Source: a virus
IMG/VR virus record: IMGVR_UViG_3300042880_000420
Span: 1 to 64,000 of that record
Reading direction: 5' to 3' (one strand)
Length of the DNA stretch: 64,000 nt
Shown: piece after piece, positions 1 to 64,000 of the stretch
How the letters are laid out: each line of letters opens with the position of its first letter
Numbering within the stretch: position 1 is the first letter of the stretch
Made by a program: the position numbers and the translations under genes
The notes under the pieces: generated by a model
Told to the model about the DNA's origin: nothing
Databases searched by the model: none
The model's input: the letters and a program-made list of their open reading frames with translations, nothing else

Positions 1-2
1 TT

Positions 3-62
3 GAACCTATTAAAAAAATGGTAAAGGATTATGTTTCGGGTCGTCTGCAAGGTGACGCATAA
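3..62 (+). CDS. 3' end of a small protein truncated by the window edge (...EPIKKMVKDYVSGRLQGDA*)
   Basis: Open frame from the window edge to TAA at 60-62, translated by hand. Confidence 0.4.
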   Translation, partial: EPIKKMVKDYVSGRLQGDA

Positions 63-131
63 CTAATCGCTTTGCGCAACTATGATGAATAAATAATTGT
101 TTTTAAATAGTTTGCAATACGAGCAGTAAAA

Positions 132-156
132 TAAAAAAAGCACCCTTGCGGATGCC
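132..156 (-). terminator. Rho-independent terminator
   Basis: Minus strand GCATCC-GCAA-GGGTGC followed by T7. Confidence 0.75.
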
Positions 157-180
157 TCAAAACTAAATAACTGATGAACG
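132..180 (-). ncRNA. Putative ~50-nt small RNA
   Basis: Lies between a full consensus promoter (184-214) and a terminator (132-156) with no ORF. Confidence 0.5.
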
Positions 181-183
181 AGG

Positions 184-214
184 CAAAGATAACATTAATT
201 CTTATATTTACAAA
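184..214 (-). promoter_or_regulatory. Bacteroidetes primary-sigma promoter TTTG-N19-TATCTTTG
   Basis: + strand CAAAGATA at 184-191 and CAAA at 211-214, 19-nt spacer. Confidence 0.7.
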
Positions 215-243
215 CAAATAATTAACTTTAAAACTAACATAAC

Positions 244-858
244 ATGAACAGAACAATTGAATTTATAAACAAACAATTAAAAATGAAAAAATTATTATTT
301 ATTGTAGCTATGATGCTACATATGACAAGCAATTCACAAAGTTATAATGGAATTAAAGTTGGTCAAAGTCTTGAAATTACTAAAGCAGCTGTTTTAGCTA
401 AAGGATTTAAATTTATAAAAAAACATACAGAAAACAGTTACACTTATCAAAAAAAAATTAATGGTTTATTAGTAAAATTACATTTAGTAGTTACACCTAA
501 TTCTAATGTTGTTTGGAAGTTTCTAGTTTACGTAGATGAAAATACTAGTTGGTATGATTCTAAAAAAAGTTATATTAATATGATGGATATTCTCAGTAAA
601 AAATATGGAGCTCCATCAAATACATTAGTTGAATGGGAAAATCCATATTATGAAGGTGATGGTTATGAAATGCAAGCTATATACTTAAATAAGTGTAAAA
701 TGTTGACGTTCTTTAATGATGAAGAAGGAAACTTTATTACATTAGATATTGGTTCTTTTACTGTTGATAAAACAATTATTATGATTCATTATGAAAATAA
801 AAATGCGCATAAAATTAAAGAAAAAGAAACAGAGCGCGTAAACCAACAAATATATTAG
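244..858 (+). CDS. Exported/periplasmic hypothetical protein with signal peptide; second in-frame ATG at 283 (MKKLLFIVAMM)
   Basis: 204-aa ORF with a Bacteroidetes-type MKKLL signal peptide. Confidence 0.75.
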   Translation: MNRTIEFINKQLKMKKLLFIVAMMLHMTSNSQSYNGIKVGQSLEITKAAVLAKGFKFIKKHTENSYTYQKKINGLLVKLHLVVTPNSNVVWKFLVYVDENTSWYDSKKSYINMMDILSKKYGAPSNTLVEWENPYYEGDGYEMQAIYLNKCKMLTFFNDEEGNFITLDIGSFTVDKTIIMIHYENKNAHKIKEKETERVNQQIY

Positions 859-860
859 TA

Positions 861-1112
861 ATGTCTAAAATTAATTTAGAATTTATAGATCCTTCTAAAG
901 GTTGGTTATTTGGATTTCTACGACCATTACCTAAAAATGTAAATGTAAACAAATGGTTATTAAAATGTGGTTATCCAGAAAAACTTATAAAAAAATATGG
1001 TGATCATTTTTATTGTTCATATTATTCAATAGAATCATCTGAAGAAGAAATTCTAGAAAAATTTAATATGTCAAAGGAAGATGTAATAATTAAAGATGAT
1101 TCAAATAAGTAA
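861..1112 (+). CDS. Hypothetical phage protein
   Basis: 83-aa ORF, tightly packed in the operon. Confidence 0.7.
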   Translation: MSKINLEFIDPSKGWLFGFLRPLPKNVNVNKWLLKCGYPEKLIKKYGDHFYCSYYSIESSEEEILEKFNMSKEDVIIKDDSNK

Positions 1113-2232
1113 TATGAATGTTAAAAAAACAAGAAATGATATACAATCAGAAGCTTTAAAAGTAGCCATCTCTAATAATAGATGTACCTTAACTATTGGT
1201 ATGGGTGTTGGTAAAACATATATTGGTTTAAAATATATTGAGTATATGCAATACCTAAACAAGAAAAAGTTAAAAGTTTTAATAGCAGCTCCTAAGAAAA
1301 GCATTATTCAAAGTTGGAAAGATGAAGCCGATAAATTTAACATGAATGATGTATTAAGTAATACAACATTTACTACTTATTTATCATTAGTTAAACAAGA
1401 TACAGATTATGATATTCTTATTCTTGATGAATGTCACAATCTTCTTTCTTCTCATCTTCCCTATCTTAGTTTAATAAATTCTAAAATATTAGGACTAACG
1501 GGTACTCCACCAAGACATTCTGGTAGTGAAAAAGGTGAAATAATCAGAATATTTTGTCCTGTAATGTATGAATATATTACAAAAGATGCTGTAAATGATA
1601 ATATTCTAAATGATTATAGAATTATTGTTCATTATATGAGTTTAAACCAAAACAAAGATTTACAAGTAAATTATAAAAATGGTAGTTTTATGACTTCAGA
1701 AATGGCAAACTATATGTATTGGACTAATAGAATAGAAGAAGCTGCAAATAAAAAGTCAAAACAAATTGCATCAGTAATGAGAATGAAAGCAATGATGGAA
1801 TATAACACTAAAGAAGTTTATGCTTACAAGTTATTTAAAGCAGAAGAGGATAAATGTATTATATTTTGTAACACTCAAGCTCAAGCAGATAGGATGTGTA
1901 AAAACTCTTATCATAGCAATAATCCAAATAGTGAAGAAAATCTAATTAATTTTAAGAATAATAAAATAAATAAGTTAAGTTGTGTATTACAACTTAGTGA
2001 AGGTGTTAATATTCCTAAATTAAAAACCGGTGTAATTCTTCATGCATATGGTAATGAAAGAAAAAGTTCTCAAAGAATTGCTAGAATGTTGCGACTTAAC
2101 CCAGATGATGTATCTACAATTTACATACTATGTTATAGAAATACAGTAGATGAATTTTGGGTAAAAAGTGCATTACAAGATTTTGATGAAACAAAAATAA
2201 TACATTTAAAAGATGAAACATTTAGATTTTAA
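1096..2232 (+). CDS. Superfamily 2 (DExH) helicase
   Basis: Walker A GMGVGKT, Walker B DECH, motif III GLTGTP, LSEGVNIP, QRIARMLR. Confidence 0.9.
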   Translation: MIQISNMNVKKTRNDIQSEALKVAISNNRCTLTIGMGVGKTYIGLKYIEYMQYLNKKKLKVLIAAPKKSIIQSWKDEADKFNMNDVLSNTTFTTYLSLVKQDTDYDILILDECHNLLSSHLPYLSLINSKILGLTGTPPRHSGSEKGEIIRIFCPVMYEYITKDAVNDNILNDYRIIVHYMSLNQNKDLQVNYKNGSFMTSEMANYMYWTNRIEEAANKKSKQIASVMRMKAMMEYNTKEVYAYKLFKAEEDKCIIFCNTQAQADRMCKNSYHSNNPNSEENLINFKNNKINKLSCVLQLSEGVNIPKLKTGVILHAYGNERKSSQRIARMLRLNPDDVSTIYILCYRNTVDEFWVKSALQDFDETKIIHLKDETFRF

Positions 2233-2482
2233 AATTACAACTTGGAAAAGACTTTATTTTAAAGATGATCAAGATTTAGAAAAAACAATTTCTGATTTAT
2301 ATAAAGGATTTACACCTTATGAGATTGAATCTGAAGAATGTGAAGATTTATGTGATACAGAAGAATTTATAGGTGTTAATGAAAATGATGGATCTAGTAC
2401 AATAGAAATATATGATAATAATAAGTTAATTTGGGATAATAGTTATACTTCAGAAGTAAATAGAAAATTAAAAAATGATTAA
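2213..2482 (+). CDS. Hypothetical acidic protein
   Basis: 89-aa ORF overlapping both neighbours. Confidence 0.75.
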   Translation: MKHLDFKITTWKRLYFKDDQDLEKTISDLYKGFTPYEIESEECEDLCDTEEFIGVNENDGSSTIEIYDNNKLIWDNSYTSEVNRKLKND

Positions 2483-2759
2483 GTTACAAGTAGAGGAATG
2501 GGATGATGAATTTATCCCAATTATGGAAGGAGAATCATATAAAGATTTTCATCCAAAAATTGTCAATTATAATGAGAAAATCATTTTAGAAAAAGCACTA
2601 TTAGAAAATAGAGTTTGGACTTTAGTAGAAGATGATGATAATGATTTAGTTTTACTAAACGGATTACATTTAGTAAATAGAATAGACGTCTATATAACAC
2701 AAAAACCATACAACAAAAATGAAATTTATGAGGTATATTGGGATTCAGTAGATATCTAA
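2475..2759 (+). CDS. Hypothetical phage protein
   Basis: 94-aa ORF, operon packing. Confidence 0.75.
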   Translation: MIKLQVEEWDDEFIPIMEGESYKDFHPKIVNYNEKIILEKALLENRVWTLVEDDDNDLVLLNGLHLVNRIDVYITQKPYNKNEIYEVYWDSVDI

Positions 2760-2838
2760 ACCTAGTGGAAATTTCCAATGCAAACAGAAGAATTTTTTTA
2801 TTCATTTTTTATTTATTAAAAACTAAAATTAAAACTAT

Positions 2839-3225
2839 ATGCAAGTAATTAAAATTGATTCGTTAAATAAAACAATATCATATGTTGATATTGATAATAC
2901 ACTTGAGAGTATTTATAAACATCTAGACTGCGAACTTTTTACATGTCCTATTATATTAGATAATTTGGATACATTGTACATTGATGATGAAGGATTACTT
3001 ATTGATAATGATGATTATAAAGGTGCATTTTATTTTAATAATTTTGGTCAACCATTATTTGGTTATGGATTAATTATAGGAACAAGTAATAATGGTGAAA
3101 GTGTTAATGTATTATCTGATATAAAATCAATAGAAAGTAAAGTGTCTTTTATTCCAGAAGAAACTGGACGTTATTTTCTTGATAAGTTAAAAAATAATAT
3201 AAATTTTAAAATTTATACATATTAA
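2839..3225 (+). CDS. DUF3846-like protein
   Basis: LYIDDEGLL motif plus G..lI.G strand typical of the family. Confidence 0.7.
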   Translation: MQVIKIDSLNKTISYVDIDNTLESIYKHLDCELFTCPIILDNLDTLYIDDEGLLIDNDDYKGAFYFNNFGQPLFGYGLIIGTSNNGESVNVLSDIKSIESKVSFIPEETGRYFLDKLKNNINFKIYTY

Positions 3226-3229
3226 TAAA

Positions 3230-3610
3230 ATGTCAAAATCATTATTTTCAAAACTTATAAAAAAAAATGGAAAGCTTGTTTGTATTAATGAAGCGCAAAA
3301 AAAGATTTATCAAATGTATGTTGATAATATTCCAGAAGGAAGTATTGTTGAATATTATATTGACATACAATCTAATTCTGGCTCATTAGCACAATTAGCT
3401 AAAATCCACGCAATGATTAGGTCTTTAGCTAATCACACAGGATATACATTTGAAGAAATGAAAATGTACACAAAAGAAGAAGCTGGTATGTGTTATACCA
3501 GCTTCGACAAGTTGATTTGTAAGTCTTTTGGAGAATGTTCTAAAGAAGAGTTGGCTATGGTTATTACAACTCTAGAAGAAATAGGTAGAAAAGTTAATTT
3601 TCAGGTTTAA
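3230..3610 (+). CDS. NinB-like protein
   Basis: QLAKIHAMIRSLANHTGYTFEEMK and SFGECSKEELAMVI pattern resembles NinB/YbcN. Confidence 0.6.
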   Translation: MSKSLFSKLIKKNGKLVCINEAQKKIYQMYVDNIPEGSIVEYYIDIQSNSGSLAQLAKIHAMIRSLANHTGYTFEEMKMYTKEEAGMCYTSFDKLICKSFGECSKEELAMVITTLEEIGRKVNFQV

Positions 3611-3932
3611 ATATTTCTTCTTTCATAGCTTCTTCAGTATCTTTAAATTCTACAAGCTCCATATCATATGCTTTTTCGAAAACAGTTTTAATTAGAACTT
3701 GTAAAGAAGCAATAGCTGCCATCCAAGGTTCTAATTGTTTTTTTTCTTGAATTAATTCTTCAATCTTATTAAGATCATCTTGAGATTTACCCTCCAACAA
3801 AACAGGAATAATTGATGCTATTTGTTGAAGGTATCCTGTTCCAATTTCTATTGGAACAATTGCTTCTTTTTTTAGAAAGGGTGTTTTATTACCATCTTCT
3901 AACATTGAAATAAAGGTTGGTTTATTAGACAT
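3594..3932 (-). CDS. Hypothetical helical protein on the opposite strand, with its own promoter
   Basis: 112-aa ORF filling the gap between + genes; TAAATTTG element just upstream. Confidence 0.75.
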   Translation of the reverse strand: MSNKPTFISMLEDGNKTPFLKKEAIVPIEIGTGYLQQIASIIPVLLEGKSQDDLNKIEELIQEKKQLEPWMAAIASLQVLIKTVFEKAYDMELVEFKDTEEAMKEEIFKPEN

Positions 3933-3947
3933 TATATTATTTTTTTA

Positions 3948-3955
3948 CAAATTTA
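3948..3955 (-). promoter_or_regulatory. Bacteroidetes -7 element TAAATTTG
   Basis: + strand CAAATTTA, 15 nt upstream of the ATG at 3932. Confidence 0.55.
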
Positions 3956-3959
3956 TAAA

Positions 3960-4688
3960 ATGAATTCAGAAATTCCAAATTTAAATGAAATAAAATCTAA
4001 ATTTATAGAATATTTAGATGGTTCAGAGTGGCCCTTAAACTCTTTTATTCTTAGTGATGATTTTACACAAATTATTAATAAGTTATATAAATTAAAACAA
4101 GAAGGTAAAAGATTTACACCCCCACTTAAAAATGTATTTAAAGCATTTGAAACTTCTAAATACACAGATACAAAAGTAGTTATATTAGGTCAAGATCCGT
4201 ACAATCAATTTGGTGTAGCCAATGGTGTTGCATTTTGTTGTGAGAATATTTCTAAACCACAAATGAGTCTTAAATATATTCTTAAAAGTATATACGAAAC
4301 TGTTTATCCTGAATTAGAAATACCTAAAGTTTTAAATCCTAGTCTTGGACACTTACCTAAACAAGGTGTACTTCTTCTTAATACTGCTTTAACATGTGAA
4401 ATTGGTAAGTCAGCATCTCATTATGAAATATGGGAAAGTTTTATAAACTATGCAGTAGATACACTAAATCATAAGAAAGATAAACTGGTATTTATACTTT
4501 TAGGTAAAAGAGCACAAGAATATGAAGATATGATTGACGAGGAAAAACACTTTATTATAAAAGCATCTCATCCTGCATCAGCCGCTTATGGCAATAATGA
4601 GCAATGGGATTGCAATGATTGTTTTAATAAATGTAACGAGTATTTAATAACAAACAATTTAAAACCAATTAAATGGCTAACACAATGA
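3960..4688 (+). CDS. ung: Uracil-DNA glycosylase, family 1
   Basis: VVILGQDPY, QGVLLLNTALT, H...W, SHPAS motifs. Confidence 0.93.
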   Translation: MNSEIPNLNEIKSKFIEYLDGSEWPLNSFILSDDFTQIINKLYKLKQEGKRFTPPLKNVFKAFETSKYTDTKVVILGQDPYNQFGVANGVAFCCENISKPQMSLKYILKSIYETVYPELEIPKVLNPSLGHLPKQGVLLLNTALTCEIGKSASHYEIWESFINYAVDTLNHKKDKLVFILLGKRAQEYEDMIDEEKHFIIKASHPASAAYGNNEQWDCNDCFNKCNEYLITNNLKPIKWLTQ

Positions 4689-4984
4689 ACACAAAAAAAA
4701 TTGACATCAAGCTGTCAGAACTATTAAATGATTTGCAAAATGGACATACATGGTTACAACATGAAGATGTTGGATATGGGTCTATTCAAGAAAAATATGC
4801 TGCAAATGAATTGCAAATTAAAATGATTCAAAAACATCCTAAATTGTCAGATGTTAAACCAAACATCACTATCTTTAACATTATTGATGATTTAGAAAAT
4901 GAAACTATATATATTAAAGAGGTTAAAGAACCACAAGCAGAAATTATTAATTCTAGCGAATCAGATTTATTCCTTAACATTTAA
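4673..4984 (+). CDS. Hypothetical phage protein
   Basis: 103-aa ORF overlapping the ung stop. Confidence 0.75.
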   Translation: MANTMNTKKIDIKLSELLNDLQNGHTWLQHEDVGYGSIQEKYAANELQIKMIQKHPKLSDVKPNITIFNIIDDLENETIYIKEVKEPQAEIINSSESDLFLNI

Positions 4985-4994
4985 AATTAAAAAC

Positions 4995-5201
4995 ATGGAA
5001 TTAGTAGTATTTCAAAATTCAAACATTAATCAAGAAAATAAACAACCACAAATTAAAGTGGCAAAGAAACGTAAACCTGGAGCCGGTAGAAAAACCATCT
5101 ATACATCAAGGTCTGTATCTTTTAGTACATCTGTTCCTCAAGAAGCTATAAATGAACTAAAAGAAATAGTAGATACCCTAAAAGCTAAATACAAAAAATA
5201 A
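4995..5201 (+). CDS. Small putative DNA-binding protein (RKPGAGRK plus ribbon-helix-helix-like segment)
   Basis: ATG at 4995 preferred over 4899 to avoid overlap; RKPGAGRK...SFSTSVPQEAINELKEIV. Confidence 0.6.
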   Translation: MELVVFQNSNINQENKQPQIKVAKKRKPGAGRKTIYTSRSVSFSTSVPQEAINELKEIVDTLKAKYKK

Positions 5202-5225
5202 ATTACAATTTAAATTATTAACGCA

Positions 5226-6356
5226 ATGTCAACAAGTAAAATTAAAAAATTAACAAAAAATAAAGTTGCTGAATTAAGAAATATTGATACTTCTCTTATT
5301 AATAAAGAGGAAGTATTTAAAATGTTAGCGTTAGCTGAATGTACAGGAATGCCTATCTTATTAATTGGAAAACCAGGCACTGGTAAAACAAAAACTGTTA
5401 TTGAATATTCAAAAGCATGGCTTCAAAAAGATAGTGCTGCTGTAACTAATCAGGATTTTATTAATAAACTTTATATTCTAGAAACTGATGAAGGTACTAA
5501 AAGTTCAGAAGTAAAAGGTATGCCCGATCTTCAGAAATTGTTTACAGAAAACAAATATGAAATAATTGCTCCTATCACTACAGCAGATATTGCTGTTATT
5601 AATGAAGTGGATAAAGCAAGTTCTAATATTCGTAATTCGCTCTTAGGTGTTATGAATGAGAGATTTCTTTTTAATGGTAAACATAAAATTCCGTGTAAAT
5701 GGAAATTGTTTGTTGCTACGTGTAATGAAATACCTAAAGAAGAAATTGATAGTCCTTTTTGGGATAGATTTATTTTAAAGATGAATATATCAAGAATTAG
5801 TGCTGGTGAAATGTTTAAATATTATTCAGCAGGCGACAAGAAATATACTGCAAAAATACAAATTGGAATTCCATCACCACAAGAAATAGAAACGGTAAAT
5901 ATTCCAGTGAGTAAATTAGAGAAATTTCTTTCAGTTGCATATACCCATCTTTCAGATAGAACACTAACTTTTGTACCAAAATTAGTTAAAGCAGTCAGTT
6001 TTATTTGGAATATAAGTACAGATAAAGCTATGATTAAAGTGGCATCTATTCTTATTAATAATTCTGTTGCTTCTGATTTACAAAATATATTATATTCACC
6101 AGAATTAAAAAGTATTTTAAATAAGATTGAAACACTTCAAAGCTATAATAATGCTGAAACATTAAATCAAGCTATTGTAGAAATTGAAGGTCTTATCAGT
6201 GGGCACGCATTTAATGGTACAATTAACCAATTAGATGTTGAAGAAATAGAAACAGCAATGTCTTATGTACTTGACAATCATCCTATGAAAAATACAAGTA
6301 CTGATATTCAAGAATTATTACCAGAAATGGCAGAAGGAGTAGAACTACCCTTTTAA
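5226..6356 (+). CDS. MoxR/RavA-like AAA+ ATPase
   Basis: GKPGTGKT, INEVDKA, NSLLGVMNER, PFWDRF. Confidence 0.88.
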   Translation: MSTSKIKKLTKNKVAELRNIDTSLINKEEVFKMLALAECTGMPILLIGKPGTGKTKTVIEYSKAWLQKDSAAVTNQDFINKLYILETDEGTKSSEVKGMPDLQKLFTENKYEIIAPITTADIAVINEVDKASSNIRNSLLGVMNERFLFNGKHKIPCKWKLFVATCNEIPKEEIDSPFWDRFILKMNISRISAGEMFKYYSAGDKKYTAKIQIGIPSPQEIETVNIPVSKLEKFLSVAYTHLSDRTLTFVPKLVKAVSFIWNISTDKAMIKVASILINNSVASDLQNILYSPELKSILNKIETLQSYNNAETLNQAIVEIEGLISGHAFNGTINQLDVEEIETAMSYVLDNHPMKNTSTDIQELLPEMAEGVELPF

Positions 6357-6380
6357 TATTTTTTATTAATTAACAAATAG

Positions 6381-6412
6381 AAAGGAGAGGGATTTTACCC
6401 TCTCCTTTTTTA
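6381..6412 (+). terminator. Rho-independent terminator between the AAA+ and VWA genes
   Basis: AAAGGAGAGGG-ATTTTA-CCCTCTCCTTT plus T run. Confidence 0.75.
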
Positions 6413-6426
6413 ATTTAAATTTATTT

Positions 6427-7995
6427 ATGGCAAAGTTAAAAAGTATGTTCACTATATTTGAAAAAGTAAAAAGTGGAACTATAAATACCGTAACAACAAG
6501 AAAGTTCTCAGGTGTTAATTATTTTAAAAAAAATGAGTTAATCAAACCTTATCTTCATTCTATTGACGAAACTATTTTAGATAAAAATATTTCTATCACA
6601 TTTATGAATTCTCAAAATATATCTTCTAATATTGATGCAGAAATAAATCAATTTAACAGCGAAAGAAATGATAAGATAAATGTGCTTGAATTTAAAAATT
6701 CAATGAAAGAAATATATTTAAAGTTTCCAAAAGAAATTCAAAGAGATATTTTTAATCAATATTATACAGTAAATCATAAACTTAAATATGAAGATAGAGA
6801 AGTTTTTAATAAAAACAAATTTAAGTTTTTAGATAGAGCTAATGAATCTGTATTAAAAGTTATTACTAATGATAATCATGTTAAAAGCATGGTATTTTGT
6901 AAAAACATAATGCAATATTATATGTATATTTTAGCAAAACTTAAATACACAGATAAAAAAGCATTTGAAGAAACGATGAATAATCTTAATAATAAAAGTG
7001 AGCAAAAGAAAGATAATAATAATAGTAAACAAAATCAACAAGAAAGTCAAGAACAACAAAAAAACAACAAAGATGATAAACAAGATGAGCAAAATAATGA
7101 AAATCTATCTAATAATATAAATGGAGCAACTAACGAAAATTCTTTAGAAAAATTGATTGAAAGTGATGAACACTTATTAAATAATTTAATTAATGAAGCT
7201 AAAGAAACTGTAAATAACATCGATCAAGTAATGAGCAAAGAAGAAATAGAAGAAGAATGGAATAAAATGCTTTATAATATTACTGATTCTAATAAATTTA
7301 ATCCTAAAGAATTAGAACAAATTAAATCAAAACTTAAAGAAATAAGTTGTAATTCTACAAGTATTAAACCTTTTGTAAAAAAGATTTTAGATAAAAGTAT
7401 TTCTTATTTTAAAGGTAAAGAAAAATATGTTTATGATGAATTTATAAATAATCCAATTGCAAGTGAACTAATTGAATTTGAAATGTTACATCCTAAATTT
7501 AAAAATTTATTTATTGAAGATCTTCAAATCAGGGATGTAAAAAAGTTAGGTAAAATTAATATCTATATAGATATTTCAGGTTCTATGAGCAATATAATTT
7601 TAGATGAGGTTTCAAGAATTGATTTTTGCAAAGCTTTAGTTTTTAAATTAAAAGAAATGGATATATTAAAATCGGTGTATACTTTTAACAGCAAAGTTAA
7701 ACAATTAAAAAACAACGATGTAAACAATATATTGTTTATTGAACCTACTGGTGGAACATCTTTAAGCAATGTAATTAAACATGCAATAAAAGAAGATGAA
7801 AATTGTATTGTAATTACTGATGCAGAAGACTATATTAATGAATATTCAGAAAAAGTATATTTTGTAGGAATTGGAAACCCAAGATTTAGAGCAAATTCTA
7901 GTATCATGGAAAGTTATCTTAATAATAAACAATTAATTTCATTTGATGGTCAAGATATTTATAACATTGGAATAAATGGTACAGCTGTTAAATAA
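6427..7995 (+). CDS. VWA (MIDAS) domain protein, ViaA-like partner of the MoxR ATPase
   Basis: IYIDISGSM, TGGT, VITDAE; N/Q-rich linker; adjacent to MoxR gene. Confidence 0.85.
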   Translation: MAKLKSMFTIFEKVKSGTINTVTTRKFSGVNYFKKNELIKPYLHSIDETILDKNISITFMNSQNISSNIDAEINQFNSERNDKINVLEFKNSMKEIYLKFPKEIQRDIFNQYYTVNHKLKYEDREVFNKNKFKFLDRANESVLKVITNDNHVKSMVFCKNIMQYYMYILAKLKYTDKKAFEETMNNLNNKSEQKKDNNNSKQNQQESQEQQKNNKDDKQDEQNNENLSNNINGATNENSLEKLIESDEHLLNNLINEAKETVNNIDQVMSKEEIEEEWNKMLYNITDSNKFNPKELEQIKSKLKEISCNSTSIKPFVKKILDKSISYFKGKEKYVYDEFINNPIASELIEFEMLHPKFKNLFIEDLQIRDVKKLGKINIYIDISGSMSNIILDEVSRIDFCKALVFKLKEMDILKSVYTFNSKVKQLKNNDVNNILFIEPTGGTSLSNVIKHAIKEDENCIVITDAEDYINEYSEKVYFVGIGNPRFRANSSIMESYLNNKQLISFDGQDIYNIGINGTAVK

Positions 7996-7997
7996 AC

Positions 7998-8025
7998 AAA
8001 GGGGGACTTATTTTCCCCCTTTTTT
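7998..8025. terminator. Bidirectional terminator at convergent junction
   Basis: AAAGGGGGA-CTTATTT-TCCCCCTTT plus T run. Confidence 0.75.
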
Positions 8026-8289
8026 ACGCTTTAATATTTTTACAAATTTACTTAATACACTTGCAATTCTAGCTATAAACCTCGCTATCTTCCCTCCTTT
8101 GGTACTTGCCTTAGTTTCGGTGTATTCGTCTAAGGCTACTTGTAAAGCTTTGATGATAAACTCTTTTTTATTAGGTGCATCGTTTAGTATCGAATGCGAC
8201 CATGCGTTATTAAAATAGTTTTTATTTTGTGGAAGTTGGTTAAGGATATGCTTAATATCATCATCCGTTTTGAGTTGCATGTATGTCAT
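8008..8289 (-). CDS. Small protein with a cationic amphipathic C-terminal helix
   Basis: 93-aa ORF ending GKIARFIARIASVLSKFVKILKRKKGGK; has its own promoter. Confidence 0.7.
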   Translation of the reverse strand: MTYMQLKTDDDIKHILNQLPQNKNYFNNAWSHSILNDAPNKKEFIIKALQVALDEYTETKASTKGGKIARFIARIASVLSKFVKILKRKKGGK

Positions 8290-8310
8290 ATTATTTAGTT
8301 TTTAGTCCCA

Positions 8311-8341
8311 CAAATCTAATACGAATATTTTATATTGCAAA
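8311..8341 (-). promoter_or_regulatory. Bacteroidetes promoter TTTG-N19-TAGATTTG
   Basis: + strand CAAATCTA at 8311-8318 and CAAA at 8338-8341. Confidence 0.65.
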
Positions 8342-8408
8342 AAAAAACCTAACATTTAAGTTAGGTTGTGACTGATACACATAGTGCATCTAAACGTCAT
8401 TTTAATAT
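8339..8408 (-). ncRNA. Putative ~70-nt structured small RNA ending in a terminator
   Basis: TATCTTTG at 8420-8413, stem GATGCAC-TAT-GTGTATC, terminator AACCTAAC-TTAAAT-GTTAGGTT plus T run. Confidence 0.45.
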
Positions 8409-8410
8409 AA

Positions 8411-8433
8411 TGCAAAGATAGTATATCTTTGCA
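8411..8433. promoter_or_regulatory. Palindrome forming back-to-back divergent -7 elements
   Basis: TGCAAAGATA-GTA-TATCTTTGCA; each arm contains TATCTTTG. Confidence 0.6.
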
Positions 8434-8438
8434 CCCTT

Positions 8439-8561
8439 ATGATAAGTGAACAAGAATATTTAAAAGCACTTGCTGAGAAAATACGCATTGAGAAATACCT
8501 AGAACACTTGACCGCTATAACTCGTGCGTACAATTACCAATTAGAAAGTAAGAAACCATAA
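8439..8561 (+). CDS. 40-aa micro-protein MISEQEYLKALAEKIRIEKYLEHLTAITRAYNYQLESKKP
   Basis: Hand-translated; ATG 7 nt after TATCTTTG, so probably leaderless. Confidence 0.55.
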   Translation: MISEQEYLKALAEKIRIEKYLEHLTAITRAYNYQLESKKP

Positions 8562-8762
8562 CCGAATTATAGTTCGTATTTGTTGCCAAATATGGATAAA
8601 TATCCTAATAAATACCCTAAACCCTTATTATAGTTCGGATTTCAGTTGTACGAAATATCATGCAATAAGGGTTAAAATAAGGCTTAATGATTAGTATATC
8701 ATACATTTATACCTAAAGGGTACGAAATAGGAAAATACTATCTTTTTATACCCAATTGCATA

Positions 8763-8912
8763 TAAAAAAAGCTCCCAGAAGGAGCAGGTCTATACTACGG
8801 AGAATATAGGGTTGTCAAAAAAACTAATGTAGCATCAGCACTCCTGCTCTGAACTATTTTATTTTTAACGTGTAGTTCTAGTACTACATTGCAGTTTTTC
8901 ACATTAGCCAAT
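8763..8912 (-). ncRNA. Putative ~150-nt structured RNA
   Basis: TATATTTG at 8924-8917, nested stems, terminator GCTCC-TTCTG-GGAGC plus T7. Confidence 0.45.
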
Positions 8913-8930
8913 ATTGCAAATATAAAACAA

Positions 8931-9110
8931 CTATTCTAAATTCACCAATAATTCATCGATGTCAGCAACACATTCATAAATTAAATCCGTTGTATCGTCT
9001 TTTAAACACCGCCTAATTCTTTCTTTAATAGTGTGCAATCTTGGTAATAAATCCATTGCCGAAAGCATTAGGATAGCTTCTTTTTCATCGCATTCAATAT
9101 TTACTTTCAT
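8931..9110 (-). CDS. 59-aa hypothetical protein MKVNIECDEKEAILMLSAMD...LLVNLE
   Basis: Hand-translated ORF below the track length cutoff. Confidence 0.6.
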   Translation of the reverse strand: MKVNIECDEKEAILMLSAMDLLPRLHTIKERIRRCLKDDTTDLIYECVADIDELLVNLE

Positions 9111-9364
9111 ATTCTATTAGAAAATTTTGTTAATACTATTTTTTGCTTTTCCCTCAATTAGTTTCATTAGAATATATGTGTTAATCTTACGCACTGCCGA
9201 TGTAATCTATGATGTAAATACCCCTCAATAGACTTTGGAAAATGGATAAATACATTTTTTGCTTAACATAAATCCAAACTACTAAAACTTCTCAGCCATT
9301 CTTTAATTATTTTCCTAATTTCAGTCATTAGTAAATCAAAGTATATGTTGTATGAAATCCTATG

Positions 9365-10195
9365 TTATATCTCATTGATGTATACGCTATCACTTGTGGC
9401 ACTTGCTGAACCTGCTAATGTAGTAGCTGTAACTTCGCAAGTTATATATTTCCCTGCATCTCTTTCTATTAATGTATATGTTGATGCTGTTTCGGCTACG
9501 ATATTACTCCCATTGCGTTTCCATTGATAGCTGTATGTTATTGCGCCTACTGCACCCCATACCCCATCGTCAGTTGTTAGTACTTGACCGACTATTAGAA
9601 CTCCACTAATTGAAGGTGGTGCTTCAGATTCTGGAACTGTTGCAATTAGTATTTCATTACTCCTAGCAGGTAAACTAGCGCCATCTGAATCTATTGCAAT
9701 TACTTCACAAGTTAAATTAGTATCAACGTCATCAATAGCTATTTTGTACACATCATAAATTTCACCGTCTATCTTAATGCCATCTCTATACCATTGATAC
9801 TCATAGCTTATTATTCCTGTATCGCTAGTCCATGTTCCGTTCTCTTTTACACCTCCAACAGCACCTATTAATATTTCTCCATCTACAATTATCGTAGGTG
9901 GTACTACATTTACTGGTACGTTACCATCATTAGAAATAGTTACCTGGTTCCAGGTTACTCCATTAAAAGAATAAAGTTTTCTTGTAGATGTATCTATTCC
10001 TAATTTATTAATGGTAATACCGCTAGTTGGAAATAAAGCAACATTACTACCAATATATAATGAAGAATTACTCAAAGCTGTAAGCTCTGCTTGCAAATCA
10101 AAAATAAGTTGATCAAGCATATTAATAACTTGATTTACATTATTAGATGTTGCAAAATAAGGAACTCCTTTTATATGCTTTGATTGATAGTTCAT
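9365..10195 (-). CDS. Protein with two tandem Ig-like repeats, possible virion decoration or adhesion protein
   Basis: Two copies of PP.I.....G.W.....Y.YQW.R.G..I......Y.....D....TCEV.A....G...A.S. Confidence 0.8.
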   Translation of the reverse strand: MNYQSKHIKGVPYFATSNNVNQVINMLDQLIFDLQAELTALSNSSLYIGSNVALFPTSGITINKLGIDTSTRKLYSFNGVTWNQVTISNDGNVPVNVVPPTIIVDGEILIGAVGGVKENGTWTSDTGIISYEYQWYRDGIKIDGEIYDVYKIAIDDVDTNLTCEVIAIDSDGASLPARSNEILIATVPESEAPPSISGVLIVGQVLTTDDGVWGAVGAITYSYQWKRNGSNIVAETASTYTLIERDAGKYITCEVTATTLAGSASATSDSVYINEI

Positions 10196-11016
10196 TAATG
10201 AAGAAGTTTATAATATTGTTTAAAATGACGTATTCTATCATTAATTCCTATTACCCCGCCATTTACTCTTTTAGTAACTTTAGTAACAACATCATCTGAT
10301 GCACCTAAGTCACAAATAGACCAAAGTTTATTAGAATCAAAGAAGAATGCTGCTGAAGCTAAAGGATATTTAGTTGCTACTAAATCTGGATTTGCAAGTA
10401 TGTTATCTTCTACTGTTGCATCAAATAATGTATAATTTGATTTACCGGTTAATTGGATATATCCTCTACCTCTATGTTTCCAACCATCACCTGATGATTC
10501 AGGACCATTACCCATTCTAGAAGCATATACTTTATTTGCAATTTTTTCAGGTTGACGTGCAAATGCAGCAGCTGTAGTAGAATTAAAATATTTACCAAAT
10601 ATTTTAACTAAACCATCAGCTGAATAGTTTAAGTTTTCAGATACAGCTTTAAATCCAGCTGATTCATGTCCACATTGTGCTAAAAAATGAGCAAGTCTTA
10701 AAGGATTAGTTATATTAAATTTAGCAGCAGTATCAGGTATTTGTGCAATTACTGCATCAGGAATATGTCCTTTTAAATTAGCTAACTTAAAACTAGAAAC
10801 AGGTATTACAATTGAAGCTGCAACTGGTGCAGGTGTTCCAAACATTTTAGACCATGTAACATCACCTACTATACCATCAGCAGTTAATCCATTAGCAGCT
10901 TGCCATTCTTTTACTTTAGCTTCTGTACCATTGCCAAATATACCGTCAGCAGCTAAACCTAATTTTGTTTGAAGTTGTTTAACTTCTTCTCCTTTTGATC
11001 CGTTTTTTAATAACAT
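10195..11016 (-). CDS. Endolysin: peptidoglycan-binding domain plus GH19 glycosidase
   Basis: LQTKLGLAADGIFG..T...VK.WQ...GL.ADGIVG; FLAQCGHES, RGRGYIQLTG, TKRVNGG. Confidence 0.93.
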   Translation of the reverse strand: MLLKNGSKGEEVKQLQTKLGLAADGIFGNGTEAKVKEWQAANGLTADGIVGDVTWSKMFGTPAPVAASIVIPVSSFKLANLKGHIPDAVIAQIPDTAAKFNITNPLRLAHFLAQCGHESAGFKAVSENLNYSADGLVKIFGKYFNSTTAAAFARQPEKIANKVYASRMGNGPESSGDGWKHRGRGYIQLTGKSNYTLFDATVEDNILANPDLVATKYPLASAAFFFDSNKLWSICDLGASDDVVTKVTKRVNGGVIGINDRIRHFKQYYKLLH

Positions 11017-11018
11017 AA

Positions 11019-11435
11019 TTAATTGTATCTATTTTTTCTAATCTTTTTTAATTCTTTGTATTTTCTTCTAAAAGTTCTGTAATTACAGGTATCTAGAAAC
11101 ATAGCAGTTTTATTAGTTTCTTCAAACCATTTAGATAAACCACGGTTAATATTATAACATTCTTTTAGTCTGCCTTCATAATATGCTTTACACATACCTA
11201 CAGCTGTATCCTCTTGAATAACTACAACAGTATCTACTATTACAGGTTTTAATAATTCTTTTTTTTGAGAATCTATTATAGTAATAAATTTAACAAATTT
11301 ATTGTTAATATCATCTGCTTGTGTTTTAGTAAGCATTACAATTTGTTGACCGTCAATAACTTTAGTCTTGGGATATTGGCAATAACTTAAATTGCTCAAC
11401 AGTATCAGGCATACTAATGTTAGAAATGCTTTCAT
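11019..11435 (-). CDS. Exported lysis-cassette protein (start corrected to MKAFLTLVCL)
   Basis: Signal-like N-terminus after the ATG at 11435; the 11543 start lies deep in the upstream gene. Confidence 0.65.
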   Translation of the reverse strand: MKAFLTLVCLILLSNLSYCQYPKTKVIDGQQIVMLTKTQADDINNKFVKFITIIDSQKKELLKPVIVDTVVVIQEDTAVGMCKAYYEGRLKECYNINRGLSKWFEETNKTAMFLDTCNYRTFRRKYKELKKIRKNRYN

Positions 11436-11694
11436 GTAATTGTTGATTTTCTTTTTTAAGAATGGTAACAACACTGGAGAGACTGTCAACAGCTTTTTCA
11501 GCATTTTTAAGGGTACTAATTCTTTTTGTAATTGTTTTTTCATTTTTTTCTGTTGTTATTTTTACTAAACTATCAATATTTATAGTTTTAAATGATTTAG
11601 CTTTTTTAGTTGAAGGGTTTTGACCTATTGCAGTAGTAATAGCAATAAACAATATTATTATACTAACAACTAGTATTATTTTATTTTGTAGCAT
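11362..11694 (-). CDS. Membrane-anchored coiled-coil protein, i-spanin-like
   Basis: N-terminal TM helix, coiled coil, lysis context. Confidence 0.6.
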   Translation of the reverse strand: MLQNKIILVVSIIILFIAITTAIGQNPSTKKAKSFKTINIDSLVKITTEKNEKTITKRISTLKNAEKAVDSLSSVVTILKKENQQLHESISNISMPDTVEQFKLLPISQD

Positions 11695-11989
11695 TGATTA
11701 TAGCATGTTGGGTTATTAAATTTATTATAATAGAATCTTTAGAATCTATTTTTTTTTCTAATTTTACAGTAGTTTCTATACAATTGTCAATTCCTTTAAC
11801 TTCTGCTTTTTCTTTATCTTTATATATGTAAACTATACCAATAATACATAAAAAAGCTACAGCAGCTACAGGGTATTTTCTAAATTGATTAAAACTAACA
11901 GGAAGTTTTACAGCATCTTTAGCTGATTCAACTGTTTCTTTAACAGTACTTTTAGGTTTCACCGGGGTTTTTCTAGATTGTGTTGCCAT
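11681..11989 (-). CDS. Single-TM membrane protein, holin/antiholin-like
   Basis: YPVAAVAFLCIIGIVYIY TM followed by a coiled coil. Confidence 0.6.
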   Translation of the reverse strand: MATQSRKTPVKPKSTVKETVESAKDAVKLPVSFNQFRKYPVAAVAFLCIIGIVYIYKDKEKAEVKGIDNCIETTVKLEKKIDSKDSIIINLITQHAIINATK

Positions 11990-12236
11990 TATTTTCAGTT
12001 GTATTGTTTGATTTTTTAGTAAATTTATCTATTGTATCAGCACCCATGCCAATAGCAGTGATAACTAAAACAGCATTAACTAATGATTCTGCTGGTTCAA
12101 AATCTTTATGTGAATAACTATTTAATGTCATAGTTAAACATAAAAATAATGTTCCAATAAATGCTACTACAGGTTTAACTGATGTAGATCCTCTTTCATC
12201 TTTGAATAAATCAACTATCCATTGTTTAAAATTCAT
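11973..12236 (-). CDS. Holin-like protein with two TM helices
   Basis: Two hydrophobic segments, hydrophilic C-tail, lysis context. Confidence 0.65.
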   Translation of the reverse strand: MNFKQWIVDLFKDERGSTSVKPVVAFIGTLFLCLTMTLNSYSHKDFEPAESLVNAVLVITAIGMGADTIDKFTKKSNNTTENNGNTI

Positions 12237-12237
12237 A

Positions 12238-12798
12238 TTAGTATAATTTTTTAAATTTATTAATTACATAAAGAATAACAGATATAGCAATTATTGATAA
12301 TAATATATAAAATTTTGCTCTTTCTTTAGTTATTGTTACTTTTTTATCTTTAATATCTATTTTTAATTCTTTAATACTATCTGTTTTTTGAGTAATTTCT
12401 GTTTTTAATATAGATTCTAATTTAACATCTCTGATATAATTGTTCTTAGTAACAGTTTGAACAATGTTTTTAGTAGGAGGGCATTTTACATAAACTTTGT
12501 CATTTTTAACAGAAATGCTAGTTCCTGATGGTAAAACAGTATCTTTAGTAGTAATAGATATAGTATCTGTAATGTAGTTATTTTGAATAATAGTATCTAT
12601 TTTTACTACATCAACAATTACTGTATCATTAATGCAATAGCCTCTTTTAACTACTTCTTTTGCTACAATGTTAAATTTTTTATCATTTGTTAACACTCTT
12701 TTAACAGAATTGCAGGAAAAAGATATAGTTATAACTAATAATATAAATAAATAAACAATTAATATTTTTAAAGAATCACTCATACTCTCTTTTTTCAT
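12238..12798 (-). CDS. Lipoprotein with C-terminal TM helix (unimolecular-spanin architecture)
   Basis: Lipobox ISFS-C after a hydrophobic stretch; C-terminal FYILLSIIAISVILYVI then KFKK. Confidence 0.65.
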   Translation of the reverse strand: MKKESMSDSLKILIVYLFILLVITISFSCNSVKRVLTNDKKFNIVAKEVVKRGYCINDTVIVDVVKIDTIIQNNYITDTISITTKDTVLPSGTSISVKNDKVYVKCPPTKNIVQTVTKNNYIRDVKLESILKTEITQKTDSIKELKIDIKDKKVTITKERAKFYILLSIIAISVILYVINKFKKLY

Positions 12799-13090
12799 TT
12801 TTATTATCTTGTATTAATGCAGCATAAACCTTATTAAAAGTATCTGGAACATATGGTCTGTCATTGTTACTTTTATTATATGCAAAAACTTTATTGTTTA
12901 AATTTTCTACTTGAGATTTTAAATTAATAATTTCTACATGGTCAGCAGCTGTTTGCGCTAACAGACTTTTAACATCTGATTTAATTTCTTTAATATCATC
13001 ATAAAGAATTATTGCTAAAAAACTCATAATTGACGGAAATAACCATGTCTTAACTGTACTAAGAATAGATTTTTCATTAGGTGTTATCAT
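12776..13090 (-). CDS. TM plus coiled-coil protein, first gene of the lysis cassette
   Basis: WLFPSIMSFLAIILY followed by heptad repeats. Confidence 0.65.
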   Translation of the reverse strand: MITPNEKSILSTVKTWLFPSIMSFLAIILYDDIKEIKSDVKSLLAQTAADHVEIINLKSQVENLNNKVFAYNKSNNDRPYVPDTFNKVYAALIQDNKNEKREYE

Positions 13091-13097
13091 CTATAAA

Positions 13098-13105
13098 TAT
13101 ATTTG
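13098..13105 (+). promoter_or_regulatory. Bacteroidetes -7 element TATATTTG ahead of the replication operon
   Basis: Consensus match in the divergent intergenic region. Confidence 0.45.
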
Positions 13106-13254
13106 CAGAATTAAATAAATAAAGGAATATACTATTAATATACAAAATAATCATCACAAATAAGACTATGTAATACAATTTTTTAATCCAAAAAAGAAGA
13201 ACTATTAAAAATATTTAAAATAACCTACCAAATGTTAAAATATATAAAAATAAA

Positions 13255-13641
13255 ATGAATAAACTACTATCCCTTAATGAATTAGAATTAATTATAAACA
13301 TGCATATTCCTGATGAAATATTTGATAAATACAGCAATATTAGGGTAAAATGCAGAAAAAGAGAATTGATAGATCTTAGATTTATATTTTTTCATATTGC
13401 TAAAAAATCAGGTTATACATCTATAACAATTGGTAAGTATTTTAAAAAAGACCACTCTACAATACTAAACGGATGGAAAAAGTTTGACAGATATATAAAT
13501 ACAGATGAAGAATTTACTAATAAATATAAAGTTATTATATCATATATAAATAAATATTACGAGAATGGAATTAGAGTATTATACGAACCTATTAAAAAAC
13601 CAGTTGACTCCAAATCAACATTACATCCTCTTTTGTTGTAA
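13255..13641 (+). CDS. DnaA C-terminal-like helix-turn-helix protein
   Basis: RKRELIDLRFIF...IGKYFKKDHSTIL matches the DnaA domain IV signature. Confidence 0.75.
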   Translation: MNKLLSLNELELIINMHIPDEIFDKYSNIRVKCRKRELIDLRFIFFHIAKKSGYTSITIGKYFKKDHSTILNGWKKFDRYINTDEEFTNKYKVIISYINKYYENGIRVLYEPIKKPVDSKSTLHPLLL

Positions 13642-14134
13642 GAATAATATAAAAATAGGAATATTATATAACACCAAACATGAAGTGTTATTATTACAAA
13701 AATCAGGATTTTTAAATGAAAGTTTTAAAATTACAGACAAAGCTGAAGTTGCTCTTGATAATCTTAGCACAATATTTAGGAAAAAAAAATCTACGGCATT
13801 AGAAAGTTTAATGGGACCTGATTTTCTTACATATATAGCTGAATTTAGAGAATATTTTCCTAAAAACAAAAAAGCATCTCCATCAGAAATTAAAGCTAAA
13901 TTTTCAAAACTATTTTTAGAAAACCCTGGACTTAATTGGAATAAACTAATAAACGCAACAGCTTTGTATTTCTCAGAGACAAGAGAAGAAAGATTTATAT
14001 ATAAAGCTTCAAACTTTATTATGGTGCAAAGAAGTGGTATTAATAGTTACCCCATATTAGAATATTATGAGAGAATAGAAAATGGTGAAAATCCATCTGA
14101 CAGAACAGACGTAAATATGTATAAAATATATTAA
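13565..14134 (+). CDS. Hypothetical replication protein, possible initiator or helicase loader
   Basis: 189-aa ORF directly before DnaB; function inferred from position only. Confidence 0.6.
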   Translation: MELEYYTNLLKNQLTPNQHYILFCCKNNIKIGILYNTKHEVLLLQKSGFLNESFKITDKAEVALDNLSTIFRKKKSTALESLMGPDFLTYIAEFREYFPKNKKASPSEIKAKFSKLFLENPGLNWNKLINATALYFSETREERFIYKASNFIMVQRSGINSYPILEYYERIENGENPSDRTDVNMYKIY

Positions 14135-14135
14135 T

Positions 14136-15119
14136 ATGAATGGACAAGAACAAATAATAAAAAAATGGAGACACGTATCAGATATAAGAGCAGAGACTCT
14201 TAATTATATCAAGAAAAGAAGAGCTGGTGTTATACGTTCTGTAAGAACACCGTGGTCTAAATTAAATAATGTTTTAATGGATGGTCTTGAGTGGGGTAGT
14301 ATTTACATTATTGGCGGTAGACCGGGTACGGGTAAAACAAGTGTAGTGAGTCAAATCACTAATATGGCACATTTTAATAATCCTGGACAAGAATTTGCTG
14401 TTTTAAATTTTCAGTTTGAAATGGGTGATAGAGTAATTGGTGCAAGAGAATTAACTAAACCTCTAAGCATGGATATGAAAAAGATATTCAGTGCTCATCC
14501 TACCGATAAACTTTCTCCCACTGAAATACAAGACATAGAAAACTATTACAATAAGAAATGTAATGATGAGATATACTATATTACAGACCCTCTTACAGCT
14601 AAAGAATTTTCAAGAGAAGTTTTAAGATTTTATGCTGCTGTACAAAAACCTATTATTGTGACTTTAGATCATTCTATTCTTGTCAAAAAAAGTATAGATG
14701 AAGTAAGTCAAATAGAAGCATTGTATAATCTTTCTAGTGAAATGGTAGGTCTTAAGAAAAAAATACCAGATAGTATGTTTATTGTTCTTTCTCAAATGAA
14801 TAGAACAATAGAAGATCACACTAGAAGACAATCTGGTACTGTAGGTAATTATCCAACATCTTCTGATTTGTTTGGAGCAGATGCATTAATGCAAAATGCA
14901 GATGCTGTAATTCTAATAAACAGACCAGATTTAATGGGTATATCCGAATATGGTCCTGAAAAAATTAAAGTTGAAGACGGTATGGTGGTATTTCATCTTA
15001 TTAAGAATAGGTTTGGTGAACAATGTATGTTGTTCTTTAAACAAGAACTTAAATATTTTGAAGTGCAAGAAGCACCAACACCAAACACAAATAAAATAAT
15101 GTTTAAAAAAATACCATAA
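14136..15119 (+). CDS. dnaB: DnaB-like replicative helicase
   Basis: GGRPGTGKT, FQFEM, LDH, LSQMNR, SDLFGADALMQNAD, IKNRFG. Confidence 0.92.
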   Translation: MNGQEQIIKKWRHVSDIRAETLNYIKKRRAGVIRSVRTPWSKLNNVLMDGLEWGSIYIIGGRPGTGKTSVVSQITNMAHFNNPGQEFAVLNFQFEMGDRVIGARELTKPLSMDMKKIFSAHPTDKLSPTEIQDIENYYNKKCNDEIYYITDPLTAKEFSREVLRFYAAVQKPIIVTLDHSILVKKSIDEVSQIEALYNLSSEMVGLKKKIPDSMFIVLSQMNRTIEDHTRRQSGTVGNYPTSSDLFGADALMQNADAVILINRPDLMGISEYGPEKIKVEDGMVVFHLIKNRFGEQCMLFFKQELKYFEVQEAPTPNTNKIMFKKIP

Positions 15120-15679
15120 TGAGCTTATCAACAAAAACAGTTATTACTTCAGATGATAGGAAGATAGTAAATGAACAAATTAAAAAATATCATCAACCTG
15201 CATTTGATATGTTAGGGGAAATAAATCCACTTTTTCAACCACGTACAATGTTTACTTGGAACAATGAGATTCATGTTTCTTTATACAAAAAAGAACTTAC
15301 AGCTCCCGTTTTTTATATGGAGCTTATAAATGATGATATGTCTCCTAAGGATTCTGAAAGAACTCTTTATAAGTTTAGAGGAAATGTAGAATGTATTAAC
15401 GAATATTTTAGCAAATCTTACACGGGTCAGTTTGGAGAATACAGTAAATATTTTGTACCTTTGGAAGATTTTGAAAAAGTAGATTTAAATAAAGTTTTAA
15501 AACCAAATGTAACACAAGCTCTTCCTTTTGACGAAGAGATTTATAAAACAGAAGATGAATTGGAAGATGCATTAATGTCTAAGCTTACCATTAGAGATCA
15601 TGCAGCTATTCAATGGAAGTTACCAGTTTCACAAAAAAAATGGTTAAATAAATTAATTCAAGAAATAAATAAAAAATAG
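15119..15679 (+). CDS. Hypothetical phage protein
   Basis: 186-aa ORF, translationally coupled to dnaB. Confidence 0.8.
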   Translation: MSLSTKTVITSDDRKIVNEQIKKYHQPAFDMLGEINPLFQPRTMFTWNNEIHVSLYKKELTAPVFYMELINDDMSPKDSERTLYKFRGNVECINEYFSKSYTGQFGEYSKYFVPLEDFEKVDLNKVLKPNVTQALPFDEEIYKTEDELEDALMSKLTIRDHAAIQWKLPVSQKKWLNKLIQEINKK

Positions 15680-16363
15680 ATGGCACAAGGAATATTAATT
15701 GTAGGAGAGTCTGGATCTGGCAAAACTACAAGCATCGAACTATTAGATCCAAAAGAAACATTTATTATTAACGTTTCATGTAAACCTTTATCTTTTAAAG
15801 GATGGAGAAAAAATTATATTGAATGGACAAAAGACAATCCTACAGGTAATCTTTTCAAATCACCAGATCCTAAATCTATTGAGGCATGTATGAAATATGT
15901 GTCAGAAAAAAGACCTGAAATTAAAAATCTAATCGTTGATGATTTTCAATACATTTCTTCTTTCGAATTTTTTGATAGAGCAGAAGAAAAAGGTTTTGAA
16001 AAATTTACTCAAATTGGTGCAACATTAGCAAGAATTTCAAGACTTCCTATGACTTTAAGAGATAACTTAATGGTTTTCTTTCTTACTCATGTTGAAGAAG
16101 GCACTGATATTGAAAACAGAAAAAGATATAAAGCTAAAACAATAGGACGACTTGTAGATGAAAAACTTACATTAGAAGGATTATTTACAATTGTACTATT
16201 TTGTAAAGCAAAAAAAGACAAAGATGGTAAGATCAGTTATATATTTGAAACACAAAATTCAGGTGATAATACATGTAAATCACCAAAGGATATGTTTTCA
16301 TCTTCTATAATTCCTAATGACTTACAATTAGTAATAAAAACAATTCACGAATACGAAAATTAA
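15680..16363 (+). CDS. AAA_24/Sak4-like P-loop ATPase
   Basis: GESGSGKT, IVDDFQY, LEGLFTIVL, CKSP. Confidence 0.85.
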   Translation: MAQGILIVGESGSGKTTSIELLDPKETFIINVSCKPLSFKGWRKNYIEWTKDNPTGNLFKSPDPKSIEACMKYVSEKRPEIKNLIVDDFQYISSFEFFDRAEEKGFEKFTQIGATLARISRLPMTLRDNLMVFFLTHVEEGTDIENRKRYKAKTIGRLVDEKLTLEGLFTIVLFCKAKKDKDGKISYIFETQNSGDNTCKSPKDMFSSSIIPNDLQLVIKTIHEYEN

Positions 16364-16388
16364 ACATTAACAATTAAATTTTAAAAAA

Positions 16389-17045
16389 ATGGCTTTAAGC
16401 ACAAAAAACATCAAAATTTCGGAAGGAAGACTTTCCAAAACTATTAACCCTGGAAACATTAAGGGTAAAATTTATGACATTTCTTTGAAACCTGGATATA
16501 ATCAAGGAAGTTATTATCTTATATTATCTATTGAAACAGAACCTATTGAAAACTTTGAAGGTTTCTTTATTAACTCTCAAGATGAATCTCAAGGAAAACA
16601 TAAAGGTCAAGTAGGTAGAATAAGATATTCTCAATATGCTTTTGAAACTAAAACACTTCCTTCTGGTATTAAAGTTGATAGAGATGAGAATATTTTAAAA
16701 GCTATTTTGACATTAGCAAAAGCACAAGGTATTAGTGATACTATCAACGAAGTAGAAGGTGATACTATTGAAGAATTTGTAATTAATGCAAAACCTGTAA
16801 TTTGTAATGATATTTATTTGAATTGGTGTATTGCTGGTAAAGAATATAGCAATAAAGATGGATATACTGCTTATGACTGTTTTATTCCAAAAGTAACAAA
16901 TAAGAAATTTGGATTTGCAATGGATGATGATGCTGTAATTACTTTTAATGAAGCTGAACACATTATAAAAGAAAAAAAGAAGCAATCTGAAAATGTTTCT
17001 GATTTTGAACCACAGACAAAGAGTAGCGACTTTGATATGTTTTAA
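16389..17045 (+). CDS. Putative single-stranded DNA-binding protein
   Basis: Follows the Sak4-like gene, beta-rich, acidic-aromatic C-tail SDFDMF. Confidence 0.55.
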   Translation: MALSTKNIKISEGRLSKTINPGNIKGKIYDISLKPGYNQGSYYLILSIETEPIENFEGFFINSQDESQGKHKGQVGRIRYSQYAFETKTLPSGIKVDRDENILKAILTLAKAQGISDTINEVEGDTIEEFVINAKPVICNDIYLNWCIAGKEYSNKDGYTAYDCFIPKVTNKKFGFAMDDDAVITFNEAEHIIKEKKKQSENVSDFEPQTKSSDFDMF

Positions 17046-17060
17046 TTGTTAATTGTTTGT

Positions 17061-17095
17061 AAATAAAAGGGGGAGTAACATCCCCCTTTTATTTT
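17061..17095 (+). terminator. Rho-independent terminator
   Basis: AAATAAAAGGGGGA-GTAACA-TCCCCCTTTTATTT. Confidence 0.8.
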
Positions 17096-17112
17096 TATTT
17101 TAATTTTAAACC

Positions 17113-18096
17113 ATGCTAACAACCAAAAATATAATAATAGATTATAAAGACGTACCAACTACATGGATATTTGAGCATTATTGCAACCTTAATCAGAAAT
17201 TAAATGGTCAGGATGTTAAAATAAAAAGTATGTTTAATAATGCTGATAAGATCCCAAGCATGTGTATTTATTATGATAAAATAAAAAGCGTATACAAATT
17301 TAAAGATTTTTCTAGTGGTAAATCTGGTGAAGGTGCCAATCTACTTATGTATCTGTATAATCTAACATTTAGTGAAGCTGCTTTTAAACTTATTAACGAT
17401 TATAAAGAATACATTAAGAATAATCATAAATCAGATGTAAAAATTAATGAATATGCTAAGTTTAAAGTAACAGACTTTATTATAAAAACATGGAATATAT
17501 TAGATAGAGACTTTTGGGTAAAATATAATATTGGAACTACTATTCTAAATAAATATAATGTTAAACCTCTTAGTAAATACACTATGAGTAAAGAAGAAGA
17601 TGGTAGGACAGAAAGCATTACTATATCTGGTGATTATTTATATGGATATTTTAAAAATGATGGTACACTCTATAAAATTTATCAACCAAAAAATAAAAAA
17701 AAGAAGTTTATAAAAGTAAAATCTTATATACAAGGTCTTGAGCAATGTGAAAATCATTCTTATTTGCTTATAACTAGTAGTCTTAAAGATATTATGTCTA
17801 TCAAAAGTCTCGGTGTTAAAATAGATTGTATAGCTGCTGATAGTGAAAACACATTTATTCCTAAATCGGAAATAGTTAAACTTATGGAATCTTATAAGTC
17901 TATATCTGTATGTTTTGATAATGATTTACCAGGTATTACATCTATGCAGAAATATAAAGAACTTTATGGGTTTAATGTATTTTATTTACCACTCAGTAAA
18001 GATATAAGTGATAGTATTAAAGATTATGGAGTTAAGAAAGTTTTATATACTTTTGTTCCTCTAATAAATAAATCATTTGAAAATGGCAAAAGCTAG
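17113..18096 (+). CDS. DNA primase (Toprim), crAss-like
   Basis: FKDFSSG, ITSSLKD, FDND.PG, KDISD. Confidence 0.85.
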   Translation: MLTTKNIIIDYKDVPTTWIFEHYCNLNQKLNGQDVKIKSMFNNADKIPSMCIYYDKIKSVYKFKDFSSGKSGEGANLLMYLYNLTFSEAAFKLINDYKEYIKNNHKSDVKINEYAKFKVTDFIIKTWNILDRDFWVKYNIGTTILNKYNVKPLSKYTMSKEEDGRTESITISGDYLYGYFKNDGTLYKIYQPKNKKKKFIKVKSYIQGLEQCENHSYLLITSSLKDIMSIKSLGVKIDCIAADSENTFIPKSEIVKLMESYKSISVCFDNDLPGITSMQKYKELYGFNVFYLPLSKDISDSIKDYGVKKVLYTFVPLINKSFENGKS

Positions 18097-18508
18097 AAAA
18101 TCTAAAGTTGTAAAAACAAGAAAAAATGCTGTATCTAAAACTAGAAATTCTGGTACAATGACAGAAGCAGCATTTTGGTCATTTATAAGATCAGCATTAA
18201 GACAGAAGTCAAGATGGTGGAAACCAGTTTCAGAATGTAAACAAAATGCTAGAAGAATATATGCAGGACCATTGAAAAGACAAAAGTGGGAATTTCAATG
18301 TAACTATTGTAAAAAATGGTTTAAAGATAAAGATATAGCCGTTGACCACATTATACCTGCTGGTGCACTTAACTGTTGTTATGATCTTCCAGAATTTGTT
18401 GAAAAACTATTTTGTGAAGCTGGGGGATTACAAGTATTATGTGCTAATGGTGAAAATTCATGTCACCATATTAAAACACAAAATGAAAGAAAAAATAAAA
18501 ACAATTAA
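18083..18508 (+). CDS. HNH endonuclease with Zn-binding cysteines
   Basis: CNYC, VDHIIPAG, LQVLC, CHHIKT; ATG at 18083. Confidence 0.85.
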   Translation: MAKARKSKVVKTRKNAVSKTRNSGTMTEAAFWSFIRSALRQKSRWWKPVSECKQNARRIYAGPLKRQKWEFQCNYCKKWFKDKDIAVDHIIPAGALNCCYDLPEFVEKLFCEAGGLQVLCANGENSCHHIKTQNERKNKNN

Positions 18509-18519
18509 AATTAAAAAAC

Positions 18520-18879
18520 ATGGGTAGATATTATTCAGGAGACATAGAAGGTAAATTTTGGTTTGCATTACAAGATAGTGATGCAGCAGATAGATTTGGT
18601 GTAACGGGTTATGAACCAGATTACATTGTATATAATTTTCAAGAAGAAGATTTAGAAGGTGTTGAAAATGAAATCAAAAACATTGAAGAAACTTTAGGAG
18701 ATAAAATAGAAATTATTGATAAATTTTTTAAAGAGAATAATGGTTATTCAGATGATCAATTAGAAAAAGAAGGATTTACAAAAGATGATTTACGTGAATA
18801 TGCTGATTTAGGTTTAGGAAAACAAATTAGAGATTGTATTAAAGAAACAGGTCAATGTTCTTTTGACGCAGAATGTTAA
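18520..18879 (+). CDS. Hypothetical acidic phage protein
   Basis: 119-aa ORF starting MGRYYSGDIEGKFWF. Confidence 0.8.
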   Translation: MGRYYSGDIEGKFWFALQDSDAADRFGVTGYEPDYIVYNFQEEDLEGVENEIKNIEETLGDKIEIIDKFFKENNGYSDDQLEKEGFTKDDLREYADLGLGKQIRDCIKETGQCSFDAEC

Positions 18880-18883
18880 AAAT

Positions 18884-19057
18884 ATGGTTATAATTAAAAA
18901 AATAATAATTTTAGATTTTTCAGACAATCAAGTATATGTTAAAAACTATGATGAAAATATGTGGAGTAATCCAGAAGAATTTTTATCTGAAACAGGATTT
19001 AATGAAACAAATTGTCAATGGATGGTTGTAAATAAATTAACACTTAATATAGATTAA
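18884..19057 (+). CDS. Hypothetical protein
   Basis: ORF track entry; ATG at 18884 preferred. Confidence 0.65.
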   Translation: MVIIKKIIILDFSDNQVYVKNYDENMWSNPEEFLSETGFNETNCQWMVVNKLTLNID

Positions 19058-19058
19058 A

Positions 19059-19268
19059 ATGGAAGATTATAAAATAAAAGCAAATGAACAATTTTTTTCT
19101 AATATATTAAATGTGTTAACTGAAGGAGGTAAATATATGTTTCCTAAAGCTATGCAGACTTATACAAAAGAAAATAATAAATTAGTAGGAAATGTAATAG
19201 CTTTGTCACATATAAAAGATATAGTTAGTGATAAATTTTATAATGAAAATTTTAAACTAAAAGAATAA
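19059..19268 (+). CDS. Hypothetical protein
   Basis: 69-aa ORF, operon packing. Confidence 0.7.
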   Translation: MEDYKIKANEQFFSNILNVLTEGGKYMFPKAMQTYTKENNKLVGNVIALSHIKDIVSDKFYNENFKLKE

Positions 19269-19273
19269 AACTT

Positions 19274-19453
19274 ATGCCAGAACTACATGAGACAATGATG
19301 GGTAAAAAACTTATCACATCAGATATACCTAAACTAATAACTAACATAGAAAAATTAGGAGTTGTTTTAGAAAAAATAAATGTTACTTTAGAAGATATGT
19401 ATGACATATTATTAGAATTTAAAACTAATCAAAATGAAAGAATTAACAAATAG
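19274..19453 (+). CDS. 59-aa hypothetical protein MPELHETMMGKKLITSDIP...
   Basis: Hand-translated; fills the gap in the operon. Confidence 0.65.
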   Translation: MPELHETMMGKKLITSDIPKLITNIEKLGVVLEKINVTLEDMYDILLEFKTNQNERINK

Positions 19454-19556
19454 TCAATTAATTCAGTTTATAGAAAGCCTGGAAGCTACTTGTACAGATA
19501 AAAATACAGTAGATAAAATTGTAAAATTTTTAAAGGAAAACAATATATGGAATTAA
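19434..19556 (+). CDS. 40-aa hypothetical protein MKELTNSQLIQFIESLE...
   Basis: Hand-translated; overlaps both neighbours. Confidence 0.55.
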   Translation: MKELTNSQLIQFIESLEATCTDKNTVDKIVKFLKENNIWN

Positions 19557-19825
19557 AAATACTTAGATTTGGAGCAGTATGGTGCCAACCATCTAAAGTA
19601 GTTGATTCTATTGTAAATATGATTAATGAAGAAAATGATAATGTAGAATACATTACATATGATTATTCAGATGATCCAGATATGTTTAGCAAATATAAAA
19701 TAATAAGTGTACCAACACTTATTATCTTAGATAAAAAAGATAAAGAATTAGAAAAAATTAGAGGAATATTTCCTAAAATAAAATTGACATTATTAATAGA
19801 AAAATATAAAAATGAAAACATTTAA
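19547..19825 (+). CDS. Thioredoxin-fold protein with a CxxS site (WCQPS)
   Basis: FGAVWCQPSK and SVPT cis-Pro motif. Confidence 0.85.
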   Translation: MELKILRFGAVWCQPSKVVDSIVNMINEENDNVEYITYDYSDDPDMFSKYKIISVPTLIILDKKDKELEKIRGIFPKIKLTLLIEKYKNENI

Positions 19826-20846
19826 TGAATTAAGTGATTATATACAAAGTGCAGAAGATAAGTTTTATAGTGAGTATTTTTATTTTTCATACAGCAGTAT
19901 AAATAAATTACTATGGAATCCAGCAGCTTTTTATCAATCATATGTTCTTGGACAAAAAGAGGAAATAACATCTCCCTCTTTATTACAAGGTAAAGTAATA
20001 CACGCTCTTCTACTTAGTGAGCAATACTTTAATGATATGTATATTATATCTAAGGATAATTTTCCAACAGGAAATTCTAAAATTGTAATTGACAAATTGT
20101 TTAATCATTATAAAGAACTAAAAGCTAACGGAGATGAAAGAACATCATTAAATGAATTTGAAAATGCTATATTAGATATTCTTTTAGACATGAAATATCA
20201 TCAATCTCTTAAAACAGATCAACAAAGATTAGATAAAATTATTACACCTGAAACAGAAAATTACTGGAACTTTCTTACAACCAAAGAAAATAAAGAAGTT
20301 ATTGATACACAAACATATAATTTCTGTTTAGATGCGACTAATATTATTAGAAAAAACCCAGAGATTTCAGAATTAATGGGTCTTAATTTAACAGAATTTG
20401 ATAACAAAGAAGTGCACAATGAGATTGAACTGAGAAAAAAGTTAGATAGGTTTTCATTTGGACTTAAAGGAATTCTAGATAATATTGTTTTAGATCATGA
20501 ATATAAAACAATATATATCAACGATCTTAAAACAACTAGTAAAGAACTCAAAGATTTTCCAGAAAGTATAGAATATTATTCATATTGGATGCAAATGACT
20601 GTTTATATGATATTAGTATATTTTAATTATAATAATTATATTAGTAATGAAAACTATAAAATAAAATCTCATTTTATAGTTATTGATAAAAACATGATGA
20701 CATACGCCTTTGAAATAAGTAATAATACACAACAAACATGGTTTAATAGATTTATGAATGAAGTAATGCCTATAGTAGAGTATCACTATACAGAACATAA
20801 TTATACTCTCCCTTACAAATTTTGTAAACAAAAGTTTATTTTATAA
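19812..20846 (+). CDS. PD-(D/E)XK exonuclease, RecE/Cas4-like
   Basis: FSYSSI, GKVIHALLL, LKGILD, INDLKT, YWMQ...Y. Confidence 0.85.
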   Translation: MKTFNELSDYIQSAEDKFYSEYFYFSYSSINKLLWNPAAFYQSYVLGQKEEITSPSLLQGKVIHALLLSEQYFNDMYIISKDNFPTGNSKIVIDKLFNHYKELKANGDERTSLNEFENAILDILLDMKYHQSLKTDQQRLDKIITPETENYWNFLTTKENKEVIDTQTYNFCLDATNIIRKNPEISELMGLNLTEFDNKEVHNEIELRKKLDRFSFGLKGILDNIVLDHEYKTIYINDLKTTSKELKDFPESIEYYSYWMQMTVYMILVYFNYNNYISNENYKIKSHFIVIDKNMMTYAFEISNNTQQTWFNRFMNEVMPIVEYHYTEHNYTLPYKFCKQKFIL

Positions 20847-20856
20847 ATTGTAAATA

Positions 20857-21393
20857 ATGATAAAACAGTTATATAGTAAGTATTTTCAGAAATCTAAAAT
20901 ATTTCTTTATCCTCTTCTCGGACTTCCTAAATCTGAAAAAGATGAGTTTTTGGTAGAAACATTTCTAAAATACGAAGATATAGAAATAGAAGACTGTAAA
21001 ATCATTTGTCAATATAATGTAAAAGATGTTTTATGCTTTCTTAAATACAGAAAAGATAACATATTAAAATCACCATATTTTATTTTTGAGAAACAATTAG
21101 ATAAAGATGTGTATATATTTATTTTTGATTTATCAAACTTCAAAACAGATTATCACTATTTCTTGTTAGGAAATTATTCTAAATTCACTCAAAAATCAAA
21201 AAATCTTATTAAAAAATATTTTGGTAACAACTCACAACAGTATGAATATATAGATACTTTTTTATATCCTACAGAATATTTTGAAAAATACTCTGAGCTT
21301 TTAGATGTAAATAAAGAAACTTTAATTTATATTGGAGAGTTGTGTGATAAGTATGATTTTGAAAAAGAATGGTTAAATAACTTAAATACTTAA
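20857..21393 (+). CDS. Hypothetical phage protein
   Basis: 178-aa ORF in the operon. Confidence 0.8.
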   Translation: MIKQLYSKYFQKSKIFLYPLLGLPKSEKDEFLVETFLKYEDIEIEDCKIICQYNVKDVLCFLKYRKDNILKSPYFIFEKQLDKDVYIFIFDLSNFKTDYHYFLLGNYSKFTQKSKNLIKKYFGNNSQQYEYIDTFLYPTEYFEKYSELLDVNKETLIYIGELCDKYDFEKEWLNNLNT

Positions 21394-21425
21394 AATTTTT
21401 TTTTTGGTTTTTAAAAACAGATTCA

Positions 21426-21433
21426 TATATTTG
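21426..21433 (+). promoter_or_regulatory. Bacteroidetes -7 element TATATTTG
   Basis: 14 nt upstream of the ATG at 21448. Confidence 0.6.
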
Positions 21434-21447
21434 CAAAAACAATTTCA

Positions 21448-21828
21448 ATGAAAAATATGATGCTCTATAAAAGCGGATGGGGAACAGAATCAAGTTTCGT
21501 ACCTACTTTTAAAATGATTCCTACATTATCTGATTGCCCTTTTAACGAAGTGTTATTTGATCCTAACAGTAAAATACTCGCTGTAGTAAGTAAAGAAAAA
21601 AAACAAGCTTATAGATTAGTTCCTAAATTAAATGACAAAGGTAGACCTGTAATTGTAACAGAAAAGGGTGTACCTGTTGAAGTTCAAGAAAGGAAACTTA
21701 TGGATAACTTCTATGAATATTATCTAGAAAATTTAGATGATGTTCAAAGATTTATAGAAATGTTTGCCATCAATTCTGAAAGTTTTGATTGGAAAGAATA
21801 CTTTAAAGAAGAAAAGAAACAAAATTAA
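21448..21828 (+). CDS. Hypothetical protein in its own promoter-terminator unit
   Basis: 126-aa ORF flanked by a -7 element and a terminator. Confidence 0.8.
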   Translation: MKNMMLYKSGWGTESSFVPTFKMIPTLSDCPFNEVLFDPNSKILAVVSKEKKQAYRLVPKLNDKGRPVIVTEKGVPVEVQERKLMDNFYEYYLENLDDVQRFIEMFAINSESFDWKEYFKEEKKQN

Positions 21829-21845
21829 AAAACCAACAAACTAAG

Positions 21846-21880
21846 AAAAGAGTGTGCAATATCAGCACACTCTTTTTTTT
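21846..21880 (+). terminator. Rho-independent terminator
   Basis: AAAAGAGTGTGC-AATATCA-GCACACTCTTTT plus T run. Confidence 0.8.
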
Positions 21881-21887
21881 CACTATT

Positions 21888-22199
21888 ATGAAGATTCCTT
21901 GTATTTGCATAGACGATAGCTTTAGACCTGAGTCATTTCCATCAAGTAAATGGGTGGTTAAAAACAGAAAATATCACATAATTAATGTTTCATTTCATCC
22001 ATTACAAGATGGTGGTGTACAAGGTGTTACATTAGCAGAAATTGATTTAAATGATGGATGTTGCTATCCATACAAAACATTTAGAATTAACCGTTTTGCT
22101 ATAACAGAAGAAGACTTTTTAAAACTTGTAGATGCACTTAAAAAAGATAAAAAAAATGTTGAAGAAGTGCTCAGAAAAGAAGAATTAGAATTAGTATAA
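21888..22199 (+). CDS. Hypothetical protein (start MKIPCICIDD)
   Basis: The track's GTG at 21852 lies inside the terminator; ATG at 21888 preferred. Confidence 0.75.
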   Translation: MKIPCICIDDSFRPESFPSSKWVVKNRKYHIINVSFHPLQDGGVQGVTLAEIDLNDGCCYPYKTFRINRFAITEEDFLKLVDALKKDKKNVEEVLRKEELELV

Positions 22200-22230
22200 A
22201 AGGGAGACAGCTTAACTGAATAAATTAAAT

Positions 22231-24189
22231 ATGGCTAATCATTACGTAATGGATTTTGAAACCATTTCTAATTGTTTTGTGGGATGCTTTATTCATTATA
22301 AAGAAAATACAGAACATACATTCGTTGTACATAAATTAAGAAATGATTTTGAAAAACTTCTTGAATTTCTAGAAAACAATGCTAAGAATAATGAATGGCA
22401 TATTTCATATAATGGAATAGCATTTGATTCTCAAATTACACATTACATCTTAGAAAATAAAGATAAATTATTAAAACACAGTGGAGAAGTAATAGCTAGA
22501 TTGTTATATGCTTATGCTCAAAAAACTATTATAAAACAGGATAAAAAAGAATTTAGTGATTATCCATCATGGAAAATGAAAATTAAACAAATTGATTTAT
22601 TTAAAATGAACCATTGGGATAACATGGCAAAGTTAAGTTCATTAAAATGGATTCAATATAGTATGGATTGGAAGAATGTTTTAGAAATGCCTATACATCA
22701 CACTACAGAAATTACTACATTAGAAGAAATAGTAATGATAATAGAATACTGTTTAAATGATGTTGAATCTACAAAAAAAATAATGGAACTATGTAAAAAT
22801 CAAATAAATCTTAGAAAAACTATAGGTAATAAATATAATATAGATTGTTATAATTATTCAAATACTAAAATAGGAAGCGAATTATTATTTAAATTATATT
22901 GTGAAAAAACAAATAAAGATTCTAAAACTGTTAAAACATCTAGAACAATAAGAAATGAAATAATTGTTAAAAATATTTTATTTAATTATATTGAATTTAA
23001 AAGTAATGTTTTTACAGATTTTTTAAATAAAGTTAAAAATAGTATAATTAAAAATACCAAAGGTGATTTTTCTCATGTAGTTAATTTTAAAAATTATAAT
23101 TTTATATACGGTACCGGTGGAATTCATCAGTGCATTAGTCCTGGTATTTATGAAACAGATGATAATTTTATAATTAAAGATTTAGATGTTGCATCACTAT
23201 ATCCTAGTATAGCTATTGTAAATAACATGTATCCTGCTCATTTAGGAGTTGAATTTTATAATGTTTACAAAGAAGATATTGTGGATGTTAGATTAGCAGA
23301 AAAAGCTAAAAAAGATAAAGGTGATAAAGCAATAGTTGAAGGATTTAAAGAAGCTGCTAATGCTTCTTATGGTAATTCTAATAGTGAACATTCTTGGTTA
23401 TTTGATAGTTCTTATACAATGCAAACAACAATTAATGGTCAATTATTATTAACCATGTTAGTTGAAGAATTGTTATTAGAATTTCCTGATGCAATTTTAT
23501 TGCAAACTAATACAGATGGAGCAACTTTAAAATTTAAAAAATCTGATGAAGAAAAATATTATAAAATTTGTAAAGCTTGGGAAAATAAAACACAATTAAT
23601 TCTTGAATATGCTGATTATAAAAAAATGATAATAAGGGATGTTAATAATTATATTGGAATTTATACAAATGGTAAAGCAAAATGTAAAGGTAGTTTTGAA
23701 TGGGAAGATTTGCAAAATTGTAAACCTACTCATTTGCACAAAAACAAAAGTTTTCTTGTTATACCAAAAGCTATATATGAATTTTATGTAAATGGAACTA
23801 AACCTGAAGATTATCTTAAAACAAACAGTAATATTTTTGATTATTGTGGTGCTGTAAAAGCTAAAGGTGATTGGAATTTTAAACTTACAGAAATAGTTCA
23901 AAATGATAATAATGAAAGTGTAATTAAAGATACAAAGCTTCAAAAATTAAACAGATATTACATATCAAAAATTGGACATAAAATTATAAAATATAATCCA
24001 GATGGTAGAGAAATACAAACTGAAGCAGGCAAATGGAGACAAACTCTTTGTAATAACATGGATACAATAGATTCAGATATTAACAATCTAGATATTAATT
24101 ATGAATATTATTTAGAAAGAATATATAAAGAAATAGAAACTATTAGTTCAATTAATAAACATGGTTATGTACAAGGAACATTATTTTAA
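22231..24189 (+). CDS. Family B DNA polymerase with 3'-5' exonuclease, crAss-like
   Basis: Exo DFE, YNG..FD, YC.ND; pol DLDVASLYPS, K...NASYG, NTDG. Confidence 0.93.
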   Translation: MANHYVMDFETISNCFVGCFIHYKENTEHTFVVHKLRNDFEKLLEFLENNAKNNEWHISYNGIAFDSQITHYILENKDKLLKHSGEVIARLLYAYAQKTIIKQDKKEFSDYPSWKMKIKQIDLFKMNHWDNMAKLSSLKWIQYSMDWKNVLEMPIHHTTEITTLEEIVMIIEYCLNDVESTKKIMELCKNQINLRKTIGNKYNIDCYNYSNTKIGSELLFKLYCEKTNKDSKTVKTSRTIRNEIIVKNILFNYIEFKSNVFTDFLNKVKNSIIKNTKGDFSHVVNFKNYNFIYGTGGIHQCISPGIYETDDNFIIKDLDVASLYPSIAIVNNMYPAHLGVEFYNVYKEDIVDVRLAEKAKKDKGDKAIVEGFKEAANASYGNSNSEHSWLFDSSYTMQTTINGQLLLTMLVEELLLEFPDAILLQTNTDGATLKFKKSDEEKYYKICKAWENKTQLILEYADYKKMIIRDVNNYIGIYTNGKAKCKGSFEWEDLQNCKPTHLHKNKSFLVIPKAIYEFYVNGTKPEDYLKTNSNIFDYCGAVKAKGDWNFKLTEIVQNDNNESVIKDTKLQKLNRYYISKIGHKIIKYNPDGREIQTEAGKWRQTLCNNMDTIDSDINNLDINYEYYLERIYKEIETISSINKHGYVQGTLF

Positions 24190-24200
24190 ATAAAATAAAA

Positions 24201-24551
24201 ATGAAAAAAAACAAATGTTCATCCACAGGGAAAGTTATATTTGTTGATAAGCAAAATGCAGATAATGCAATAGAAGTTTTAAAGTCAATTAAAAATCAAA
24301 ATAACAAATTATTTAGAAATAATAAAAAGACTAAAGACAAAATTTCACAGTCTAGAAGTTATTTTTGTATCCACTGTAAAGGATACCATTTAACTTCTAT
24401 GACTAGTGAAAATAATTATAAACAAAGAGAGGAAACACAAAAAGATATAGATAGAAAGAATTTTTTAAAGAATTTTGATATTAAAAAATGGAAATCTGAT
24501 TCATTACCTTTTGAATCAGGTCATATACCACCACCAAAAACAAAAAAATAA
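24201..24551 (+). CDS. Basic Zn-finger protein
   Basis: CSSTGK and SYFCIHCKGYHLTS. Confidence 0.7.
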   Translation: MKKNKCSSTGKVIFVDKQNADNAIEVLKSIKNQNNKLFRNNKKTKDKISQSRSYFCIHCKGYHLTSMTSENNYKQREETQKDIDRKNFLKNFDIKKWKSDSLPFESGHIPPPKTKK

Positions 24552-24553
24552 AA

Positions 24554-24883
24554 ATGGATAACGCAACACTTTGTATAAAAACTGTATTGACATCATTATC
24601 AATAGCTGAAAAATATTTAGATCAATTTATTATAGAAACAAAACCTGTAATGGATACTAAAAAATTTTTAAATTTTGAATTAAAAAAGATACAATCTATA
24701 ACAAAAGATATTAATATTGTAGCAGGTCCACAAAATTCTAAAATTATTAATGATGAAATATTAAATAATTGGGATACCTTAGCAGTAAATAATGTATTGC
24801 AAATGATGGTTATGATGGATGATAAGAAAAGATTAGAACTTGAAAATTTTGCAGAAGAATTATTAAATAAAAAAATTAATTAA
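24554..24883 (+). CDS. Hypothetical protein
   Basis: 109-aa ORF, operon packing. Confidence 0.75.
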   Translation: MDNATLCIKTVLTSLSIAEKYLDQFIIETKPVMDTKKFLNFELKKIQSITKDINIVAGPQNSKIINDEILNNWDTLAVNNVLQMMVMMDDKKRLELENFAEELLNKKIN

Positions 24884-24885
24884 AT

Positions 24886-25527
24886 ATGGCAATCATTGGC
24901 ATTTCTGGTAAAATATCCAGTGGTAAAGATACCACTGCAGATATTATTAAATCTATGGATGTAGATAGCAAGTGGCAAATTAAAAAGTTTGCATATAAAC
25001 TTAAACAAATAGCTAGTATTATTAGCGGTATTCCAATACATTTATTTGAGGATCAAGGATTTAAAGAAACATACATGTCAGATGCATGGGATCTTTATAT
25101 TAAAGAAGACAAAACATTAATTTCTGAAAATGGAGCATATAATTCTCAACGACATGTTAAAATAAAAGTGAGAGATTTTTTGCAAAAAATTGGTACAGAA
25201 GCAATGCGAGACGGGCTTCACTATAATACTTGGGTGAATGCACTTATGGTGGATTATAAAAAGACTAAAAATAGTGATGAAGAATATGTAATGCCCAACT
25301 GGATTATTACAGATGTTAGATTCCCAAATGAATACGATGCTATTAAAAAACACAATGGTATCATAATCAGAGTGAATAGAGATAGTACAATTACAAATAA
25401 TCATGTGAGTGAAACGGCACTTGATAATCATGAATTTGATTATGTAATAAATAATAATGGATCAATTTCTGATCTTTATAATAATGTTACAAACTTTTTA
25501 AAACAATATTATGCTAGAATTTTCTAA
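24886..25527 (+). CDS. Deoxynucleoside monophosphate kinase
   Basis: GISGKISSGKDT, R.FLQKIGTE, ITDVRFPNE, HVSE. Confidence 0.9.
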   Translation: MAIIGISGKISSGKDTTADIIKSMDVDSKWQIKKFAYKLKQIASIISGIPIHLFEDQGFKETYMSDAWDLYIKEDKTLISENGAYNSQRHVKIKVRDFLQKIGTEAMRDGLHYNTWVNALMVDYKKTKNSDEEYVMPNWIITDVRFPNEYDAIKKHNGIIIRVNRDSTITNNHVSETALDNHEFDYVINNNGSISDLYNNVTNFLKQYYARIF

Positions 25528-25762
25528 ACCTATTCCTGTTATTGTAGAAGGAAACAAAGAAGGCTATGCATTATATGTCAACAACTCAGGAATGTTTGAG
25601 AATGATGTATGGTGTGTAGTGTTATGTGATGGCGGTCATGTAAGACATTACACATCTGATCAAATTAAAATATATGTAAATAGAACATTTAATATTATTA
25701 AAAAATCAAAACCAGTAGTAAATGAAAAAGGTGTACTTAGCAATCCCTTATACCAACCTTGA
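25511..25762 (+). CDS. Hypothetical phage protein
   Basis: 83-aa ORF. Confidence 0.7.
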   Translation: MLEFSKPIPVIVEGNKEGYALYVNNSGMFENDVWCVVLCDGGHVRHYTSDQIKIYVNRTFNIIKKSKPVVNEKGVLSNPLYQP

Positions 25763-26090
25763 GGAAATAAGTTATAAAGCAGCTAATGAAGTGGCTGCTA
25801 TGCTTATTGCACAAAAGATTTGTGTGTTTTCTCCCATATCTCACTCTCATCCTGTATGGAAAGCAGGAATAGGAATTGTAGAGCATAGTTGGGAAGTTTG
25901 GATGGAACAAGACAAAGAATTTGTACAATGGTGCGATGAAGTGTGGGTAATTGAGTTAATTAATCATGATGGACTTGGTTTAATTTTTAAATCAAAAGGT
26001 GTGCAACAAGAAATAATGTGGGCTGAAGAGTTTAATAAACCTTATAAATTAATTAAATACAATACAAAAACAAAACAATTAGAATTATGA
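25722..26090 (+). CDS. DUF1937-like protein (nucleoside deoxyribosyltransferase-like fold)
   Basis: VYLAIPY, VFSPISHSH, CDEVWV, SKGVQQEI. Confidence 0.75.
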   Translation: MKKVYLAIPYTNLEEISYKAANEVAAMLIAQKICVFSPISHSHPVWKAGIGIVEHSWEVWMEQDKEFVQWCDEVWVIELINHDGLGLIFKSKGVQQEIMWAEEFNKPYKLIKYNTKTKQLEL

Positions 26091-26638
26091 TTTTATCAGA
26101 CAAAAAGATTTTAGAAGAATTTGAAAAAGGTAATATTATTATTCATCCATTTGAGATGAAATATTTAAATCCGGTATCTGTAGATCTTACATTAAATCCA
26201 GAATTTAAAATTTATAAAAAAGGTGTATTAGATGTACGTAAACCTAATGAAACAGAATCATTTACTATTCCTGAAGAGGGATATGTATTAGAACCTGGTG
26301 ATGTATATCTATATGCTTGTAATGAGCGTATTGGTGTAAAAAGTAATATAAGAGCAAAAGTAGAAGGTAAGTCTTCACTTGGTAGACTTGGGCTATTTGT
26401 ACACGTTACAGCAGGTTTTATTGACCCTGGCTTTGAAGGAAGTCTTGTACTTGAACTTGTAGCTACGAGACCTATTAGAATCTATCCTAATATGAAGATA
26501 TGCCAAATTGAATTTGCTTATGTAAATGGTGATATTATTCAAACATATGATAAGAAAGCTGGAAGCAAATATATGAATCAAACTGGTGTTCAAGAATCAA
26601 AATATTATCTTAATGAAAATAATACACCAAAAAACTAA
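26087..26638 (+). CDS. dcd: dCTP deaminase
   Basis: MILSD, PVSVDLTL, EGKSSLGRLGL, AGFIDPGFEG, ICQI, KY..Q.G. Confidence 0.93.
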   Translation: MILSDKKILEEFEKGNIIIHPFEMKYLNPVSVDLTLNPEFKIYKKGVLDVRKPNETESFTIPEEGYVLEPGDVYLYACNERIGVKSNIRAKVEGKSSLGRLGLFVHVTAGFIDPGFEGSLVLELVATRPIRIYPNMKICQIEFAYVNGDIIQTYDKKAGSKYMNQTGVQESKYYLNENNTPKN

Positions 26639-27464
26639 AACCTTAACAACAAGAGATAATGGGAGGAGTAGCGATGCTATTTCTCCCAATTTTATTTACG
26701 GCTGCAACGGGGGATGTCTTTCATCATATTGTTATGTTGCTAGATATAACAATGACAGAGTGTATATAAATGAGAATAGAGCAGATATATTTAATAGTAT
26801 AGATAACTGGGTGAGTAAACAACCTAATGTTAAAACCCCTAATCAAATAGATGATAAGTATTATACAATAGATATAGGATGTAGTACAGATGTTCCTTTA
26901 ATGAGAAAACAATATGATTGGCAAAAAGTATTTGACTACTTTAATAATCATCCTAAACTTAAATCAACATTTGCCACTAAATATCCAACAAAATTTAAAC
27001 CTGAAGAGTATAGTTTAAATCCAGATAAACATAGGATTAGAGTAAGTTTAATGCCTCAGAAATATTCTGATATACTAGAACCTAAAACTGATTTTATATC
27101 TGAACGCATACAATCTATCCCTAGATTACAAAAATATATGGAAGTGCATATAAATTATAGTCCTATTATTTATAAAGAAGGATGGTTAGATGAATACAAA
27201 AAACTATTTGAAGAAGTTAAAAGTGCTAGTATAGATGTTAAATGTGAATGTATCTTTTTGACACATAATAAGTTACAGCATGAAAGGAATTCAGAAGAAG
27301 TAAGAGAGCTTCTATGGAATCCTGATATACAAGAAACTAAAGACTCTCAATATGCTGCTGACAACATTAGATATAGGTGGCAACTTAAAAACAAAATGAT
27401 AGAACAATTTAAGGAACTATACAGTGAGTATTTTCCTATTAATAACATTAGATATATATTTTAA
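26613..27464 (+). CDS. Spore photoproduct lyase-like radical SAM protein
   Basis: GCNGGCLSSYCYV cluster motif, DIGCSTD, FATK, RVSLMP, NYSPII; ATG at 26613. Confidence 0.8.
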   Translation: MKIIHQKTKTLTTRDNGRSSDAISPNFIYGCNGGCLSSYCYVARYNNDRVYINENRADIFNSIDNWVSKQPNVKTPNQIDDKYYTIDIGCSTDVPLMRKQYDWQKVFDYFNNHPKLKSTFATKYPTKFKPEEYSLNPDKHRIRVSLMPQKYSDILEPKTDFISERIQSIPRLQKYMEVHINYSPIIYKEGWLDEYKKLFEEVKSASIDVKCECIFLTHNKLQHERNSEEVRELLWNPDIQETKDSQYAADNIRYRWQLKNKMIEQFKELYSEYFPINNIRYIF

Positions 27465-27465
27465 C

Positions 27466-27903
27466 ATGAAAAAGAAAAGCGCACTTTATTTAGACGACCA
27501 GCGAACCCCAACTGTTGATCCTCCTACAGGATATAATCCTTGGTATATAGTAAGAAACTATGATGAGTTTAAAGAATGGATAAACAAACATGGTATGCCA
27601 GACTATGTATCTTTTGACCATGACTTGGCAGATGAACATATGCAAGACTATTATAAATATCAGTTTAATGGTATTGCTGCTATAAACTATAACGACTTTA
27701 AAGAAAAAACAGGACTTGATTGTGCTAAATACATGATTGAGTATGCAATGAACAATAATATTAATCTACCCAATCTAGTGGGGGTACACAGTCATAATCC
27801 ACTAGGAGCTTTGAATATACAAAATCTTGTTAACAGCTATAAAAAACACTCAGGACAGGAAGAAAATGCATATATTGCAAAGATTCCTTTTAAAATTAAA
27901 TAA
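27466..27903 (+). CDS. Cyclic-phosphate-processing receiver-like domain protein
   Basis: LYLDD.R.P, SFDHDL, KTG.DCAK, VHS.NP.G; ATG at 27466. Confidence 0.75.
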   Translation: MKKKSALYLDDQRTPTVDPPTGYNPWYIVRNYDEFKEWINKHGMPDYVSFDHDLADEHMQDYYKYQFNGIAAINYNDFKEKTGLDCAKYMIEYAMNNNINLPNLVGVHSHNPLGALNIQNLVNSYKKHSGQEENAYIAKIPFKIK

Positions 27904-27908
27904 TATAT

Positions 27909-28091
27909 ATGCAAAAAGAATTTAAAATTGAAATCCTTTCACAAATAAGAAGTTTGTTAGGACTAAGCTATATGGAAGGTCAAATTCAAAAAGAAGATGG
28001 ATATATACACTTTCATGAAGTGGGTGTTGGATTTATCTTTTTTGGAATATTTGTTACATTTTATACCAAACATAAAAATGGAGAGATTTAA
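27909..28091 (+). CDS. Small hypothetical protein with hydrophobic C-terminus
   Basis: 60-aa ORF ending inside the terminator. Confidence 0.6.
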   Translation: MQKEFKIEILSQIRSLLGLSYMEGQIQKEDGYIHFHEVGVGFIFFGIFVTFYTKHKNGEI

Positions 28092-28107
28092 TCTCTCCAT
28101 TTTTTTT
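28074..28107. terminator. Bidirectional terminator between the replication and virion modules
   Basis: AAAAATGGAGAGAT-TTA-ATCTCTCCATTTTT. Confidence 0.85.
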
Positions 28108-31100
28108 AATCTAATTGTTTTTGGTAGTATATCACCTGGTTTATATTACTCAATACAGGTAACACTTTAGTAATTTTTATTGCTGTCCGTTCAGCATCAT
28201 ATTCTAAGTTTCCATTTTCTTTTTCTATCTCCATTGCATAATAACCTATAGCTTTTGAAGCATCAAACCAATTTCTAGTTGTTCTAAAAATTGCTGGAAA
28301 TATTTCTTTTTGTAATTCTCCAGCAGATGTGGGATCAGTATAATAACTTAAATCTCTATTTAAATCTCGTAATTGTCTGAGTAGTAATAGATTGTAAAGT
28401 TTCTTATATCTATCATCATCTGGAGCCATTGCTTTCAAAATCAAATAAGCCATCCATAATGTTACAATTATTTGTAATTCTTTAACAGCTTTTTTAAAGT
28501 TTGCAAGTTCCATTTCGTCTGTGATTCCTGTCACTTGTTTTTTAAGAACTACGTCAAGCATCATTTTTAATATACCAAGTTTTTTCTCTAATACTTTTTT
28601 AACAAAAGTTCTATAATAACCTTCTTCATATCTACCTAACATATCATCTTTATGTTTAGGATCAAATCTTACACCAATAGTTTCAGGCAACCAACTTTTA
28701 AATAATAACACTAATCTTCCTATTGCATTTTCTTTTGCTTTAATATAAGTGTTTTTGCCAGACAGACCGTGTAATTTATTTGCAAGCTGTTTATATTTTA
28801 ATATTTTTTTATTATAATATTCTTCAAAAGTTAATCCTTCATTTTTATCGGCATCCCATTCACCATATTTTTCTGTATTATAATTTCTATCTTCTGTCAT
28901 AGAATCCCAAAAAGAAACTTCTTCTCCAAATGCAGTTTTAATTTTATCATGTAATGATGATGCCACTAACATTTCTGCTTTAAAATGATAATCACCAGAT
29001 GATAACCATGTATATGCATTAGGAATCATTTCTCTAAGTTTATCAAGTGAAGTTTTTTTATCAATAAGTTCTTTTAAATAAAATCCGTTTTCACCTTCAG
29101 CTATTCCTGCATCTATCATAATACCAAACAACTTTCTTGTAGTTTCTGTTTGTATTTTTCCAAATGATAAATATTTTTTACTGGCATCTATGATAATAAA
29201 GTTTGCTTTTATTAATTCTTTTTTATTAAAATCTCTTTCACTTGCTGCATGAATCCTATTATTAATTTTTCCAACTAAAAGGTTTCTACTAGCTGAAAAA
29301 GGTTTTAATGCAAGTGAACCGAGTCTTGTTTGAGTTATAAGTGAATCTATTATTGATGTAGCAGATATGTTTCTACCACCTAAATTCATATACTCTCCTC
29401 TAAATGCATACAGTTCGGCTTCTTTCTTTTCGCGAATTGCATCTGTTAAGTCTTCATTTTCAAGTTCTTCATTTAATTTTTTTATTTTATCTTCTAAGAT
29501 TTTAGCTTTTTTAGCTTTATCTGATTTCCAATATCCAAAAGATGCAAGTTCCATCCAGTTATAAAATAATCTTGAGGATGTTGGAAGTATATCTTCAGGA
29601 ATAGCACCATAAAAACTTGAAGCAACCGTTGCTTCAGCCAAAGACTTAATTCTTACAGCATCCTGTTGTTGTGGTTCTAATTCACCTAATTTTTTATTTA
29701 ATTTATAAGAACCTTCTGTTTTTCTTAATACATCAAGAATAGTGTCAACCTCTGATTTAATAATGTTTTTATGTTTATACATGGTTGCCATATCACTAAA
29801 CATTTTAGCAATTAAAACAAGATTTTTAGATCTATCTTCAATAGGAACATTTTCAGAAAGAAATCTTGTTTTAATATTAAATCTTTTCTTTTTAGTAACT
29901 GGATTAATTTCTACTTTGTTGTCAAAATTATAAGATGTAAGAGCTTTAAAAAACCAATCACCTAATCCATTAACAGATTCTTTAAGATTTGTAAAACCAT
30001 ATTCTTTAGTTAATCTTTCTGCAAGAACAGGTAAAAAATTTGAACCAAGAGAATCAATTTCTTCTTCAGGCAATCCTGCCAAATTTTTTCTGATAAAATT
30101 TGTGTACCAATTATAAAATTCATTTAATTCTGAATCTTCACTAATCTTAATAAAATTTTCATCATAGTAATCTACTTTTTTACCATCAATTGTTTTAACA
30201 GGAATTAAATAAACATATTTACTACCACCATATGCTGTAAACTTTTCAGCACCAATAAATTTTTGTTCGTAATATTTTAAAGGATTGTTTATATTATCAT
30301 ATTCTTGAACTTTTTCTTTTACATATTCTTCTAATGTTTTATCAGAAGGTATAACAGATGGATTTTCAAAAGCATCAATTTCAATTCTATGTTGATAAAC
30401 ATCTTTATTCCATAAAAATCTATTATATAGTCTTTGTGATTCTGCTATCATATTACCAATTTCAGAATCATTAAAACCTTTATCTTTAATCCTTTTTATT
30501 TCAGCATTTCTATCTGCATCAGTATATTTATCCATTTCTAAAAAATACAAAGCATTAAATGTTTCTGTATTTTTTTCTTTCCACTTATTAAAATAAGAAT
30601 AAGCTTCTTTTTGTTTTTCTTTGTCAGCACCTGCTTCATCAAGCTTCTTTTTAAGCAATGTATTTGCTTCTTTAAGCGAATCCCAGAAGTTTTGATTGTA
30701 TCTTGTTACAATTCCTAATGTTTCTTGTGAATCCTTTTTTTGTGTTTTTATAAATAAATCCCATCCAAATTTTTTAAAAGTGGGGTTATTTTCTATCAAC
30801 TTAAAATATCTATCTATCTCCGCATAGTTATTATTATGTTCACGATTGATTATTAAATTAACTTCATTAATAATGTAAGATAATTTATTTGTAATAGGAA
30901 TACCTGCTGTAGAAAGTTCTCTAACCCACTCTGTAAAGAATGATGTATCTGTTATTTTTAGTAAGTCTTCTTTTTTTAATTTAACTCCACGTCTTGATTC
31001 CTCAATTAAATTTAATGCAACAATTCTACCTTTTTCAGAAAATAAATTGTATGAATTTTTAATTTTTATTAATCTTTGTTTTGGAGATTCTTTTTCAATA

Positions 31101-31627
31101 AGAGTACCTTCTAGTCCCATTATTTGTTGTTTCTCATCACTAACACTGTCAATATTTTCTATTCCAAGAAGTACATTAATAGAATTCCATGTATCAATGA
31201 TTTCTTGTATAAATGTATAATCATCTAAGTTAAGATTGTTACTGTTAAAAGCAGCTTCAACAATTTTAATATCATTTTCAGCCATAGATAAAATTAAATC
31301 TAAAGTAGTTCCAGGACCAACTTTAGCTAAATGTTTGATAGATTCATTTGCTTCTTTAATGATTTTATCATAATTAACAATTTTTTCTATTTTTTCTTTT
31401 TTTGAAAGTCCACTTTGTTGTACAGCTTTCTTTTTATTAATAGCATCAGTTTTACGCTGATTCATTAATCGTATAGATTTTGTAACAATGTCATTTGGTT
31501 TTGGAGAAGTTACAATAGATCTCAACTCTCTAAACGATAAGTTATTTAAAGTACCATTTCTTTTTAAAGATTCTAAGAGTTCTTCTTTGGAATACTCTTG
31601 TCCAAGATATATATATTTACACGACAT
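28106..31627 (-). CDS. Large virion (ejected) protein downstream of the vRNAP
   Basis: 1173 aa, helical, only Cys at residue 3; position as in crAss-like ejection modules. Confidence 0.75.
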   Translation of the reverse strand: MSCKYIYLGQEYSKEELLESLKRNGTLNNLSFRELRSIVTSPKPNDIVTKSIRLMNQRKTDAINKKKAVQQSGLSKKEKIEKIVNYDKIIKEANESIKHLAKVGPGTTLDLILSMAENDIKIVEAAFNSNNLNLDDYTFIQEIIDTWNSINVLLGIENIDSVSDEKQQIMGLEGTLIEKESPKQRLIKIKNSYNLFSEKGRIVALNLIEESRRGVKLKKEDLLKITDTSFFTEWVRELSTAGIPITNKLSYIINEVNLIINREHNNNYAEIDRYFKLIENNPTFKKFGWDLFIKTQKKDSQETLGIVTRYNQNFWDSLKEANTLLKKKLDEAGADKEKQKEAYSYFNKWKEKNTETFNALYFLEMDKYTDADRNAEIKRIKDKGFNDSEIGNMIAESQRLYNRFLWNKDVYQHRIEIDAFENPSVIPSDKTLEEYVKEKVQEYDNINNPLKYYEQKFIGAEKFTAYGGSKYVYLIPVKTIDGKKVDYYDENFIKISEDSELNEFYNWYTNFIRKNLAGLPEEEIDSLGSNFLPVLAERLTKEYGFTNLKESVNGLGDWFFKALTSYNFDNKVEINPVTKKKRFNIKTRFLSENVPIEDRSKNLVLIAKMFSDMATMYKHKNIIKSEVDTILDVLRKTEGSYKLNKKLGELEPQQQDAVRIKSLAEATVASSFYGAIPEDILPTSSRLFYNWMELASFGYWKSDKAKKAKILEDKIKKLNEELENEDLTDAIREKKEAELYAFRGEYMNLGGRNISATSIIDSLITQTRLGSLALKPFSASRNLLVGKINNRIHAASERDFNKKELIKANFIIIDASKKYLSFGKIQTETTRKLFGIMIDAGIAEGENGFYLKELIDKKTSLDKLREMIPNAYTWLSSGDYHFKAEMLVASSLHDKIKTAFGEEVSFWDSMTEDRNYNTEKYGEWDADKNEGLTFEEYYNKKILKYKQLANKLHGLSGKNTYIKAKENAIGRLVLLFKSWLPETIGVRFDPKHKDDMLGRYEEGYYRTFVKKVLEKKLGILKMMLDVVLKKQVTGITDEMELANFKKAVKELQIIVTLWMAYLILKAMAPDDDRYKKLYNLLLLRQLRDLNRDLSYYTDPTSAGELQKEIFPAIFRTTRNWFDASKAIGYYAMEIEKENGNLEYDAERTAIKITKVLPVLSNINQVIYYQKQLD

Positions 31628-31629
31628 AG

Positions 31630-34600
31630 TTATTTACATTTTCTTTTAATGTCAAGATAATTAACAAGTTTATTTGAGTCTAAATCAATTAGATTTTCCA
31701 AGAATGATTTAGTGGTTGATATTGATTTTAATTCTTCTGTTGTACTTGTTTCTTCAACACTTCTTGATGAAACAATTCCAATGATATTTTTAATACCTTC
31801 TTTTAACACCATTTCATCTTTAACAGTAATTCCAAGTGCCTCAAGAAGTTTAGCAAAGATATCAATAAATCTTTCAAGTAGAGACTTTTCTTCACTATAA
31901 GGAGTATTATTCATAAATGATCTGAATTCTTTATCAGTCATTAACATACTTGCAAATTCATTAATATTTGTCAATCCATAATAAAAAGACTTGTCTTTAA
32001 CAGATAAAACCCCGTCTTCTTTATTAACTTCATTTATTGCATTTCTTAAGTTTTCAGCATGTTTAGGATCTTTTAATATTCTTTCCTGTGTTGTTTTAAA
32101 AAGATTTTCTAAAGCCATCACCCATTTTCTTTGTTCAGGGGTAAGTTTGCTTTTATCCATTTCAATTATATTAACCGTAAGATGGTGCATTAATTCATGC
32201 ATTATAACATCTTGTAAAGCATTTATATTTTCAGGATCAGATTCAAATGCAAGTTTTGGATTTACTTTAATTATTTTTTCAAATTTATTGTAAGTTCCAG
32301 GATTTGCTAATGTTTCATCAATAATAATTTGAAGATTACCAACACCGCCTGTTTTTGATACTAATGAAAGTATTTCTTTATAAAAAGGTTCAGCATCTTT
32401 ATATAAATTATTAAGTGCTGTTTTTGTATTTGCTTTTTTATCTACTCCAAATATATTTGTAGTTGCTTCTTCTATCTGATTTGCAACCAATCCTTTTAAA
32501 AATATATCATCAAAATCTACTATTTCAATTTCTTGTTCTTCTTCAATTTCAACTATATCTGATTTTAATTCAGAACTTTTATTTAATGGTGCAGAATTAT
32601 TTGTGTCTGTTATAGCACCTAAAAATACTTCCTGATTATTTACTATATTAGAACCAGCAGGTTTAATAATAATTAATCTACCACTTGTTCTTGTAAGGGC
32701 AACATACATAGAACTAAATATATCGTCTTGATTTACATTAGCAGCAAGATTTCTTTTAATATTATAATCACCAACAATTACATTTTTAATACTATTACCT
32801 TGAGCTGTATGAGAAGATCCTATGTATGAAGGTACATAAGGAGGTGTAAATCTTTCATTTAATTCATCTAATTCCGATTTTAATTTAATATAATCTCCAT
32901 ATTTTAAATTAAACTTTGCAATGATTTCTCCTGTTTTGTTATTTTTAATTTCAATTCCTTCTTGTTGTTTTGTAATTGGATTATATTTACCATATGTAAA
33001 TTCTCCTGTTTTTGGATTTCTTTCTCCACTTATTTCAAAACCAAGTATTTTATGTATATGCCTAACTCTATTTTGTCTATTATAAACTATAGTGTGTTCA
33101 ACTTCTACTTTAGTTCCTTTGTTAAAATAACGCATTAAAGCTGGAGATACATAATTTTCAATATTTTCAAAATTAGAAAATACATCTAACACTTTGAATC
33201 TTGCACCTGGTTTTATTGCACCTTTTGTTATTTTATATTTACCATCTTGAACACGATATTTTTGTTGAGATAATATTTTTTCAATTTTATTATCACTTGG
33301 TGTATACTCATAATCACTTGTAGAAATTTCAACTTTACCATCAAAAATTATATAATCTTGATTAGTATATAATCTATGTGCTGGAGTTGATGAATCAATT
33401 TCCAATTTTCTAAAATATTCATTTCTTATTTTAGTTGCTATGTTTTTTGTATTTGCATGTTCAACATTATTGTAATGCACCCAAAACATTCCATATGGAT
33501 TATTATTATTAATTAAATAATCAGTGTAGTCATCTATCACTCCATTTTCATTTGTAACTACAAGCATGTTTTCTGTTGATTGATTTGTCAACTTATCATA
33601 ATTTTCAAATGATAATTTTTGAACAGCCGCACCAGATTGTAAATTATTAATATTTTTAATAATTTGATTTCCAATAGAATCATACATTTTGTGTAATTGT
33701 TCATTATCTGAACGCATCACTTGAGTTAATTCTTTAGTTTTATTTTTATCCAAAAGTAATGTAGAAGAAATAACACCTTTATTAACATCAGAAGATTGTT
33801 GTTCACCAATTGGTCCTAATTGTCTATAATCTCCCATAAATATAAATACAGGCAATCTACTTATTAATCCATTATTAAGATCTTGTTTTAATCTTAATAT
33901 CATATCTGAAATATCTTTTTTACCAATCATTGAACTTTCATCAACAATTATAATATCAGGTCTTCCCATTGAAGGTTTAAACTGAGTAGAATTTATATAC
34001 TCTTTTTCTGAAGCTAAAGATAAAATTCCATCCACCATTCTATTTCTTCTTGTGTGGGCGGCAATTGTATTAACAGTTCCATCATTAGCATATTCACTAT
34101 CAAGACCTAATGATTCTTGAAGCACCGTGCTTGCAGTATGTGTAGGAGCTAAATACATTATACTTGGTTGAGTATATTTACTTTTACCCTCTATAGCAGC
34201 CATTATAGCTTTAATAACAGTGGTTTTACCAACACCACCTCTACCAGCTAGTCCAATCATATTATTCCACATATCAACTGGAATCAATCCATTGAATTGC
34301 TTTGTAAGAGGAGATGTAAATATTACTGTTTCATCTAAATTCTCAGCTTTAATTTGTTTTTTATTAGCCAGTAATTCTTCAACTTTATTTTTAATAAAAT
34401 TAAATGCTTCTTGTTGTCCATCATTCATTAAATAAATAGTATCATCTGTTTCCATAATGACATTATTATTTGGATTAGAACCTTTAGGAACATTAATTCT
34501 TTTTTCTGGTTTAGCAAGTGTTTCCTCTATAACAGGTGTCGGTCTGGTTTCTTCTGTAAGTATTACAGGAACCTCTATTTCTGATTTATCATTATATAAT

Positions 34601-37600
34601 GACATCACTCTTTTAGTAATATCTTCAGATTGTATAACATCTCCAAAACTTGTTTTTTGTAATGATCTTATAGATCCTTCAAGATCAACAAAATATTTAG
34701 GTTGATTTTGAATATTAGTAAGAGTTACCACCCAATCAGGATGTAAATTAACTTCATGTGTTAATATAACTTTAGATAATAAATTAGCATCTGAAACAGG
34801 TTGACCTTTTTCACCTTGAGCTTGGAAATAAACATTATATCCATCCTCCATAGTTCCTTCAATAATATAGTTTTTACCACCATATTCTACTACACTTGAT
34901 TTAACTTCCGGTTGTTCTTCTATTACTTCTTCTTCAGTTTCTTGTGTAGGTTTAGTAGTTTTTATAGAAAGTAATTTACTAAATTCTTCTTCAAACACTA
35001 TATTATCAGGAATAGGAAATGCACTAAACATGTCAGCCATATCCTGATCTGTATAACCATTTAAGTTTTTCTTACCGTCTACTCTGTATGCTACTAAAAA
35101 CTCTTTATCAGGATTTTGTTTAGCAAAATCATATAATTCTTTGATATTACTTTGAATTTGTTCTGGAGTTAAACTCTTTTCCCCAGCTTTTTCATACTTA
35201 ATACCTGTTTGTTTTTCTACAAATCCTGCTGTAAGATTTTTTGTAACTAAAGCATATGATTGATTTTTCAATCCTCTTCCTACAAATTGTACTGCACCAA
35301 ATTTATTTTTAGCTTGTTGAGCAGCACCGGCACCATGTCTTCCTTGTGGATTAGAACCAAATACAAATATTTGATTAGGTTGTAATGATTCAATTTTACC
35401 TTGATATGTTTTTACAGGTTCTGTTGTTTCTACAGATGTTACATTTTCATATGCTTCATTTAAAGATTTAATAAACCAATTATTACCACCTGTTTCCCAA
35501 ACACTATTTTGTTTAGTAGGTTGATGAGTAGAATTTAATATCCATTCAGAACCACCTTGATTTGTTATTTCATCAACTAATCTTGGATGTTGTTGAAGTT
35601 TAGCTGTAATAATATTTACCATTAAATTGTAAGTACTATTAGGTCCTTCATCTTTTGTAGCTGTAGATTTTAATGCTTGATATGCAGCTTCAGCATCTTT
35701 ATAAGTTTTACCTTGAAATTCTACAGGATAAGATTGTGTAAGATTGCCTTTTGATTTAGCTAATTCTGTAGGATTTGTAAGAGCAGCAGCTAAACCTGTA
35801 GCATTAGAAGATATTTCTACACCTGGTTTTACTTCTGTAGTTGCAGTAGGTTGTGCAGATTTAAATGTATTTTCATATACATCTCTAATAGCTTGTAAAG
35901 ATTTATTTATAACTTCTTCTGTTGCTAATGTTCTACTTCCAATACCAGCAAAATTTTTAGTAAGTTTTGGTGTTTCTGTTGGTACAAAGTTTTTTACTTT
36001 ATAATCATAAGTATACCACCCTTCTTTAGTACCATCAAATACATATACAGGTTTACCTTCATTAATTGCCATTTGAACAGCATAACCTGTTCCACCTTTA
36101 ACAATAGGAACAGCAGCTATTCTTGTTTCACCTGCTTTATCAGATGCATTTTCACCAGGTTGTTTAATAGTACCTAATGCATAAATAGCGTCTGCATTTT
36201 TAACTTGCATCCAATTTCTTATAATATATGCACTTCTTACTGATTTATTTCCAGCATCAGTAAACATCATTCTAAAAGCTTGTGTAGCTTTTTGTGCACC
36301 TTCATTATAATCTTTTTGTTCTATATAAGTAGGTTTAATACCAGCAGTTTGTAATTTTTTAGAATCTAAAGTTTTACTTCCTTTTGCTGCTTGTCCTTTT
36401 GTATCAATATATTCTAAAGGTTCTCTGTAATGTTTATGTTCAATTACCCCAAATTCTCTACCAATTTGATCCCATTCAGTATCAGATAAAGCTGCACCAC
36501 CTGAATGGTTAGTATAATCAGCAGGATTAAGTATACCTTCTTGTGTTGTAATTGGAGCGGGTGCTATAGGTTTTTCAATTTCTGATTCAGTGGTTTCATT
36601 TCTATTTACATTATTCATAGGAATAGAAGAAACTAAATCTGGATTATTAAAATCAAATTCAGAAATGTTTTTATATCCTAATATTTCTACTCTTTCATAT
36701 GTTGCACTACCATCTTCTGTAGCAATATCACTTGTACGTTTATACAAATATGATGTAAATTGATTATATACACCGGGTATATCAGAAACAACTTCATCAG
36801 AAAGTAAAATATACGCAGGGTATTTAAAACCAATATTAATTAGTTTTTTATCTCTAATGTATGTAGAATCTGCATCACTCAACGGAACTTGTAATGACTG
36901 TCTTATTCCTTTTAATTTAACATCATTTTCAGGAAAGTCTGCAAGCTTTAATGTAAAATTAGAAACATCTTTTAATGATTCTTTTTTAATTATGTTTTTA
37001 AATACTTTCTTAAATGTAGAATCCGAAATTCCTCTTTCTGTATGACGTGTGGTAAAATTAAAAGATTTAGAAAATGTATCAGGATAGTTTTGAACCATCT
37101 GATCAATTAATATTAATTTAGATTTATCATTACTAATATGATCTGAATATATTTTTTCAAAGTTTTTCATTGCGTTATTAAACTCAGGATCGGAATTATA
37201 ATAACCAATTGGAATATATCTACCTATAAAACCAGCATCTCCAGTGACATAAGGATATAATGCAAAATCTTTAGCTAATTGTTTAATCTCATCACTATCA
37301 TCTAAAGCCAATTCATAAAAACCTGACATCACTTCTCTAACATCAATATCTTGTCCAAAAGGTGCTTTAAAAGAAATAGTGTATGTTTCAGATGAATAAT
37401 CTTTTTCAACATCAATATTCTTTAAAAATCCGTTTTTAGCATATTTAGGATTTTGTTTAAGCTCAATTGTTCTAAATCCAATTGATGTCTTTCCGTTTAT
37501 TAATTTTTCTCTTTCTAAAATAACGTTATCAAATAGTTCAAAAGAAGGACTGGTGTATATATATGATGTTATAGAATTAAATACCGTATTGTAATAAGTT

Positions 37601-40600
37601 TCATAACTATTTTTAGATAGCTTTGATTTATCAACACCCATAAAATTTAAAACAACATCTACAATTGATTCAAGATGTCTACCAGAACTTATTGGAAATA
37701 ATTGTTTATAAACATCATTTTGTGCAAAAATTAATGAGTTTGCAATAGCAGAACCAATTTCACCAACAGGGTCAATTTCCATGTCTCCTGTAAAATCATT
37801 TTTGGCAATCTCTCCTGCAATATTATTAATTCCAGAAAAATTAGTTGTAAAACTTAATTTGTTGAGTTGATAAAGTTTTTGTTTTGTTGCAAATACATTA
37901 GGTCCAATTCCTTTAGTATAAGGATACACCACACCCAATATTATCATTAATTCTCTTCCTAAATTCTCTAAACGTATAAATGTATCAATAGCATTGTATT
38001 GTGTATTATAATACGTAAGCATCATATCTTTAACAGAATCATATTTGAAATCCTTTGCCAGTTGTTCAAATATTTCAACACCTGCTTTTTGAGCAATTGC
38101 TTTACCAATTATCCACGTTTCTGCTAATGTTTCAGCATCAATAACTGAATTTCTTTCTTTATTATTAACATCAAAATAAGATTCTGCTGTTTTACCAGAT
38201 GGTAAATATTTTTCTTTATCAATTGTTTGAATAATTGTATTCTGAATTTCTGATGAAGAATTAATTAATGCATTAAAATCATATGCTCCAAAAGAATCTT
38301 GTTTTTGTTCTGTAAGTTCAAATAATTTTACTATTGCAGGTTGAGATGCAAGATCCATCATAAATTCAATAGGTGCTGCTTGACCTTTAGCATCTGACAA
38401 CATTGCAAAAAATCCTACAGCAGACATTGCTTTTTCCGTCCAGTTGAATTCTCTAAGGTATTGATTCTTAGCATTATCCACTGATTCAGTAAACATAATG
38501 TTTAAGTTATCAGAAATAGATCTTTTCTTATCAATAAATGAAGTGGATTCACCAAGTTTACCAATGTACAAAAGATCAATTATTTCACCATCTTTAGATA
38601 GTTTAATTTGAAGTGGATTGGGTGTATCTTCGGCATCTGCAAGAGACATCACTTTATCTTGAAAATCTGCTTGTGCAGAAATTAAATTAGCAAATACACC
38701 TACTCCCACCTTACCAGATCTATTATCAATATATCTGTTAATAGATGTCATAAAATCTAAAGGTAAATTAACAGTGATGTCTTCAACTAATTTATATTTT
38801 TCAAGTTGTTTTTTTCTCATTTCAACTTTATCTCCAACCTCAGGCATATCAATTGACTTAGTAATTTTGGAGAAAGTTGCAGAATTCATTAAAACTTCCC
38901 AGTGTATATCTCTATATAATTGATTAAGTTGATCTTCTGTAAAATTTGCAACATCCTTTATTGATTCTAAATTATATGTTACATCATTAAATTTATTATC
39001 TACATAATTAAATTTACTTATATAAGCATAAAGTTTATCTACGTCAAAGTCAGAACCCATTTGTCCTGTAATACCATCAGGTACAACAATTGAGTTTTCC
39101 ATATATGATGGAAGAAATCCTACCACTTCAATAGGAAGAGTGGAAGGATGAGATTGATTGGGAATACGTGTTCCAATAAGTTGAAACATTTTTTCACTAA
39201 AAGATGATGTGTTTAATATTTTACGACCATATTTATCTTCTGTAATATATTTAGATAAATCAATTAGATTACCATCTTCATCTCTTAAATATTGTGATAC
39301 AATAACTTGAGCTGCTTTTGTTTTGCCATTCTCTTGTCTTATATATTTTAATTTAGCATCTTCTTTAGCAAATTCATCAGAATATTTATCAATCCATATA
39401 ATACCTGATTTTACACCTTTGCTAATTTTACTAAAATTATACTTAGCACCAACACCACTCACTTGTATAAATGAAGTTCCTTCCACCTTTAACATTACAT
39501 TCTTATTAATAAGACTATTAATAAGACTTTGAAATTTAGGAAGTGCCCATTGTGCTTCTAATGGAATTTTAAATTTTTTAGTTGTAGGATCTAATTCAAT
39601 AGCTTGTAAATCTGCTTCAGAATAAGATCCTGTTGTATCATTAAGAATAACATTCTTCAGCAGTCTGTAAATGTTTTCATGTGTTTTATTTAAATTACCA
39701 AGCTCTTCCCTTAAACGATTTGCATGTATATCAAACAATTTAGATCTTACAGCTTCTTTAAGTTTTTTGCCAGTTTCACCAGATACATTAGACATATTAC
39801 CAAATGTAAAAGTTTTTACATTCAATAGTCCATCAAATAATGTACGATTCATTTGCGTAACCGTAGCAATTTCATCTTTTTGTTCTGGTACTTCCTGTTG
39901 ATTTCTGATACCACTTCTGCTTAACAGTTGTTTAGATGCTTCAAAATCTTCTTTACTTGGTTCAATAAAATTATTATTTTCATCAAATAATTTTAAAGAT
40001 TTACTTGGTCTTCCAAGTTTTTTAGCAGATGCAAAATTAACAGAACGAACACTGTTTTTTTCCATCCACGCTCTTAGTTTATCTCTTTCACTTCCCGCTT
40101 CATGTTGAGGAATTAAAGGATATCTGGATGATTTAACATAGTCTATTCTATTTAAACCACTAGCATCATCACCTATCTTAGAATAATATACATAAACAGG
40201 TTTAACGGGTGACATAACTATCTTTATTTCTTCTTCAGATAGTTCATAATATTCACCTGGTTTTATTTTATTATAAATTGATTCCCAACTATCTAAATCA
40301 ATTTTACCTTCACTCATTAAATAATCAATATGTTCTTGCAACGTGACAAATTCTTGAGCATCTGTAATCTCACTTTTATTTAAAACATCACCATTGATAT
40401 TTTTAACAGTTGTTTTTACATCTTCAGAAGTAATTGTAATATAATCTTGTCCAGCGTCATTATATGCTTTACCGTTTGATCTGTTCCAAAACCAATTACC
40501 TTGTGTGCCAGGAGCAATTAACGCAGCAGCACGTTTTGAAAATTCATCCCATGTTGAATTAGCAATACTCACTTTTTCTTCAGAAGATAAATCAGATATA

Positions 40601-43600
40601 TTTTTATCTTGTAATTTAATTTTAGTTTTAAAATTAAGTGCGGGATCAAATTTTAAAAACTGAATTGTTTTAATTTGAGAATTAAGATAATTAAGTTTCA
40701 TATCCAGAACCATCAGTCTTGCCATATCACGACCCTTGGCAGCTGTTTGTCTAAACCTATTTACATAATCGTTATTATTATATCCATTAATAAATAAGGG
40801 ATATGTATAATTATTTCTATCATCTTTTTTAATTATACCTAAAGAAATTAATTCATCTATTTGTTTTTCAACATCAGTTCTTAATTCATTTAAAACAGCT
40901 TCTCCAACCAGTTCTGAATATTTATTTGCCAACTGTTGCAAATCAAAATTTCCACTGTAAAGATCATTTCTAAACTCTTGAAGATTTTCATTTCTGTTTA
41001 AATTTGGGAGAAAATAAAAAAGCTTTGAAGCAATGTCATAATTTTCAACATTAATCTTAGATTTATTATTCATTGAAGAAATTATTCTAGAAACTTCTGG
41101 AGCAACAAGTTCATTATATATTTTTCTTTTTAATTTTGAAGTGTAAACAATTTTATCATCAACAATATTATAATCAGATTTATAACCAACTGGATTTGTT
41201 TCACTGTCTACAAAAAATTCTTTTGTCATTCTCGTTTCCATTCCTGTTGTTTTATCAGATAATGTAAACGCGATGTATGTACCAACATTTAAATTTTGTT
41301 GGTGTTGTAAAAACATTGTAACAATTTGATCTTTGGGGGTAAGACTTTTTCTTATCTTACCTTTTTGACTACCTTTTTGTTCTCTTATGCCATTAAAATA
41401 ATCTAATTCAAATGTAGATTGATTTCTAACCACTTTGTTCCAAAAATCAGATGCTGTTTTGGCTAAAGCAGAATTTGTAACAACAAGATTGCCATTACTA
41501 AATTCTCTTTTAATTTGTTCTAAATAACTGGGAAGAATATAAGAATATTTACTCTTACCATCTGCCGTTTTTGTAGATGTAATTTTATATTTTGCAGGAT
41601 TTGCTTCATAATATATTTTGGCAATTTTTTTCATAGATGTACTCTCATCCTGAAAACCATATTGACCAATAAAAGGAGTCTCAATATTTTTTGTAAAAGA
41701 CTCAAGAATATTCTCTAAAAGATTTTTCTTTTGAAATAAAACATTGAAACCTGCTTTCTTTAATGTTTTAGGAAGTTTTTTATAAATAAATTTTATTTCA
41801 TTATCTGTAAAGTTTATACCAAGAACATTAAAAAATTCTTGAAACTTTTTTTGTTGATCTACATCTGATTTATTTAAACCTTCCTCAATAATATTTTTTA
41901 ATTCATCTAATTTTTCTTGTTTTGGAAAAAGATTATTTAAAGCATCTTTTCTGTAAAAATCTGATTGTTTATGTTGTTCTAACCATTCTTTAGAAATTTG
42001 TAAATCAACACTATCTCTATTTGTAGAAATGATTTTAGAATCTTTTACTCCAAACACTTCAGATCCAACTTTAACAAGTTTATATAACAGCAATGTTTCA
42101 ACTGCATAAGATTTACTTGCAACAGTTAAAATATCATTTATTTTTGCAAAATCGTTTGTCTCAACATATTTATTAATTTTATCAATTAAATTATTAAGAT
42201 ATTTTCTTTGCTCCGCTCTAATTGCAAGACCACTTAAAAATTGCGTCAGTTTAGTATTATCAGCAGTAAAGTTTGTTAAATCTATTTCTGATCCAACCTC
42301 TAAAATATCAGCAAATACATCATTTGGATTTGCATAGATGGGAATGCCGAACTCTGTTTTTCCGGTGTATATTGTTTGTATTAATGCTTTAACTCTAATA
42401 CTTGCTGTATCTCTAGGATTAGTTTCAAAAACATTTTTATCATATCTTTCACCTATTTCTTTTTGAGATATTTCTGCACTATCTTCACTTTGATCTTCTT
42501 CATTATTTGTATTATCTGTTACAATAACATTTTCTATTTTATTTTTTACAATTCTAAGTCCATTGCGAGCCAAATCAAGTTTTACAAAATCAACATATCT
42601 ATCAAATTTTTCAACAATATTTGTATATATAGTTAACGCTTTTTTTAAATCTTCATAAGAATTTATATATTTAAGTAAATCAAATTTATTAACCATTTCA
42701 GAATATACATCTAAGCTCTTTATAGCTTGATAGTCTTCTTCAGAAGTAATAAAATCATTTAATATACCTGCTAATTTATTTTGTATTCCAACAAATGTTT
42801 TTTTAGATTCATTAAACGCCTGTTCTGGAGACATTTTTAATTTTTTTCCAGGACCAAGATCTCCTAAATTAAAAAGAACCATTGTTTTAATAAAACCTGA
42901 ATATTTAATTTCATCAGAAGATCTGAGCAATTCAGGATTAATACCTTTAGATAAATCTTCTAAAGACTTAGTTTTTATAGAATATAATACATCTTTCTTT
43001 TCTGTAGTATTAGTTTTACCACCAACAAAATTCTTAAATCCTTCTATATCTGCTTTAGATGAAAGTATGTGTATTTGTTCTGGTTCAAAAACAGCTATTT
43101 CTGTTATATAATCTTTTTTATGAGCTTTTAAATAGTCATCAGATTCCATATCAGTGTAAAAAGCATCATAATTATTACTTTTTAATTCTTTAAACTTTTC
43201 ATTATCTATTAAGGATATATCATCAATAGATCTAGTATATTTTGGGTTTTTTACATTTAATAAACTTGGTAAAACCGCTTTGTTAGTTTTATCTGTATAT
43301 GTATAAACTCCATTTGAGTAACTTTCTGCTGTTTCTTTATTCTGAGTAAAATAAACACCATTTAATTCTATATTACTCATCTCTTCATCAATAAACTTAA
43401 ACTTAAAATCTGTATTTTTTAATATGTTTTTTCCATTAGGACTACCATGATAAACAATATCTTTTACTTTACTATCAGGAAATATGGTATCAAGATATTG
43501 AGAGTATAGTTGTATAGCTTGTTGTTTCTGTTGGGGGGTTATTTCTTTTTTTGCTACAGGTTTCTTAATATTGATTAATAAGTCTATATACTCAGAAAAA

Positions 43601-44193
43601 GCGGTATTAGTTATAGCGCTAAGTACATCTTTTCCTTTAAATCTATTTCCTTGTTTATACTCCTCAATATCTTTTCTTATACCTCTGGTTTTTATATCTC
43701 CTAGCCATGAATAAAAATCTCGACTACTTAAGAATTTTGAATCATCCTTATACTTATCACTACTAGCAAGTTTAGATTTAATGAGTGTGTACAGTTCTTG
43801 GTCAGTTGATTCATCTAAAATCTCAACTATTTTATTTAATCTATCTATATCATAACCATTAAGTTTATTTTCTCTATATGGTATATATTCATAATAATTA
43901 TCTCCAAAAGGAGGTAAATCATCGGGTAATCCTAATTCATCAATTTGATTTTTTTGTTTAAACCCTAAAGCTTCATATACTTGATTAGCTAACTCAGGAT
44001 TCTCATTGAACAGTTCTTCTACTCCTGGTTTAACTTGTTCTTTGTTTTCTGTTTCAAATACAGGTTCAACAATATCATAATTATCAGCCGATGGTATATA
44101 TCCATACGAATAGAATTCTCTATAGGCATTAGTTTCGCCTATTTTATCTACTAATAATTTCCATTCAGCACTTTTAATGTTAGGACAAATCAT
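31630..44193 (-). CDS. Giant virion RNA polymerase (double-psi barrel type) fused to accessory domains
   Basis: 4187 aa; RIPNQ and catalytic GSDFDVDK (39037-39051), VDNAK; RecD-like and zincin motifs in the C-terminal part. Confidence 0.9.
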   Translation of the reverse strand: MICPNIKSAEWKLLVDKIGETNAYREFYSYGYIPSADNYDIVEPVFETENKEQVKPGVEELFNENPELANQVYEALGFKQKNQIDELGLPDDLPPFGDNYYEYIPYRENKLNGYDIDRLNKIVEILDESTDQELYTLIKSKLASSDKYKDDSKFLSSRDFYSWLGDIKTRGIRKDIEEYKQGNRFKGKDVLSAITNTAFSEYIDLLINIKKPVAKKEITPQQKQQAIQLYSQYLDTIFPDSKVKDIVYHGSPNGKNILKNTDFKFKFIDEEMSNIELNGVYFTQNKETAESYSNGVYTYTDKTNKAVLPSLLNVKNPKYTRSIDDISLIDNEKFKELKSNNYDAFYTDMESDDYLKAHKKDYITEIAVFEPEQIHILSSKADIEGFKNFVGGKTNTTEKKDVLYSIKTKSLEDLSKGINPELLRSSDEIKYSGFIKTMVLFNLGDLGPGKKLKMSPEQAFNESKKTFVGIQNKLAGILNDFITSEEDYQAIKSLDVYSEMVNKFDLLKYINSYEDLKKALTIYTNIVEKFDRYVDFVKLDLARNGLRIVKNKIENVIVTDNTNNEEDQSEDSAEISQKEIGERYDKNVFETNPRDTASIRVKALIQTIYTGKTEFGIPIYANPNDVFADILEVGSEIDLTNFTADNTKLTQFLSGLAIRAEQRKYLNNLIDKINKYVETNDFAKINDILTVASKSYAVETLLLYKLVKVGSEVFGVKDSKIISTNRDSVDLQISKEWLEQHKQSDFYRKDALNNLFPKQEKLDELKNIIEEGLNKSDVDQQKKFQEFFNVLGINFTDNEIKFIYKKLPKTLKKAGFNVLFQKKNLLENILESFTKNIETPFIGQYGFQDESTSMKKIAKIYYEANPAKYKITSTKTADGKSKYSYILPSYLEQIKREFSNGNLVVTNSALAKTASDFWNKVVRNQSTFELDYFNGIREQKGSQKGKIRKSLTPKDQIVTMFLQHQQNLNVGTYIAFTLSDKTTGMETRMTKEFFVDSETNPVGYKSDYNIVDDKIVYTSKLKRKIYNELVAPEVSRIISSMNNKSKINVENYDIASKLFYFLPNLNRNENLQEFRNDLYSGNFDLQQLANKYSELVGEAVLNELRTDVEKQIDELISLGIIKKDDRNNYTYPLFINGYNNNDYVNRFRQTAAKGRDMARLMVLDMKLNYLNSQIKTIQFLKFDPALNFKTKIKLQDKNISDLSSEEKVSIANSTWDEFSKRAAALIAPGTQGNWFWNRSNGKAYNDAGQDYITITSEDVKTTVKNINGDVLNKSEITDAQEFVTLQEHIDYLMSEGKIDLDSWESIYNKIKPGEYYELSEEEIKIVMSPVKPVYVYYSKIGDDASGLNRIDYVKSSRYPLIPQHEAGSERDKLRAWMEKNSVRSVNFASAKKLGRPSKSLKLFDENNNFIEPSKEDFEASKQLLSRSGIRNQQEVPEQKDEIATVTQMNRTLFDGLLNVKTFTFGNMSNVSGETGKKLKEAVRSKLFDIHANRLREELGNLNKTHENIYRLLKNVILNDTTGSYSEADLQAIELDPTTKKFKIPLEAQWALPKFQSLINSLINKNVMLKVEGTSFIQVSGVGAKYNFSKISKGVKSGIIWIDKYSDEFAKEDAKLKYIRQENGKTKAAQVIVSQYLRDEDGNLIDLSKYITEDKYGRKILNTSSFSEKMFQLIGTRIPNQSHPSTLPIEVVGFLPSYMENSIVVPDGITGQMGSDFDVDKLYAYISKFNYVDNKFNDVTYNLESIKDVANFTEDQLNQLYRDIHWEVLMNSATFSKITKSIDMPEVGDKVEMRKKQLEKYKLVEDITVNLPLDFMTSINRYIDNRSGKVGVGVFANLISAQADFQDKVMSLADAEDTPNPLQIKLSKDGEIIDLLYIGKLGESTSFIDKKRSISDNLNIMFTESVDNAKNQYLREFNWTEKAMSAVGFFAMLSDAKGQAAPIEFMMDLASQPAIVKLFELTEQKQDSFGAYDFNALINSSSEIQNTIIQTIDKEKYLPSGKTAESYFDVNNKERNSVIDAETLAETWIIGKAIAQKAGVEIFEQLAKDFKYDSVKDMMLTYYNTQYNAIDTFIRLENLGRELMIILGVVYPYTKGIGPNVFATKQKLYQLNKLSFTTNFSGINNIAGEIAKNDFTGDMEIDPVGEIGSAIANSLIFAQNDVYKQLFPISSGRHLESIVDVVLNFMGVDKSKLSKNSYETYYNTVFNSITSYIYTSPSFELFDNVILEREKLINGKTSIGFRTIELKQNPKYAKNGFLKNIDVEKDYSSETYTISFKAPFGQDIDVREVMSGFYELALDDSDEIKQLAKDFALYPYVTGDAGFIGRYIPIGYYNSDPEFNNAMKNFEKIYSDHISNDKSKLILIDQMVQNYPDTFSKSFNFTTRHTERGISDSTFKKVFKNIIKKESLKDVSNFTLKLADFPENDVKLKGIRQSLQVPLSDADSTYIRDKKLINIGFKYPAYILLSDEVVSDIPGVYNQFTSYLYKRTSDIATEDGSATYERVEILGYKNISEFDFNNPDLVSSIPMNNVNRNETTESEIEKPIAPAPITTQEGILNPADYTNHSGGAALSDTEWDQIGREFGVIEHKHYREPLEYIDTKGQAAKGSKTLDSKKLQTAGIKPTYIEQKDYNEGAQKATQAFRMMFTDAGNKSVRSAYIIRNWMQVKNADAIYALGTIKQPGENASDKAGETRIAAVPIVKGGTGYAVQMAINEGKPVYVFDGTKEGWYTYDYKVKNFVPTETPKLTKNFAGIGSRTLATEEVINKSLQAIRDVYENTFKSAQPTATTEVKPGVEISSNATGLAAALTNPTELAKSKGNLTQSYPVEFQGKTYKDAEAAYQALKSTATKDEGPNSTYNLMVNIITAKLQQHPRLVDEITNQGGSEWILNSTHQPTKQNSVWETGGNNWFIKSLNEAYENVTSVETTEPVKTYQGKIESLQPNQIFVFGSNPQGRHGAGAAQQAKNKFGAVQFVGRGLKNQSYALVTKNLTAGFVEKQTGIKYEKAGEKSLTPEQIQSNIKELYDFAKQNPDKEFLVAYRVDGKKNLNGYTDQDMADMFSAFPIPDNIVFEEEFSKLLSIKTTKPTQETEEEVIEEQPEVKSSVVEYGGKNYIIEGTMEDGYNVYFQAQGEKGQPVSDANLLSKVILTHEVNLHPDWVVTLTNIQNQPKYFVDLEGSIRSLQKTSFGDVIQSEDITKRVMSLYNDKSEIEVPVILTEETRPTPVIEETLAKPEKRINVPKGSNPNNNVIMETDDTIYLMNDGQQEAFNFIKNKVEELLANKKQIKAENLDETVIFTSPLTKQFNGLIPVDMWNNMIGLAGRGGVGKTTVIKAIMAAIEGKSKYTQPSIMYLAPTHTASTVLQESLGLDSEYANDGTVNTIAAHTRRNRMVDGILSLASEKEYINSTQFKPSMGRPDIIIVDESSMIGKKDISDMILRLKQDLNNGLISRLPVFIFMGDYRQLGPIGEQQSSDVNKGVISSTLLLDKNKTKELTQVMRSDNEQLHKMYDSIGNQIIKNINNLQSGAAVQKLSFENYDKLTNQSTENMLVVTNENGVIDDYTDYLINNNNPYGMFWVHYNNVEHANTKNIATKIRNEYFRKLEIDSSTPAHRLYTNQDYIIFDGKVEISTSDYEYTPSDNKIEKILSQQKYRVQDGKYKITKGAIKPGARFKVLDVFSNFENIENYVSPALMRYFNKGTKVEVEHTIVYNRQNRVRHIHKILGFEISGERNPKTGEFTYGKYNPITKQQEGIEIKNNKTGEIIAKFNLKYGDYIKLKSELDELNERFTPPYVPSYIGSSHTAQGNSIKNVIVGDYNIKRNLAANVNQDDIFSSMYVALTRTSGRLIIIKPAGSNIVNNQEVFLGAITDTNNSAPLNKSSELKSDIVEIEEEQEIEIVDFDDIFLKGLVANQIEEATTNIFGVDKKANTKTALNNLYKDAEPFYKEILSLVSKTGGVGNLQIIIDETLANPGTYNKFEKIIKVNPKLAFESDPENINALQDVIMHELMHHLTVNIIEMDKSKLTPEQRKWVMALENLFKTTQERILKDPKHAENLRNAINEVNKEDGVLSVKDKSFYYGLTNINEFASMLMTDKEFRSFMNNTPYSEEKSLLERFIDIFAKLLEALGITVKDEMVLKEGIKNIIGIVSSRSVEETSTTEELKSISTTKSFLENLIDLDSNKLVNYLDIKRKCK

Positions 44194-44206
44194 ATTTAAT
44201 TAATTA

Positions 44207-47200
44207 TTATGTATATTTAGATATGTTACAATCGTCTTTTTGTTCTTCTATTGTTTCATTAGAAACACCATTTTTAGAAAGAAATGCTAACATCTTAGCA
44301 GCCTTATCTAAATCAACAGGTGTATTCAATTGTTCTTTTGTTACTTCTGGTTTTTTTTCAATTATTTCTTCTACAGGATCAGATACAGGATTACCATAAG
44401 TATATTTTATTACTGGATTTGCAAAATAAACCCAGTCATCATTGTTGTTATTTGATTCGATTCCCTTTTCTAAATTGGTTTTCGCCCCATTCATAATATA
44501 CTGATTATATGTGATATTATTGGAAATAAGCTTACCATTTTCTACACCTAGTATATTTATTTTTTTTGTAGAATTAATACCTTTTAAACTATCATTTTTA
44601 GTGTCAGTATATCTAATAGATGTAAGTAAACCATCCATGTGTTCTAATATATTAGAAGGTGCATCTTTATCACTTCGTATTACAACATTAACATACTGAT
44701 CATTTAATTTACTTTGAAGTTTAATATTTCCATCATCAAAAATGTCTATTCTTGCAACATTTTCAGATAAGTCAGACCCACTTCCAGTTTTAGATAGAGC
44801 TTTACTATCTAAATTTGTTATATAATGGTTAATATATTTTTTAAGAATAACCATATCAGGTTTTTGACCAGGAATATATTCTGAACCAACTGCCTTATAA
44901 ACTTTATCAACTAAATCATTATTTTCTTCATTACCTCTAAATACACTCACTGCTTTTAAAATAAACTCCGATTGTTGTCTTGCAACATTAGGAAGTTTAA
45001 TAAATGTTGGAAAATAAACACCCGTTGGTGTAGGAACCATCAATAATGTGTATCCTTCATATTGCGAAAAATCATAATTAATTTCTGCTAATTTATTAGG
45101 GCTAATTTGCTGACCTTTATCAACTTCAATAAAACCATTACGTACTATTCCAAATACACCATGTCTGTTTTCCACTCCACCTTCTGAAACTTTAGGATTA
45201 ATTCTATCTTTTAATAATCCTGCTGAATTTACTGTAACAATTATTCCCATTGATTTATCTTCTATATTACCAGATAAAACAAAGGTAGGATTTTTAGCAT
45301 GATTATCCAACATAAGTTTTCTAAAAGCACGGTTAATCTTTAGCTGATTAACAAGAGTTGGAGGATTATCCATATCTCTTTCATTCTCAGGAATTACAAT
45401 ATTAACATATGTTTTTCCAATCTTTTTAGAAATCCAGTCTGGAGTGTGAACATTCCCTATTAATGTTTCTTTACCGTTTATTAAAGTGTATATTCCAATA
45501 TTTGCTTGATCATAATTTACATCAGGTTCAATCACTTTAAAATAAACTGATTTGCCCGGTAGAAATTCTGGAGTTGCAATATAAAATACATATGAATTAT
45601 TTACATCGCTTCTCTCATATCTTAATACGTTAGGAGAAACTTCCACCACATTATAATTATGTGTTCTTTGAGCTAAAGATAAAGCGGGTGCAACTTGTTT
45701 AAATCCTTCTTGAAATTTAACGTCAGAATTTTTACTTATATCATCAAGTGTTTTCTTTGTTCCAGTAAATACTTGATTAATATCTTCAACAACAAACTCT
45801 TCTTCTGTAGTTGTAATTTCTTTACCACCTTCTAAAGCAGCTAGTTCTGCATCATAATTGTCTAGTAAGTTTTTAGAAGCGATATTATACAAAGTAGTAA
45901 ACTCAGGAAAACTTATTGTTTTTCTATTAATAACAATACCTGTTCCATTAGAACTAGGGGTTTCCCATTGTCCAATATAAAAAGTTTCTGATTCAGAAAT
46001 AAGACGTGTATTTGCAACTACATCGTTTAAAGTTTTTACTCTACTTTCTAAAGATGGAATATCTGCTTTGTTAGCTCTAGGATTAGATTTGATTTCTTCT
46101 AATCTTTTTTCAGTATCAGCTAAGTCTTTTTCAGCTTGTCTAAGCTTTTCACTTGCCTTATTTTTTACATCAGCTCTAGCATCTGTAGAAACAGGAGCTG
46201 GTTTTTCTTTTTGAACAACCCTTGTGACTGTTATTTGTTCATTAGTTTCTGCATCATAAAATTTACCGTCTTCTTTTTTAAGAAATGAATATATTTCACC
46301 GTCAATGTCATCATTAAATTTATAATAAATAATATTATTTTCGGCTGTTATTATTGTAATAGGCCTGCCATTTATTTTTAAATCACCTTCTTTTTTAGTT
46401 TCCTCTTTCTTTTTTTCTTTCTTAATTTCTTCTTTTTTGGTTTCTTCTTGTATTACAATTTCTTCTTCTCCTTTATAAATAAGCTTATCTGATTCTTCTT
46501 TTATTTCTCTTGCTTTATCTAAATCATCAACAATAAAAACCACATTACCCGTCGGAGTGAAAACACCATACATACCATTTGCTTCTACAATAAAATGCTC
46601 ATCAGATTTAACAAGACCGGCTTTAATCTGTTCTTGTGCTGAATCATAAAGCATTTGATAATATGCAAGTTGAGAACCAACAATCATTCTTTCATACACC
46701 TGATTAAAATATTCAGGATTAGAAAGCATATTTACAGCATCAACGTGTTGTTGAAATTTGTTATTTAATTTTATATAATCATTAAAGTCAACAAAAAGAT
46801 CTTCAACTTCATTTATATTAATTACAGATTCTTTTCCAAATTCTTTATTTTTTAATTCAAGATAGGATTTAAATGCTTCATAAGATTTAGAAACTTTAAT
46901 TTCATCTATAAGTTCATCTTTGTTATTTAACCAATCGGTAATTGCTTGTTTTTGTTTTTCTTTTAATTCAATTTCATTTCTTAAATCTTTTTTACTTTCA
47001 TCAGAAATACCTTCAGATTTAAGTTGTTCTTTTTTAGTAGATATTTCAATTTCTAATGTCTTTATTTCTTTTTCTATATTAGCATCAGAACCTAAAATAT
47101 TATATGCAGATGCTAGAGAAGACCCAAGAGTTTTATGAGAACTTGCTTTACTAAAAAGTTCTCTTGATCTATCAATTGCATTTGTTGCTTTAAATTCATT

Positions 47201-49516
47201 TCCAGCAAGAACATCAATCATACTATTAAGAGCTTGTTTTTTATAAAGCTCTTTATTGTATTCTTTTGTTCCAAATTTATATCTATTGGGATTAGAAATA
47301 GCTCCGTATTTTTCCTGTAATTTATTATAAGTTTTTGCATATGACTCCACTGCATTTGCAACTTTATCAGTGTAATCCTGTGCAGATTTTTTATTTTCAG
47401 AAGTATAATCAAGACCGACAAATGCTTGTTCAAATTCTTCTTTAGACATGTTTTTACCATACTCCCTAAGAGTATCTATCAATGCCTCATGTGTATCATT
47501 TCTTACAGCTTGTGACACCATGCTGTGTAACATATCTGTACGAATGTTTTCATAAGCAAATTTATCTCCAAGTTTAGCTGCTTCATCTAATGCACTTGCT
47601 CCTTCTTTTTGTACATTAAAATTTTTAATAGATTCTGAAAAAAACTTAGAAGGATCTTTTGCTATTATATTAAATTCATTATAATAATTTTTTAATTTAT
47701 CTTCAGATTCTTTTTTATTCTTAAAATATTCTGCTTTTTGTTCTTCTGTAAGTCCGGCTGTTTTATATTTATCAGATACTGTTTCACCAATTTTTTTTAA
47801 TCCTTTTTGTGTAAGTACAGTGGGACCATGTATAATCATACCTGTTAAAGCACCAGATGCAAAAGTTTTTAAACCTTGCATATTCATTTGTGATTTAATA
47901 GCCCTATCTAAACTTTCTTCTTCACTTACAGTAGTATTGGGATCAAAACTTGCTTTATATGAATTTAAATAATAATCTTTATAATATTCATTAGACCCCT
48001 CTTGTAATAATTCTTGTATACCTTCTGTAACTTCAAATTTTAAAGCTGGTTTCATTATAGATTTAGCAAGAACTGTCCTTGCTTTTCTTGTACCAAAATC
48101 AGCTGCAATAGTTTTGTAATTAGAAAGTATACCACCAGTATAATACTGTGAAGTTGTTCTACCGTTTATTTTACCTAACACTTTAAAGCCTTTTTCACCA
48201 AGATCTTCTCCAAACTGAGAAAGTATTCTTGATGTTGCTTTAGAATTCTTAAATACATTATCAAACATTATACGATTTGATACAGCTAATACAGCAGAAT
48301 TAAAATTAAAATTTTTATCAGCGGCCTGCATTGCCACATTCTGCATTTTTTGAAGTTGTTCATCTGTTGCATATACACCCTTATTATTAAAATAATCATC
48401 TTGCATTTGATTATATAAATCACCAAATGTACCAGCAGCTTCCATTCTTGCTTCTGTAAATGCAAAATTTGCTTCAGATAATGTACGCTTTAATCCACTA
48501 ACTCCCACTTTAGCAATGTCACCAGCAAGCTTAGTTCCTGACAATCCCGCTAATTTACCTGCTTCATATGTTTTGCCAATATCCATTGCAATATCTACAC
48601 CTGGAATTTTTTGACCAACAGATGAAAAAAAGTTTTTTAATACAGCTTCATTTTTCCAAATGTCACCTAACTTTTTAAGAGCTTTAAAGTTTTTTGCAGC
48701 ATCATAAAATTCTTTACTTTTTTGAAACATTCTTGCAACTCTTCCAATATTTGCTGCAAGTTTAACATCAGCAGTAGTTTCAATTGCTGCTGCACCAGGC
48801 GCACCAACTCCACTAATAACCAAAGCAGCTTCAATGGCTTTTGTTAATAATTGTTCACTTAACATTTGAGCACCAGCACCAACCGTAAAACCAGCTTGTT
48901 GTAAAAAGTTTCCAAAAGTTTGTCTATTCCAAAACGTATCAGTTCCTTCTTTTGTAGCATAGATTGGATTGGAATTCATAATATCTTTTAATGAATCATC
49001 CAGCTCTAACATAGATTGTGCATCACCATGTAACCTATCCCAATCCCAATGAATTAAAGCATCTGTCATTCTACCCCAACCTTTCCATCCATCTGTAAAT
49101 CCATTATAAGCAAGTTTACCCATTCCTGAAAAACCGTTAGAAAGTACTTCAGACCAAGATTGATTCTGACCATATCTTTCTTCATTATCACCCGTCAATG
49201 ATATACCAAGTTTATAATAATCAGGAGATGAAACATATCGTGCAGTATTAATTTCATCTGCATTATAAGTTATAGGACTACCCATAAATCTTTCAGTGCC
49301 AGCAGAATTAAACAATCTACTGATTTCGCTGGCTACAGGACTTGTAGTTTGTTTAACACCACTATAAGAATATGGAAAATCAATATTACCATATCCTACT
49401 TGTGGAACTTGAAATTTTAATCCATCATTAGATATGTTAGGTTTAACAATATCTCCTGTAGGTGCAAGTAATTTTTCAATTGCAAATGGATCAAATGTTG
49501 ATTGAGGTGCAGCCAT
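44207..49516 (-). CDS. Large virion (ejected) protein upstream of the vRNAP
   Basis: 1769 aa; Gly/Ala-rich hydrophobic N-terminal segments, EGIQELLQ motif, only Cys at residue 1763. Confidence 0.75.
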   Translation of the reverse strand: MAAPQSTFDPFAIEKLLAPTGDIVKPNISNDGLKFQVPQVGYGNIDFPYSYSGVKQTTSPVASEISRLFNSAGTERFMGSPITYNADEINTARYVSSPDYYKLGISLTGDNEERYGQNQSWSEVLSNGFSGMGKLAYNGFTDGWKGWGRMTDALIHWDWDRLHGDAQSMLELDDSLKDIMNSNPIYATKEGTDTFWNRQTFGNFLQQAGFTVGAGAQMLSEQLLTKAIEAALVISGVGAPGAAAIETTADVKLAANIGRVARMFQKSKEFYDAAKNFKALKKLGDIWKNEAVLKNFFSSVGQKIPGVDIAMDIGKTYEAGKLAGLSGTKLAGDIAKVGVSGLKRTLSEANFAFTEARMEAAGTFGDLYNQMQDDYFNNKGVYATDEQLQKMQNVAMQAADKNFNFNSAVLAVSNRIMFDNVFKNSKATSRILSQFGEDLGEKGFKVLGKINGRTTSQYYTGGILSNYKTIAADFGTRKARTVLAKSIMKPALKFEVTEGIQELLQEGSNEYYKDYYLNSYKASFDPNTTVSEEESLDRAIKSQMNMQGLKTFASGALTGMIIHGPTVLTQKGLKKIGETVSDKYKTAGLTEEQKAEYFKNKKESEDKLKNYYNEFNIIAKDPSKFFSESIKNFNVQKEGASALDEAAKLGDKFAYENIRTDMLHSMVSQAVRNDTHEALIDTLREYGKNMSKEEFEQAFVGLDYTSENKKSAQDYTDKVANAVESYAKTYNKLQEKYGAISNPNRYKFGTKEYNKELYKKQALNSMIDVLAGNEFKATNAIDRSRELFSKASSHKTLGSSLASAYNILGSDANIEKEIKTLEIEISTKKEQLKSEGISDESKKDLRNEIELKEKQKQAITDWLNNKDELIDEIKVSKSYEAFKSYLELKNKEFGKESVININEVEDLFVDFNDYIKLNNKFQQHVDAVNMLSNPEYFNQVYERMIVGSQLAYYQMLYDSAQEQIKAGLVKSDEHFIVEANGMYGVFTPTGNVVFIVDDLDKAREIKEESDKLIYKGEEEIVIQEETKKEEIKKEKKKEETKKEGDLKINGRPITIITAENNIIYYKFNDDIDGEIYSFLKKEDGKFYDAETNEQITVTRVVQKEKPAPVSTDARADVKNKASEKLRQAEKDLADTEKRLEEIKSNPRANKADIPSLESRVKTLNDVVANTRLISESETFYIGQWETPSSNGTGIVINRKTISFPEFTTLYNIASKNLLDNYDAELAALEGGKEITTTEEEFVVEDINQVFTGTKKTLDDISKNSDVKFQEGFKQVAPALSLAQRTHNYNVVEVSPNVLRYERSDVNNSYVFYIATPEFLPGKSVYFKVIEPDVNYDQANIGIYTLINGKETLIGNVHTPDWISKKIGKTYVNIVIPENERDMDNPPTLVNQLKINRAFRKLMLDNHAKNPTFVLSGNIEDKSMGIIVTVNSAGLLKDRINPKVSEGGVENRHGVFGIVRNGFIEVDKGQQISPNKLAEINYDFSQYEGYTLLMVPTPTGVYFPTFIKLPNVARQQSEFILKAVSVFRGNEENNDLVDKVYKAVGSEYIPGQKPDMVILKKYINHYITNLDSKALSKTGSGSDLSENVARIDIFDDGNIKLQSKLNDQYVNVVIRSDKDAPSNILEHMDGLLTSIRYTDTKNDSLKGINSTKKINILGVENGKLISNNITYNQYIMNGAKTNLEKGIESNNNNDDWVYFANPVIKYTYGNPVSDPVEEIIEKKPEVTKEQLNTPVDLDKAAKMLAFLSKNGVSNETIEEQKDDCNISKYT

Positions 49517-49522
49517 TATTTT

Positions 49523-52500
49523 TTATTTAGTAGTATTAAATACACTATTATACTCTTTATCTAATTTATCTCTTAATTGTTTCTGAGCATAATTTAAATC
49601 TTGAACAGGTGTATATGTTCTTTTTAAAATAGTTGAATTTTCATAAGATTGTGTATTAACGCCTTTTCTTAATGCATCAATAAAATCTTCTACAGTGACT
49701 GTATTAGGCATATCAACAAATGATGTTTCATCATAATTTGTATTTCCAGTATAATCTTTCCAATTATATGTTAAAACATTATTTGTTGGATCTTGCTGTA
49801 CAATTTTATATCCTGCTTTAAATTTAATATTACCAGTTGTAATATCTTTATATATTTCATATTTTAATCCAAAGTCTTCATCTGTCTTTGAAGATTTGAC
49901 TGTTCCATTACTTAATAATAATGAATAAAAATGATCTTGATATGGATTAGGCATTCCAGGAACCATTGCCTCATTTCTAAGTTGAAAAGTTATTTCTCCA
50001 TTAAAAAAATCATACTTTGATCTATCTTTTTTATCAATATTTTTTAATAATTCGTCTTTATTATATGTAAAAGTAATATTTCTTTTTGTAGGATCAGGAC
50101 TTCCCATATTGTGATATTTAAGAGATGTCAATCCAGCAGCAGGATCAGAAACTATTTTTGTGATAAGTTTTTGAAGTTTATCTTGCTGGTCTTCATCATA
50201 TCCAACAATAACATATTTATCATCTTCTATATCTACAATATTATTAATATTTGTAAAAACTTGTTGTGCTATTCTATCTGCGTAATCTGTTCTATCAGTG
50301 GGACTAGACATGTATGTAATTGTCTTGCCCATTTTACCCGTTTCTTCACTGATTGTTTTTTGTAAATTTTCAGGAATAGCACTTTTAAGTAAACCATATC
50401 CTTTATCTAATTTTTTTCTAACTTCCTCAGGCTTTCCATAATCTCTTACAATACCCGTAATGTCATATGTTTGTCCATTTTTATCTGTTGCAGTATAACC
50501 TATAATAACTTTACTTTTTACTGAAATATTTGTTGTTGGTGATGTATATGTAATTTCTTCTTCATATATAGGTTCTGGCTTTAAGGTTCCATTTACATAT
50601 GCTTGTGCAATTTCTAAAGGAAGTTTAACGCGCTTATTATTTACAGTGAATTCACGAATATTACTTAAATTTTCAGCAGTGAATAAAAGACTCTTACCAT
50701 TTTTATCTTTAATGGTAATGTCTTTATATTTTTCAGGATTTTTTTCAACCTGTGCTGCAATTCGTTCATCATATTGCTTTCTTAAAGCATATGCATTATT
50801 TAGTTTATTTCTTGCAGATTGTAATTTAGTGTACGTCTGATAATTTGAATTAATTCTATTTTGTAAACTTGCATCATATTCATTTTTTGCAAGCATATCG
50901 TTTAAATTGTTTATATCCTTTTCAACCGTTTGAGAATAATAATCACTAACTGCTGACAAAGCAACTATTGGACCAGTGAGTTTAACAGGTTTAAGACCTG
51001 CTCCTTCTAATTTAGTATTTAATTTGCTTTCAACATCTTTTAATGTAGTCTGATAATCCTTACTCATTGTACTTGGGTCATTTGCAATTGCAGAAAAAAT
51101 GAACCCAACTTCTTGAGGTGAAATAACATCCTGTAACATATTAATAGGAACACTTTCTAATACAGATTTCATTTCCTGTAATCCAGTGGAATGCATACTA
51201 GTTATTGCAGAATTAAAAGTTTCAACATCTGACTCAATTTTATTTGCATTTGTTGTAGCAGTTACTGTAGGAATTATATTTTTTAAAGCAATTGGTTTTC
51301 CACTTGCATCATATTCTACATTTTCACCACCGCTTTCAATTGATTTTTTTGTTTCTTCCCAATTTTGTTTTCTAACATTAAGAGAATGTGTTTGTGCAAA
51401 TTCTGTTGCTTGACGTTGCTCAGATATATTATTCCAGTATGACTGATCTGTAGTAATTTCTAAAGATTGTTTACTTGCTGCACTCTTAGCAGCAACTTCC
51501 ATATCTTTATCCATTTTAAGATTTGCAAAAAATGCAGTGGGGCTAGTGCTAATTCTTTTTATTATTTCATCATATTTAATTTTATCTTCTTCATTTCCTA
51601 CACCTTTTGTTTTTAACAATGAAGTTTCTTTTTCTAATTCTTTTATTCTTTTATTTATTTCACCACCTTGTGTAATATATTGTGAATATAAATCTTCATT
51701 GCTATTTCTTGCGTTATCTGCATTAGTTTGTGCAATAATACGACTATCTTTTAAATACTTAATTTTATCATCATAACTTTTTATTTGTTGATCAATATGA
51801 TATTTTGGAAGCATAGATATTGCTTCTTCATCAGATATTTCAACACCTTTAAATTTTCTTTCATCATCTTTTATATCTTGAATACCTTGAATTTTAAAAT
51901 ATTCACCGTACATACTATATTGATCATTTGCAGATTCGCCTAAATATGTTTTAAACAAATCAGCAAAAGATTTATATAATCCGTCTCCATTTACTTGTTT
52001 ATAAATACGACCATTTTGCGACCAACTTAATTCTTGTTTCCATTCATTTTTTTTAATCCAATCCTGAAATTCTTTTGGATGATTTTGTAACGGTGTTGCT
52101 TTTATTAAAGGCACTTGATTAATAATATCAGGATCATCTGCTGTTTTAATTTTATTCATATAATAATTCATCACCGTAATAGGTGTATTATTATCATAGT
52201 CAGGATGTTCTTTTTTAATTTTTTCTTGTTCTGCTAATTGAGCATATCTACTTTTTGTATCTGCTATATGAGCTAACATTGTTTTATCCTCCCAAAAAGG
52301 AGAATATAAATTTTCAGCAGAATCTACATTTGATTGGATGGAAAGATCTGTAGTGCTGATTGTTTTTAATTGATCTTTAATTTGATTCAAATAATCATCT
52401 CTTCTTTTGCTATATTTATCATTTAATATTGGTGTATTTAATATACTTTTAAATCCTTGTGAAATTTGTTCATAATTAGTTTCATACCTAGCTGTTGCCT

Positions 52501-52591
52501 TTTGTAAAGCATTTGCTAAGTATGGAAAATTAGGAGTGTATTGTACAGGATTAAAACCGTTATCTGTAACACCAGGCAAATATGTACTCAT
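49523..52591 (-). CDS. Virion internal/ejection protein
   Basis: 1022 aa, no Cys, coiled-coil rich, within the virion module. Confidence 0.7.
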   Translation of the reverse strand: MSTYLPGVTDNGFNPVQYTPNFPYLANALQKATARYETNYEQISQGFKSILNTPILNDKYSKRRDDYLNQIKDQLKTISTTDLSIQSNVDSAENLYSPFWEDKTMLAHIADTKSRYAQLAEQEKIKKEHPDYDNNTPITVMNYYMNKIKTADDPDIINQVPLIKATPLQNHPKEFQDWIKKNEWKQELSWSQNGRIYKQVNGDGLYKSFADLFKTYLGESANDQYSMYGEYFKIQGIQDIKDDERKFKGVEISDEEAISMLPKYHIDQQIKSYDDKIKYLKDSRIIAQTNADNARNSNEDLYSQYITQGGEINKRIKELEKETSLLKTKGVGNEEDKIKYDEIIKRISTSPTAFFANLKMDKDMEVAAKSAASKQSLEITTDQSYWNNISEQRQATEFAQTHSLNVRKQNWEETKKSIESGGENVEYDASGKPIALKNIIPTVTATTNANKIESDVETFNSAITSMHSTGLQEMKSVLESVPINMLQDVISPQEVGFIFSAIANDPSTMSKDYQTTLKDVESKLNTKLEGAGLKPVKLTGPIVALSAVSDYYSQTVEKDINNLNDMLAKNEYDASLQNRINSNYQTYTKLQSARNKLNNAYALRKQYDERIAAQVEKNPEKYKDITIKDKNGKSLLFTAENLSNIREFTVNNKRVKLPLEIAQAYVNGTLKPEPIYEEEITYTSPTTNISVKSKVIIGYTATDKNGQTYDITGIVRDYGKPEEVRKKLDKGYGLLKSAIPENLQKTISEETGKMGKTITYMSSPTDRTDYADRIAQQVFTNINNIVDIEDDKYVIVGYDEDQQDKLQKLITKIVSDPAAGLTSLKYHNMGSPDPTKRNITFTYNKDELLKNIDKKDRSKYDFFNGEITFQLRNEAMVPGMPNPYQDHFYSLLLSNGTVKSSKTDEDFGLKYEIYKDITTGNIKFKAGYKIVQQDPTNNVLTYNWKDYTGNTNYDETSFVDMPNTVTVEDFIDALRKGVNTQSYENSTILKRTYTPVQDLNYAQKQLRDKLDKEYNSVFNTTK

Positions 52592-52641
52592 TTCTATGTA
52601 TTATATTATAAATATACTTTATAAAGTTAAGACTAAAAAAC

Positions 52642-52658
52642 CAAACTTATTAAGTTTG
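52642..52658. promoter_or_regulatory. Palindrome CAAACTTATTAAGTTTG, operator-like
   Basis: A related palindrome recurs at 57212-57228. Confidence 0.45.
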
Positions 52659-54713
52659 TTATACTTGATTTCTAGACTTTCTCCTTCTTGTTTGGTCATT
52701 CGTCATTCCTTGTTGCATTTTCATATAATCTAGATAATCACTTACACTCATATCAGCATCTTTTGCTGCTTGTGCAATATCTTTTGCACTCATTTTTTCT
52801 GTATCAGATTGACTATTAAAAAATGCCTGCATAGATTTAGGACTATGAAAATATATAGTTCCAGTTCCAGGTCTAACACCATAATAAGGACTTTCAGTCA
52901 AACTCGTATTATAAAGATTAGCTGCATTTCTTTGACCTTGTGTATAAGCTTGCAAAACACCTGTACGTGCTTGTCTCATTGCATTTTGATATTGTTGTTC
53001 ATTAATTACACCAGCATCATATAAACGTTTAGTACGTTGTGCATCATATGCTATTTGTTTATTAGTAATATCAGCTGCTTGACTAGCTGCTGCATTTCCT
53101 AATTGAACATTTAAATTAGATGTTTTTCCAATGGCATTTGCTACACTAGCAAGTTCTTGACCAACAGGAACTGTTCCTAAATTTTGTTTTCCTGCAAACA
53201 TGTTACGTGCTTGTCTATTTGAATTTGCTATTTCATTAATAGCAGCTAATTCTCTAGCTGAATCATAATATCTTGTTTCAGGTCTTTGAAATTTAACAGT
53301 AGGTTCAAAAGGTGTAAATCTTCTTACACCAGTTAAATTTTTAAGTGAATTTAAAAGAATTGCATTATCAGGATTTGTCCAACCATATTTAATTGGAGAT
53401 CTATTATATGTCGTTATATCATTATTTTTAATTTTACTTTCATTATCAAAATTAAAAGTATAAGGATTATTTTTTAAATAATTATGTAATAATACATTAG
53501 AACCAATAAGATTACCATCTTTATCAGTAAATTTACTTTTTTGTTTTTCTTCATCTGAAAACAAACTAGCATTTTGAAGTCTATTTATTCCTTGTTGATT
53601 TTGTTCTAAAGCCGTTTGATAATCAAAAGATTTTGTAAAATCAGGAACATCAGATTGTGGAATTGTTAATTCGTATGGATTTTTCTTACTATTAATTTTT
53701 GAAGATAGATTAATTCCATTAGTTATGTTATCACTTTCCACCTCACTTCCTTCTTCATCACCAATATATCTTTTTAAATTCATACCACCATATTTCATTC
53801 TACCACCATACATCATATCACCACCATACATTGCTTCCTGTGGGTTTTCTTCCATTTGTTCTTGAGATTCAACATCAGAAGCTTGCATCATCTTTGCATA
53901 ATATTCTTGTGCAATATTGGGAATACCTTGCGGATATCCTTTCTTACCTTCTTGTACAAGAGCAAGTTGTGCTAATTTCTTATTATAATTTTGAATCATC
54001 AGCTCTGCTGTACGTTTCTTAATAGAATCAGCTCTAGGATCTTCAAGTATAGCTTTATATTTATTAAGATCATATTGTTTAGCTATTTGTGCCGGAGTAA
54101 ATTTTTTAGATGATTTTTCAGACTTACCAAATACGCTAAGAACAGAACCACCAAGTTTCATCTTCTTTGTATCAGAAAAAATAAATGTACCTTCAGGAAC
54201 ATTTAATGGTACACCACCTTGCGTATGTCTTTTACCTTTTATATTGTAATGACTTTTAGTTCCATCTTCTTTTGGAATTACAGCAGTTTCACCACCTTCT
54301 GCTTCAATATTTGCATGCTCTCTTGGAACAGCAGACAACGTATTATTAACATCTAACTCTTCATCAGTATCTTGATTCATCCAAAGTCTTCTAGAACCAA
54401 GATCTAATCCATATCCCATTTGACCACCATAAGCAGCAGTTTGCATATCATATCCCATATTAGAATTTTGGTCTTGTGATTCAACACCTTGCAATTCTTG
54501 ATACATTTGCATAATGGTTTGTTTTTGTTCTTCTTCTCCCATTTGTTGAAGTTGTTGAACAATTTGTTGTGCATCAACACCATTAGCTTCAGCAAATGCT
54601 TGTATAACTTGCATAATTTGCTCTTGAGGATTACCACTTTGTTGTTGCATTGTCATATCTCCACCATCTTGATATTTAGCAGGATACTTTTTTATTTTGA
54701 CTTTGTATTTCAT
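52659..54713 (-). CDS. Virion cargo protein with repeated xxxGG motifs
   Basis: 684 aa; Q-rich N-terminus; ANIEAEGGE...GKRHTQGGV block; MYGG repeats. Confidence 0.7.
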   Translation of the reverse strand: MKYKVKIKKYPAKYQDGGDMTMQQQSGNPQEQIMQVIQAFAEANGVDAQQIVQQLQQMGEEEQKQTIMQMYQELQGVESQDQNSNMGYDMQTAAYGGQMGYGLDLGSRRLWMNQDTDEELDVNNTLSAVPREHANIEAEGGETAVIPKEDGTKSHYNIKGKRHTQGGVPLNVPEGTFIFSDTKKMKLGGSVLSVFGKSEKSSKKFTPAQIAKQYDLNKYKAILEDPRADSIKKRTAELMIQNYNKKLAQLALVQEGKKGYPQGIPNIAQEYYAKMMQASDVESQEQMEENPQEAMYGGDMMYGGRMKYGGMNLKRYIGDEEGSEVESDNITNGINLSSKINSKKNPYELTIPQSDVPDFTKSFDYQTALEQNQQGINRLQNASLFSDEEKQKSKFTDKDGNLIGSNVLLHNYLKNNPYTFNFDNESKIKNNDITTYNRSPIKYGWTNPDNAILLNSLKNLTGVRRFTPFEPTVKFQRPETRYYDSARELAAINEIANSNRQARNMFAGKQNLGTVPVGQELASVANAIGKTSNLNVQLGNAAASQAADITNKQIAYDAQRTKRLYDAGVINEQQYQNAMRQARTGVLQAYTQGQRNAANLYNTSLTESPYYGVRPGTGTIYFHSPKSMQAFFNSQSDTEKMSAKDIAQAAKDADMSVSDYLDYMKMQQGMTNDQTRRRKSRNQV
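53784..53828 (-). repeat. 18-bp-period tandem repeat encoding AMYGG-DMMYGG-RMKYGG
   Basis: + strand ACCACCATA at 53784, 53802 and 53820. Confidence 0.75.
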
Positions 54714-54723
54714 TATTGTAAAT

Positions 54724-57207
54724 TTAATCTAAAAATTCTAACTGACCACCAGCTTTTAAAAATTGTTGAATTTGATCTTCATCCATTTCTACCACCTGTC
54801 CACCAAGTTGTTCTCCACCGTTTTTAAAAACACCAGCTTGCTGTAGTTTTTTATACATTTTAGCAGATTCACTTTTTACTTGTCTTTTAAGAAGTTCTCT
54901 TCTTTGTGCTAAAGTTATTTGTTTTAAAGTTTTATTTCTTAATTCTGGATATATTTCTACACCATAACCTTTACTATTAATTGTACCATCTTTATTAACA
55001 CCACCACTCCATTTCTTTAAAGCATAATTTATATCTGTGTTAGGTTCATAATATTTACTATCAAATATTCCATCCACTTCACCAAACATTAAAGTTTCTC
55101 TAGCATTAAGTCCTGCTTCCAATGTAGGAAAAGCTGCAAAATATCCGGGACCATCTGTTTGTTTAATCGGAGATTTTACTGCTCCAAATTTTGAAAACAC
55201 AGGATTATAAATAATATTACCTGGATTATTAAGTTTTGTTGCAACATCTTTTTCATTAGGATTGGGAATACTAGGCCCAGCAGAATAATTTCTAGTTGGT
55301 CTAACAACTGCTCTTGTATTATCTATAGTTTTTGTATCATTTACAATTGGTTTAGAAATTTTAACATAATCTTTTAGAGAAACAACAATGGGCATGTTTT
55401 TCATAAGTTCAAGTGGACTACTAATTGGAGCAGCTAATTGTGGACTTGCAAATAAATTGCTAAATCCACCACCAACTTGATAACTAGGAACTTCCATACC
55501 ATACTTACCGTACATACCTTTATAAGAAAATGTACCTGTATTATAAGGTTTAAATGCACCATATGTAGAACCTGTTACACCATAATCACCTTTACTAGAA
55601 CCTTGAGGATTTGTAAACATAGCTGCTGTACTACCCATATTCATAGCAGCAGCATCCATATTTCTTTTTCTATTTCTTTCGTTTAATACATTACCAATAG
55701 TACCAGCAAGTTCTACACCAGTTTGCATTGTATTTGCAATTTTACCAGCAGTTCTACCAAACTTCTGTATATCTGTTTGACCTGTTCTAAATCTAGCACC
55801 TTTTCCTTCTTCTTTAAGTTGTTCCCAAAGTTCAGGATCTTGTTTCTTTATGTTAGTTAATTGTTTATTATCTTTAGACCATGTAGTAAAACCTGTATTT
55901 GGATCTACCGCATTACTGTATTGACTTGAATCAAAAGGTTCAATATTTTGTTGTTCTTCATCATACTGCTCTTCATCCATATTTAATCCACCAAGGTCAG
56001 GACTTTCATATAATTCATTTCTTCTATTTCTCCTACTACCGTTTACTCCGTCACCATATATTCCAGATTCTTGATTTTCATCTTCAATATCATATTGGAA
56101 ATTTGTATCAATGTTGTACGAACCATCGCCAGAAGCAGACCAAGATTGTCCAGCAGAAACATCTACAGGACTACCTGATGTGGGAGGTGTAGATGATGTT
56201 ACTGTAGAACCTTCTTGAAAATAATATCCACTACCTGGTACATATGTACCAGAGTCTGTATTTCTATGAAACTTACCATCCATTCCATAATACCCACCTT
56301 TTTTAAACATAGTTCTCATTGCGGGAAATATAGCAGTACCACCTTTTTCATACATGCCTCCACATTCATAACAAGGTTGACCACCTTGTTTCATTTTAGA
56401 AACATAATTAATAAGCTCGTTATTTTGTGTAGCACTACCCGTATAATTTTTTAAACCATATGATTCAGCAAGTTTTTTTCTTTCTGCAAATGAACTGTCT
56501 TTACCTTTTGATTTTAATAAATCAACAATGCTTGAATACTTATTTAATGGTGTAGAATAAGATGCACCAATAGCCCCCACTTCACGCATTGTTTGTGCGG
56601 GAGACATTGTAGATTGCAATGTTTTAGCAGCACCAAAATCTTTTAAAGGTACAGTTTGTAAATTATTCTTAATTAATTCTTTAGGAAGATTATAATTATT
56701 TACAATAGGTGCTAAAACTTTAAGAGGTTGCAATGTTTTACTTCTATCTATATAAGGAGTATTAGCTGCCATTCCAGGTCTTGACCACATACCAGTAGAT
56801 GTTTGCCATCCTGTGGTAGGTTGATTGCTTGCATATCCTTCAAAATCAGGATTGATATATCCGCCAGGTTCATTTACAGTAGGTATTTTATCAAAAGTTT
56901 CAACCATTGGACCAATAGCTCTACCCATTCTGTCAAATGATCTAGGTCTTTTAAAAGTACCAGATTCATCACGTACCATTGGTTGTAGTTGTGGAGTATA
57001 ATTAATCATACCTACATTTCCTTGTGTATTAACTCCAACTCTATTACGTAAATTTTCAGGAATTTCTACATTTATTCCATTTTGTGCTTCCATTAATTCA
57101 CCACACATATCGGGGTAGTCTGAACAAAAAGATGCTTGATCAGGATATTGATTATAAAAATCATCTTCTGATAATCCTGTTAATTCTAAAATACTTTGTT
57201 TATTCAT
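54724..57207 (-). CDS. Modular virion cargo protein with DUF3597-like and NNPGNI lysozyme-like modules and GG motifs
   Basis: 827 aa; SIVDLLKSKGKDSSFAERKKLA...YTGSATQN; LNNPGNI...FAAFPTLEAG. Confidence 0.7.
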   Translation of the reverse strand: MNKQSILELTGLSEDDFYNQYPDQASFCSDYPDMCGELMEAQNGINVEIPENLRNRVGVNTQGNVGMINYTPQLQPMVRDESGTFKRPRSFDRMGRAIGPMVETFDKIPTVNEPGGYINPDFEGYASNQPTTGWQTSTGMWSRPGMAANTPYIDRSKTLQPLKVLAPIVNNYNLPKELIKNNLQTVPLKDFGAAKTLQSTMSPAQTMREVGAIGASYSTPLNKYSSIVDLLKSKGKDSSFAERKKLAESYGLKNYTGSATQNNELINYVSKMKQGGQPCYECGGMYEKGGTAIFPAMRTMFKKGGYYGMDGKFHRNTDSGTYVPGSGYYFQEGSTVTSSTPPTSGSPVDVSAGQSWSASGDGSYNIDTNFQYDIEDENQESGIYGDGVNGSRRNRRNELYESPDLGGLNMDEEQYDEEQQNIEPFDSSQYSNAVDPNTGFTTWSKDNKQLTNIKKQDPELWEQLKEEGKGARFRTGQTDIQKFGRTAGKIANTMQTGVELAGTIGNVLNERNRKRNMDAAAMNMGSTAAMFTNPQGSSKGDYGVTGSTYGAFKPYNTGTFSYKGMYGKYGMEVPSYQVGGGFSNLFASPQLAAPISSPLELMKNMPIVVSLKDYVKISKPIVNDTKTIDNTRAVVRPTRNYSAGPSIPNPNEKDVATKLNNPGNIIYNPVFSKFGAVKSPIKQTDGPGYFAAFPTLEAGLNARETLMFGEVDGIFDSKYYEPNTDINYALKKWSGGVNKDGTINSKGYGVEIYPELRNKTLKQITLAQRRELLKRQVKSESAKMYKKLQQAGVFKNGGEQLGGQVVEMDEDQIQQFLKAGGQLEFLD

Positions 57208-57211
57208 ATTA

Positions 57212-57228
57212 TAAACTTTTAAAGTTTA
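57212..57228. promoter_or_regulatory. Palindrome TAAACTTTTAAAGTTTA, operator-like
   Basis: Immediately upstream of the ATG at 57207; matches the 52642 palindrome. Confidence 0.45.
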
Positions 57229-57282
57229 ATTATTTTATATTAAACTATATATTATTAATTTACTTAATTTTATTGAGATGTC

Positions 57283-60200
57283 CTAATTTTTAAGATATTC
57301 TAACCAATTTTTATTATCTTTCTTAACAATAGGATTTAATGTAGATTGACCACCTATTGCAAACGTTTGTCCACCTTCTTCCCAAGTACCAAATCTTTTA
57401 TGCCAGTATAAAGGACTAAATGGATCTGTTGCTTTAGAACTGTTTTTACCACCCATTCTATTCCAGAAGTTTTCTCTTCTTTGTTCAGAATGGTGTTGTT
57501 TAAAATCTTGCATTCCTTTATATCCACCATGTACTACTTTATAATCATCACCTTTTTTAGCTAACACCATCCATTTTTTACCTGGTCTTGTACTTTGTTT
57601 TTTTGCACCTACACTAGTAAAGCCCATGTTTCTATATCTTTCTGGAATACCACCACCTTCAGCATAATTTGTATCTATAAAACTATTACCTCCTCTTGGT
57701 GCATAATGATGCTCACCTATATAATTTTGATCAACAACCCCTTCACTATCACCCATAAATTCTTGTCTTATAAAATTACCTTTTCTATCATATATATCTA
57801 CAGGATAAGTTCTTGGCTGTATTAAATTTGTTAAATTTACAGTTTGTTTTGGAGAAATTGGAAGTAATTCAGCACGTGTTACAATTTTAGGGTTAATTAA
57901 AGTAGGTGCTACCATTTCTAATCTTTTTAAATTAGTTTTTGGATGCACAAAAGTATTTATATTTGCAAATATAGGTAAATGATTATTATATTTATCTACA
58001 TGATTAGGATCAATACCTATCATAGTAGGATATTTTTTTTTCATATTATTCCAATAATTTATATCCACATCATTTTGTAACCACATTTTAGGTTTAGTTT
58101 GTCCTCCTGGTCCATACATAGAAATACCACCATATTCCATTTCTTCTATTGGAAGTTCCATCATTCCTTTAGTTTCAGGATTATACATCATATAATCAGA
58201 TACTGAATTTGCATAATCATCTACCATAGTAAGTTTAGAACTAACCCATGGTTCTAAATCAGAATTTGGTTGAATAAACTTACGAAGATTAGTTAGTTTA
58301 TTAATAGCAGCATCAATTTGACCAATAGCCATTTCACCATCAGGTTCCCCTCCACTACCATACATAGGAACATTCCCACCATTTTTATAATTCATACCAT
58401 ACATATCATTAGCTGCACGTTTATATCCTTTAGCCGCAAAATAATCAGCTATATCTTCTGTTGGAGTTTTAATATATTCTTGTCTTTGATCAGGTTGATA
58501 TATTAGTTGTCCAGGTGCTGTTCTTAACATAGTTGAATTATTTCTTAATGGATTAGAAAATGTTTCTATAATAGTAGGAGATACATAATTATCTCCAAAC
58601 CCCATTAATAAAGTAGACATATCATTACTATTAGGATTTTCTCCATCAATATATTTTGTAGGAATACCATTTTGATTACCAAATCCAGCAGCACGTTGCA
58701 TAAAATTTTTATCTTGATTTCTTTGTAATAAAACTTTAGAAATAGCATCCATGCTTGGATCATTTACCATAGGTTTTTTTGTTCTCCAATAAACTTCTTC
58801 TTCACCTCCATCTTGATAATGACTTTTAATTTTTCTTTCTTGATCCAACATTTGTTTTGTTGGTACTTTACCAGATCCTCTGTTATCCCTGATATTATCC
58901 CATAATCCACGTTTAGAATATGAACCATCTGCACGTTTAATCATTTCTCCACCTTGTTCTTTTTTAGGATAATATATTCTATTATATATTGAATACGGCA
59001 TACCTTTTGTTCTTTTTTGAGCAAAATCTTTTAAATCATATCTATCATAATATGATAAGTAATCCCCTTGTTTATCACGACCTCTACTAACACCAAATCT
59101 ACCTAATAAACCAGCTCCATCTTTTCCACTTATAGGGGTTTCAATTTCTGATTCATCCGTTTGTAAAATTTCTTTAAGTTTTACTTTATCTTTATACGAA
59201 TTAAATATATCTTGTTCAAGCTGAGGATCTACAGTATAATAATTTTTATCTACAGCATTAATTGTTGGTATATATTTAGATTTTTTTAAATACTTTAATT
59301 CATCTGGTGTACTTAAACCTAAATAAAATTTAAATGCTTCTTCACTTCTGGGGTCATAAGATTCCTCCCTTTGTTCATCCGAAACCCATCTTCCATAATT
59401 GCGTAAATCAAGATAACTAGAAGGATTAATTGTACGATAGGCTTTTTGTCTTTGAGGTAATGTTTCAGCAGGAAATGTTCTACTATTATAATTATTATAA
59501 GCATCTACATATGCTTTTTTTAAATTAGAAATAAACCCTCCTCCTCCTTGCATCATAGGATACTCTGTAACTGGAGCTTGGTTAAATGTATAATCACCTT
59601 CAGGTTGCATCATAATTTCTTGACCATCTGCACCAACTCCTAACACTGGATAGTTTACATCACGCATTGTAATATTAGGACTATCAATTTGTGTCACTTT
59701 ACCTGGATGAGCCCATTGTCCTCTGTTGTCTTTTATTACCCCACCTTCTCTCATCTTAATATCACCACCACATTTATGACATGTCATAGGTTCCATTCCA
59801 CCATCAGATAATTTCCATGACCAACCACAATTAGAACATGTTACTTTTCTATTTAGTGAATTTTTTGATACTAATCCACCATTTTTTCTTGAATCAATTA
59901 TTGTTTCAGCACCTAATGTTCCTAACAATCCTCTATTAAAATTAACTCCTCTCATTATTACAGGATTTGTAGCTTGATTAACATAAGGAGTTAAATGAAT
60001 ATATTCTCCACTTCTATTTCCTAAATTTGCTATTTTATTAGCATATGAACCTGGAGTTGTATTCCACATATCTCTTTTATATCCATAATTTTCAATAACT
60101 TTTGGTAAAAAAGCAGATGCAAAATTAATACCAGCACTTCCATAATTACCTTCTGCTACATCCATACCACCTTGAAATGCATCAATACCAGTACCTAAAA

Positions 60201-60525
60201 CATTTCCCCATTTTCCTACAAGTTGAGCTTGCGGGATAGGTATAAAATTACCTACCTGCATTATATCAGTTAATATATCAGCTCCTTTTACTGCTGATTT
60301 TACATTTTTTTTTAATGCATATGCTTTTCTATCTGCTTCACTAAGTGCTCTTCTTCCTGGAGTATCAGCATATCTATCTTCATTAAAAGAATAATACTTT
60401 GGTTGAGGAAGTCTGTTGCGAAACATTTCCTCTTCTGAAATAACTAAAGGCTTCCTATATGATGTATTATCTGATATAGGTACTACTTGTCTTCCATCTT
60501 GATATTTATCTAACCACTTTTTCAT
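57283..60525 (-). CDS. Modular virion cargo protein of about 12 modules separated by (Y/F/M/W)xxGG motifs
   Basis: 1080 aa; includes a Zn-ribbon CSNC...CHKC and several short unrelated modules. Confidence 0.7.
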   Translation of the reverse strand: MKKWLDKYQDGRQVVPISDNTSYRKPLVISEEEMFRNRLPQPKYYSFNEDRYADTPGRRALSEADRKAYALKKNVKSAVKGADILTDIMQVGNFIPIPQAQLVGKWGNVLGTGIDAFQGGMDVAEGNYGSAGINFASAFLPKVIENYGYKRDMWNTTPGSYANKIANLGNRSGEYIHLTPYVNQATNPVIMRGVNFNRGLLGTLGAETIIDSRKNGGLVSKNSLNRKVTCSNCGWSWKLSDGGMEPMTCHKCGGDIKMREGGVIKDNRGQWAHPGKVTQIDSPNITMRDVNYPVLGVGADGQEIMMQPEGDYTFNQAPVTEYPMMQGGGGFISNLKKAYVDAYNNYNSRTFPAETLPQRQKAYRTINPSSYLDLRNYGRWVSDEQREESYDPRSEEAFKFYLGLSTPDELKYLKKSKYIPTINAVDKNYYTVDPQLEQDIFNSYKDKVKLKEILQTDESEIETPISGKDGAGLLGRFGVSRGRDKQGDYLSYYDRYDLKDFAQKRTKGMPYSIYNRIYYPKKEQGGEMIKRADGSYSKRGLWDNIRDNRGSGKVPTKQMLDQERKIKSHYQDGGEEEVYWRTKKPMVNDPSMDAISKVLLQRNQDKNFMQRAAGFGNQNGIPTKYIDGENPNSNDMSTLLMGFGDNYVSPTIIETFSNPLRNNSTMLRTAPGQLIYQPDQRQEYIKTPTEDIADYFAAKGYKRAANDMYGMNYKNGGNVPMYGSGGEPDGEMAIGQIDAAINKLTNLRKFIQPNSDLEPWVSSKLTMVDDYANSVSDYMMYNPETKGMMELPIEEMEYGGISMYGPGGQTKPKMWLQNDVDINYWNNMKKKYPTMIGIDPNHVDKYNNHLPIFANINTFVHPKTNLKRLEMVAPTLINPKIVTRAELLPISPKQTVNLTNLIQPRTYPVDIYDRKGNFIRQEFMGDSEGVVDQNYIGEHHYAPRGGNSFIDTNYAEGGGIPERYRNMGFTSVGAKKQSTRPGKKWMVLAKKGDDYKVVHGGYKGMQDFKQHHSEQRRENFWNRMGGKNSSKATDPFSPLYWHKRFGTWEEGGQTFAIGGQSTLNPIVKKDNKNWLEYLKN

Positions 60526-60531
60526 TTACTA

Positions 60532-63500
60532 TTATTTTTGAGATATTTGAAGTTTTGTATTAATAAATTTGAATATCATTTTAATATCCCCTCTTCCATC
60601 TACACCTTCTTTTCTTATTTCTGGAGGATTCTTTCTAAGAAGCACCTTGCTTACATTGTGTCTAAATTTCTTTTTCTGTGTAGACGACTTATAATAATCT
60701 ACACTAAAAGGATTTACAAACCAGTTATATCCATTAGGAAATGTTGTTGTAAGAATATTTTCGACACCACTAAATTCTCCTCTGTCTTTTGTAATATCAT
60801 TAAACTGATTAAATCTATATTTTTGTTCTTCTTTAGAGAATAATATTTCTGTAGATCCTGTAGGATTAATTATTGGATAATTAAGATATTGGAAAGGATT
60901 AGACTTAGATTTTAAATTAAGATTAAGCAATCCAGATATTTGTTCTGAGTTATAAACAATAGCTGAATCAAAGTTATAATCTAATAAATGAAACTTATCT
61001 TGTCCATTAGCACTATACTTATATGCTTCTAAATAATATTCTACATTACGCATTGTAGTAACAGTAGTTCCTGTTGGAAATGCATATTCTATTTCAAATG
61101 GATGATAGGTACCATAAAAATTACAAAAATCATCCCATCTGTCGTTATGTCTCCACAATCCAGTTTGTGTTTGAAAACAAGTTTTATATGCTGTATAAAA
61201 ATGTCTCTTAGAAGGAAGCATAAATGTAGGATGCCAATCATGAAAACTAATCCATTGTTTATTCTTTACATCATAAGAAATAGTCCAAGATGCATCTTCA
61301 AAATATGCAGGGTCACATAATGAAATAGGAATTTTAGAAAAAACACTAACAGGAGGAAGTATTTCTGTGTTATATTCTAAAGATTCTGTTAATGTATATA
61401 CACACACAGGTTCTTCCACACCATATGTATATTCTAAAACACCAGCACCTGAACAAGTATATTCATAATCTATAAATTCAGATTTATCATTTGTTGTAAA
61501 TATTACATTAAGATCAGAAAATGAAGTTGCATTTAATATTTCAAATTGTGTATTATCTATTAATGCAGCACCAAATCCTTCATAGGAGCCCTCAAGCTTT
61601 AATGTGTTGTTAACTTCAGTTATCTGTATAGGATAGATATGAAGATATGTATTAGATACATCATCACCAGATGAACCCGGAAGTCTACTATCAGCATTCA
61701 TTGCAGCAAGATCTGGATCTAATATTACCTGACCATTTAATGTAATTCTAAAATTAGTATATGCTGTAGTAGGGTCTACACTATAAGAACATATTGCAAC
61801 ATAATAAATCTTTTCATTAGGTACATTATTCAAATAAATATTATATGTAATTGTATCATTAGGAATACCAGATGTAGCTGTTGTCTTAATCATTAGATAG
61901 TTTACAGGTCCATCTGAAGATGTTCCTGTATCATTAATCCAAAAATTATTAAGTTGTCCAATATTAGTGTATGTACCAACAGCTGAACCATTATATCCAA
62001 GATCATACAATGCAGTTCCTAATGTGCCATATGTTACACTTCCTAAAGGTTCTGTAGAATAATTAGTTGTAGATATTACAGGTGGCTCTGTTGTAACTTG
62101 TTGACATTGACCATTTATATACTGATATCCAGGAGGACAGTCATATGTATATAATGGCTCTACATTAACATTTATATTTCCATTATTTAAATAAAATCCA
62201 AATGCAGGATCGTATTGTATATCATTACGTTTTGGTATATAGTCTCTTTTAGAAAAATATACCACCTCATTAATATTGTCATATACAGTTGTTATACCAG
62301 CACCAATAACAGGATTATCACTTAAATTAAAATTAGGAAAATAATTAATAAGTTGTAAAGGAAGATATCTGCTAAACCACCATTTCATATTTGATTTAGA
62401 AATTTCTTCAAGTTGTCCCGTGTATGCAAAAATCTTACCTTGGTCTTGACTTACATAGAATACACCATAAGGTGTAGATGTAATACCCCATCTGCTTTGA
62501 CATGAACCATATTCATATATTTGGTCTGAATTAACAAGACTCTGTAAAGGTTGATTAAATAATCCTCCATCTCCAATTGTTACTTTAATTCCTGTATCTG
62601 TTTGTAAACTATCAACACCCATAATTTGCATTGGGGATTGTCTATCTAACATTATTAAAGCACCTGTTTTATTTATTTGTTTTACAGAAGTAACTTTAGT
62701 AGGCATGTCTTTATAGTTATTAACTAAAAAACTTTGCCAATTATCACGTTTAAGTTCTTCTTGTTGCGGTAAAGAATATTGAATTCTTCTTGGATAATAA
62801 GTGTAACATGTAGCCGCTACAAGTGGATTAAATGAACGTGGTAAAACTTGACCCCATGTAACAAATTGATTATACATTCTAGATACAGAAAGAGAATAAT
62901 CATACTTATAAAATGCTGAAAATTTTACATAATCGCTTCTAAATAATGTAACAAGGTCTGTGTATCCATAAGGATCATAAAATCTTTTGCTTGCTTCATC
63001 TTCCCAATCTCTATATCCAACATTCACTTCAGATTCTACAAAAAAATCTCTTACACCATTGCAAAATAAATAAAAGTTAGCAGCATCTACTTTCCAACCA
63101 GGATCGCCATTATAATCTTTACCAACAATAGTACCTCCTTTGTTAAGTCTATAATATTTTTTAGGGCTTATTAAAATAGAATTGTCCACATATTGTTTTC
63201 TATTATCTACAAAATAATATGTACCGACAATATTTTGATATTGTAAATAGTTATATGTAACATCTTCCGGTTGTTCAATAAGCCAATCATTAAAATATAA
63301 ATAATTATTTTTCTCTGTGTACCGGTTTAAATATATGTCACCACCGAATAATATTGGTACTTCATTTATTGTATATACACAACTAGAAATGGGAATTTGT
63401 CTAATAGAATCAATCTGCCCATACTGCGATGCAAAATCTACTTTAATTGCACCATAATTAGATGATATTGTTCTTGTAAAACAATCCCCATTTACACCTA

Positions 63501-63999
63501 ATATATTTTTAGAATCATCTACAATACCAGGATTAGGCATTGCTGAATTTAATTTCATAATTATATATGGATTTCTATATAAATTATTTACAGAAAGTCC
63601 GTCAAATGATTGCACACTATCTTTTATATATCCATAATCAGATGTTGAAATTGTACTTGTTGTTGGGTTAAATGAGTTGTAAAATCCATGTGAATTAAAC
63701 TGTGCGGCTAATTGCTCAGGTCCAATTAATGATGTAACAAGTTCTGCTAATTTTTGTCCATTTGCTTTTAATCCTACAGCAATTTGCCATGCGGCTGTTA
63801 TCACTGTATTTGCAAAAATTCTAGCAATATATGATGCATTTCCAAATGTGTCTGGAGCTGAACCTATATTTACACCTAGTGTTAAATTATAAGGCATATC
63901 TGAATTACCTTGAACAGTAATTGGTTCAGCACCTAAAGCAGCACTAAGAGTTTGAAATGCAGCTACTGTAATTGCAAAAATATTAACTAAATCAGCACT
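60532..63999 (-). CDS. Tail stabilization/muzzle-like structural protein, 5'-truncated by the window
   Basis: Frame is open to the window edge; FGGDIYLNRY, SWTISY...WISFHDWHP beta-propeller-type tail signature. Confidence 0.75.
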   Translation of the reverse strand, partial: SADLVNIFAITVAAFQTLSAALGAEPITVQGNSDMPYNLTLGVNIGSAPDTFGNASYIARIFANTVITAAWQIAVGLKANGQKLAELVTSLIGPEQLAAQFNSHGFYNSFNPTTSTISTSDYGYIKDSVQSFDGLSVNNLYRNPYIIMKLNSAMPNPGIVDDSKNILGVNGDCFTRTISSNYGAIKVDFASQYGQIDSIRQIPISSCVYTINEVPILFGGDIYLNRYTEKNNYLYFNDWLIEQPEDVTYNYLQYQNIVGTYYFVDNRKQYVDNSILISPKKYYRLNKGGTIVGKDYNGDPGWKVDAANFYLFCNGVRDFFVESEVNVGYRDWEDEASKRFYDPYGYTDLVTLFRSDYVKFSAFYKYDYSLSVSRMYNQFVTWGQVLPRSFNPLVAATCYTYYPRRIQYSLPQQEELKRDNWQSFLVNNYKDMPTKVTSVKQINKTGALIMLDRQSPMQIMGVDSLQTDTGIKVTIGDGGLFNQPLQSLVNSDQIYEYGSCQSRWGITSTPYGVFYVSQDQGKIFAYTGQLEEISKSNMKWWFSRYLPLQLINYFPNFNLSDNPVIGAGITTVYDNINEVVYFSKRDYIPKRNDIQYDPAFGFYLNNGNINVNVEPLYTYDCPPGYQYINGQCQQVTTEPPVISTTNYSTEPLGSVTYGTLGTALYDLGYNGSAVGTYTNIGQLNNFWINDTGTSSDGPVNYLMIKTTATSGIPNDTITYNIYLNNVPNEKIYYVAICSYSVDPTTAYTNFRITLNGQVILDPDLAAMNADSRLPGSSGDDVSNTYLHIYPIQITEVNNTLKLEGSYEGFGAALIDNTQFEILNATSFSDLNVIFTTNDKSEFIDYEYTCSGAGVLEYTYGVEEPVCVYTLTESLEYNTEILPPVSVFSKIPISLCDPAYFEDASWTISYDVKNKQWISFHDWHPTFMLPSKRHFYTAYKTCFQTQTGLWRHNDRWDDFCNFYGTYHPFEIEYAFPTGTTVTTMRNVEYYLEAYKYSANGQDKFHLLDYNFDSAIVYNSEQISGLLNLNLKSKSNPFQYLNYPIINPTGSTEILFSKEEQKYRFNQFNDITKDRGEFSGVENILTTTFPNGYNWFVNPFSVDYYKSSTQKKKFRHNVSKVLLRKNPPEIRKEGVDGRGDIKMIFKFINTKLQISQK

Positions 64000-64000
64000 A

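Follow-up and report, generated by a model that had tools for sequence, protein, structure and literature searches.

Why should three giant proteins of a virus, encoded side by side, contain almost no Cys except where the end of one faces the start of the next? We came upon this arrangement in a 64,000-nt stretch of viral DNA (positions 1–64,000 of IMG/VR record IMGVR_UViG_3300042880_000420; hereafter the window), in which three minus-strand genes encode proteins that we call X, R and Y. Crassviruses have to pack and inject over half a megadalton of cargo, among it the polymerase that initiates infection, and the question bears on how they do so.

The predicted cargo trio and its cysteines

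By re-translating the open reading frames of the window and counting Cys programmatically we found four Cys in the 7129 aa of the trio, at exactly the sites and codons listed in an earlier inspection of the letters and translations (the sequence-only reading), and with the same gaps of 13 nt between X and R (junction A) and 2 nt between R and Y (junction B). Table 1 lists these features. Both outer ends of the trio are free of Cys, and so are the 1022-aa and 684-aa proteins encoded upstream in the same operon, in agreement with that reading. The latter two matched no Pfam or PHROG family, and since they have no terminal Cys we place them outside the proposed chain. The earlier remark that cytoplasmic proteins are rich in Cys also holds for the DNA polymerase of the window (652-aa ORF at 22231–24189; phrog_1252, E 3e-131), which has 12. 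With the Cys content seen in the window's replication-side ORFs (1.51%), the trio would hold ~107 Cys in its 7129 aa instead of the 4 observed, and the probability that four random Cys land one in each 7-residue facing zone is ~2e-11. This placement probability, together with the junction counts and tree comparisons described below, rules out chance as the source of the pattern.

Table 1. Features of the predicted cargo module in the window, in the order of transcription
Feature	Coordinates	Strand	Description
Two Cys-free proteins	49523..54713	-	1022 aa and 684 aa; upstream in the operon of the trio
X	44207..49516	-	1769-aa putative cargo protein, upstream of polymerase; sole Cys is Cys1763, 6 residues before the C-terminus
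X Cys1763 TGT codon	44228..44230	-	C-terminal partner, junction A
R	31630..44193	-	4187-aa giant predicted virion protein with two-barrel RNA polymerase; Cys3 and Cys4186 only
R Cys3 (MICPN) TGT codon	44185..44187	-	N-terminal partner, junction A
R ART-PolyVal ADP-ribosyltransferase domain	43069..43458	-	aa 246-375; Pfam PF18760, E 3e-07, barely over curated cutoff
R polymerase core	38974..40728	-	aa 1156-1740; DFDVD motif, g066 similarity
R DFDVD motif	39037-39051	-	aa 1715-1719
R RecD/PIF1-like helicase P-loop domain	33625..34266	-	aa 3310-3523; Pfam AAA_30 1.6e-15, AAA_19 9e-12
R zincin-like C-terminal domain	31690..32457	-	aa 3913-4168; domain HMM
R HExxH of zincin domain	32185-32199	-	aa 3999
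R Cys4186 (..KRKCK*) TGT codon	31636..31638	-	C-terminal partner, junction B
Y	28106..31627	-	1173-aa putative cargo protein downstream of polymerase; sole Cys is Cys3
Y Cys3 (MSCKY) TGT codon	31619..31621	-	N-terminal partner, junction B

By sequence similarity, X, R and Y belong to a crAss-like phage and are its predicted set of RNA-polymerase cargo proteins. R is similar to g066 of phage phi14:2, annotated as 'catalytic RNA polymerase subunit' (tblastn E 2e-20; core HMM E 3e-78) and known as the virion RNA polymerase of solved structure, and the DFDVDK columns are invariant in 51 aligned R homologues. These matches make R a predicted virion RNA polymerase of the crAss two-barrel type, with ART, helicase and zincin domains in the same chain. 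By domain HMMs, X is the counterpart of phi14:2 g067 and crAss001 gp47 (the N-terminal-domain HMM of the window's X matches gp47 at E 3e-30, and an HMM seeded from X of one relative, L024, matches g067 at E 2e-23), and Y that of phi14:2 g065 and crAss001 gp49 (C-terminal part), which the C-terminal-domain HMM of Y matches at 4e-44 and 1e-42, respectively. Gene order, too, matches the Crassvirales cargo module: X, R and Y follow one another where the structural operon ends. X diverges fast: its last 399 aa gave no match by tblastn in GenBank phages, its last 499 aa alone gave none in an IMG/VR scan, and the X proteins of relatives were reached only via the polymerase alignment. Searches of PDB sequences with R and with a Y profile gave no match. 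AlphaFold2 modelled Y (mean pLDDT 62, pTM 0.42) as a largely helical protein in which a short hairpin directly follows Cys3; with this model, Foldseek found nothing in the PDB at E ≤0.001 and VIA-align returned generic helical bundles only (Z ~9).

Facing cysteines among relatives

The sequence-only reading had proposed to tabulate Cys positions in orthologous trios across Crassvirales and to ask whether facing Cys co-occur. We scored 194 same-strand junctions from 68 non-redundant IMG/VR loci. Both Cys are present at 70, a C-terminal Cys only at 6, an N-terminal Cys only at 4 and neither at 114 (Fisher P 3e-40 for co-occurrence, phylogeny uncorrected), so that single-partner junctions make up 10/80 of those that bear Cys and the proposed co-occurrence is indeed seen. 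At split breaks the upstream Cys lies 0–3 residues (max 14) before the C-terminus and the downstream Cys at position 3–6, with 2–5 residues, Met included, before it. The N-terminal Cys of Y is present in 23/23 homologues down to 23% identity, at position 3 in 22 of them and at position 4 in the most distant. Cys3 of R is invariant in 51 aligned homologues, the rows having been preselected for an N-terminal Cys, and in most of 120 giant R homologues (to ~25% identity) one Cys stands at position 3–7, another in the last 0–5 residues, and 0–2 lie internally. Internal Cys in the relatives number 86 in 373,388 aa. The outer termini are free of Cys throughout the relatives and reference phages examined; facing Cys are therefore not a general property of termini, and a rule by which every terminus has a Cys is ruled out.

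The pattern extends to phages in culture, phi14:2 and crAss001, whose cargo proteins have been found in virions by mass spectrometry. Terminal Cys follow the same rule in phi14:2 g067/g066/g065, crAss001 gp47/gp50/gp49, p-crAssphage gp45/gp44 and FpV4 gp32/gp33 and in cr1_1, cr4_1 and cr112_1, and also in crAss002 and cr110_1 if, and only if, the polymerase start is placed at an internal MSC. We found no published description of facing terminal Cys, and neither Cys nor disulfides are mentioned for crassvirus cargo proteins in bioRxiv 2020.03.07.982082, PMC10172136 or PMC7886860. Disulfides between subunits occur at the portal vertex and in the tail of crAss001 virions, and non-reduced virions of this phage have already been run in mass spectrometry; the cargo is not resolved in the reconstructions (PMC10172136).

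Most junctions are 1–3 nt wide, and at 31616–31638 of the window TGT AAA stands both before the stop and after the next start, as might suit a signal in the nucleotide sequence of the junction, for translational coupling or for ribosome hopping as in T4 gene 60. We regard such a signal as extremely improbable. Agreement between the partners in the use of TGT or TGC (50/70) equals that expected by chance (50.1), pairs are kept over gaps of 280–1500 nt and inserted genes, and the facing-Cys pattern is missing from control junctions of these operons. Moreover, crAss001 and cr112_1 encode X on the opposite strand and still keep the Cys pair. In crAss001 the inverted X gene lies 11.6 kb from the polymerase start, which refutes hopping or coupling and excludes recoding for junction A. 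A split intein or trans-splicing was also rejected, as the overhangs are too short (at most 14 residues after the C-terminal Cys) and no His-Asn precedes the downstream Cys.

The neighbourhood of the paired Cys bears on what might join them. Among 63 pairs, a basic residue stands at −1 of the C-terminal Cys in 54%, and at −2 likewise in 54%; within 5 residues neither a His nor a second Cys is conserved. A metal ion could hold facing thiols together, in a zinc-clasp-like site or another thiolate bridge, with the same chaining outcome. Such a bridge needs no oxidant and so fits anoxic habitats, and a pair of downstream proteins in one clade sets a C-terminal CxxC against an N-terminal CxxC, giving four thiols in a zinc-clasp-like arrangement. 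At the X/R/Y junctions, by contrast, each terminus offers one thiol with no conserved His nearby, which is why we prefer a disulfide to a metal site. A metal bridge also sits poorly with a pair of the same signature in Anabaena phage A-4L (A4), where gp27 and gp26 are joined inside the capsid by an inter-protein disulfide in a cryo-EM map at 3.4–3.6 Å (PMC12002296). We therefore consider a metal bridge improbable.

Split and fused genes

The sequence-only reading had further suggested that facing Cys might disappear where genes are fused. We scored gene architecture by domain HMMs, blind to Cys, and this is what we found. Split junctions carry the Cys pair, except in loci L035, L041 and L060, and fused junctions lack terminal Cys, the one exception being L080, which was scored as fused on a doubtful X match. 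Linkers at fused junctions hold at most one Cys and in most loci none. The fused giants are colinear with X-R-Y, which in some relatives form one polyprotein of 4700–7300 aa. The polymerase-core tree implies at least 15 switches between the split and fused states: at least 7 at junction A and at least 8 at junction B. In independent pairs the Cys pair tracked the switch in ~5/5 cases at junction A and 5/5 at junction B, and the reverse was never seen. Residue-level alignment of split junctions to fused sister proteins failed because the regions are too variable, and a search of the fused giants for the N-terminal module 'CPN..S.EWK' gave one internal copy, itself free of Cys (Y of L056/L057, aa 570–608).

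This joint gain and loss at junctions, at 10/10 independent pairs and with 70 junctions bearing both Cys against 10 bearing one, would go unexplained if the terminal Cys instead bonded copies of one protein (X-X, R-R, Y-Y) or a third virion component, as would the Cys-free outer termini; the A4 bond, too, is hetero and head-to-tail. We judge bonds of this kind quite unlikely, while noting that thiol partners are not distinguishable from sequence alone and that some upstream proteins carry an orphan terminal Cys (p-crAssphage gp47 Cys856, crAss002 gp30 Cys550 and a 479-aa protein of L048).

The position of the R/Y break is informative about a further possibility, namely that the pair serves assembly or regulation only, as a dock for co-packaging in equal numbers or as a cysteine-switch ligand of the zincin HExxH, with no covalent chain being ejected. 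In the window, HExxH lies ~190 residues before R Cys4186 and the break falls after the zincin domain, whereas in phi14:2 the break falls before that domain, which there belongs to g065 across the break; the Cys pair is present at both. Junction A has the pair with no zincin domain nearby. A purely static contact would also have no need for placement at the extreme termini and for the purge of other Cys, both of which suit a translocated thread. In favour of assembly or regulation, the A4 disulfide stabilises a static pre-ejectosome ring, and the fused polyproteins, the fusion of three cargo proteins in some phages being already known, have been described as 'likely cleaved' (Drobysheva et al.). 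If the polyproteins are indeed cleaved, the need for a lasting link is not obvious. On balance a role in assembly or regulation only seems unlikely to us.

A candidate disulfide thread and known systems

That facing termini are physically linked was the proposal of the sequence-only reading, with a disulfide or a shared metal site as the bond. From co-variation among orthologues and by analogy with A4 we infer such a link with good support; of the two bonds, the disulfide is favoured and the metal site disfavoured. We put at about 0.6 the probability that head-to-tail disulfides make the split cargo proteins act as one thread. In the particle, X Cys1763 would be bonded to R Cys3 and R Cys4186 to Y Cys3, and X, R and Y (7129 aa, ~0.8 MDa) would form a near-linear covalent thread, the equivalent of the fused polyprotein. 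With bonds at the extreme termini and internal Cys purged, there would be no loops or branches to block passage of a partly unfolded chain through the tail. Once inside the host, the thread would come apart as the reducing cytoplasm breaks its disulfides, and the polymerase would be released. Thread-like ejection and reductive release we purely infer. Because synthesis takes place in a reducing cytoplasm and the anoxic gut is home to many crAss-like phages, an oxidation step after assembly must be assumed.

In its fullest form, the proposal would have the terminal disulfide stand in for the peptide bond throughout Crassvirales whenever the polyprotein gene (up to ~7000 codons) breaks, each new end gaining one Cys in evolution, with an X-S-S-R-S-S-Y thread being fed N-to-C and cutting in the cytoplasm timing the release of the RNA polymerase. 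This form appears possible to us but doubtful. One reactive Cys pair per protein break amounts to a concrete hypothesis on cargo order, stoichiometry and release and, if true, would mean that a single disulfide can compensate for gene fission in giant proteins. Fusion of cargo proteins in some phages, the A4 disulfide and the lack of Cys in N4-like phages were already known, and to these our analysis adds that crAss cargo proteins have Cys at facing termini, that this pattern is conserved and that it co-varies with gene architecture.

Among the closest known systems are the cargo sets of phi14:2 and crAss001, which are homologous to the window trio and share its functional order and terminal-Cys pattern. 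R, however, is about twice the length of their polymerase protein and carries the additional ART, helicase and zincin domains.

The N4-like phages (Schitoviridae: N4 gp50-52, DEV gp71-73) also eject a giant virion RNA polymerase with partner proteins in which Cys are nearly absent, a feature that has been explained by translocation across the envelope (PMC11445570). The same paper states that the N4 virion RNA polymerase has no Cys, as the sequence-only reading had noted. However, N4-like proteins have zero Cys even at their termini, while the crAss set keeps precisely the junction Cys, and their polymerase is a T7-like single-subunit enzyme as opposed to the DFDxD two-barrel polymerase predicted in the window. 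We rejected the trio as a Cys-free operon of the Schitoviridae type on the grounds of its DFDxD polymerase, its four terminal Cys and the lack of a PDB sequence match.

A4 resembles the window in having consecutive giant ejection proteins with a C-terminal Cys in the upstream and an N-terminal Cys in the downstream one; a check of the sequences gave Cys1715 as the sole Cys of gp27 (1717 aa) and Cys5 as that of gp26 (1114 aa). HMMs of the X, R and Y domains matched none of A4 gp26-gp29 (E ≤1), and because homology is not detectable this precedent may be an analogy only. A4, a member of a T7-like podophage family, has a single link and carries no polymerase cargo, whereas crAss-like phages would have two or more serial links. 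Furthermore, the crAss Cys pair tracks gene fission and fusion, whereas the A4 bond has been treated as stabilising a pentameric ring, with no general rule drawn from it (PMC12002296). If the disulfide thread is real, the lone bond of this cyanophage would become the rule for a whole order of abundant phages.

Cysteines of the three cargo proteins

The minus-strand cargo proteins X, R (which holds the virion RNA polymerase) and Y contain four Cys in 7129 residues by direct count on their translations, as the sequence-only reading had claimed. The sole Cys of X is Cys1763, six residues before its end; R has only Cys3 and the penultimate Cys4186, and Y only Cys3. The proposed codon coordinates of all four, the intergenic gaps (X/R 13 nt, R/Y 2 nt), the Cys-free outer ends of the trio (X N-terminus, Y C-terminus) and the absence of Cys from the 1022-aa and 684-aa proteins upstream of X were likewise recovered. 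Since replication-side ORFs of the window are 1.51% Cys, ~107 would be expected in 7129 aa; P is ~2e-11 for four random Cys falling one per facing 7-residue zone.

Features of the window (R domains in residues of R)
Feature	Position	Strand	Description
X	44207-49516	-	1769 aa; first of trio
R	31630-44193	-	4187 aa; middle of trio
Y	28106-31627	-	1173 aa; last of trio
ART-PolyVal domain of R	aa 246-375		Pfam
Polymerase core of R	aa 1156-1740		invariant DFDVDK motif
RecD/PIF1-like helicase of R	aa 3310-3523		Pfam
Zincin C-terminal domain of R	HExxH at aa 3999		HExxH motif
DNA polymerase ORF	22231-24189		652 aa, 12 Cys
827-aa protein	54724-57207	-	upstream of Cys-free proteins; Cys at 28/35 and 279/282; aa 210-275 a DUF3597/peptidase-like stretch

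R combines a crAss-type virion RNA polymerase with further enzymes; its core matches the 'catalytic RNA polymerase subunit' g066 of phi14:2 (HMM E 3e-78; tblastn E 2e-20). The window's version is a polyvalent fusion of ART-PolyVal, RNAP core, RecD/PIF1-like helicase and HExxH zincin; in the relatives' precomputed Pfam matches AlkB, NADAR and SprT domains are exchanged in. For X and Y no family was found in Pfam or PHROG, and the predicted structure of Y, of middling confidence, matched nothing specific in fold comparison. HMMs seeded from the window matched crAss001 gp47 (X) and phi14:2 g065 and crAss001 gp49 (Y), and phi14:2 g067 was matched by an X HMM built from a relative's protein (L024). 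X, R and Y are therefore the known Crassvirales RNA-polymerase cargo set, whose presence in virions is reported for phi14:2 and crAss001.

The terminal Cys recur in homologues. Y homologues begin M-x-C or M-x-x-C in 23/23 cases, at identity down to 23%, with 0-3 Cys besides. Of the 120 R homologues listed (identity to ~25%), most carry one Cys at position 3-7 and a second within the last 0-5 residues, with 0-2 across the intervening 3000-5000 residues. In 135 cargo proteins totalling 373,388 aa, 61% of all Cys fall in terminal zones that account for 0.87% of the length, and internal Cys occur at 0.23 per 1000 aa, compared to 16.9 in ORFs on the opposite strand of these loci. Off-pattern R homologues sort cleanly into three classes (Cys at the N-terminus only, at the C-terminus only, or none), and these are the informative cases.

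Cysteine pairs at split and fused junctions

Relatives were collected as 78 IMG/VR loci (23-68% identity) via an alignment of 51 giant R homologues. They show four architectures: all three genes separate, X+R fused, R+Y fused, or all fused into 4700-7300-aa proteins. Colinear order (X, R, Y) is kept in the fused giants. The sequence-only reading expected facing Cys to co-occur in orthologues and to disappear upon fusion, and this is what we find. Among 194 same-strand junctions from 68 non-redundant loci, 70 carry the pair (one Cys near the upstream C-terminus, one near the downstream N-terminus), 10 a single Cys (six C-terminal, four N-terminal) and 114 neither (Fisher P 3e-40, uncorrected for relatedness). 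Split or fused status was assigned from domain HMMs alone to avoid circularity with Cys. So defined, all split junctions have the pair save those in L035, L041 and L060, and fused junctions lack terminal Cys, their linkers holding at most one Cys and none in most loci. The sole fused-scored locus with an N-terminal Cys, L080, owes its score to a doubtful X match. On the polymerase-core tree the state changed at least seven times at junction A (X/R) and at least eight times at junction B (R/Y). The pair moved with the change in ~5/5 (A) and 5/5 (B) phylogenetically independent pairs and never oppositely (sign-test P 0.06 for either junction alone; by our own arithmetic ~0.002 for 10/10 combined). 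Pairing of the facing Cys is thus strongly supported by co-variation. Residue-level alignment of junctions between split and fused sisters failed, the sequences being too variable.

L035 and L041 have an additional gene of 394-406 aa between X and R (L035:8109-9293, L041:7548-8768), with CxxC at residues 41-45; here the C-terminal Cys of X is missing and the polymerase retains Cys3. In two further loci (L056:10558-16272, L057:16947-21215) Y is extended N-terminally by ~560 aa with its own Cys4, and the usual N-terminal module, now internal (aa 570-608), has lost its Cys.

TGT AAA stands on either side of the window's junction B and might be taken as a sign of ribosome hopping, but three results speak against it: partners agree in TGT/TGC usage at 50/70 junctions (50.1 expected); pairs are kept despite inserted genes and gaps of 280-1500 nt; and in crAss001 and cr112_1 both Cys of the X/R pair are kept although X is encoded on the other strand (in crAss001 at a distance of 11.6 kb from where the polymerase starts). 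The R/Y break falls after the zincin domain in the window and before it in phi14:2 (HExxH at g065 aa 245), with the pair at both. The Cys therefore track protein ends rather than a domain or DNA signal.

Named phages

In phi14:2 the only Cys are the last residue of g067 (1797 aa), Cys3 and Cys2179 of g066 (2180 aa) and Cys3 of g065 (1421 aa). crAss001 has only Cys2339 of 2341 in gp47, only Cys5 in gp49, and Cys5, Cys1334 and Cys2404 in gp50 (2412 residues). In p-crAssphage the gp45 end (..SCM) faces the gp44 start (MSC), and gp44, an R+Y fusion, has no C-terminal Cys. FpV4, cr1_1, cr4_1 and cr112_1 also obey the rule. crAss002 and cr110_1 fit only if the polymerase starts at an internal MSC: an in-frame Met precedes S-C at residues 33-35 of crAss002 gp33 (L082:12902-25639) and 15-17 of cr110_1 gp40 (L088:13809-27062). 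Annotation seems to put both starts too far upstream, the internal Met giving the usual MSC facing the preceding protein's C-terminal Cys.

In Kehishuvirus (crAss001, L086:1120-19724; cr112_1, L089:1886-20681) the X gene (gp47) points the other way from those of the polymerase and Y. The cargo genes therefore do not form a single operon there, and the rule is still kept. Read with table 11, the annotated cargo genes of cr4_1 (L090:3784-26700), which carry the pair, have 7-38 stops in frame, and a stop codon is therefore reassigned. An annotated thioredoxin and a truncated one lie ~2 kb past the p-crAssphage polymerase gene (L083:27173-27451 and 28171-28440) and may be relevant to disulfide reduction after entry.

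Chemistry of the termini and a possible bond

Among 63 pairs, 0-3 residues follow the C-terminal Cys in 59, every N-terminal Cys occupies position 3-6, and the residues at -1 and -2 relative to the C-terminal Cys are each Lys or Arg in 54%. A metal bridge could also join facing thiols; however, with one thiol per end, no further ligands and essentially no His within five residues, a disulfide is favoured. Two recurrent modules follow the N-terminal Cys: 'CPN..S.EWK.L' and 'C[KL]Y.Y.G.EY'. Depending on the lineage, either of them is found on R or on Y, a hint of a small docking element.

In an R+Y-fused clade, a ~260-aa protein ends in CxxC (e.g. ..C.TC*) and the next, ~280-300 nt downstream, starts M..CxxC and matches the PHROG 'structural protein' family phrog_697 (L019:20010-25585, L021:19492-21902, L033:15537-17563, L037:22886-25301, L063:8715-11104). 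These four facing thiols look like a zinc clasp or double disulfide. Orphan C-terminal Cys, facing proteins without an N-terminal Cys, occur in smaller upstream proteins (p-crAssphage gp47 and gp48; crAss002 gp30; L048:114-1553; L043:3-809), frequently after a Gly/Lys-rich tail (..RCGGHRR, ..RCGGKKKIA, ..GGKLKRC).

The reading with the best support has the facing thiols joined head to tail by a bond inside the particle. Split products would then act like the relatives' fused polyprotein; bonds at the extreme ends would leave the thread nearly linear, loss of internal Cys would avoid loops and wrong pairings, and the reducing cytoplasm would set the parts free. The bond itself, ejection as a thread and reductive release are what we infer. 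Against this reading stand the reducing cytoplasm where the proteins are made, the anoxic habitat of many of these phages, the literature proposal that fused polyproteins undergo cleavage, and the few junctions with a single Cys, and rival explanations are homo-dimeric bonds, bonds to a third party, or a pair needed for assembly only. In favour of the head-to-tail bond, disulfides between subunits occur in the tail and portal vertex of crAss001 virions, in reconstructions that did not resolve the cargo (PMC10172136), so such bonds do form in this phage order.

The crAss literature searched makes no mention of cysteine in these cargo proteins. Cys suppression in ejected proteins is already known from N4-like phages (PMC11445570). 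Domain HMMs found no homology between X, R or Y and gp27 or gp26 of cyanophage A4 (Anabaena phage A-4L), whose pre-ejectosome contains a gp27 Cys1715-gp26 Cys5 disulfide in a 3.4-3.6 A map (PMC12002296). The A-4L genome encodes these two proteins (1717 aa and 1114 aa) in consecutive genes, and neither has any other Cys, a signature identical to that of X, R and Y.

Follow-up and report, generated by a model that had tools for sequence, protein, structure and literature searches.

Crassviruses rank among the most abundant phages known, and have megadaltons of protein to store and inject. In other phages, packaged head proteins are processed by prohead proteases that cut at short consensus sites (L/I-x-E for T4 gp21, S/A/G-x-E for phiKZ gp175 and SPN3US gp245). 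The adenovirus protease cuts (M/L/I)xGG-X, and the polyproteins of ASFV are cut at GG-X.

The ejection protein of phage N4 has been viewed as a series of globular units on flexible linkers, allowing tail passage; its linkers are long, and a conserved joint motif has not been reported among them. Polyvalent proteins are large, are delivered with the DNA and string together unrelated cassette-like domains, and their processing into units has been proposed (Iyer et al., 2017; PMC5512222); the words “crAss” and “linker” do not occur in that paper, and no conserved joint peptide appears there under them. In the cryo-EM structure of crAss001 a few short pieces of cargo are resolved, docked separately on the muzzle, the tail rings and the portal, and segment 425-552 of cargo protein C1 (gp45) forms a single resolved, portal-bound piece (Bayfield et al., 2023; PMC10172136; PDB 7QOG chain M). 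The motif treated below is not mentioned in the latter paper, and our literature searches found no description of it, which does not prove that none exists.

Here we analyse a window of 64,000 nucleotides, meaning the whole stretch of DNA under study, which covers positions 1 to 64,000 of IMG/VR record IMGVR_UViG_3300042880_000420, an uncultured crAss-like phage of metagenomic origin; whole-genome scans were run on the 109-kb genome of the same record, which is 91% complete. The minus-strand ORFs follow one another as a muzzle-like gene and then proteins of 1080, 827, 684, 1022, 1769, 4187 and 1173 aa (Table 1). The muzzle-like ORF matches the PHROG “virion structural protein” (E 6e-32) and the crAss001 gp44 muzzle (BLASTP, E 8e-6). 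The first three proteins after it, here P0001, P0002 and P0003, are encoded on the same strand ahead of the RNAP-subunit genes, a position shared with crAss001 C1 and in keeping with the gp45/gp46 order of that phage. From this gene position, the three are most likely cargo (ejection) proteins, packed in the particle and injected. BLASTP gave no significant match between the 1022-aa protein and crAss001 gp46, and a tblastn search of GenBank phages with P0001 and P0003 returned none.

Like the polyvalent proteins, the present cargo strings unrelated cassette-like domains together (about ten modules in P0001), with co-delivery with the DNA suggested by gene position only; the polyvalent hallmark, a zincin MPTase, is absent from the three cargo proteins. 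The arrangement of globular units on flexible linkers would be shared with the N4 protein, to which the present cargo is unrelated.

Table 1. Coordinates of the cargo genes, their borders and selected parts, numbered along the window.
Feature	Position	Strand	Remarks
Muzzle-like tail protein	60532..64000 in window; full ORF 60532-65922, 1796 aa	-	Upstream border of cargo genes
Cargo protein P0001, 1080 aa	57283..60525	-	About 10 modules split by joints
P0001 N-terminal handle MKKWLDKYQDGR	60490..60525	-	Degenerate copy of the relatives' WLDKY-xx-GG unit
P0001 module 3 (DNRGQWAHPG block), aa 263-323	59557..59739	-	Small beta-sandwich between MREGG and MMQGGGG
P0001 DUF5754 module, aa 960-1047	57385..57648	-	Between YAEGGG and WEEGG; Pfam PF19058, E 2e-8
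P0001 double joint WEEGG-QT-FAIGG and C-terminal handle ending NWLEYLKN	57286..57384	-	From alignment
Cargo protein P0002, 827 aa	54724..57207	-	Motif 6 vs 1.2 expected; Pfam DUF3597
Cargo protein P0003, 684 aa	52659..54713	-	Motif 4 vs 0.5 expected; core and motif-bearing flanks
P0003 folded core, aa 124-284	53862..54344	-	Candidate portal-wing-binding domain
1022-aa protein	49523..52591	-	Downstream border of motif-rich block; motif 0 vs 0.2 expected

Enrichment and register of the Gly-Gly motif

A sequence-only reading of the window had listed 26 pentapeptides of the (Y/F/M/W)xxGG kind in the three cargo proteins, and all of them were found at the places given. The motif [YFMW]xxGG occurs 11 times in P0001 against 1.5 expected from shuffling (for P0002 and P0003 see Table 1; p ≤ 0.0025 for each protein) and, pooled over the three ORFs, 21 times against 3.13 expected (Poisson p 2.5e-11). 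In the rest of the 109-kb genome, 88 ORFs of 100 aa or longer hold 12 motifs against 12.6 expected; the muzzle-like ORF is at expectation (1 vs 1.4), and so are the giant proteins of 1769, 4187 and 1173 aa, with one motif each and no enrichment. The same holds beyond this genome, since in 26 related phage loci the motif is likewise enriched only in the two or three ORFs between the muzzle-like and RNAP-subunit genes, and 120 database homologues contain it 1153 times against 174 expected.

Such a pattern might be a mere by-product of Gly-rich composition, of low complexity or of a DNA-level recombination signal leaving a peptide scar, and the cargo is indeed somewhat Gly-rich (7.5-10.5%), with modules that do recombine at the joints. 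Shuffles that keep the composition nevertheless give only 3.1 motifs and the other ORFs stay at expectation, so that Gly content alone does not explain the count, a cause against which the sequence-only reading had wished its motif to be checked. Besides, the flank profile described below leaves no signal in control proteins, and the joints are more conserved than their surroundings: the Gly-Gly is kept in 83-100% of the aligned homologues, with flanks at 47-80% identity. The Gly codons and their neighbours vary at the joints, and selection therefore acts on the protein rather than on the DNA; the recombination signal was rejected for the same reason. The by-product reading is thus largely refuted, and we regard it as very improbable.

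The register of the motif is specific. Met, Tyr or Phe three residues before the first Gly (the xx-GG register) is enriched 6.05-fold, whereas a bulky residue in the adenovirus-like x-GG register is not enriched (1.24-fold for Met/Tyr/Phe, 1.14-fold for Met/Leu/Ile), and Leu, Ile and Val are depleted at the preferred bulky position (0.68-fold). Position -3 is Met in 22% of cases (a sixfold excess), Tyr in 16% and Phe in 9%, position -2 is Gln, Ala or Lys, and Pro is 2.2-fold enriched at -5. The joint consensus thus approximates P-x-x-[M/Y/F]-x-x-G-G, either alone or repeated in tandem every 6-9 residues, a sharp spacing into which 80 of 406 gaps fall, with none at 3-5 residues. The motif also lies close to protein ends: copies stand 7-19 residues from the N-terminus and 6-30 from the C-terminus, the former in 17 of 73 cargo ORFs against 2 of 69 controls, and 28 of the 73 (none of the 69 controls) have one among their last 35 residues.

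Modules, joints and terminal handles

The sequence-only reading placed the motifs at the borders of unrelated blocks, and BLAST comparison of 73 cargo-position proteins bears this out statistically, as starts and ends of high-scoring segment pairs (HSPs) pile up on the motif. HSP ends fall within three residues of a motif in 29% of cases against a null of 5.6%, 297 of 1885 stop right at the second Gly, and the distribution of HSP starts has its peak at the bulky residue; module breakpoints do coincide with the motif, as that reading had proposed to verify. Its wider picture of virion proteins in cargo position, built as strings of unrelated and reshuffled modules whose borders the motif marks, is likewise supported. 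Homologues combine DUF5754, PF19197, DUF3597, glucosaminidase, amidase_2, SLT, YkuD and LysM in many orders, and the mix of glucosaminidase, amidase, SLT, YkuD and LysM is as expected of envelope-breaching ejection proteins. AlphaFold2 (AF2) models place confident folds between the joints and the joints themselves in low-confidence linkers (pLDDT < 50).

In P0001, HSP borders from 120 homologues delimit modules bounded by joints at aa 1-217, 218-257 (Zn ribbon), 263-323, 331-521, 527-569, 575-712, 727-795, 809-953, 960-1047 (DUF5754) and 1060-1080. The positions given earlier for the Zn ribbon (59765-59850) and for a basic block (57380-57650) fit, the latter being the Pfam DUF5754 module of Table 1, which is the most widely shared block of the protein and is covered by about 100 of the 120 homologues. 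The full-length AF2 model is mostly of low confidence (mean pLDDT 38.7; Z ≤ 5.2 only in the fold search), and its sole part at pLDDT 71-88 is module 3, flanked by stretches below 50 (256-261 and 325-348); structural matches to this module span 261-330 and reach Z ≤ 5 only. G1051 and G1052 are the sole invariant columns of a 30-sequence alignment, and G1058 and G1059 are nearly invariant.

WLxKY units number 29 in cargo proteins against three in controls; in 13 loci the first cargo protein has one at residues 3-4 or 16, and in relatives the C-terminal end of this protein reads GGWLDKY[NKQ]. The N-terminal handle of P0001 is predicted as a helix, with low confidence.

P0002 begins with a conserved N-terminal handle, followed by DUF3597 (aa 210-270), a joint cluster MKQGG/YECGG/YEKGG/FKKGG (aa 272-305), a low-complexity stretch, YQVGGG, the NNPGNI module (aa 582-793), FKNGG/EQLGG and a conserved C-terminal peptide (aa 804-827). 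Both termini are conserved in relatives, the C-terminus taking the form of the motif plus VGQEMEVTPEQLEQLR.QGY.FEI[IL]. The DUF3597-like block noted at 56405-56535 agrees with Pfam DUF3597 (E 1e-8). The description of the NNPGNI block as lysozyme-like is not supported: searches of Pfam, NCBIfam and PDB sequences gave no match, and the closest Atlas clusters consist of stand-alone viral proteins (108-137 aa) with no assigned function.

Hinge, cleavage site or docking tag

The reading that we prefer, and to which we give about an even chance, is that the three proteins are beads-on-a-string ejection proteins whose modules are linked by uncut hinge or handle peptides. The cargo would reside in capsid and tail and leave the particle before the DNA, and would comprise a Zn ribbon, a small beta-sandwich, DUF5754, DUF3597 and a probable portal-binding core, with peptidoglycan hydrolase domains in relatives. 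Half-joints (“handles”) cap the protein ends: the first protein has MKKWLDKY..GG and GGWLDKYN, the third MK.K.KIK..P...GG. The Gly-Gly joint would stay uncut as a flexible hinge, so that the modules would fold independently, each would dock at a site of its own in the portal and tail lumen, and one unfolded module at a time would be threaded through the narrow channel. As the joint would insulate neighbours, modules could be gained, lost or moved among the three genes harmlessly, which would account for the mosaic found in relatives. That the joints work as hinges or handles, and that they stay uncut, is our inference.

Such a grammar of module, joint, module and terminal handle would parse otherwise unannotatable cargo into functional units, predict which parts are flexible and which docked, and account for the free exchange of envelope-breaching and host-takeover modules. 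A plain hinge has no need of a conserved Met/Tyr/Phe, an upstream Pro, or tandem and near-terminal copies, features which hint at recognition by a partner. Were the joints cut, or were they docking tags, they would amount to a new maturation or loading code and offer a handle for placing foreign cargo in phage particles.

The sequence-only reading had taken the motif as a possible maturation-protease site and cited the adenovirus consensus (M/L/I)xGG in its favour. The joints would then be cleavage sites of a protease of an unrecognised phage family or supplied by the host, and the three ORFs polyproteins from which about 20 small proteins or peptides would be freed, either in the head or once injected, with leaders such as MKKWLDKYQDGG or of the MKKWLDKY..GG type acting as capsid-targeting propeptides, like those of T4 internal proteins. 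On this account, three polyproteins would supply a large crAss-like clade with its whole injected arsenal of some twenty small effectors and peptides; to our knowledge, a polyprotein strategy with a Gly-Gly code is not known in tailed phages. Several observations suit cleavage. The near-terminal motifs are leader-like and tail-like in position, the N-terminal leaders resembling T4 capsid-targeting sequences in this respect; the modules behave independently and also exist as stand-alone small proteins elsewhere; and packaged, ejected proteins carry a recurrent short consensus here, as do the head proteins of T4, phiKZ and SPN3US that known prohead proteases cut. Processing has also been proposed for polyvalent proteins (PMC5512222).

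The cited consensus proved to be in a different register, with the enriched bulky residue lying one position further out. The present joints differ from prohead, adenovirus and ASFV processing in both register and residue class, and no protease of those families was found. With a polar P4 and a bulky P5 that is Met, Tyr or Phe rather than Leu, Ile or Val, they are unlike every GG-directed protease consensus that we know of. The search of the rest of the genome for a protease, called for in the sequence-only reading, was run and returned none of the tested families: ten Pfam families (nine protease families and the Gly-Gly-cleaving M23; models named C5 adenain, C48 Ulp1, C39, S78, S77, ClpP, S49, M23 and MPTase-PolyVal) have no match in the 109-kb genome. 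This includes the clan CE proteases (Pfam C5 and C48; none at E ≤ 1, with control genomes responding, though a very divergent member could escape these models), the prohead proteases (Pfam S77, S78, CLP_protease and S49) and MPTase-PolyVal (PF18818), and none of 20 structural-module ORFs received a protease annotation in PHROG scans. The only zincin-like segment found is a weak HELMH (HExxH) at the C-terminus of the 4187-aa protein, outside the three cargo proteins; homologues of this domain occur in only five of 12 near-complete relatives, being absent from seven, and the motif is present in all 12, which makes it unlikely as the joint protease. Besides, tandem sites 6-9 residues apart would release useless hexapeptides, and the AFGG joint of crAss001 gp45 (residues 425-428) lies within the single resolved segment 425-552. 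On these grounds the maturation-protease reading is not supported, and we consider cleavage at the joints unlikely. Among the entries listed in published peak lists of crAss001 gel bands (PMC6235969, supplement 14), none of the 12 predicted gp45 tryptic masses occurs, a result neutral on cutting.

We likewise consider it unlikely that the joints are multivalent docking tags or “stickers”, docking being the alternative offered in the sequence-only reading. An exposed aromatic residue or Met on a Gly-Gly hinge would here have as its partner a repeated site of the portal, tail rings, muzzle or inner capsid, or else other joints; the cargo would thereby be loaded into the procapsid and held as a cohesive DNA-free body, and the order of ejection set. 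The preference for Met, Tyr and Phe over Leu, Ile and Val is typical of exposed binding residues and not of core packing, and the sharp tandem spacing and the copies at both protein termini, with WLxKY at each end of the first cargo protein, point the same way. In crAss001, moreover, cargo segments are docked on muzzle, ring proteins and portal, and AFGGWL begins the portal-bound piece. Most crAss001 joints, however, fall in unresolved stretches between docked pieces, the modules being the docked parts. A[YF]GG-type joints of C1 lie at 209, 263, 332, 427 and 562, and its resolved pieces 214-245 and 425-552 are each flanked by such joints (209, 263, 427, 562).

This bracketing, and the inclusion of AFGG in one resolved segment, speak for the uncut hinge that we prefer. 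C1 is a long, largely unresolved chain carrying A[YF]GG-type joints. crAss001 has one such protein, with about five loose joints and three strict motifs against 1.4 expected; the present phage has three proteins, 21 strict motifs, tandem clusters, WLDKY handles and many more modules. Cellulophaga phage phi14:2 shows little or no motif enrichment in g068-g070. As the motif is much weaker in both phages, the behaviour of crAss001 may not transfer to the present one.

The 684-aa protein and crAss001 C1

P0003 starts with the N-terminal handle MKYKVKIKKYPAKYQDGG, a Gln-rich stretch and the joint AAYGG (aa 93-97), and continues with the conserved core, a triple joint AMYGG-MMYGG-MKYGG (aa 294-310) and a C-terminal domain. 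In an alignment of P0003 the core is flanked by M-A-Y-G-G-Q and A-A-Y-G-G, and in the AF2 model it exceeds pLDDT 90, with its motif-bearing flanks below 50. The N-terminus of P0003, of the MK.K.KIK..P...GG type, is resembled by that of crAss001 C1, of the MxKKKIK...P....GG type, and P0003 is the probable counterpart of that protein.

Neither BLASTP of P0003 against gp45 nor a profile search of PDB sequences was significant, and Foldseek found no match to the core at E ≤ 0.001. An exhaustive VIA search ranked 7qog_M (crAss001 gp45 432-552) 46th, below generic helical hairpins of about 60 aa, and VIA-align superposed the modelled core on it with Z 5.6 and rmsd 4.7 over 97 of 126 residues, at 19% identity. 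This weak match is suggestive, though not proof, of a portal-wing-binding domain like gp45 425-552. In hhalign, P0003 and gp45 gave E 0.008 but a probability of only 4.8%, with FIFSD, TPA.IAK and LA.VQE lining up.

Cargo-position genes and the joint motif

The window has a low GC content (about 28%), and its record is that of a 109-kb uncultured virus. A long late operon on the minus strand opens with a 1796-aa ORF, followed by P0001, P0002, P0003 and four further large ORFs. PHROG places the first ORF among "virion structural protein" families, and it has a weak but significant match (E 8e-6) to the muzzle protein gp44 of the Bacteroides phage crAss001, in which the muzzle gene is followed by the cargo proteins C1 (gp45) and C2 (gp46) and then by RNA-polymerase-associated giants (PMC10172136). 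Because a muzzle-like ORF precedes them, and given the crAss001 gene order, P0001-P0003 are assigned to the cargo (ejection-protein) position of a crAss-like phage. An HNH endonuclease ORF (PHROG E 7e-14), lying within the structural gene block outside the window, may be a homing-type insertion.

Features of the cargo-position region and its surroundings
Feature	Position (window, unless stated)	Residues	Strand	Remark
1796-aa ORF	60532-65922		minus	muzzle-like; first ORF of late operon; extends beyond window end
P0001	57283-60525	1080 aa	minus
P0002	54724-57207	827 aa	minus
P0003	52659-54713	684 aa	minus
Four ORFs after P0003, in order		1022, 1769, 4187, 1173 aa	minus
P0001 block		1-217		N-terminal block
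P0001 block		210-264		Zn ribbon
P0001 block		257-329		small beta-sandwich
P0001 block		349-534
P0001 block		519-574
P0001 block		570-720
P0001 block		716-812
P0001 block		860-960
P0001 block		954-1059		DUF5754
P0001 block		1040-1080		C-terminal handle
P0001 end	60505-60516			within the N-terminal end, which reads MKKWLDKYQDGR
P0001 end	57286-57309			C-terminal end, NWLEYLKN
P0002 NNPGNI block	54829-55464	582-793
P0002 C-terminal peptide	54727-54798	804-827
P0003 Gln-rich stretch	54440-54659	19-91
HELMH segment	31633-32400			C-terminus of 4187-aa protein
HNH endonuclease ORF	genome 78624-79250 (L042:18624-19250)		minus	outside window

Every pentapeptide listed in the sequence-only reading was found in P0001-P0003. 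Against composition-preserving shuffles, the strict motif [YFMW]xxGG was observed 11, 6 and 4 times in P0001, P0002 and P0003 (expected 1.5, 1.2 and 0.5), or 21 times vs 3.13 expected in the pooled proteins (Poisson p 2.5e-11), whereas the genome's remaining 88 ORFs (100 aa or longer) hold 12 (12.6 expected) and the neighbouring large virion proteins 0-1 apiece. The motif is thus genuine, and its strong enrichment is, within this genome, private to these three genes. The enrichment recurs in all 39 related loci gathered from two scans of viral contigs, where the only enriched ORFs are the 2-3 between the muzzle-like gene and the ~1000-aa protein and giants. Among the best 120 of the 1213 database homologues of P0001, the motif occurs 1153 times (174 expected).

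The flanks were compared between 73 cargo-position proteins (63,952 aa) and 69 large control proteins of the same loci. Cargo proteins contain 13.2 GG per 1000 aa (8.8 expected) and carry a specific flank signal; controls contain 4.3 (4.4 expected) and carry none. In cargo joints, position -3 from the first Gly holds Met (22%, 6x), Tyr (16%, 3.3x), Phe (9%) and His (5%); position -2 is enriched in Gln, Ala and Lys, position -5 in Pro (2.2x), and the second residue downstream of GG in Ile, Val and Thr. The joint Gly codons and those adjacent are not conserved, and the constraint thus acts on the peptide. Crassvirus cargo proteins are already known as a gene class; this joint grammar was found neither in the crassvirus structure paper (PMC10172136), nor in the polyvalent-protein paper (PMC5512222), nor in literature searches.

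Modules and their borders

P0001 comprises about ten blocks, each with a joint at its end, and the order, host ORF and combination of the P0001-P0003 blocks all vary among relatives. Although part of the coincidence is expected, since motif aligns with motif, BLAST HSPs between cargo proteins of different loci end within 3 residues of a motif in 29% of cases (null 5.6%), end exactly at the second Gly in 297/1885, and start with a peak at the bulky residue (-3). The size of this effect and the per-protein maps agree, bearing out the earlier claim that motifs fall at block borders. Among aligned homologues the two Gly are conserved at 83-100% and the bulky residue at 88-100%, vs 47-80% identity in flanking columns; in a 30-sequence alignment, G1051 and G1052 (WEEGG) are the sole invariant columns of the whole of P0001.

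Where confident, structure prediction agrees with joints lying outside folded modules. For P0003, the predicted core (segment residues 40-200) exceeds pLDDT 90, and the flanks that carry motifs stay below 50 on either side; the full-length P0001 model is poor overall, with a confident block (262-324) between low-confidence stretches bearing MREGG and MMQGGGG.

Homologues combine glucosaminidase, amidase, lytic transglycosylase, YkuD, LysM, DUF3597 and DUF5754 modules. Peptidoglycan-active modules (glucosaminidase PF01832, amidase_2 PF01510, SLT PF01464, YkuD PF03734, LysM PF01476) are inserted between the same joints in P0017, P0023, P0053, P0056, P0066, P0075 and P0096, relatives of P0001. 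No recognisable hydrolase domain was found in P0001-P0003 themselves, and the "lysozyme-like" label earlier attached to the NNPGNI block of P0002 is unsupported: the block matches nothing in Pfam, NCBIfam or PDB sequences. It also occurs as an independent small gene, since its nearest ESM Atlas clusters consist of viral proteins of 108-137 aa that stand alone.

Looser joints occur in crAss001 gp45, where residues 209, 332, 427 and 562 carry A[YF]GG-type copies and residue 263 carries AEGGG. Such joints bracket both gp45 pieces resolved by cryo-EM, one at the tail rings (214-245) and one at the portal wing (425-552); as the latter starts A-F-G-G-W-L, one joint lies within a segment reported as a single resolved piece (PMC10172136). 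Against 7qog_M, the portal-bound piece, the predicted P0003 core scores Z 5.6 (rmsd 4.7 Å, 97/126 residues aligned, 19% identity), outranked by generic helical hairpins of ~60 residues. Profile-sequence comparison with gp45 aligned FIFSD, TPA.IAK and LA.VQE (E 0.008; hhalign probability just 4.8%). P0003 is taken as the probable C1 counterpart, and the homology is suggestive.

Possible cutting sites or uncut hinges

Joints could be protease cutting sites at which the cargo proteins are processed, a model that would predict their leader-like and tail-like positions. The capsid-targeting leaders of T4 type offer an established precedent. Proteolysis has been proposed for phage polyvalent proteins (PMC5512222). 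A protease search of the genome, suggested by the sequence-only reading, gave no match to nine Pfam families (C5 (adenain), C48 (Ulp1), C39, S78, S77, ClpP, S49, M23 and MPTase-PolyVal), and PHROG scans of 20 structural-module ORFs yielded no protease. The register also differs from the GG-protease consensus cited there: Met/Tyr/Phe are enriched 6.05x where two residues separate them from GG vs 1.24x where one does (the adenain, ubiquitin or PLpro register), and Leu/Ile/Val are depleted at the preferred position. A zincin-like HELMH segment, weakly similar to Peptidase_M1 and SprT-like (E about 0.1), has clear homologues in only 5/12 near-complete relatives, always at the giant protein's end, whereas all 12 carry joints. 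With no match to the protease families searched, a patchy zincin-like domain and a differing register, cutting is unsupported, a less likely reading than the uncut hinge.

The best reading makes the joints hinge or handle peptides that stay uncut, within ejection proteins built like beads on a string; a related picture exists for the N4 virion RNAP (PMC13434306). With a hinge, each module could fold by itself and take its own docking place along the portal and tail lumen, the arrangement observed for the pieces of C1 in crAss001 and proposed here for P0001-P0003, and the modules would traverse the channel one by one. It would also insulate modules from one another, which would therefore be swappable.

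Joint arrays and terminal handles

Joints are single or tandem, with a sharp tandem spacing (6-9 residues in 80/406 gaps, 3-5 in none). They occur inside the first 30 residues of 17/73 cargo ORFs (2/69 controls) and inside the last 35 of 28/73 (0/69 controls). These arrays and terminal copies, together with the Met/Tyr/Phe preference, suggest that the joint may also be recognised, whether at a docking site or by an adjacent chain, a rival reading set apart from the hinge.

In many relatives the first cargo protein opens on MKKWLDKY-xx-GG, and its last residues are GG-WLDKY-[NKQ]-stop; WL[DS]KY stands at both extreme ends in L010, L011, L012, L013, L017, L019, L029 and L033, the full unit GG-WLxKY-xx-GG is internal in a few relatives, and the pentapeptide occurs 29 times in cargo proteins vs 3 in controls. 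Its presence at both ends could reflect head-to-tail contacts, or one site bound twice. The second cargo protein has a conserved N-terminus (MK..FLKIAGVK..EFY.KYP..FF.AHPE) and a conserved C-terminal peptide of ~25 aa, always directly after a joint (VGQEMEVTPEQLEQLR.QGY.FEI[IL]-stop in relatives), which look like fixed handles flanking a variable middle. The third begins MK.K.KIK..P...GG, as does crAss001 gp45. In P0003 a Gln-rich low-complexity stretch, probably helical, separates the N-terminal handle from the first internal joint; a similar Q-rich segment opens a cargo ORF of the related locus L035.
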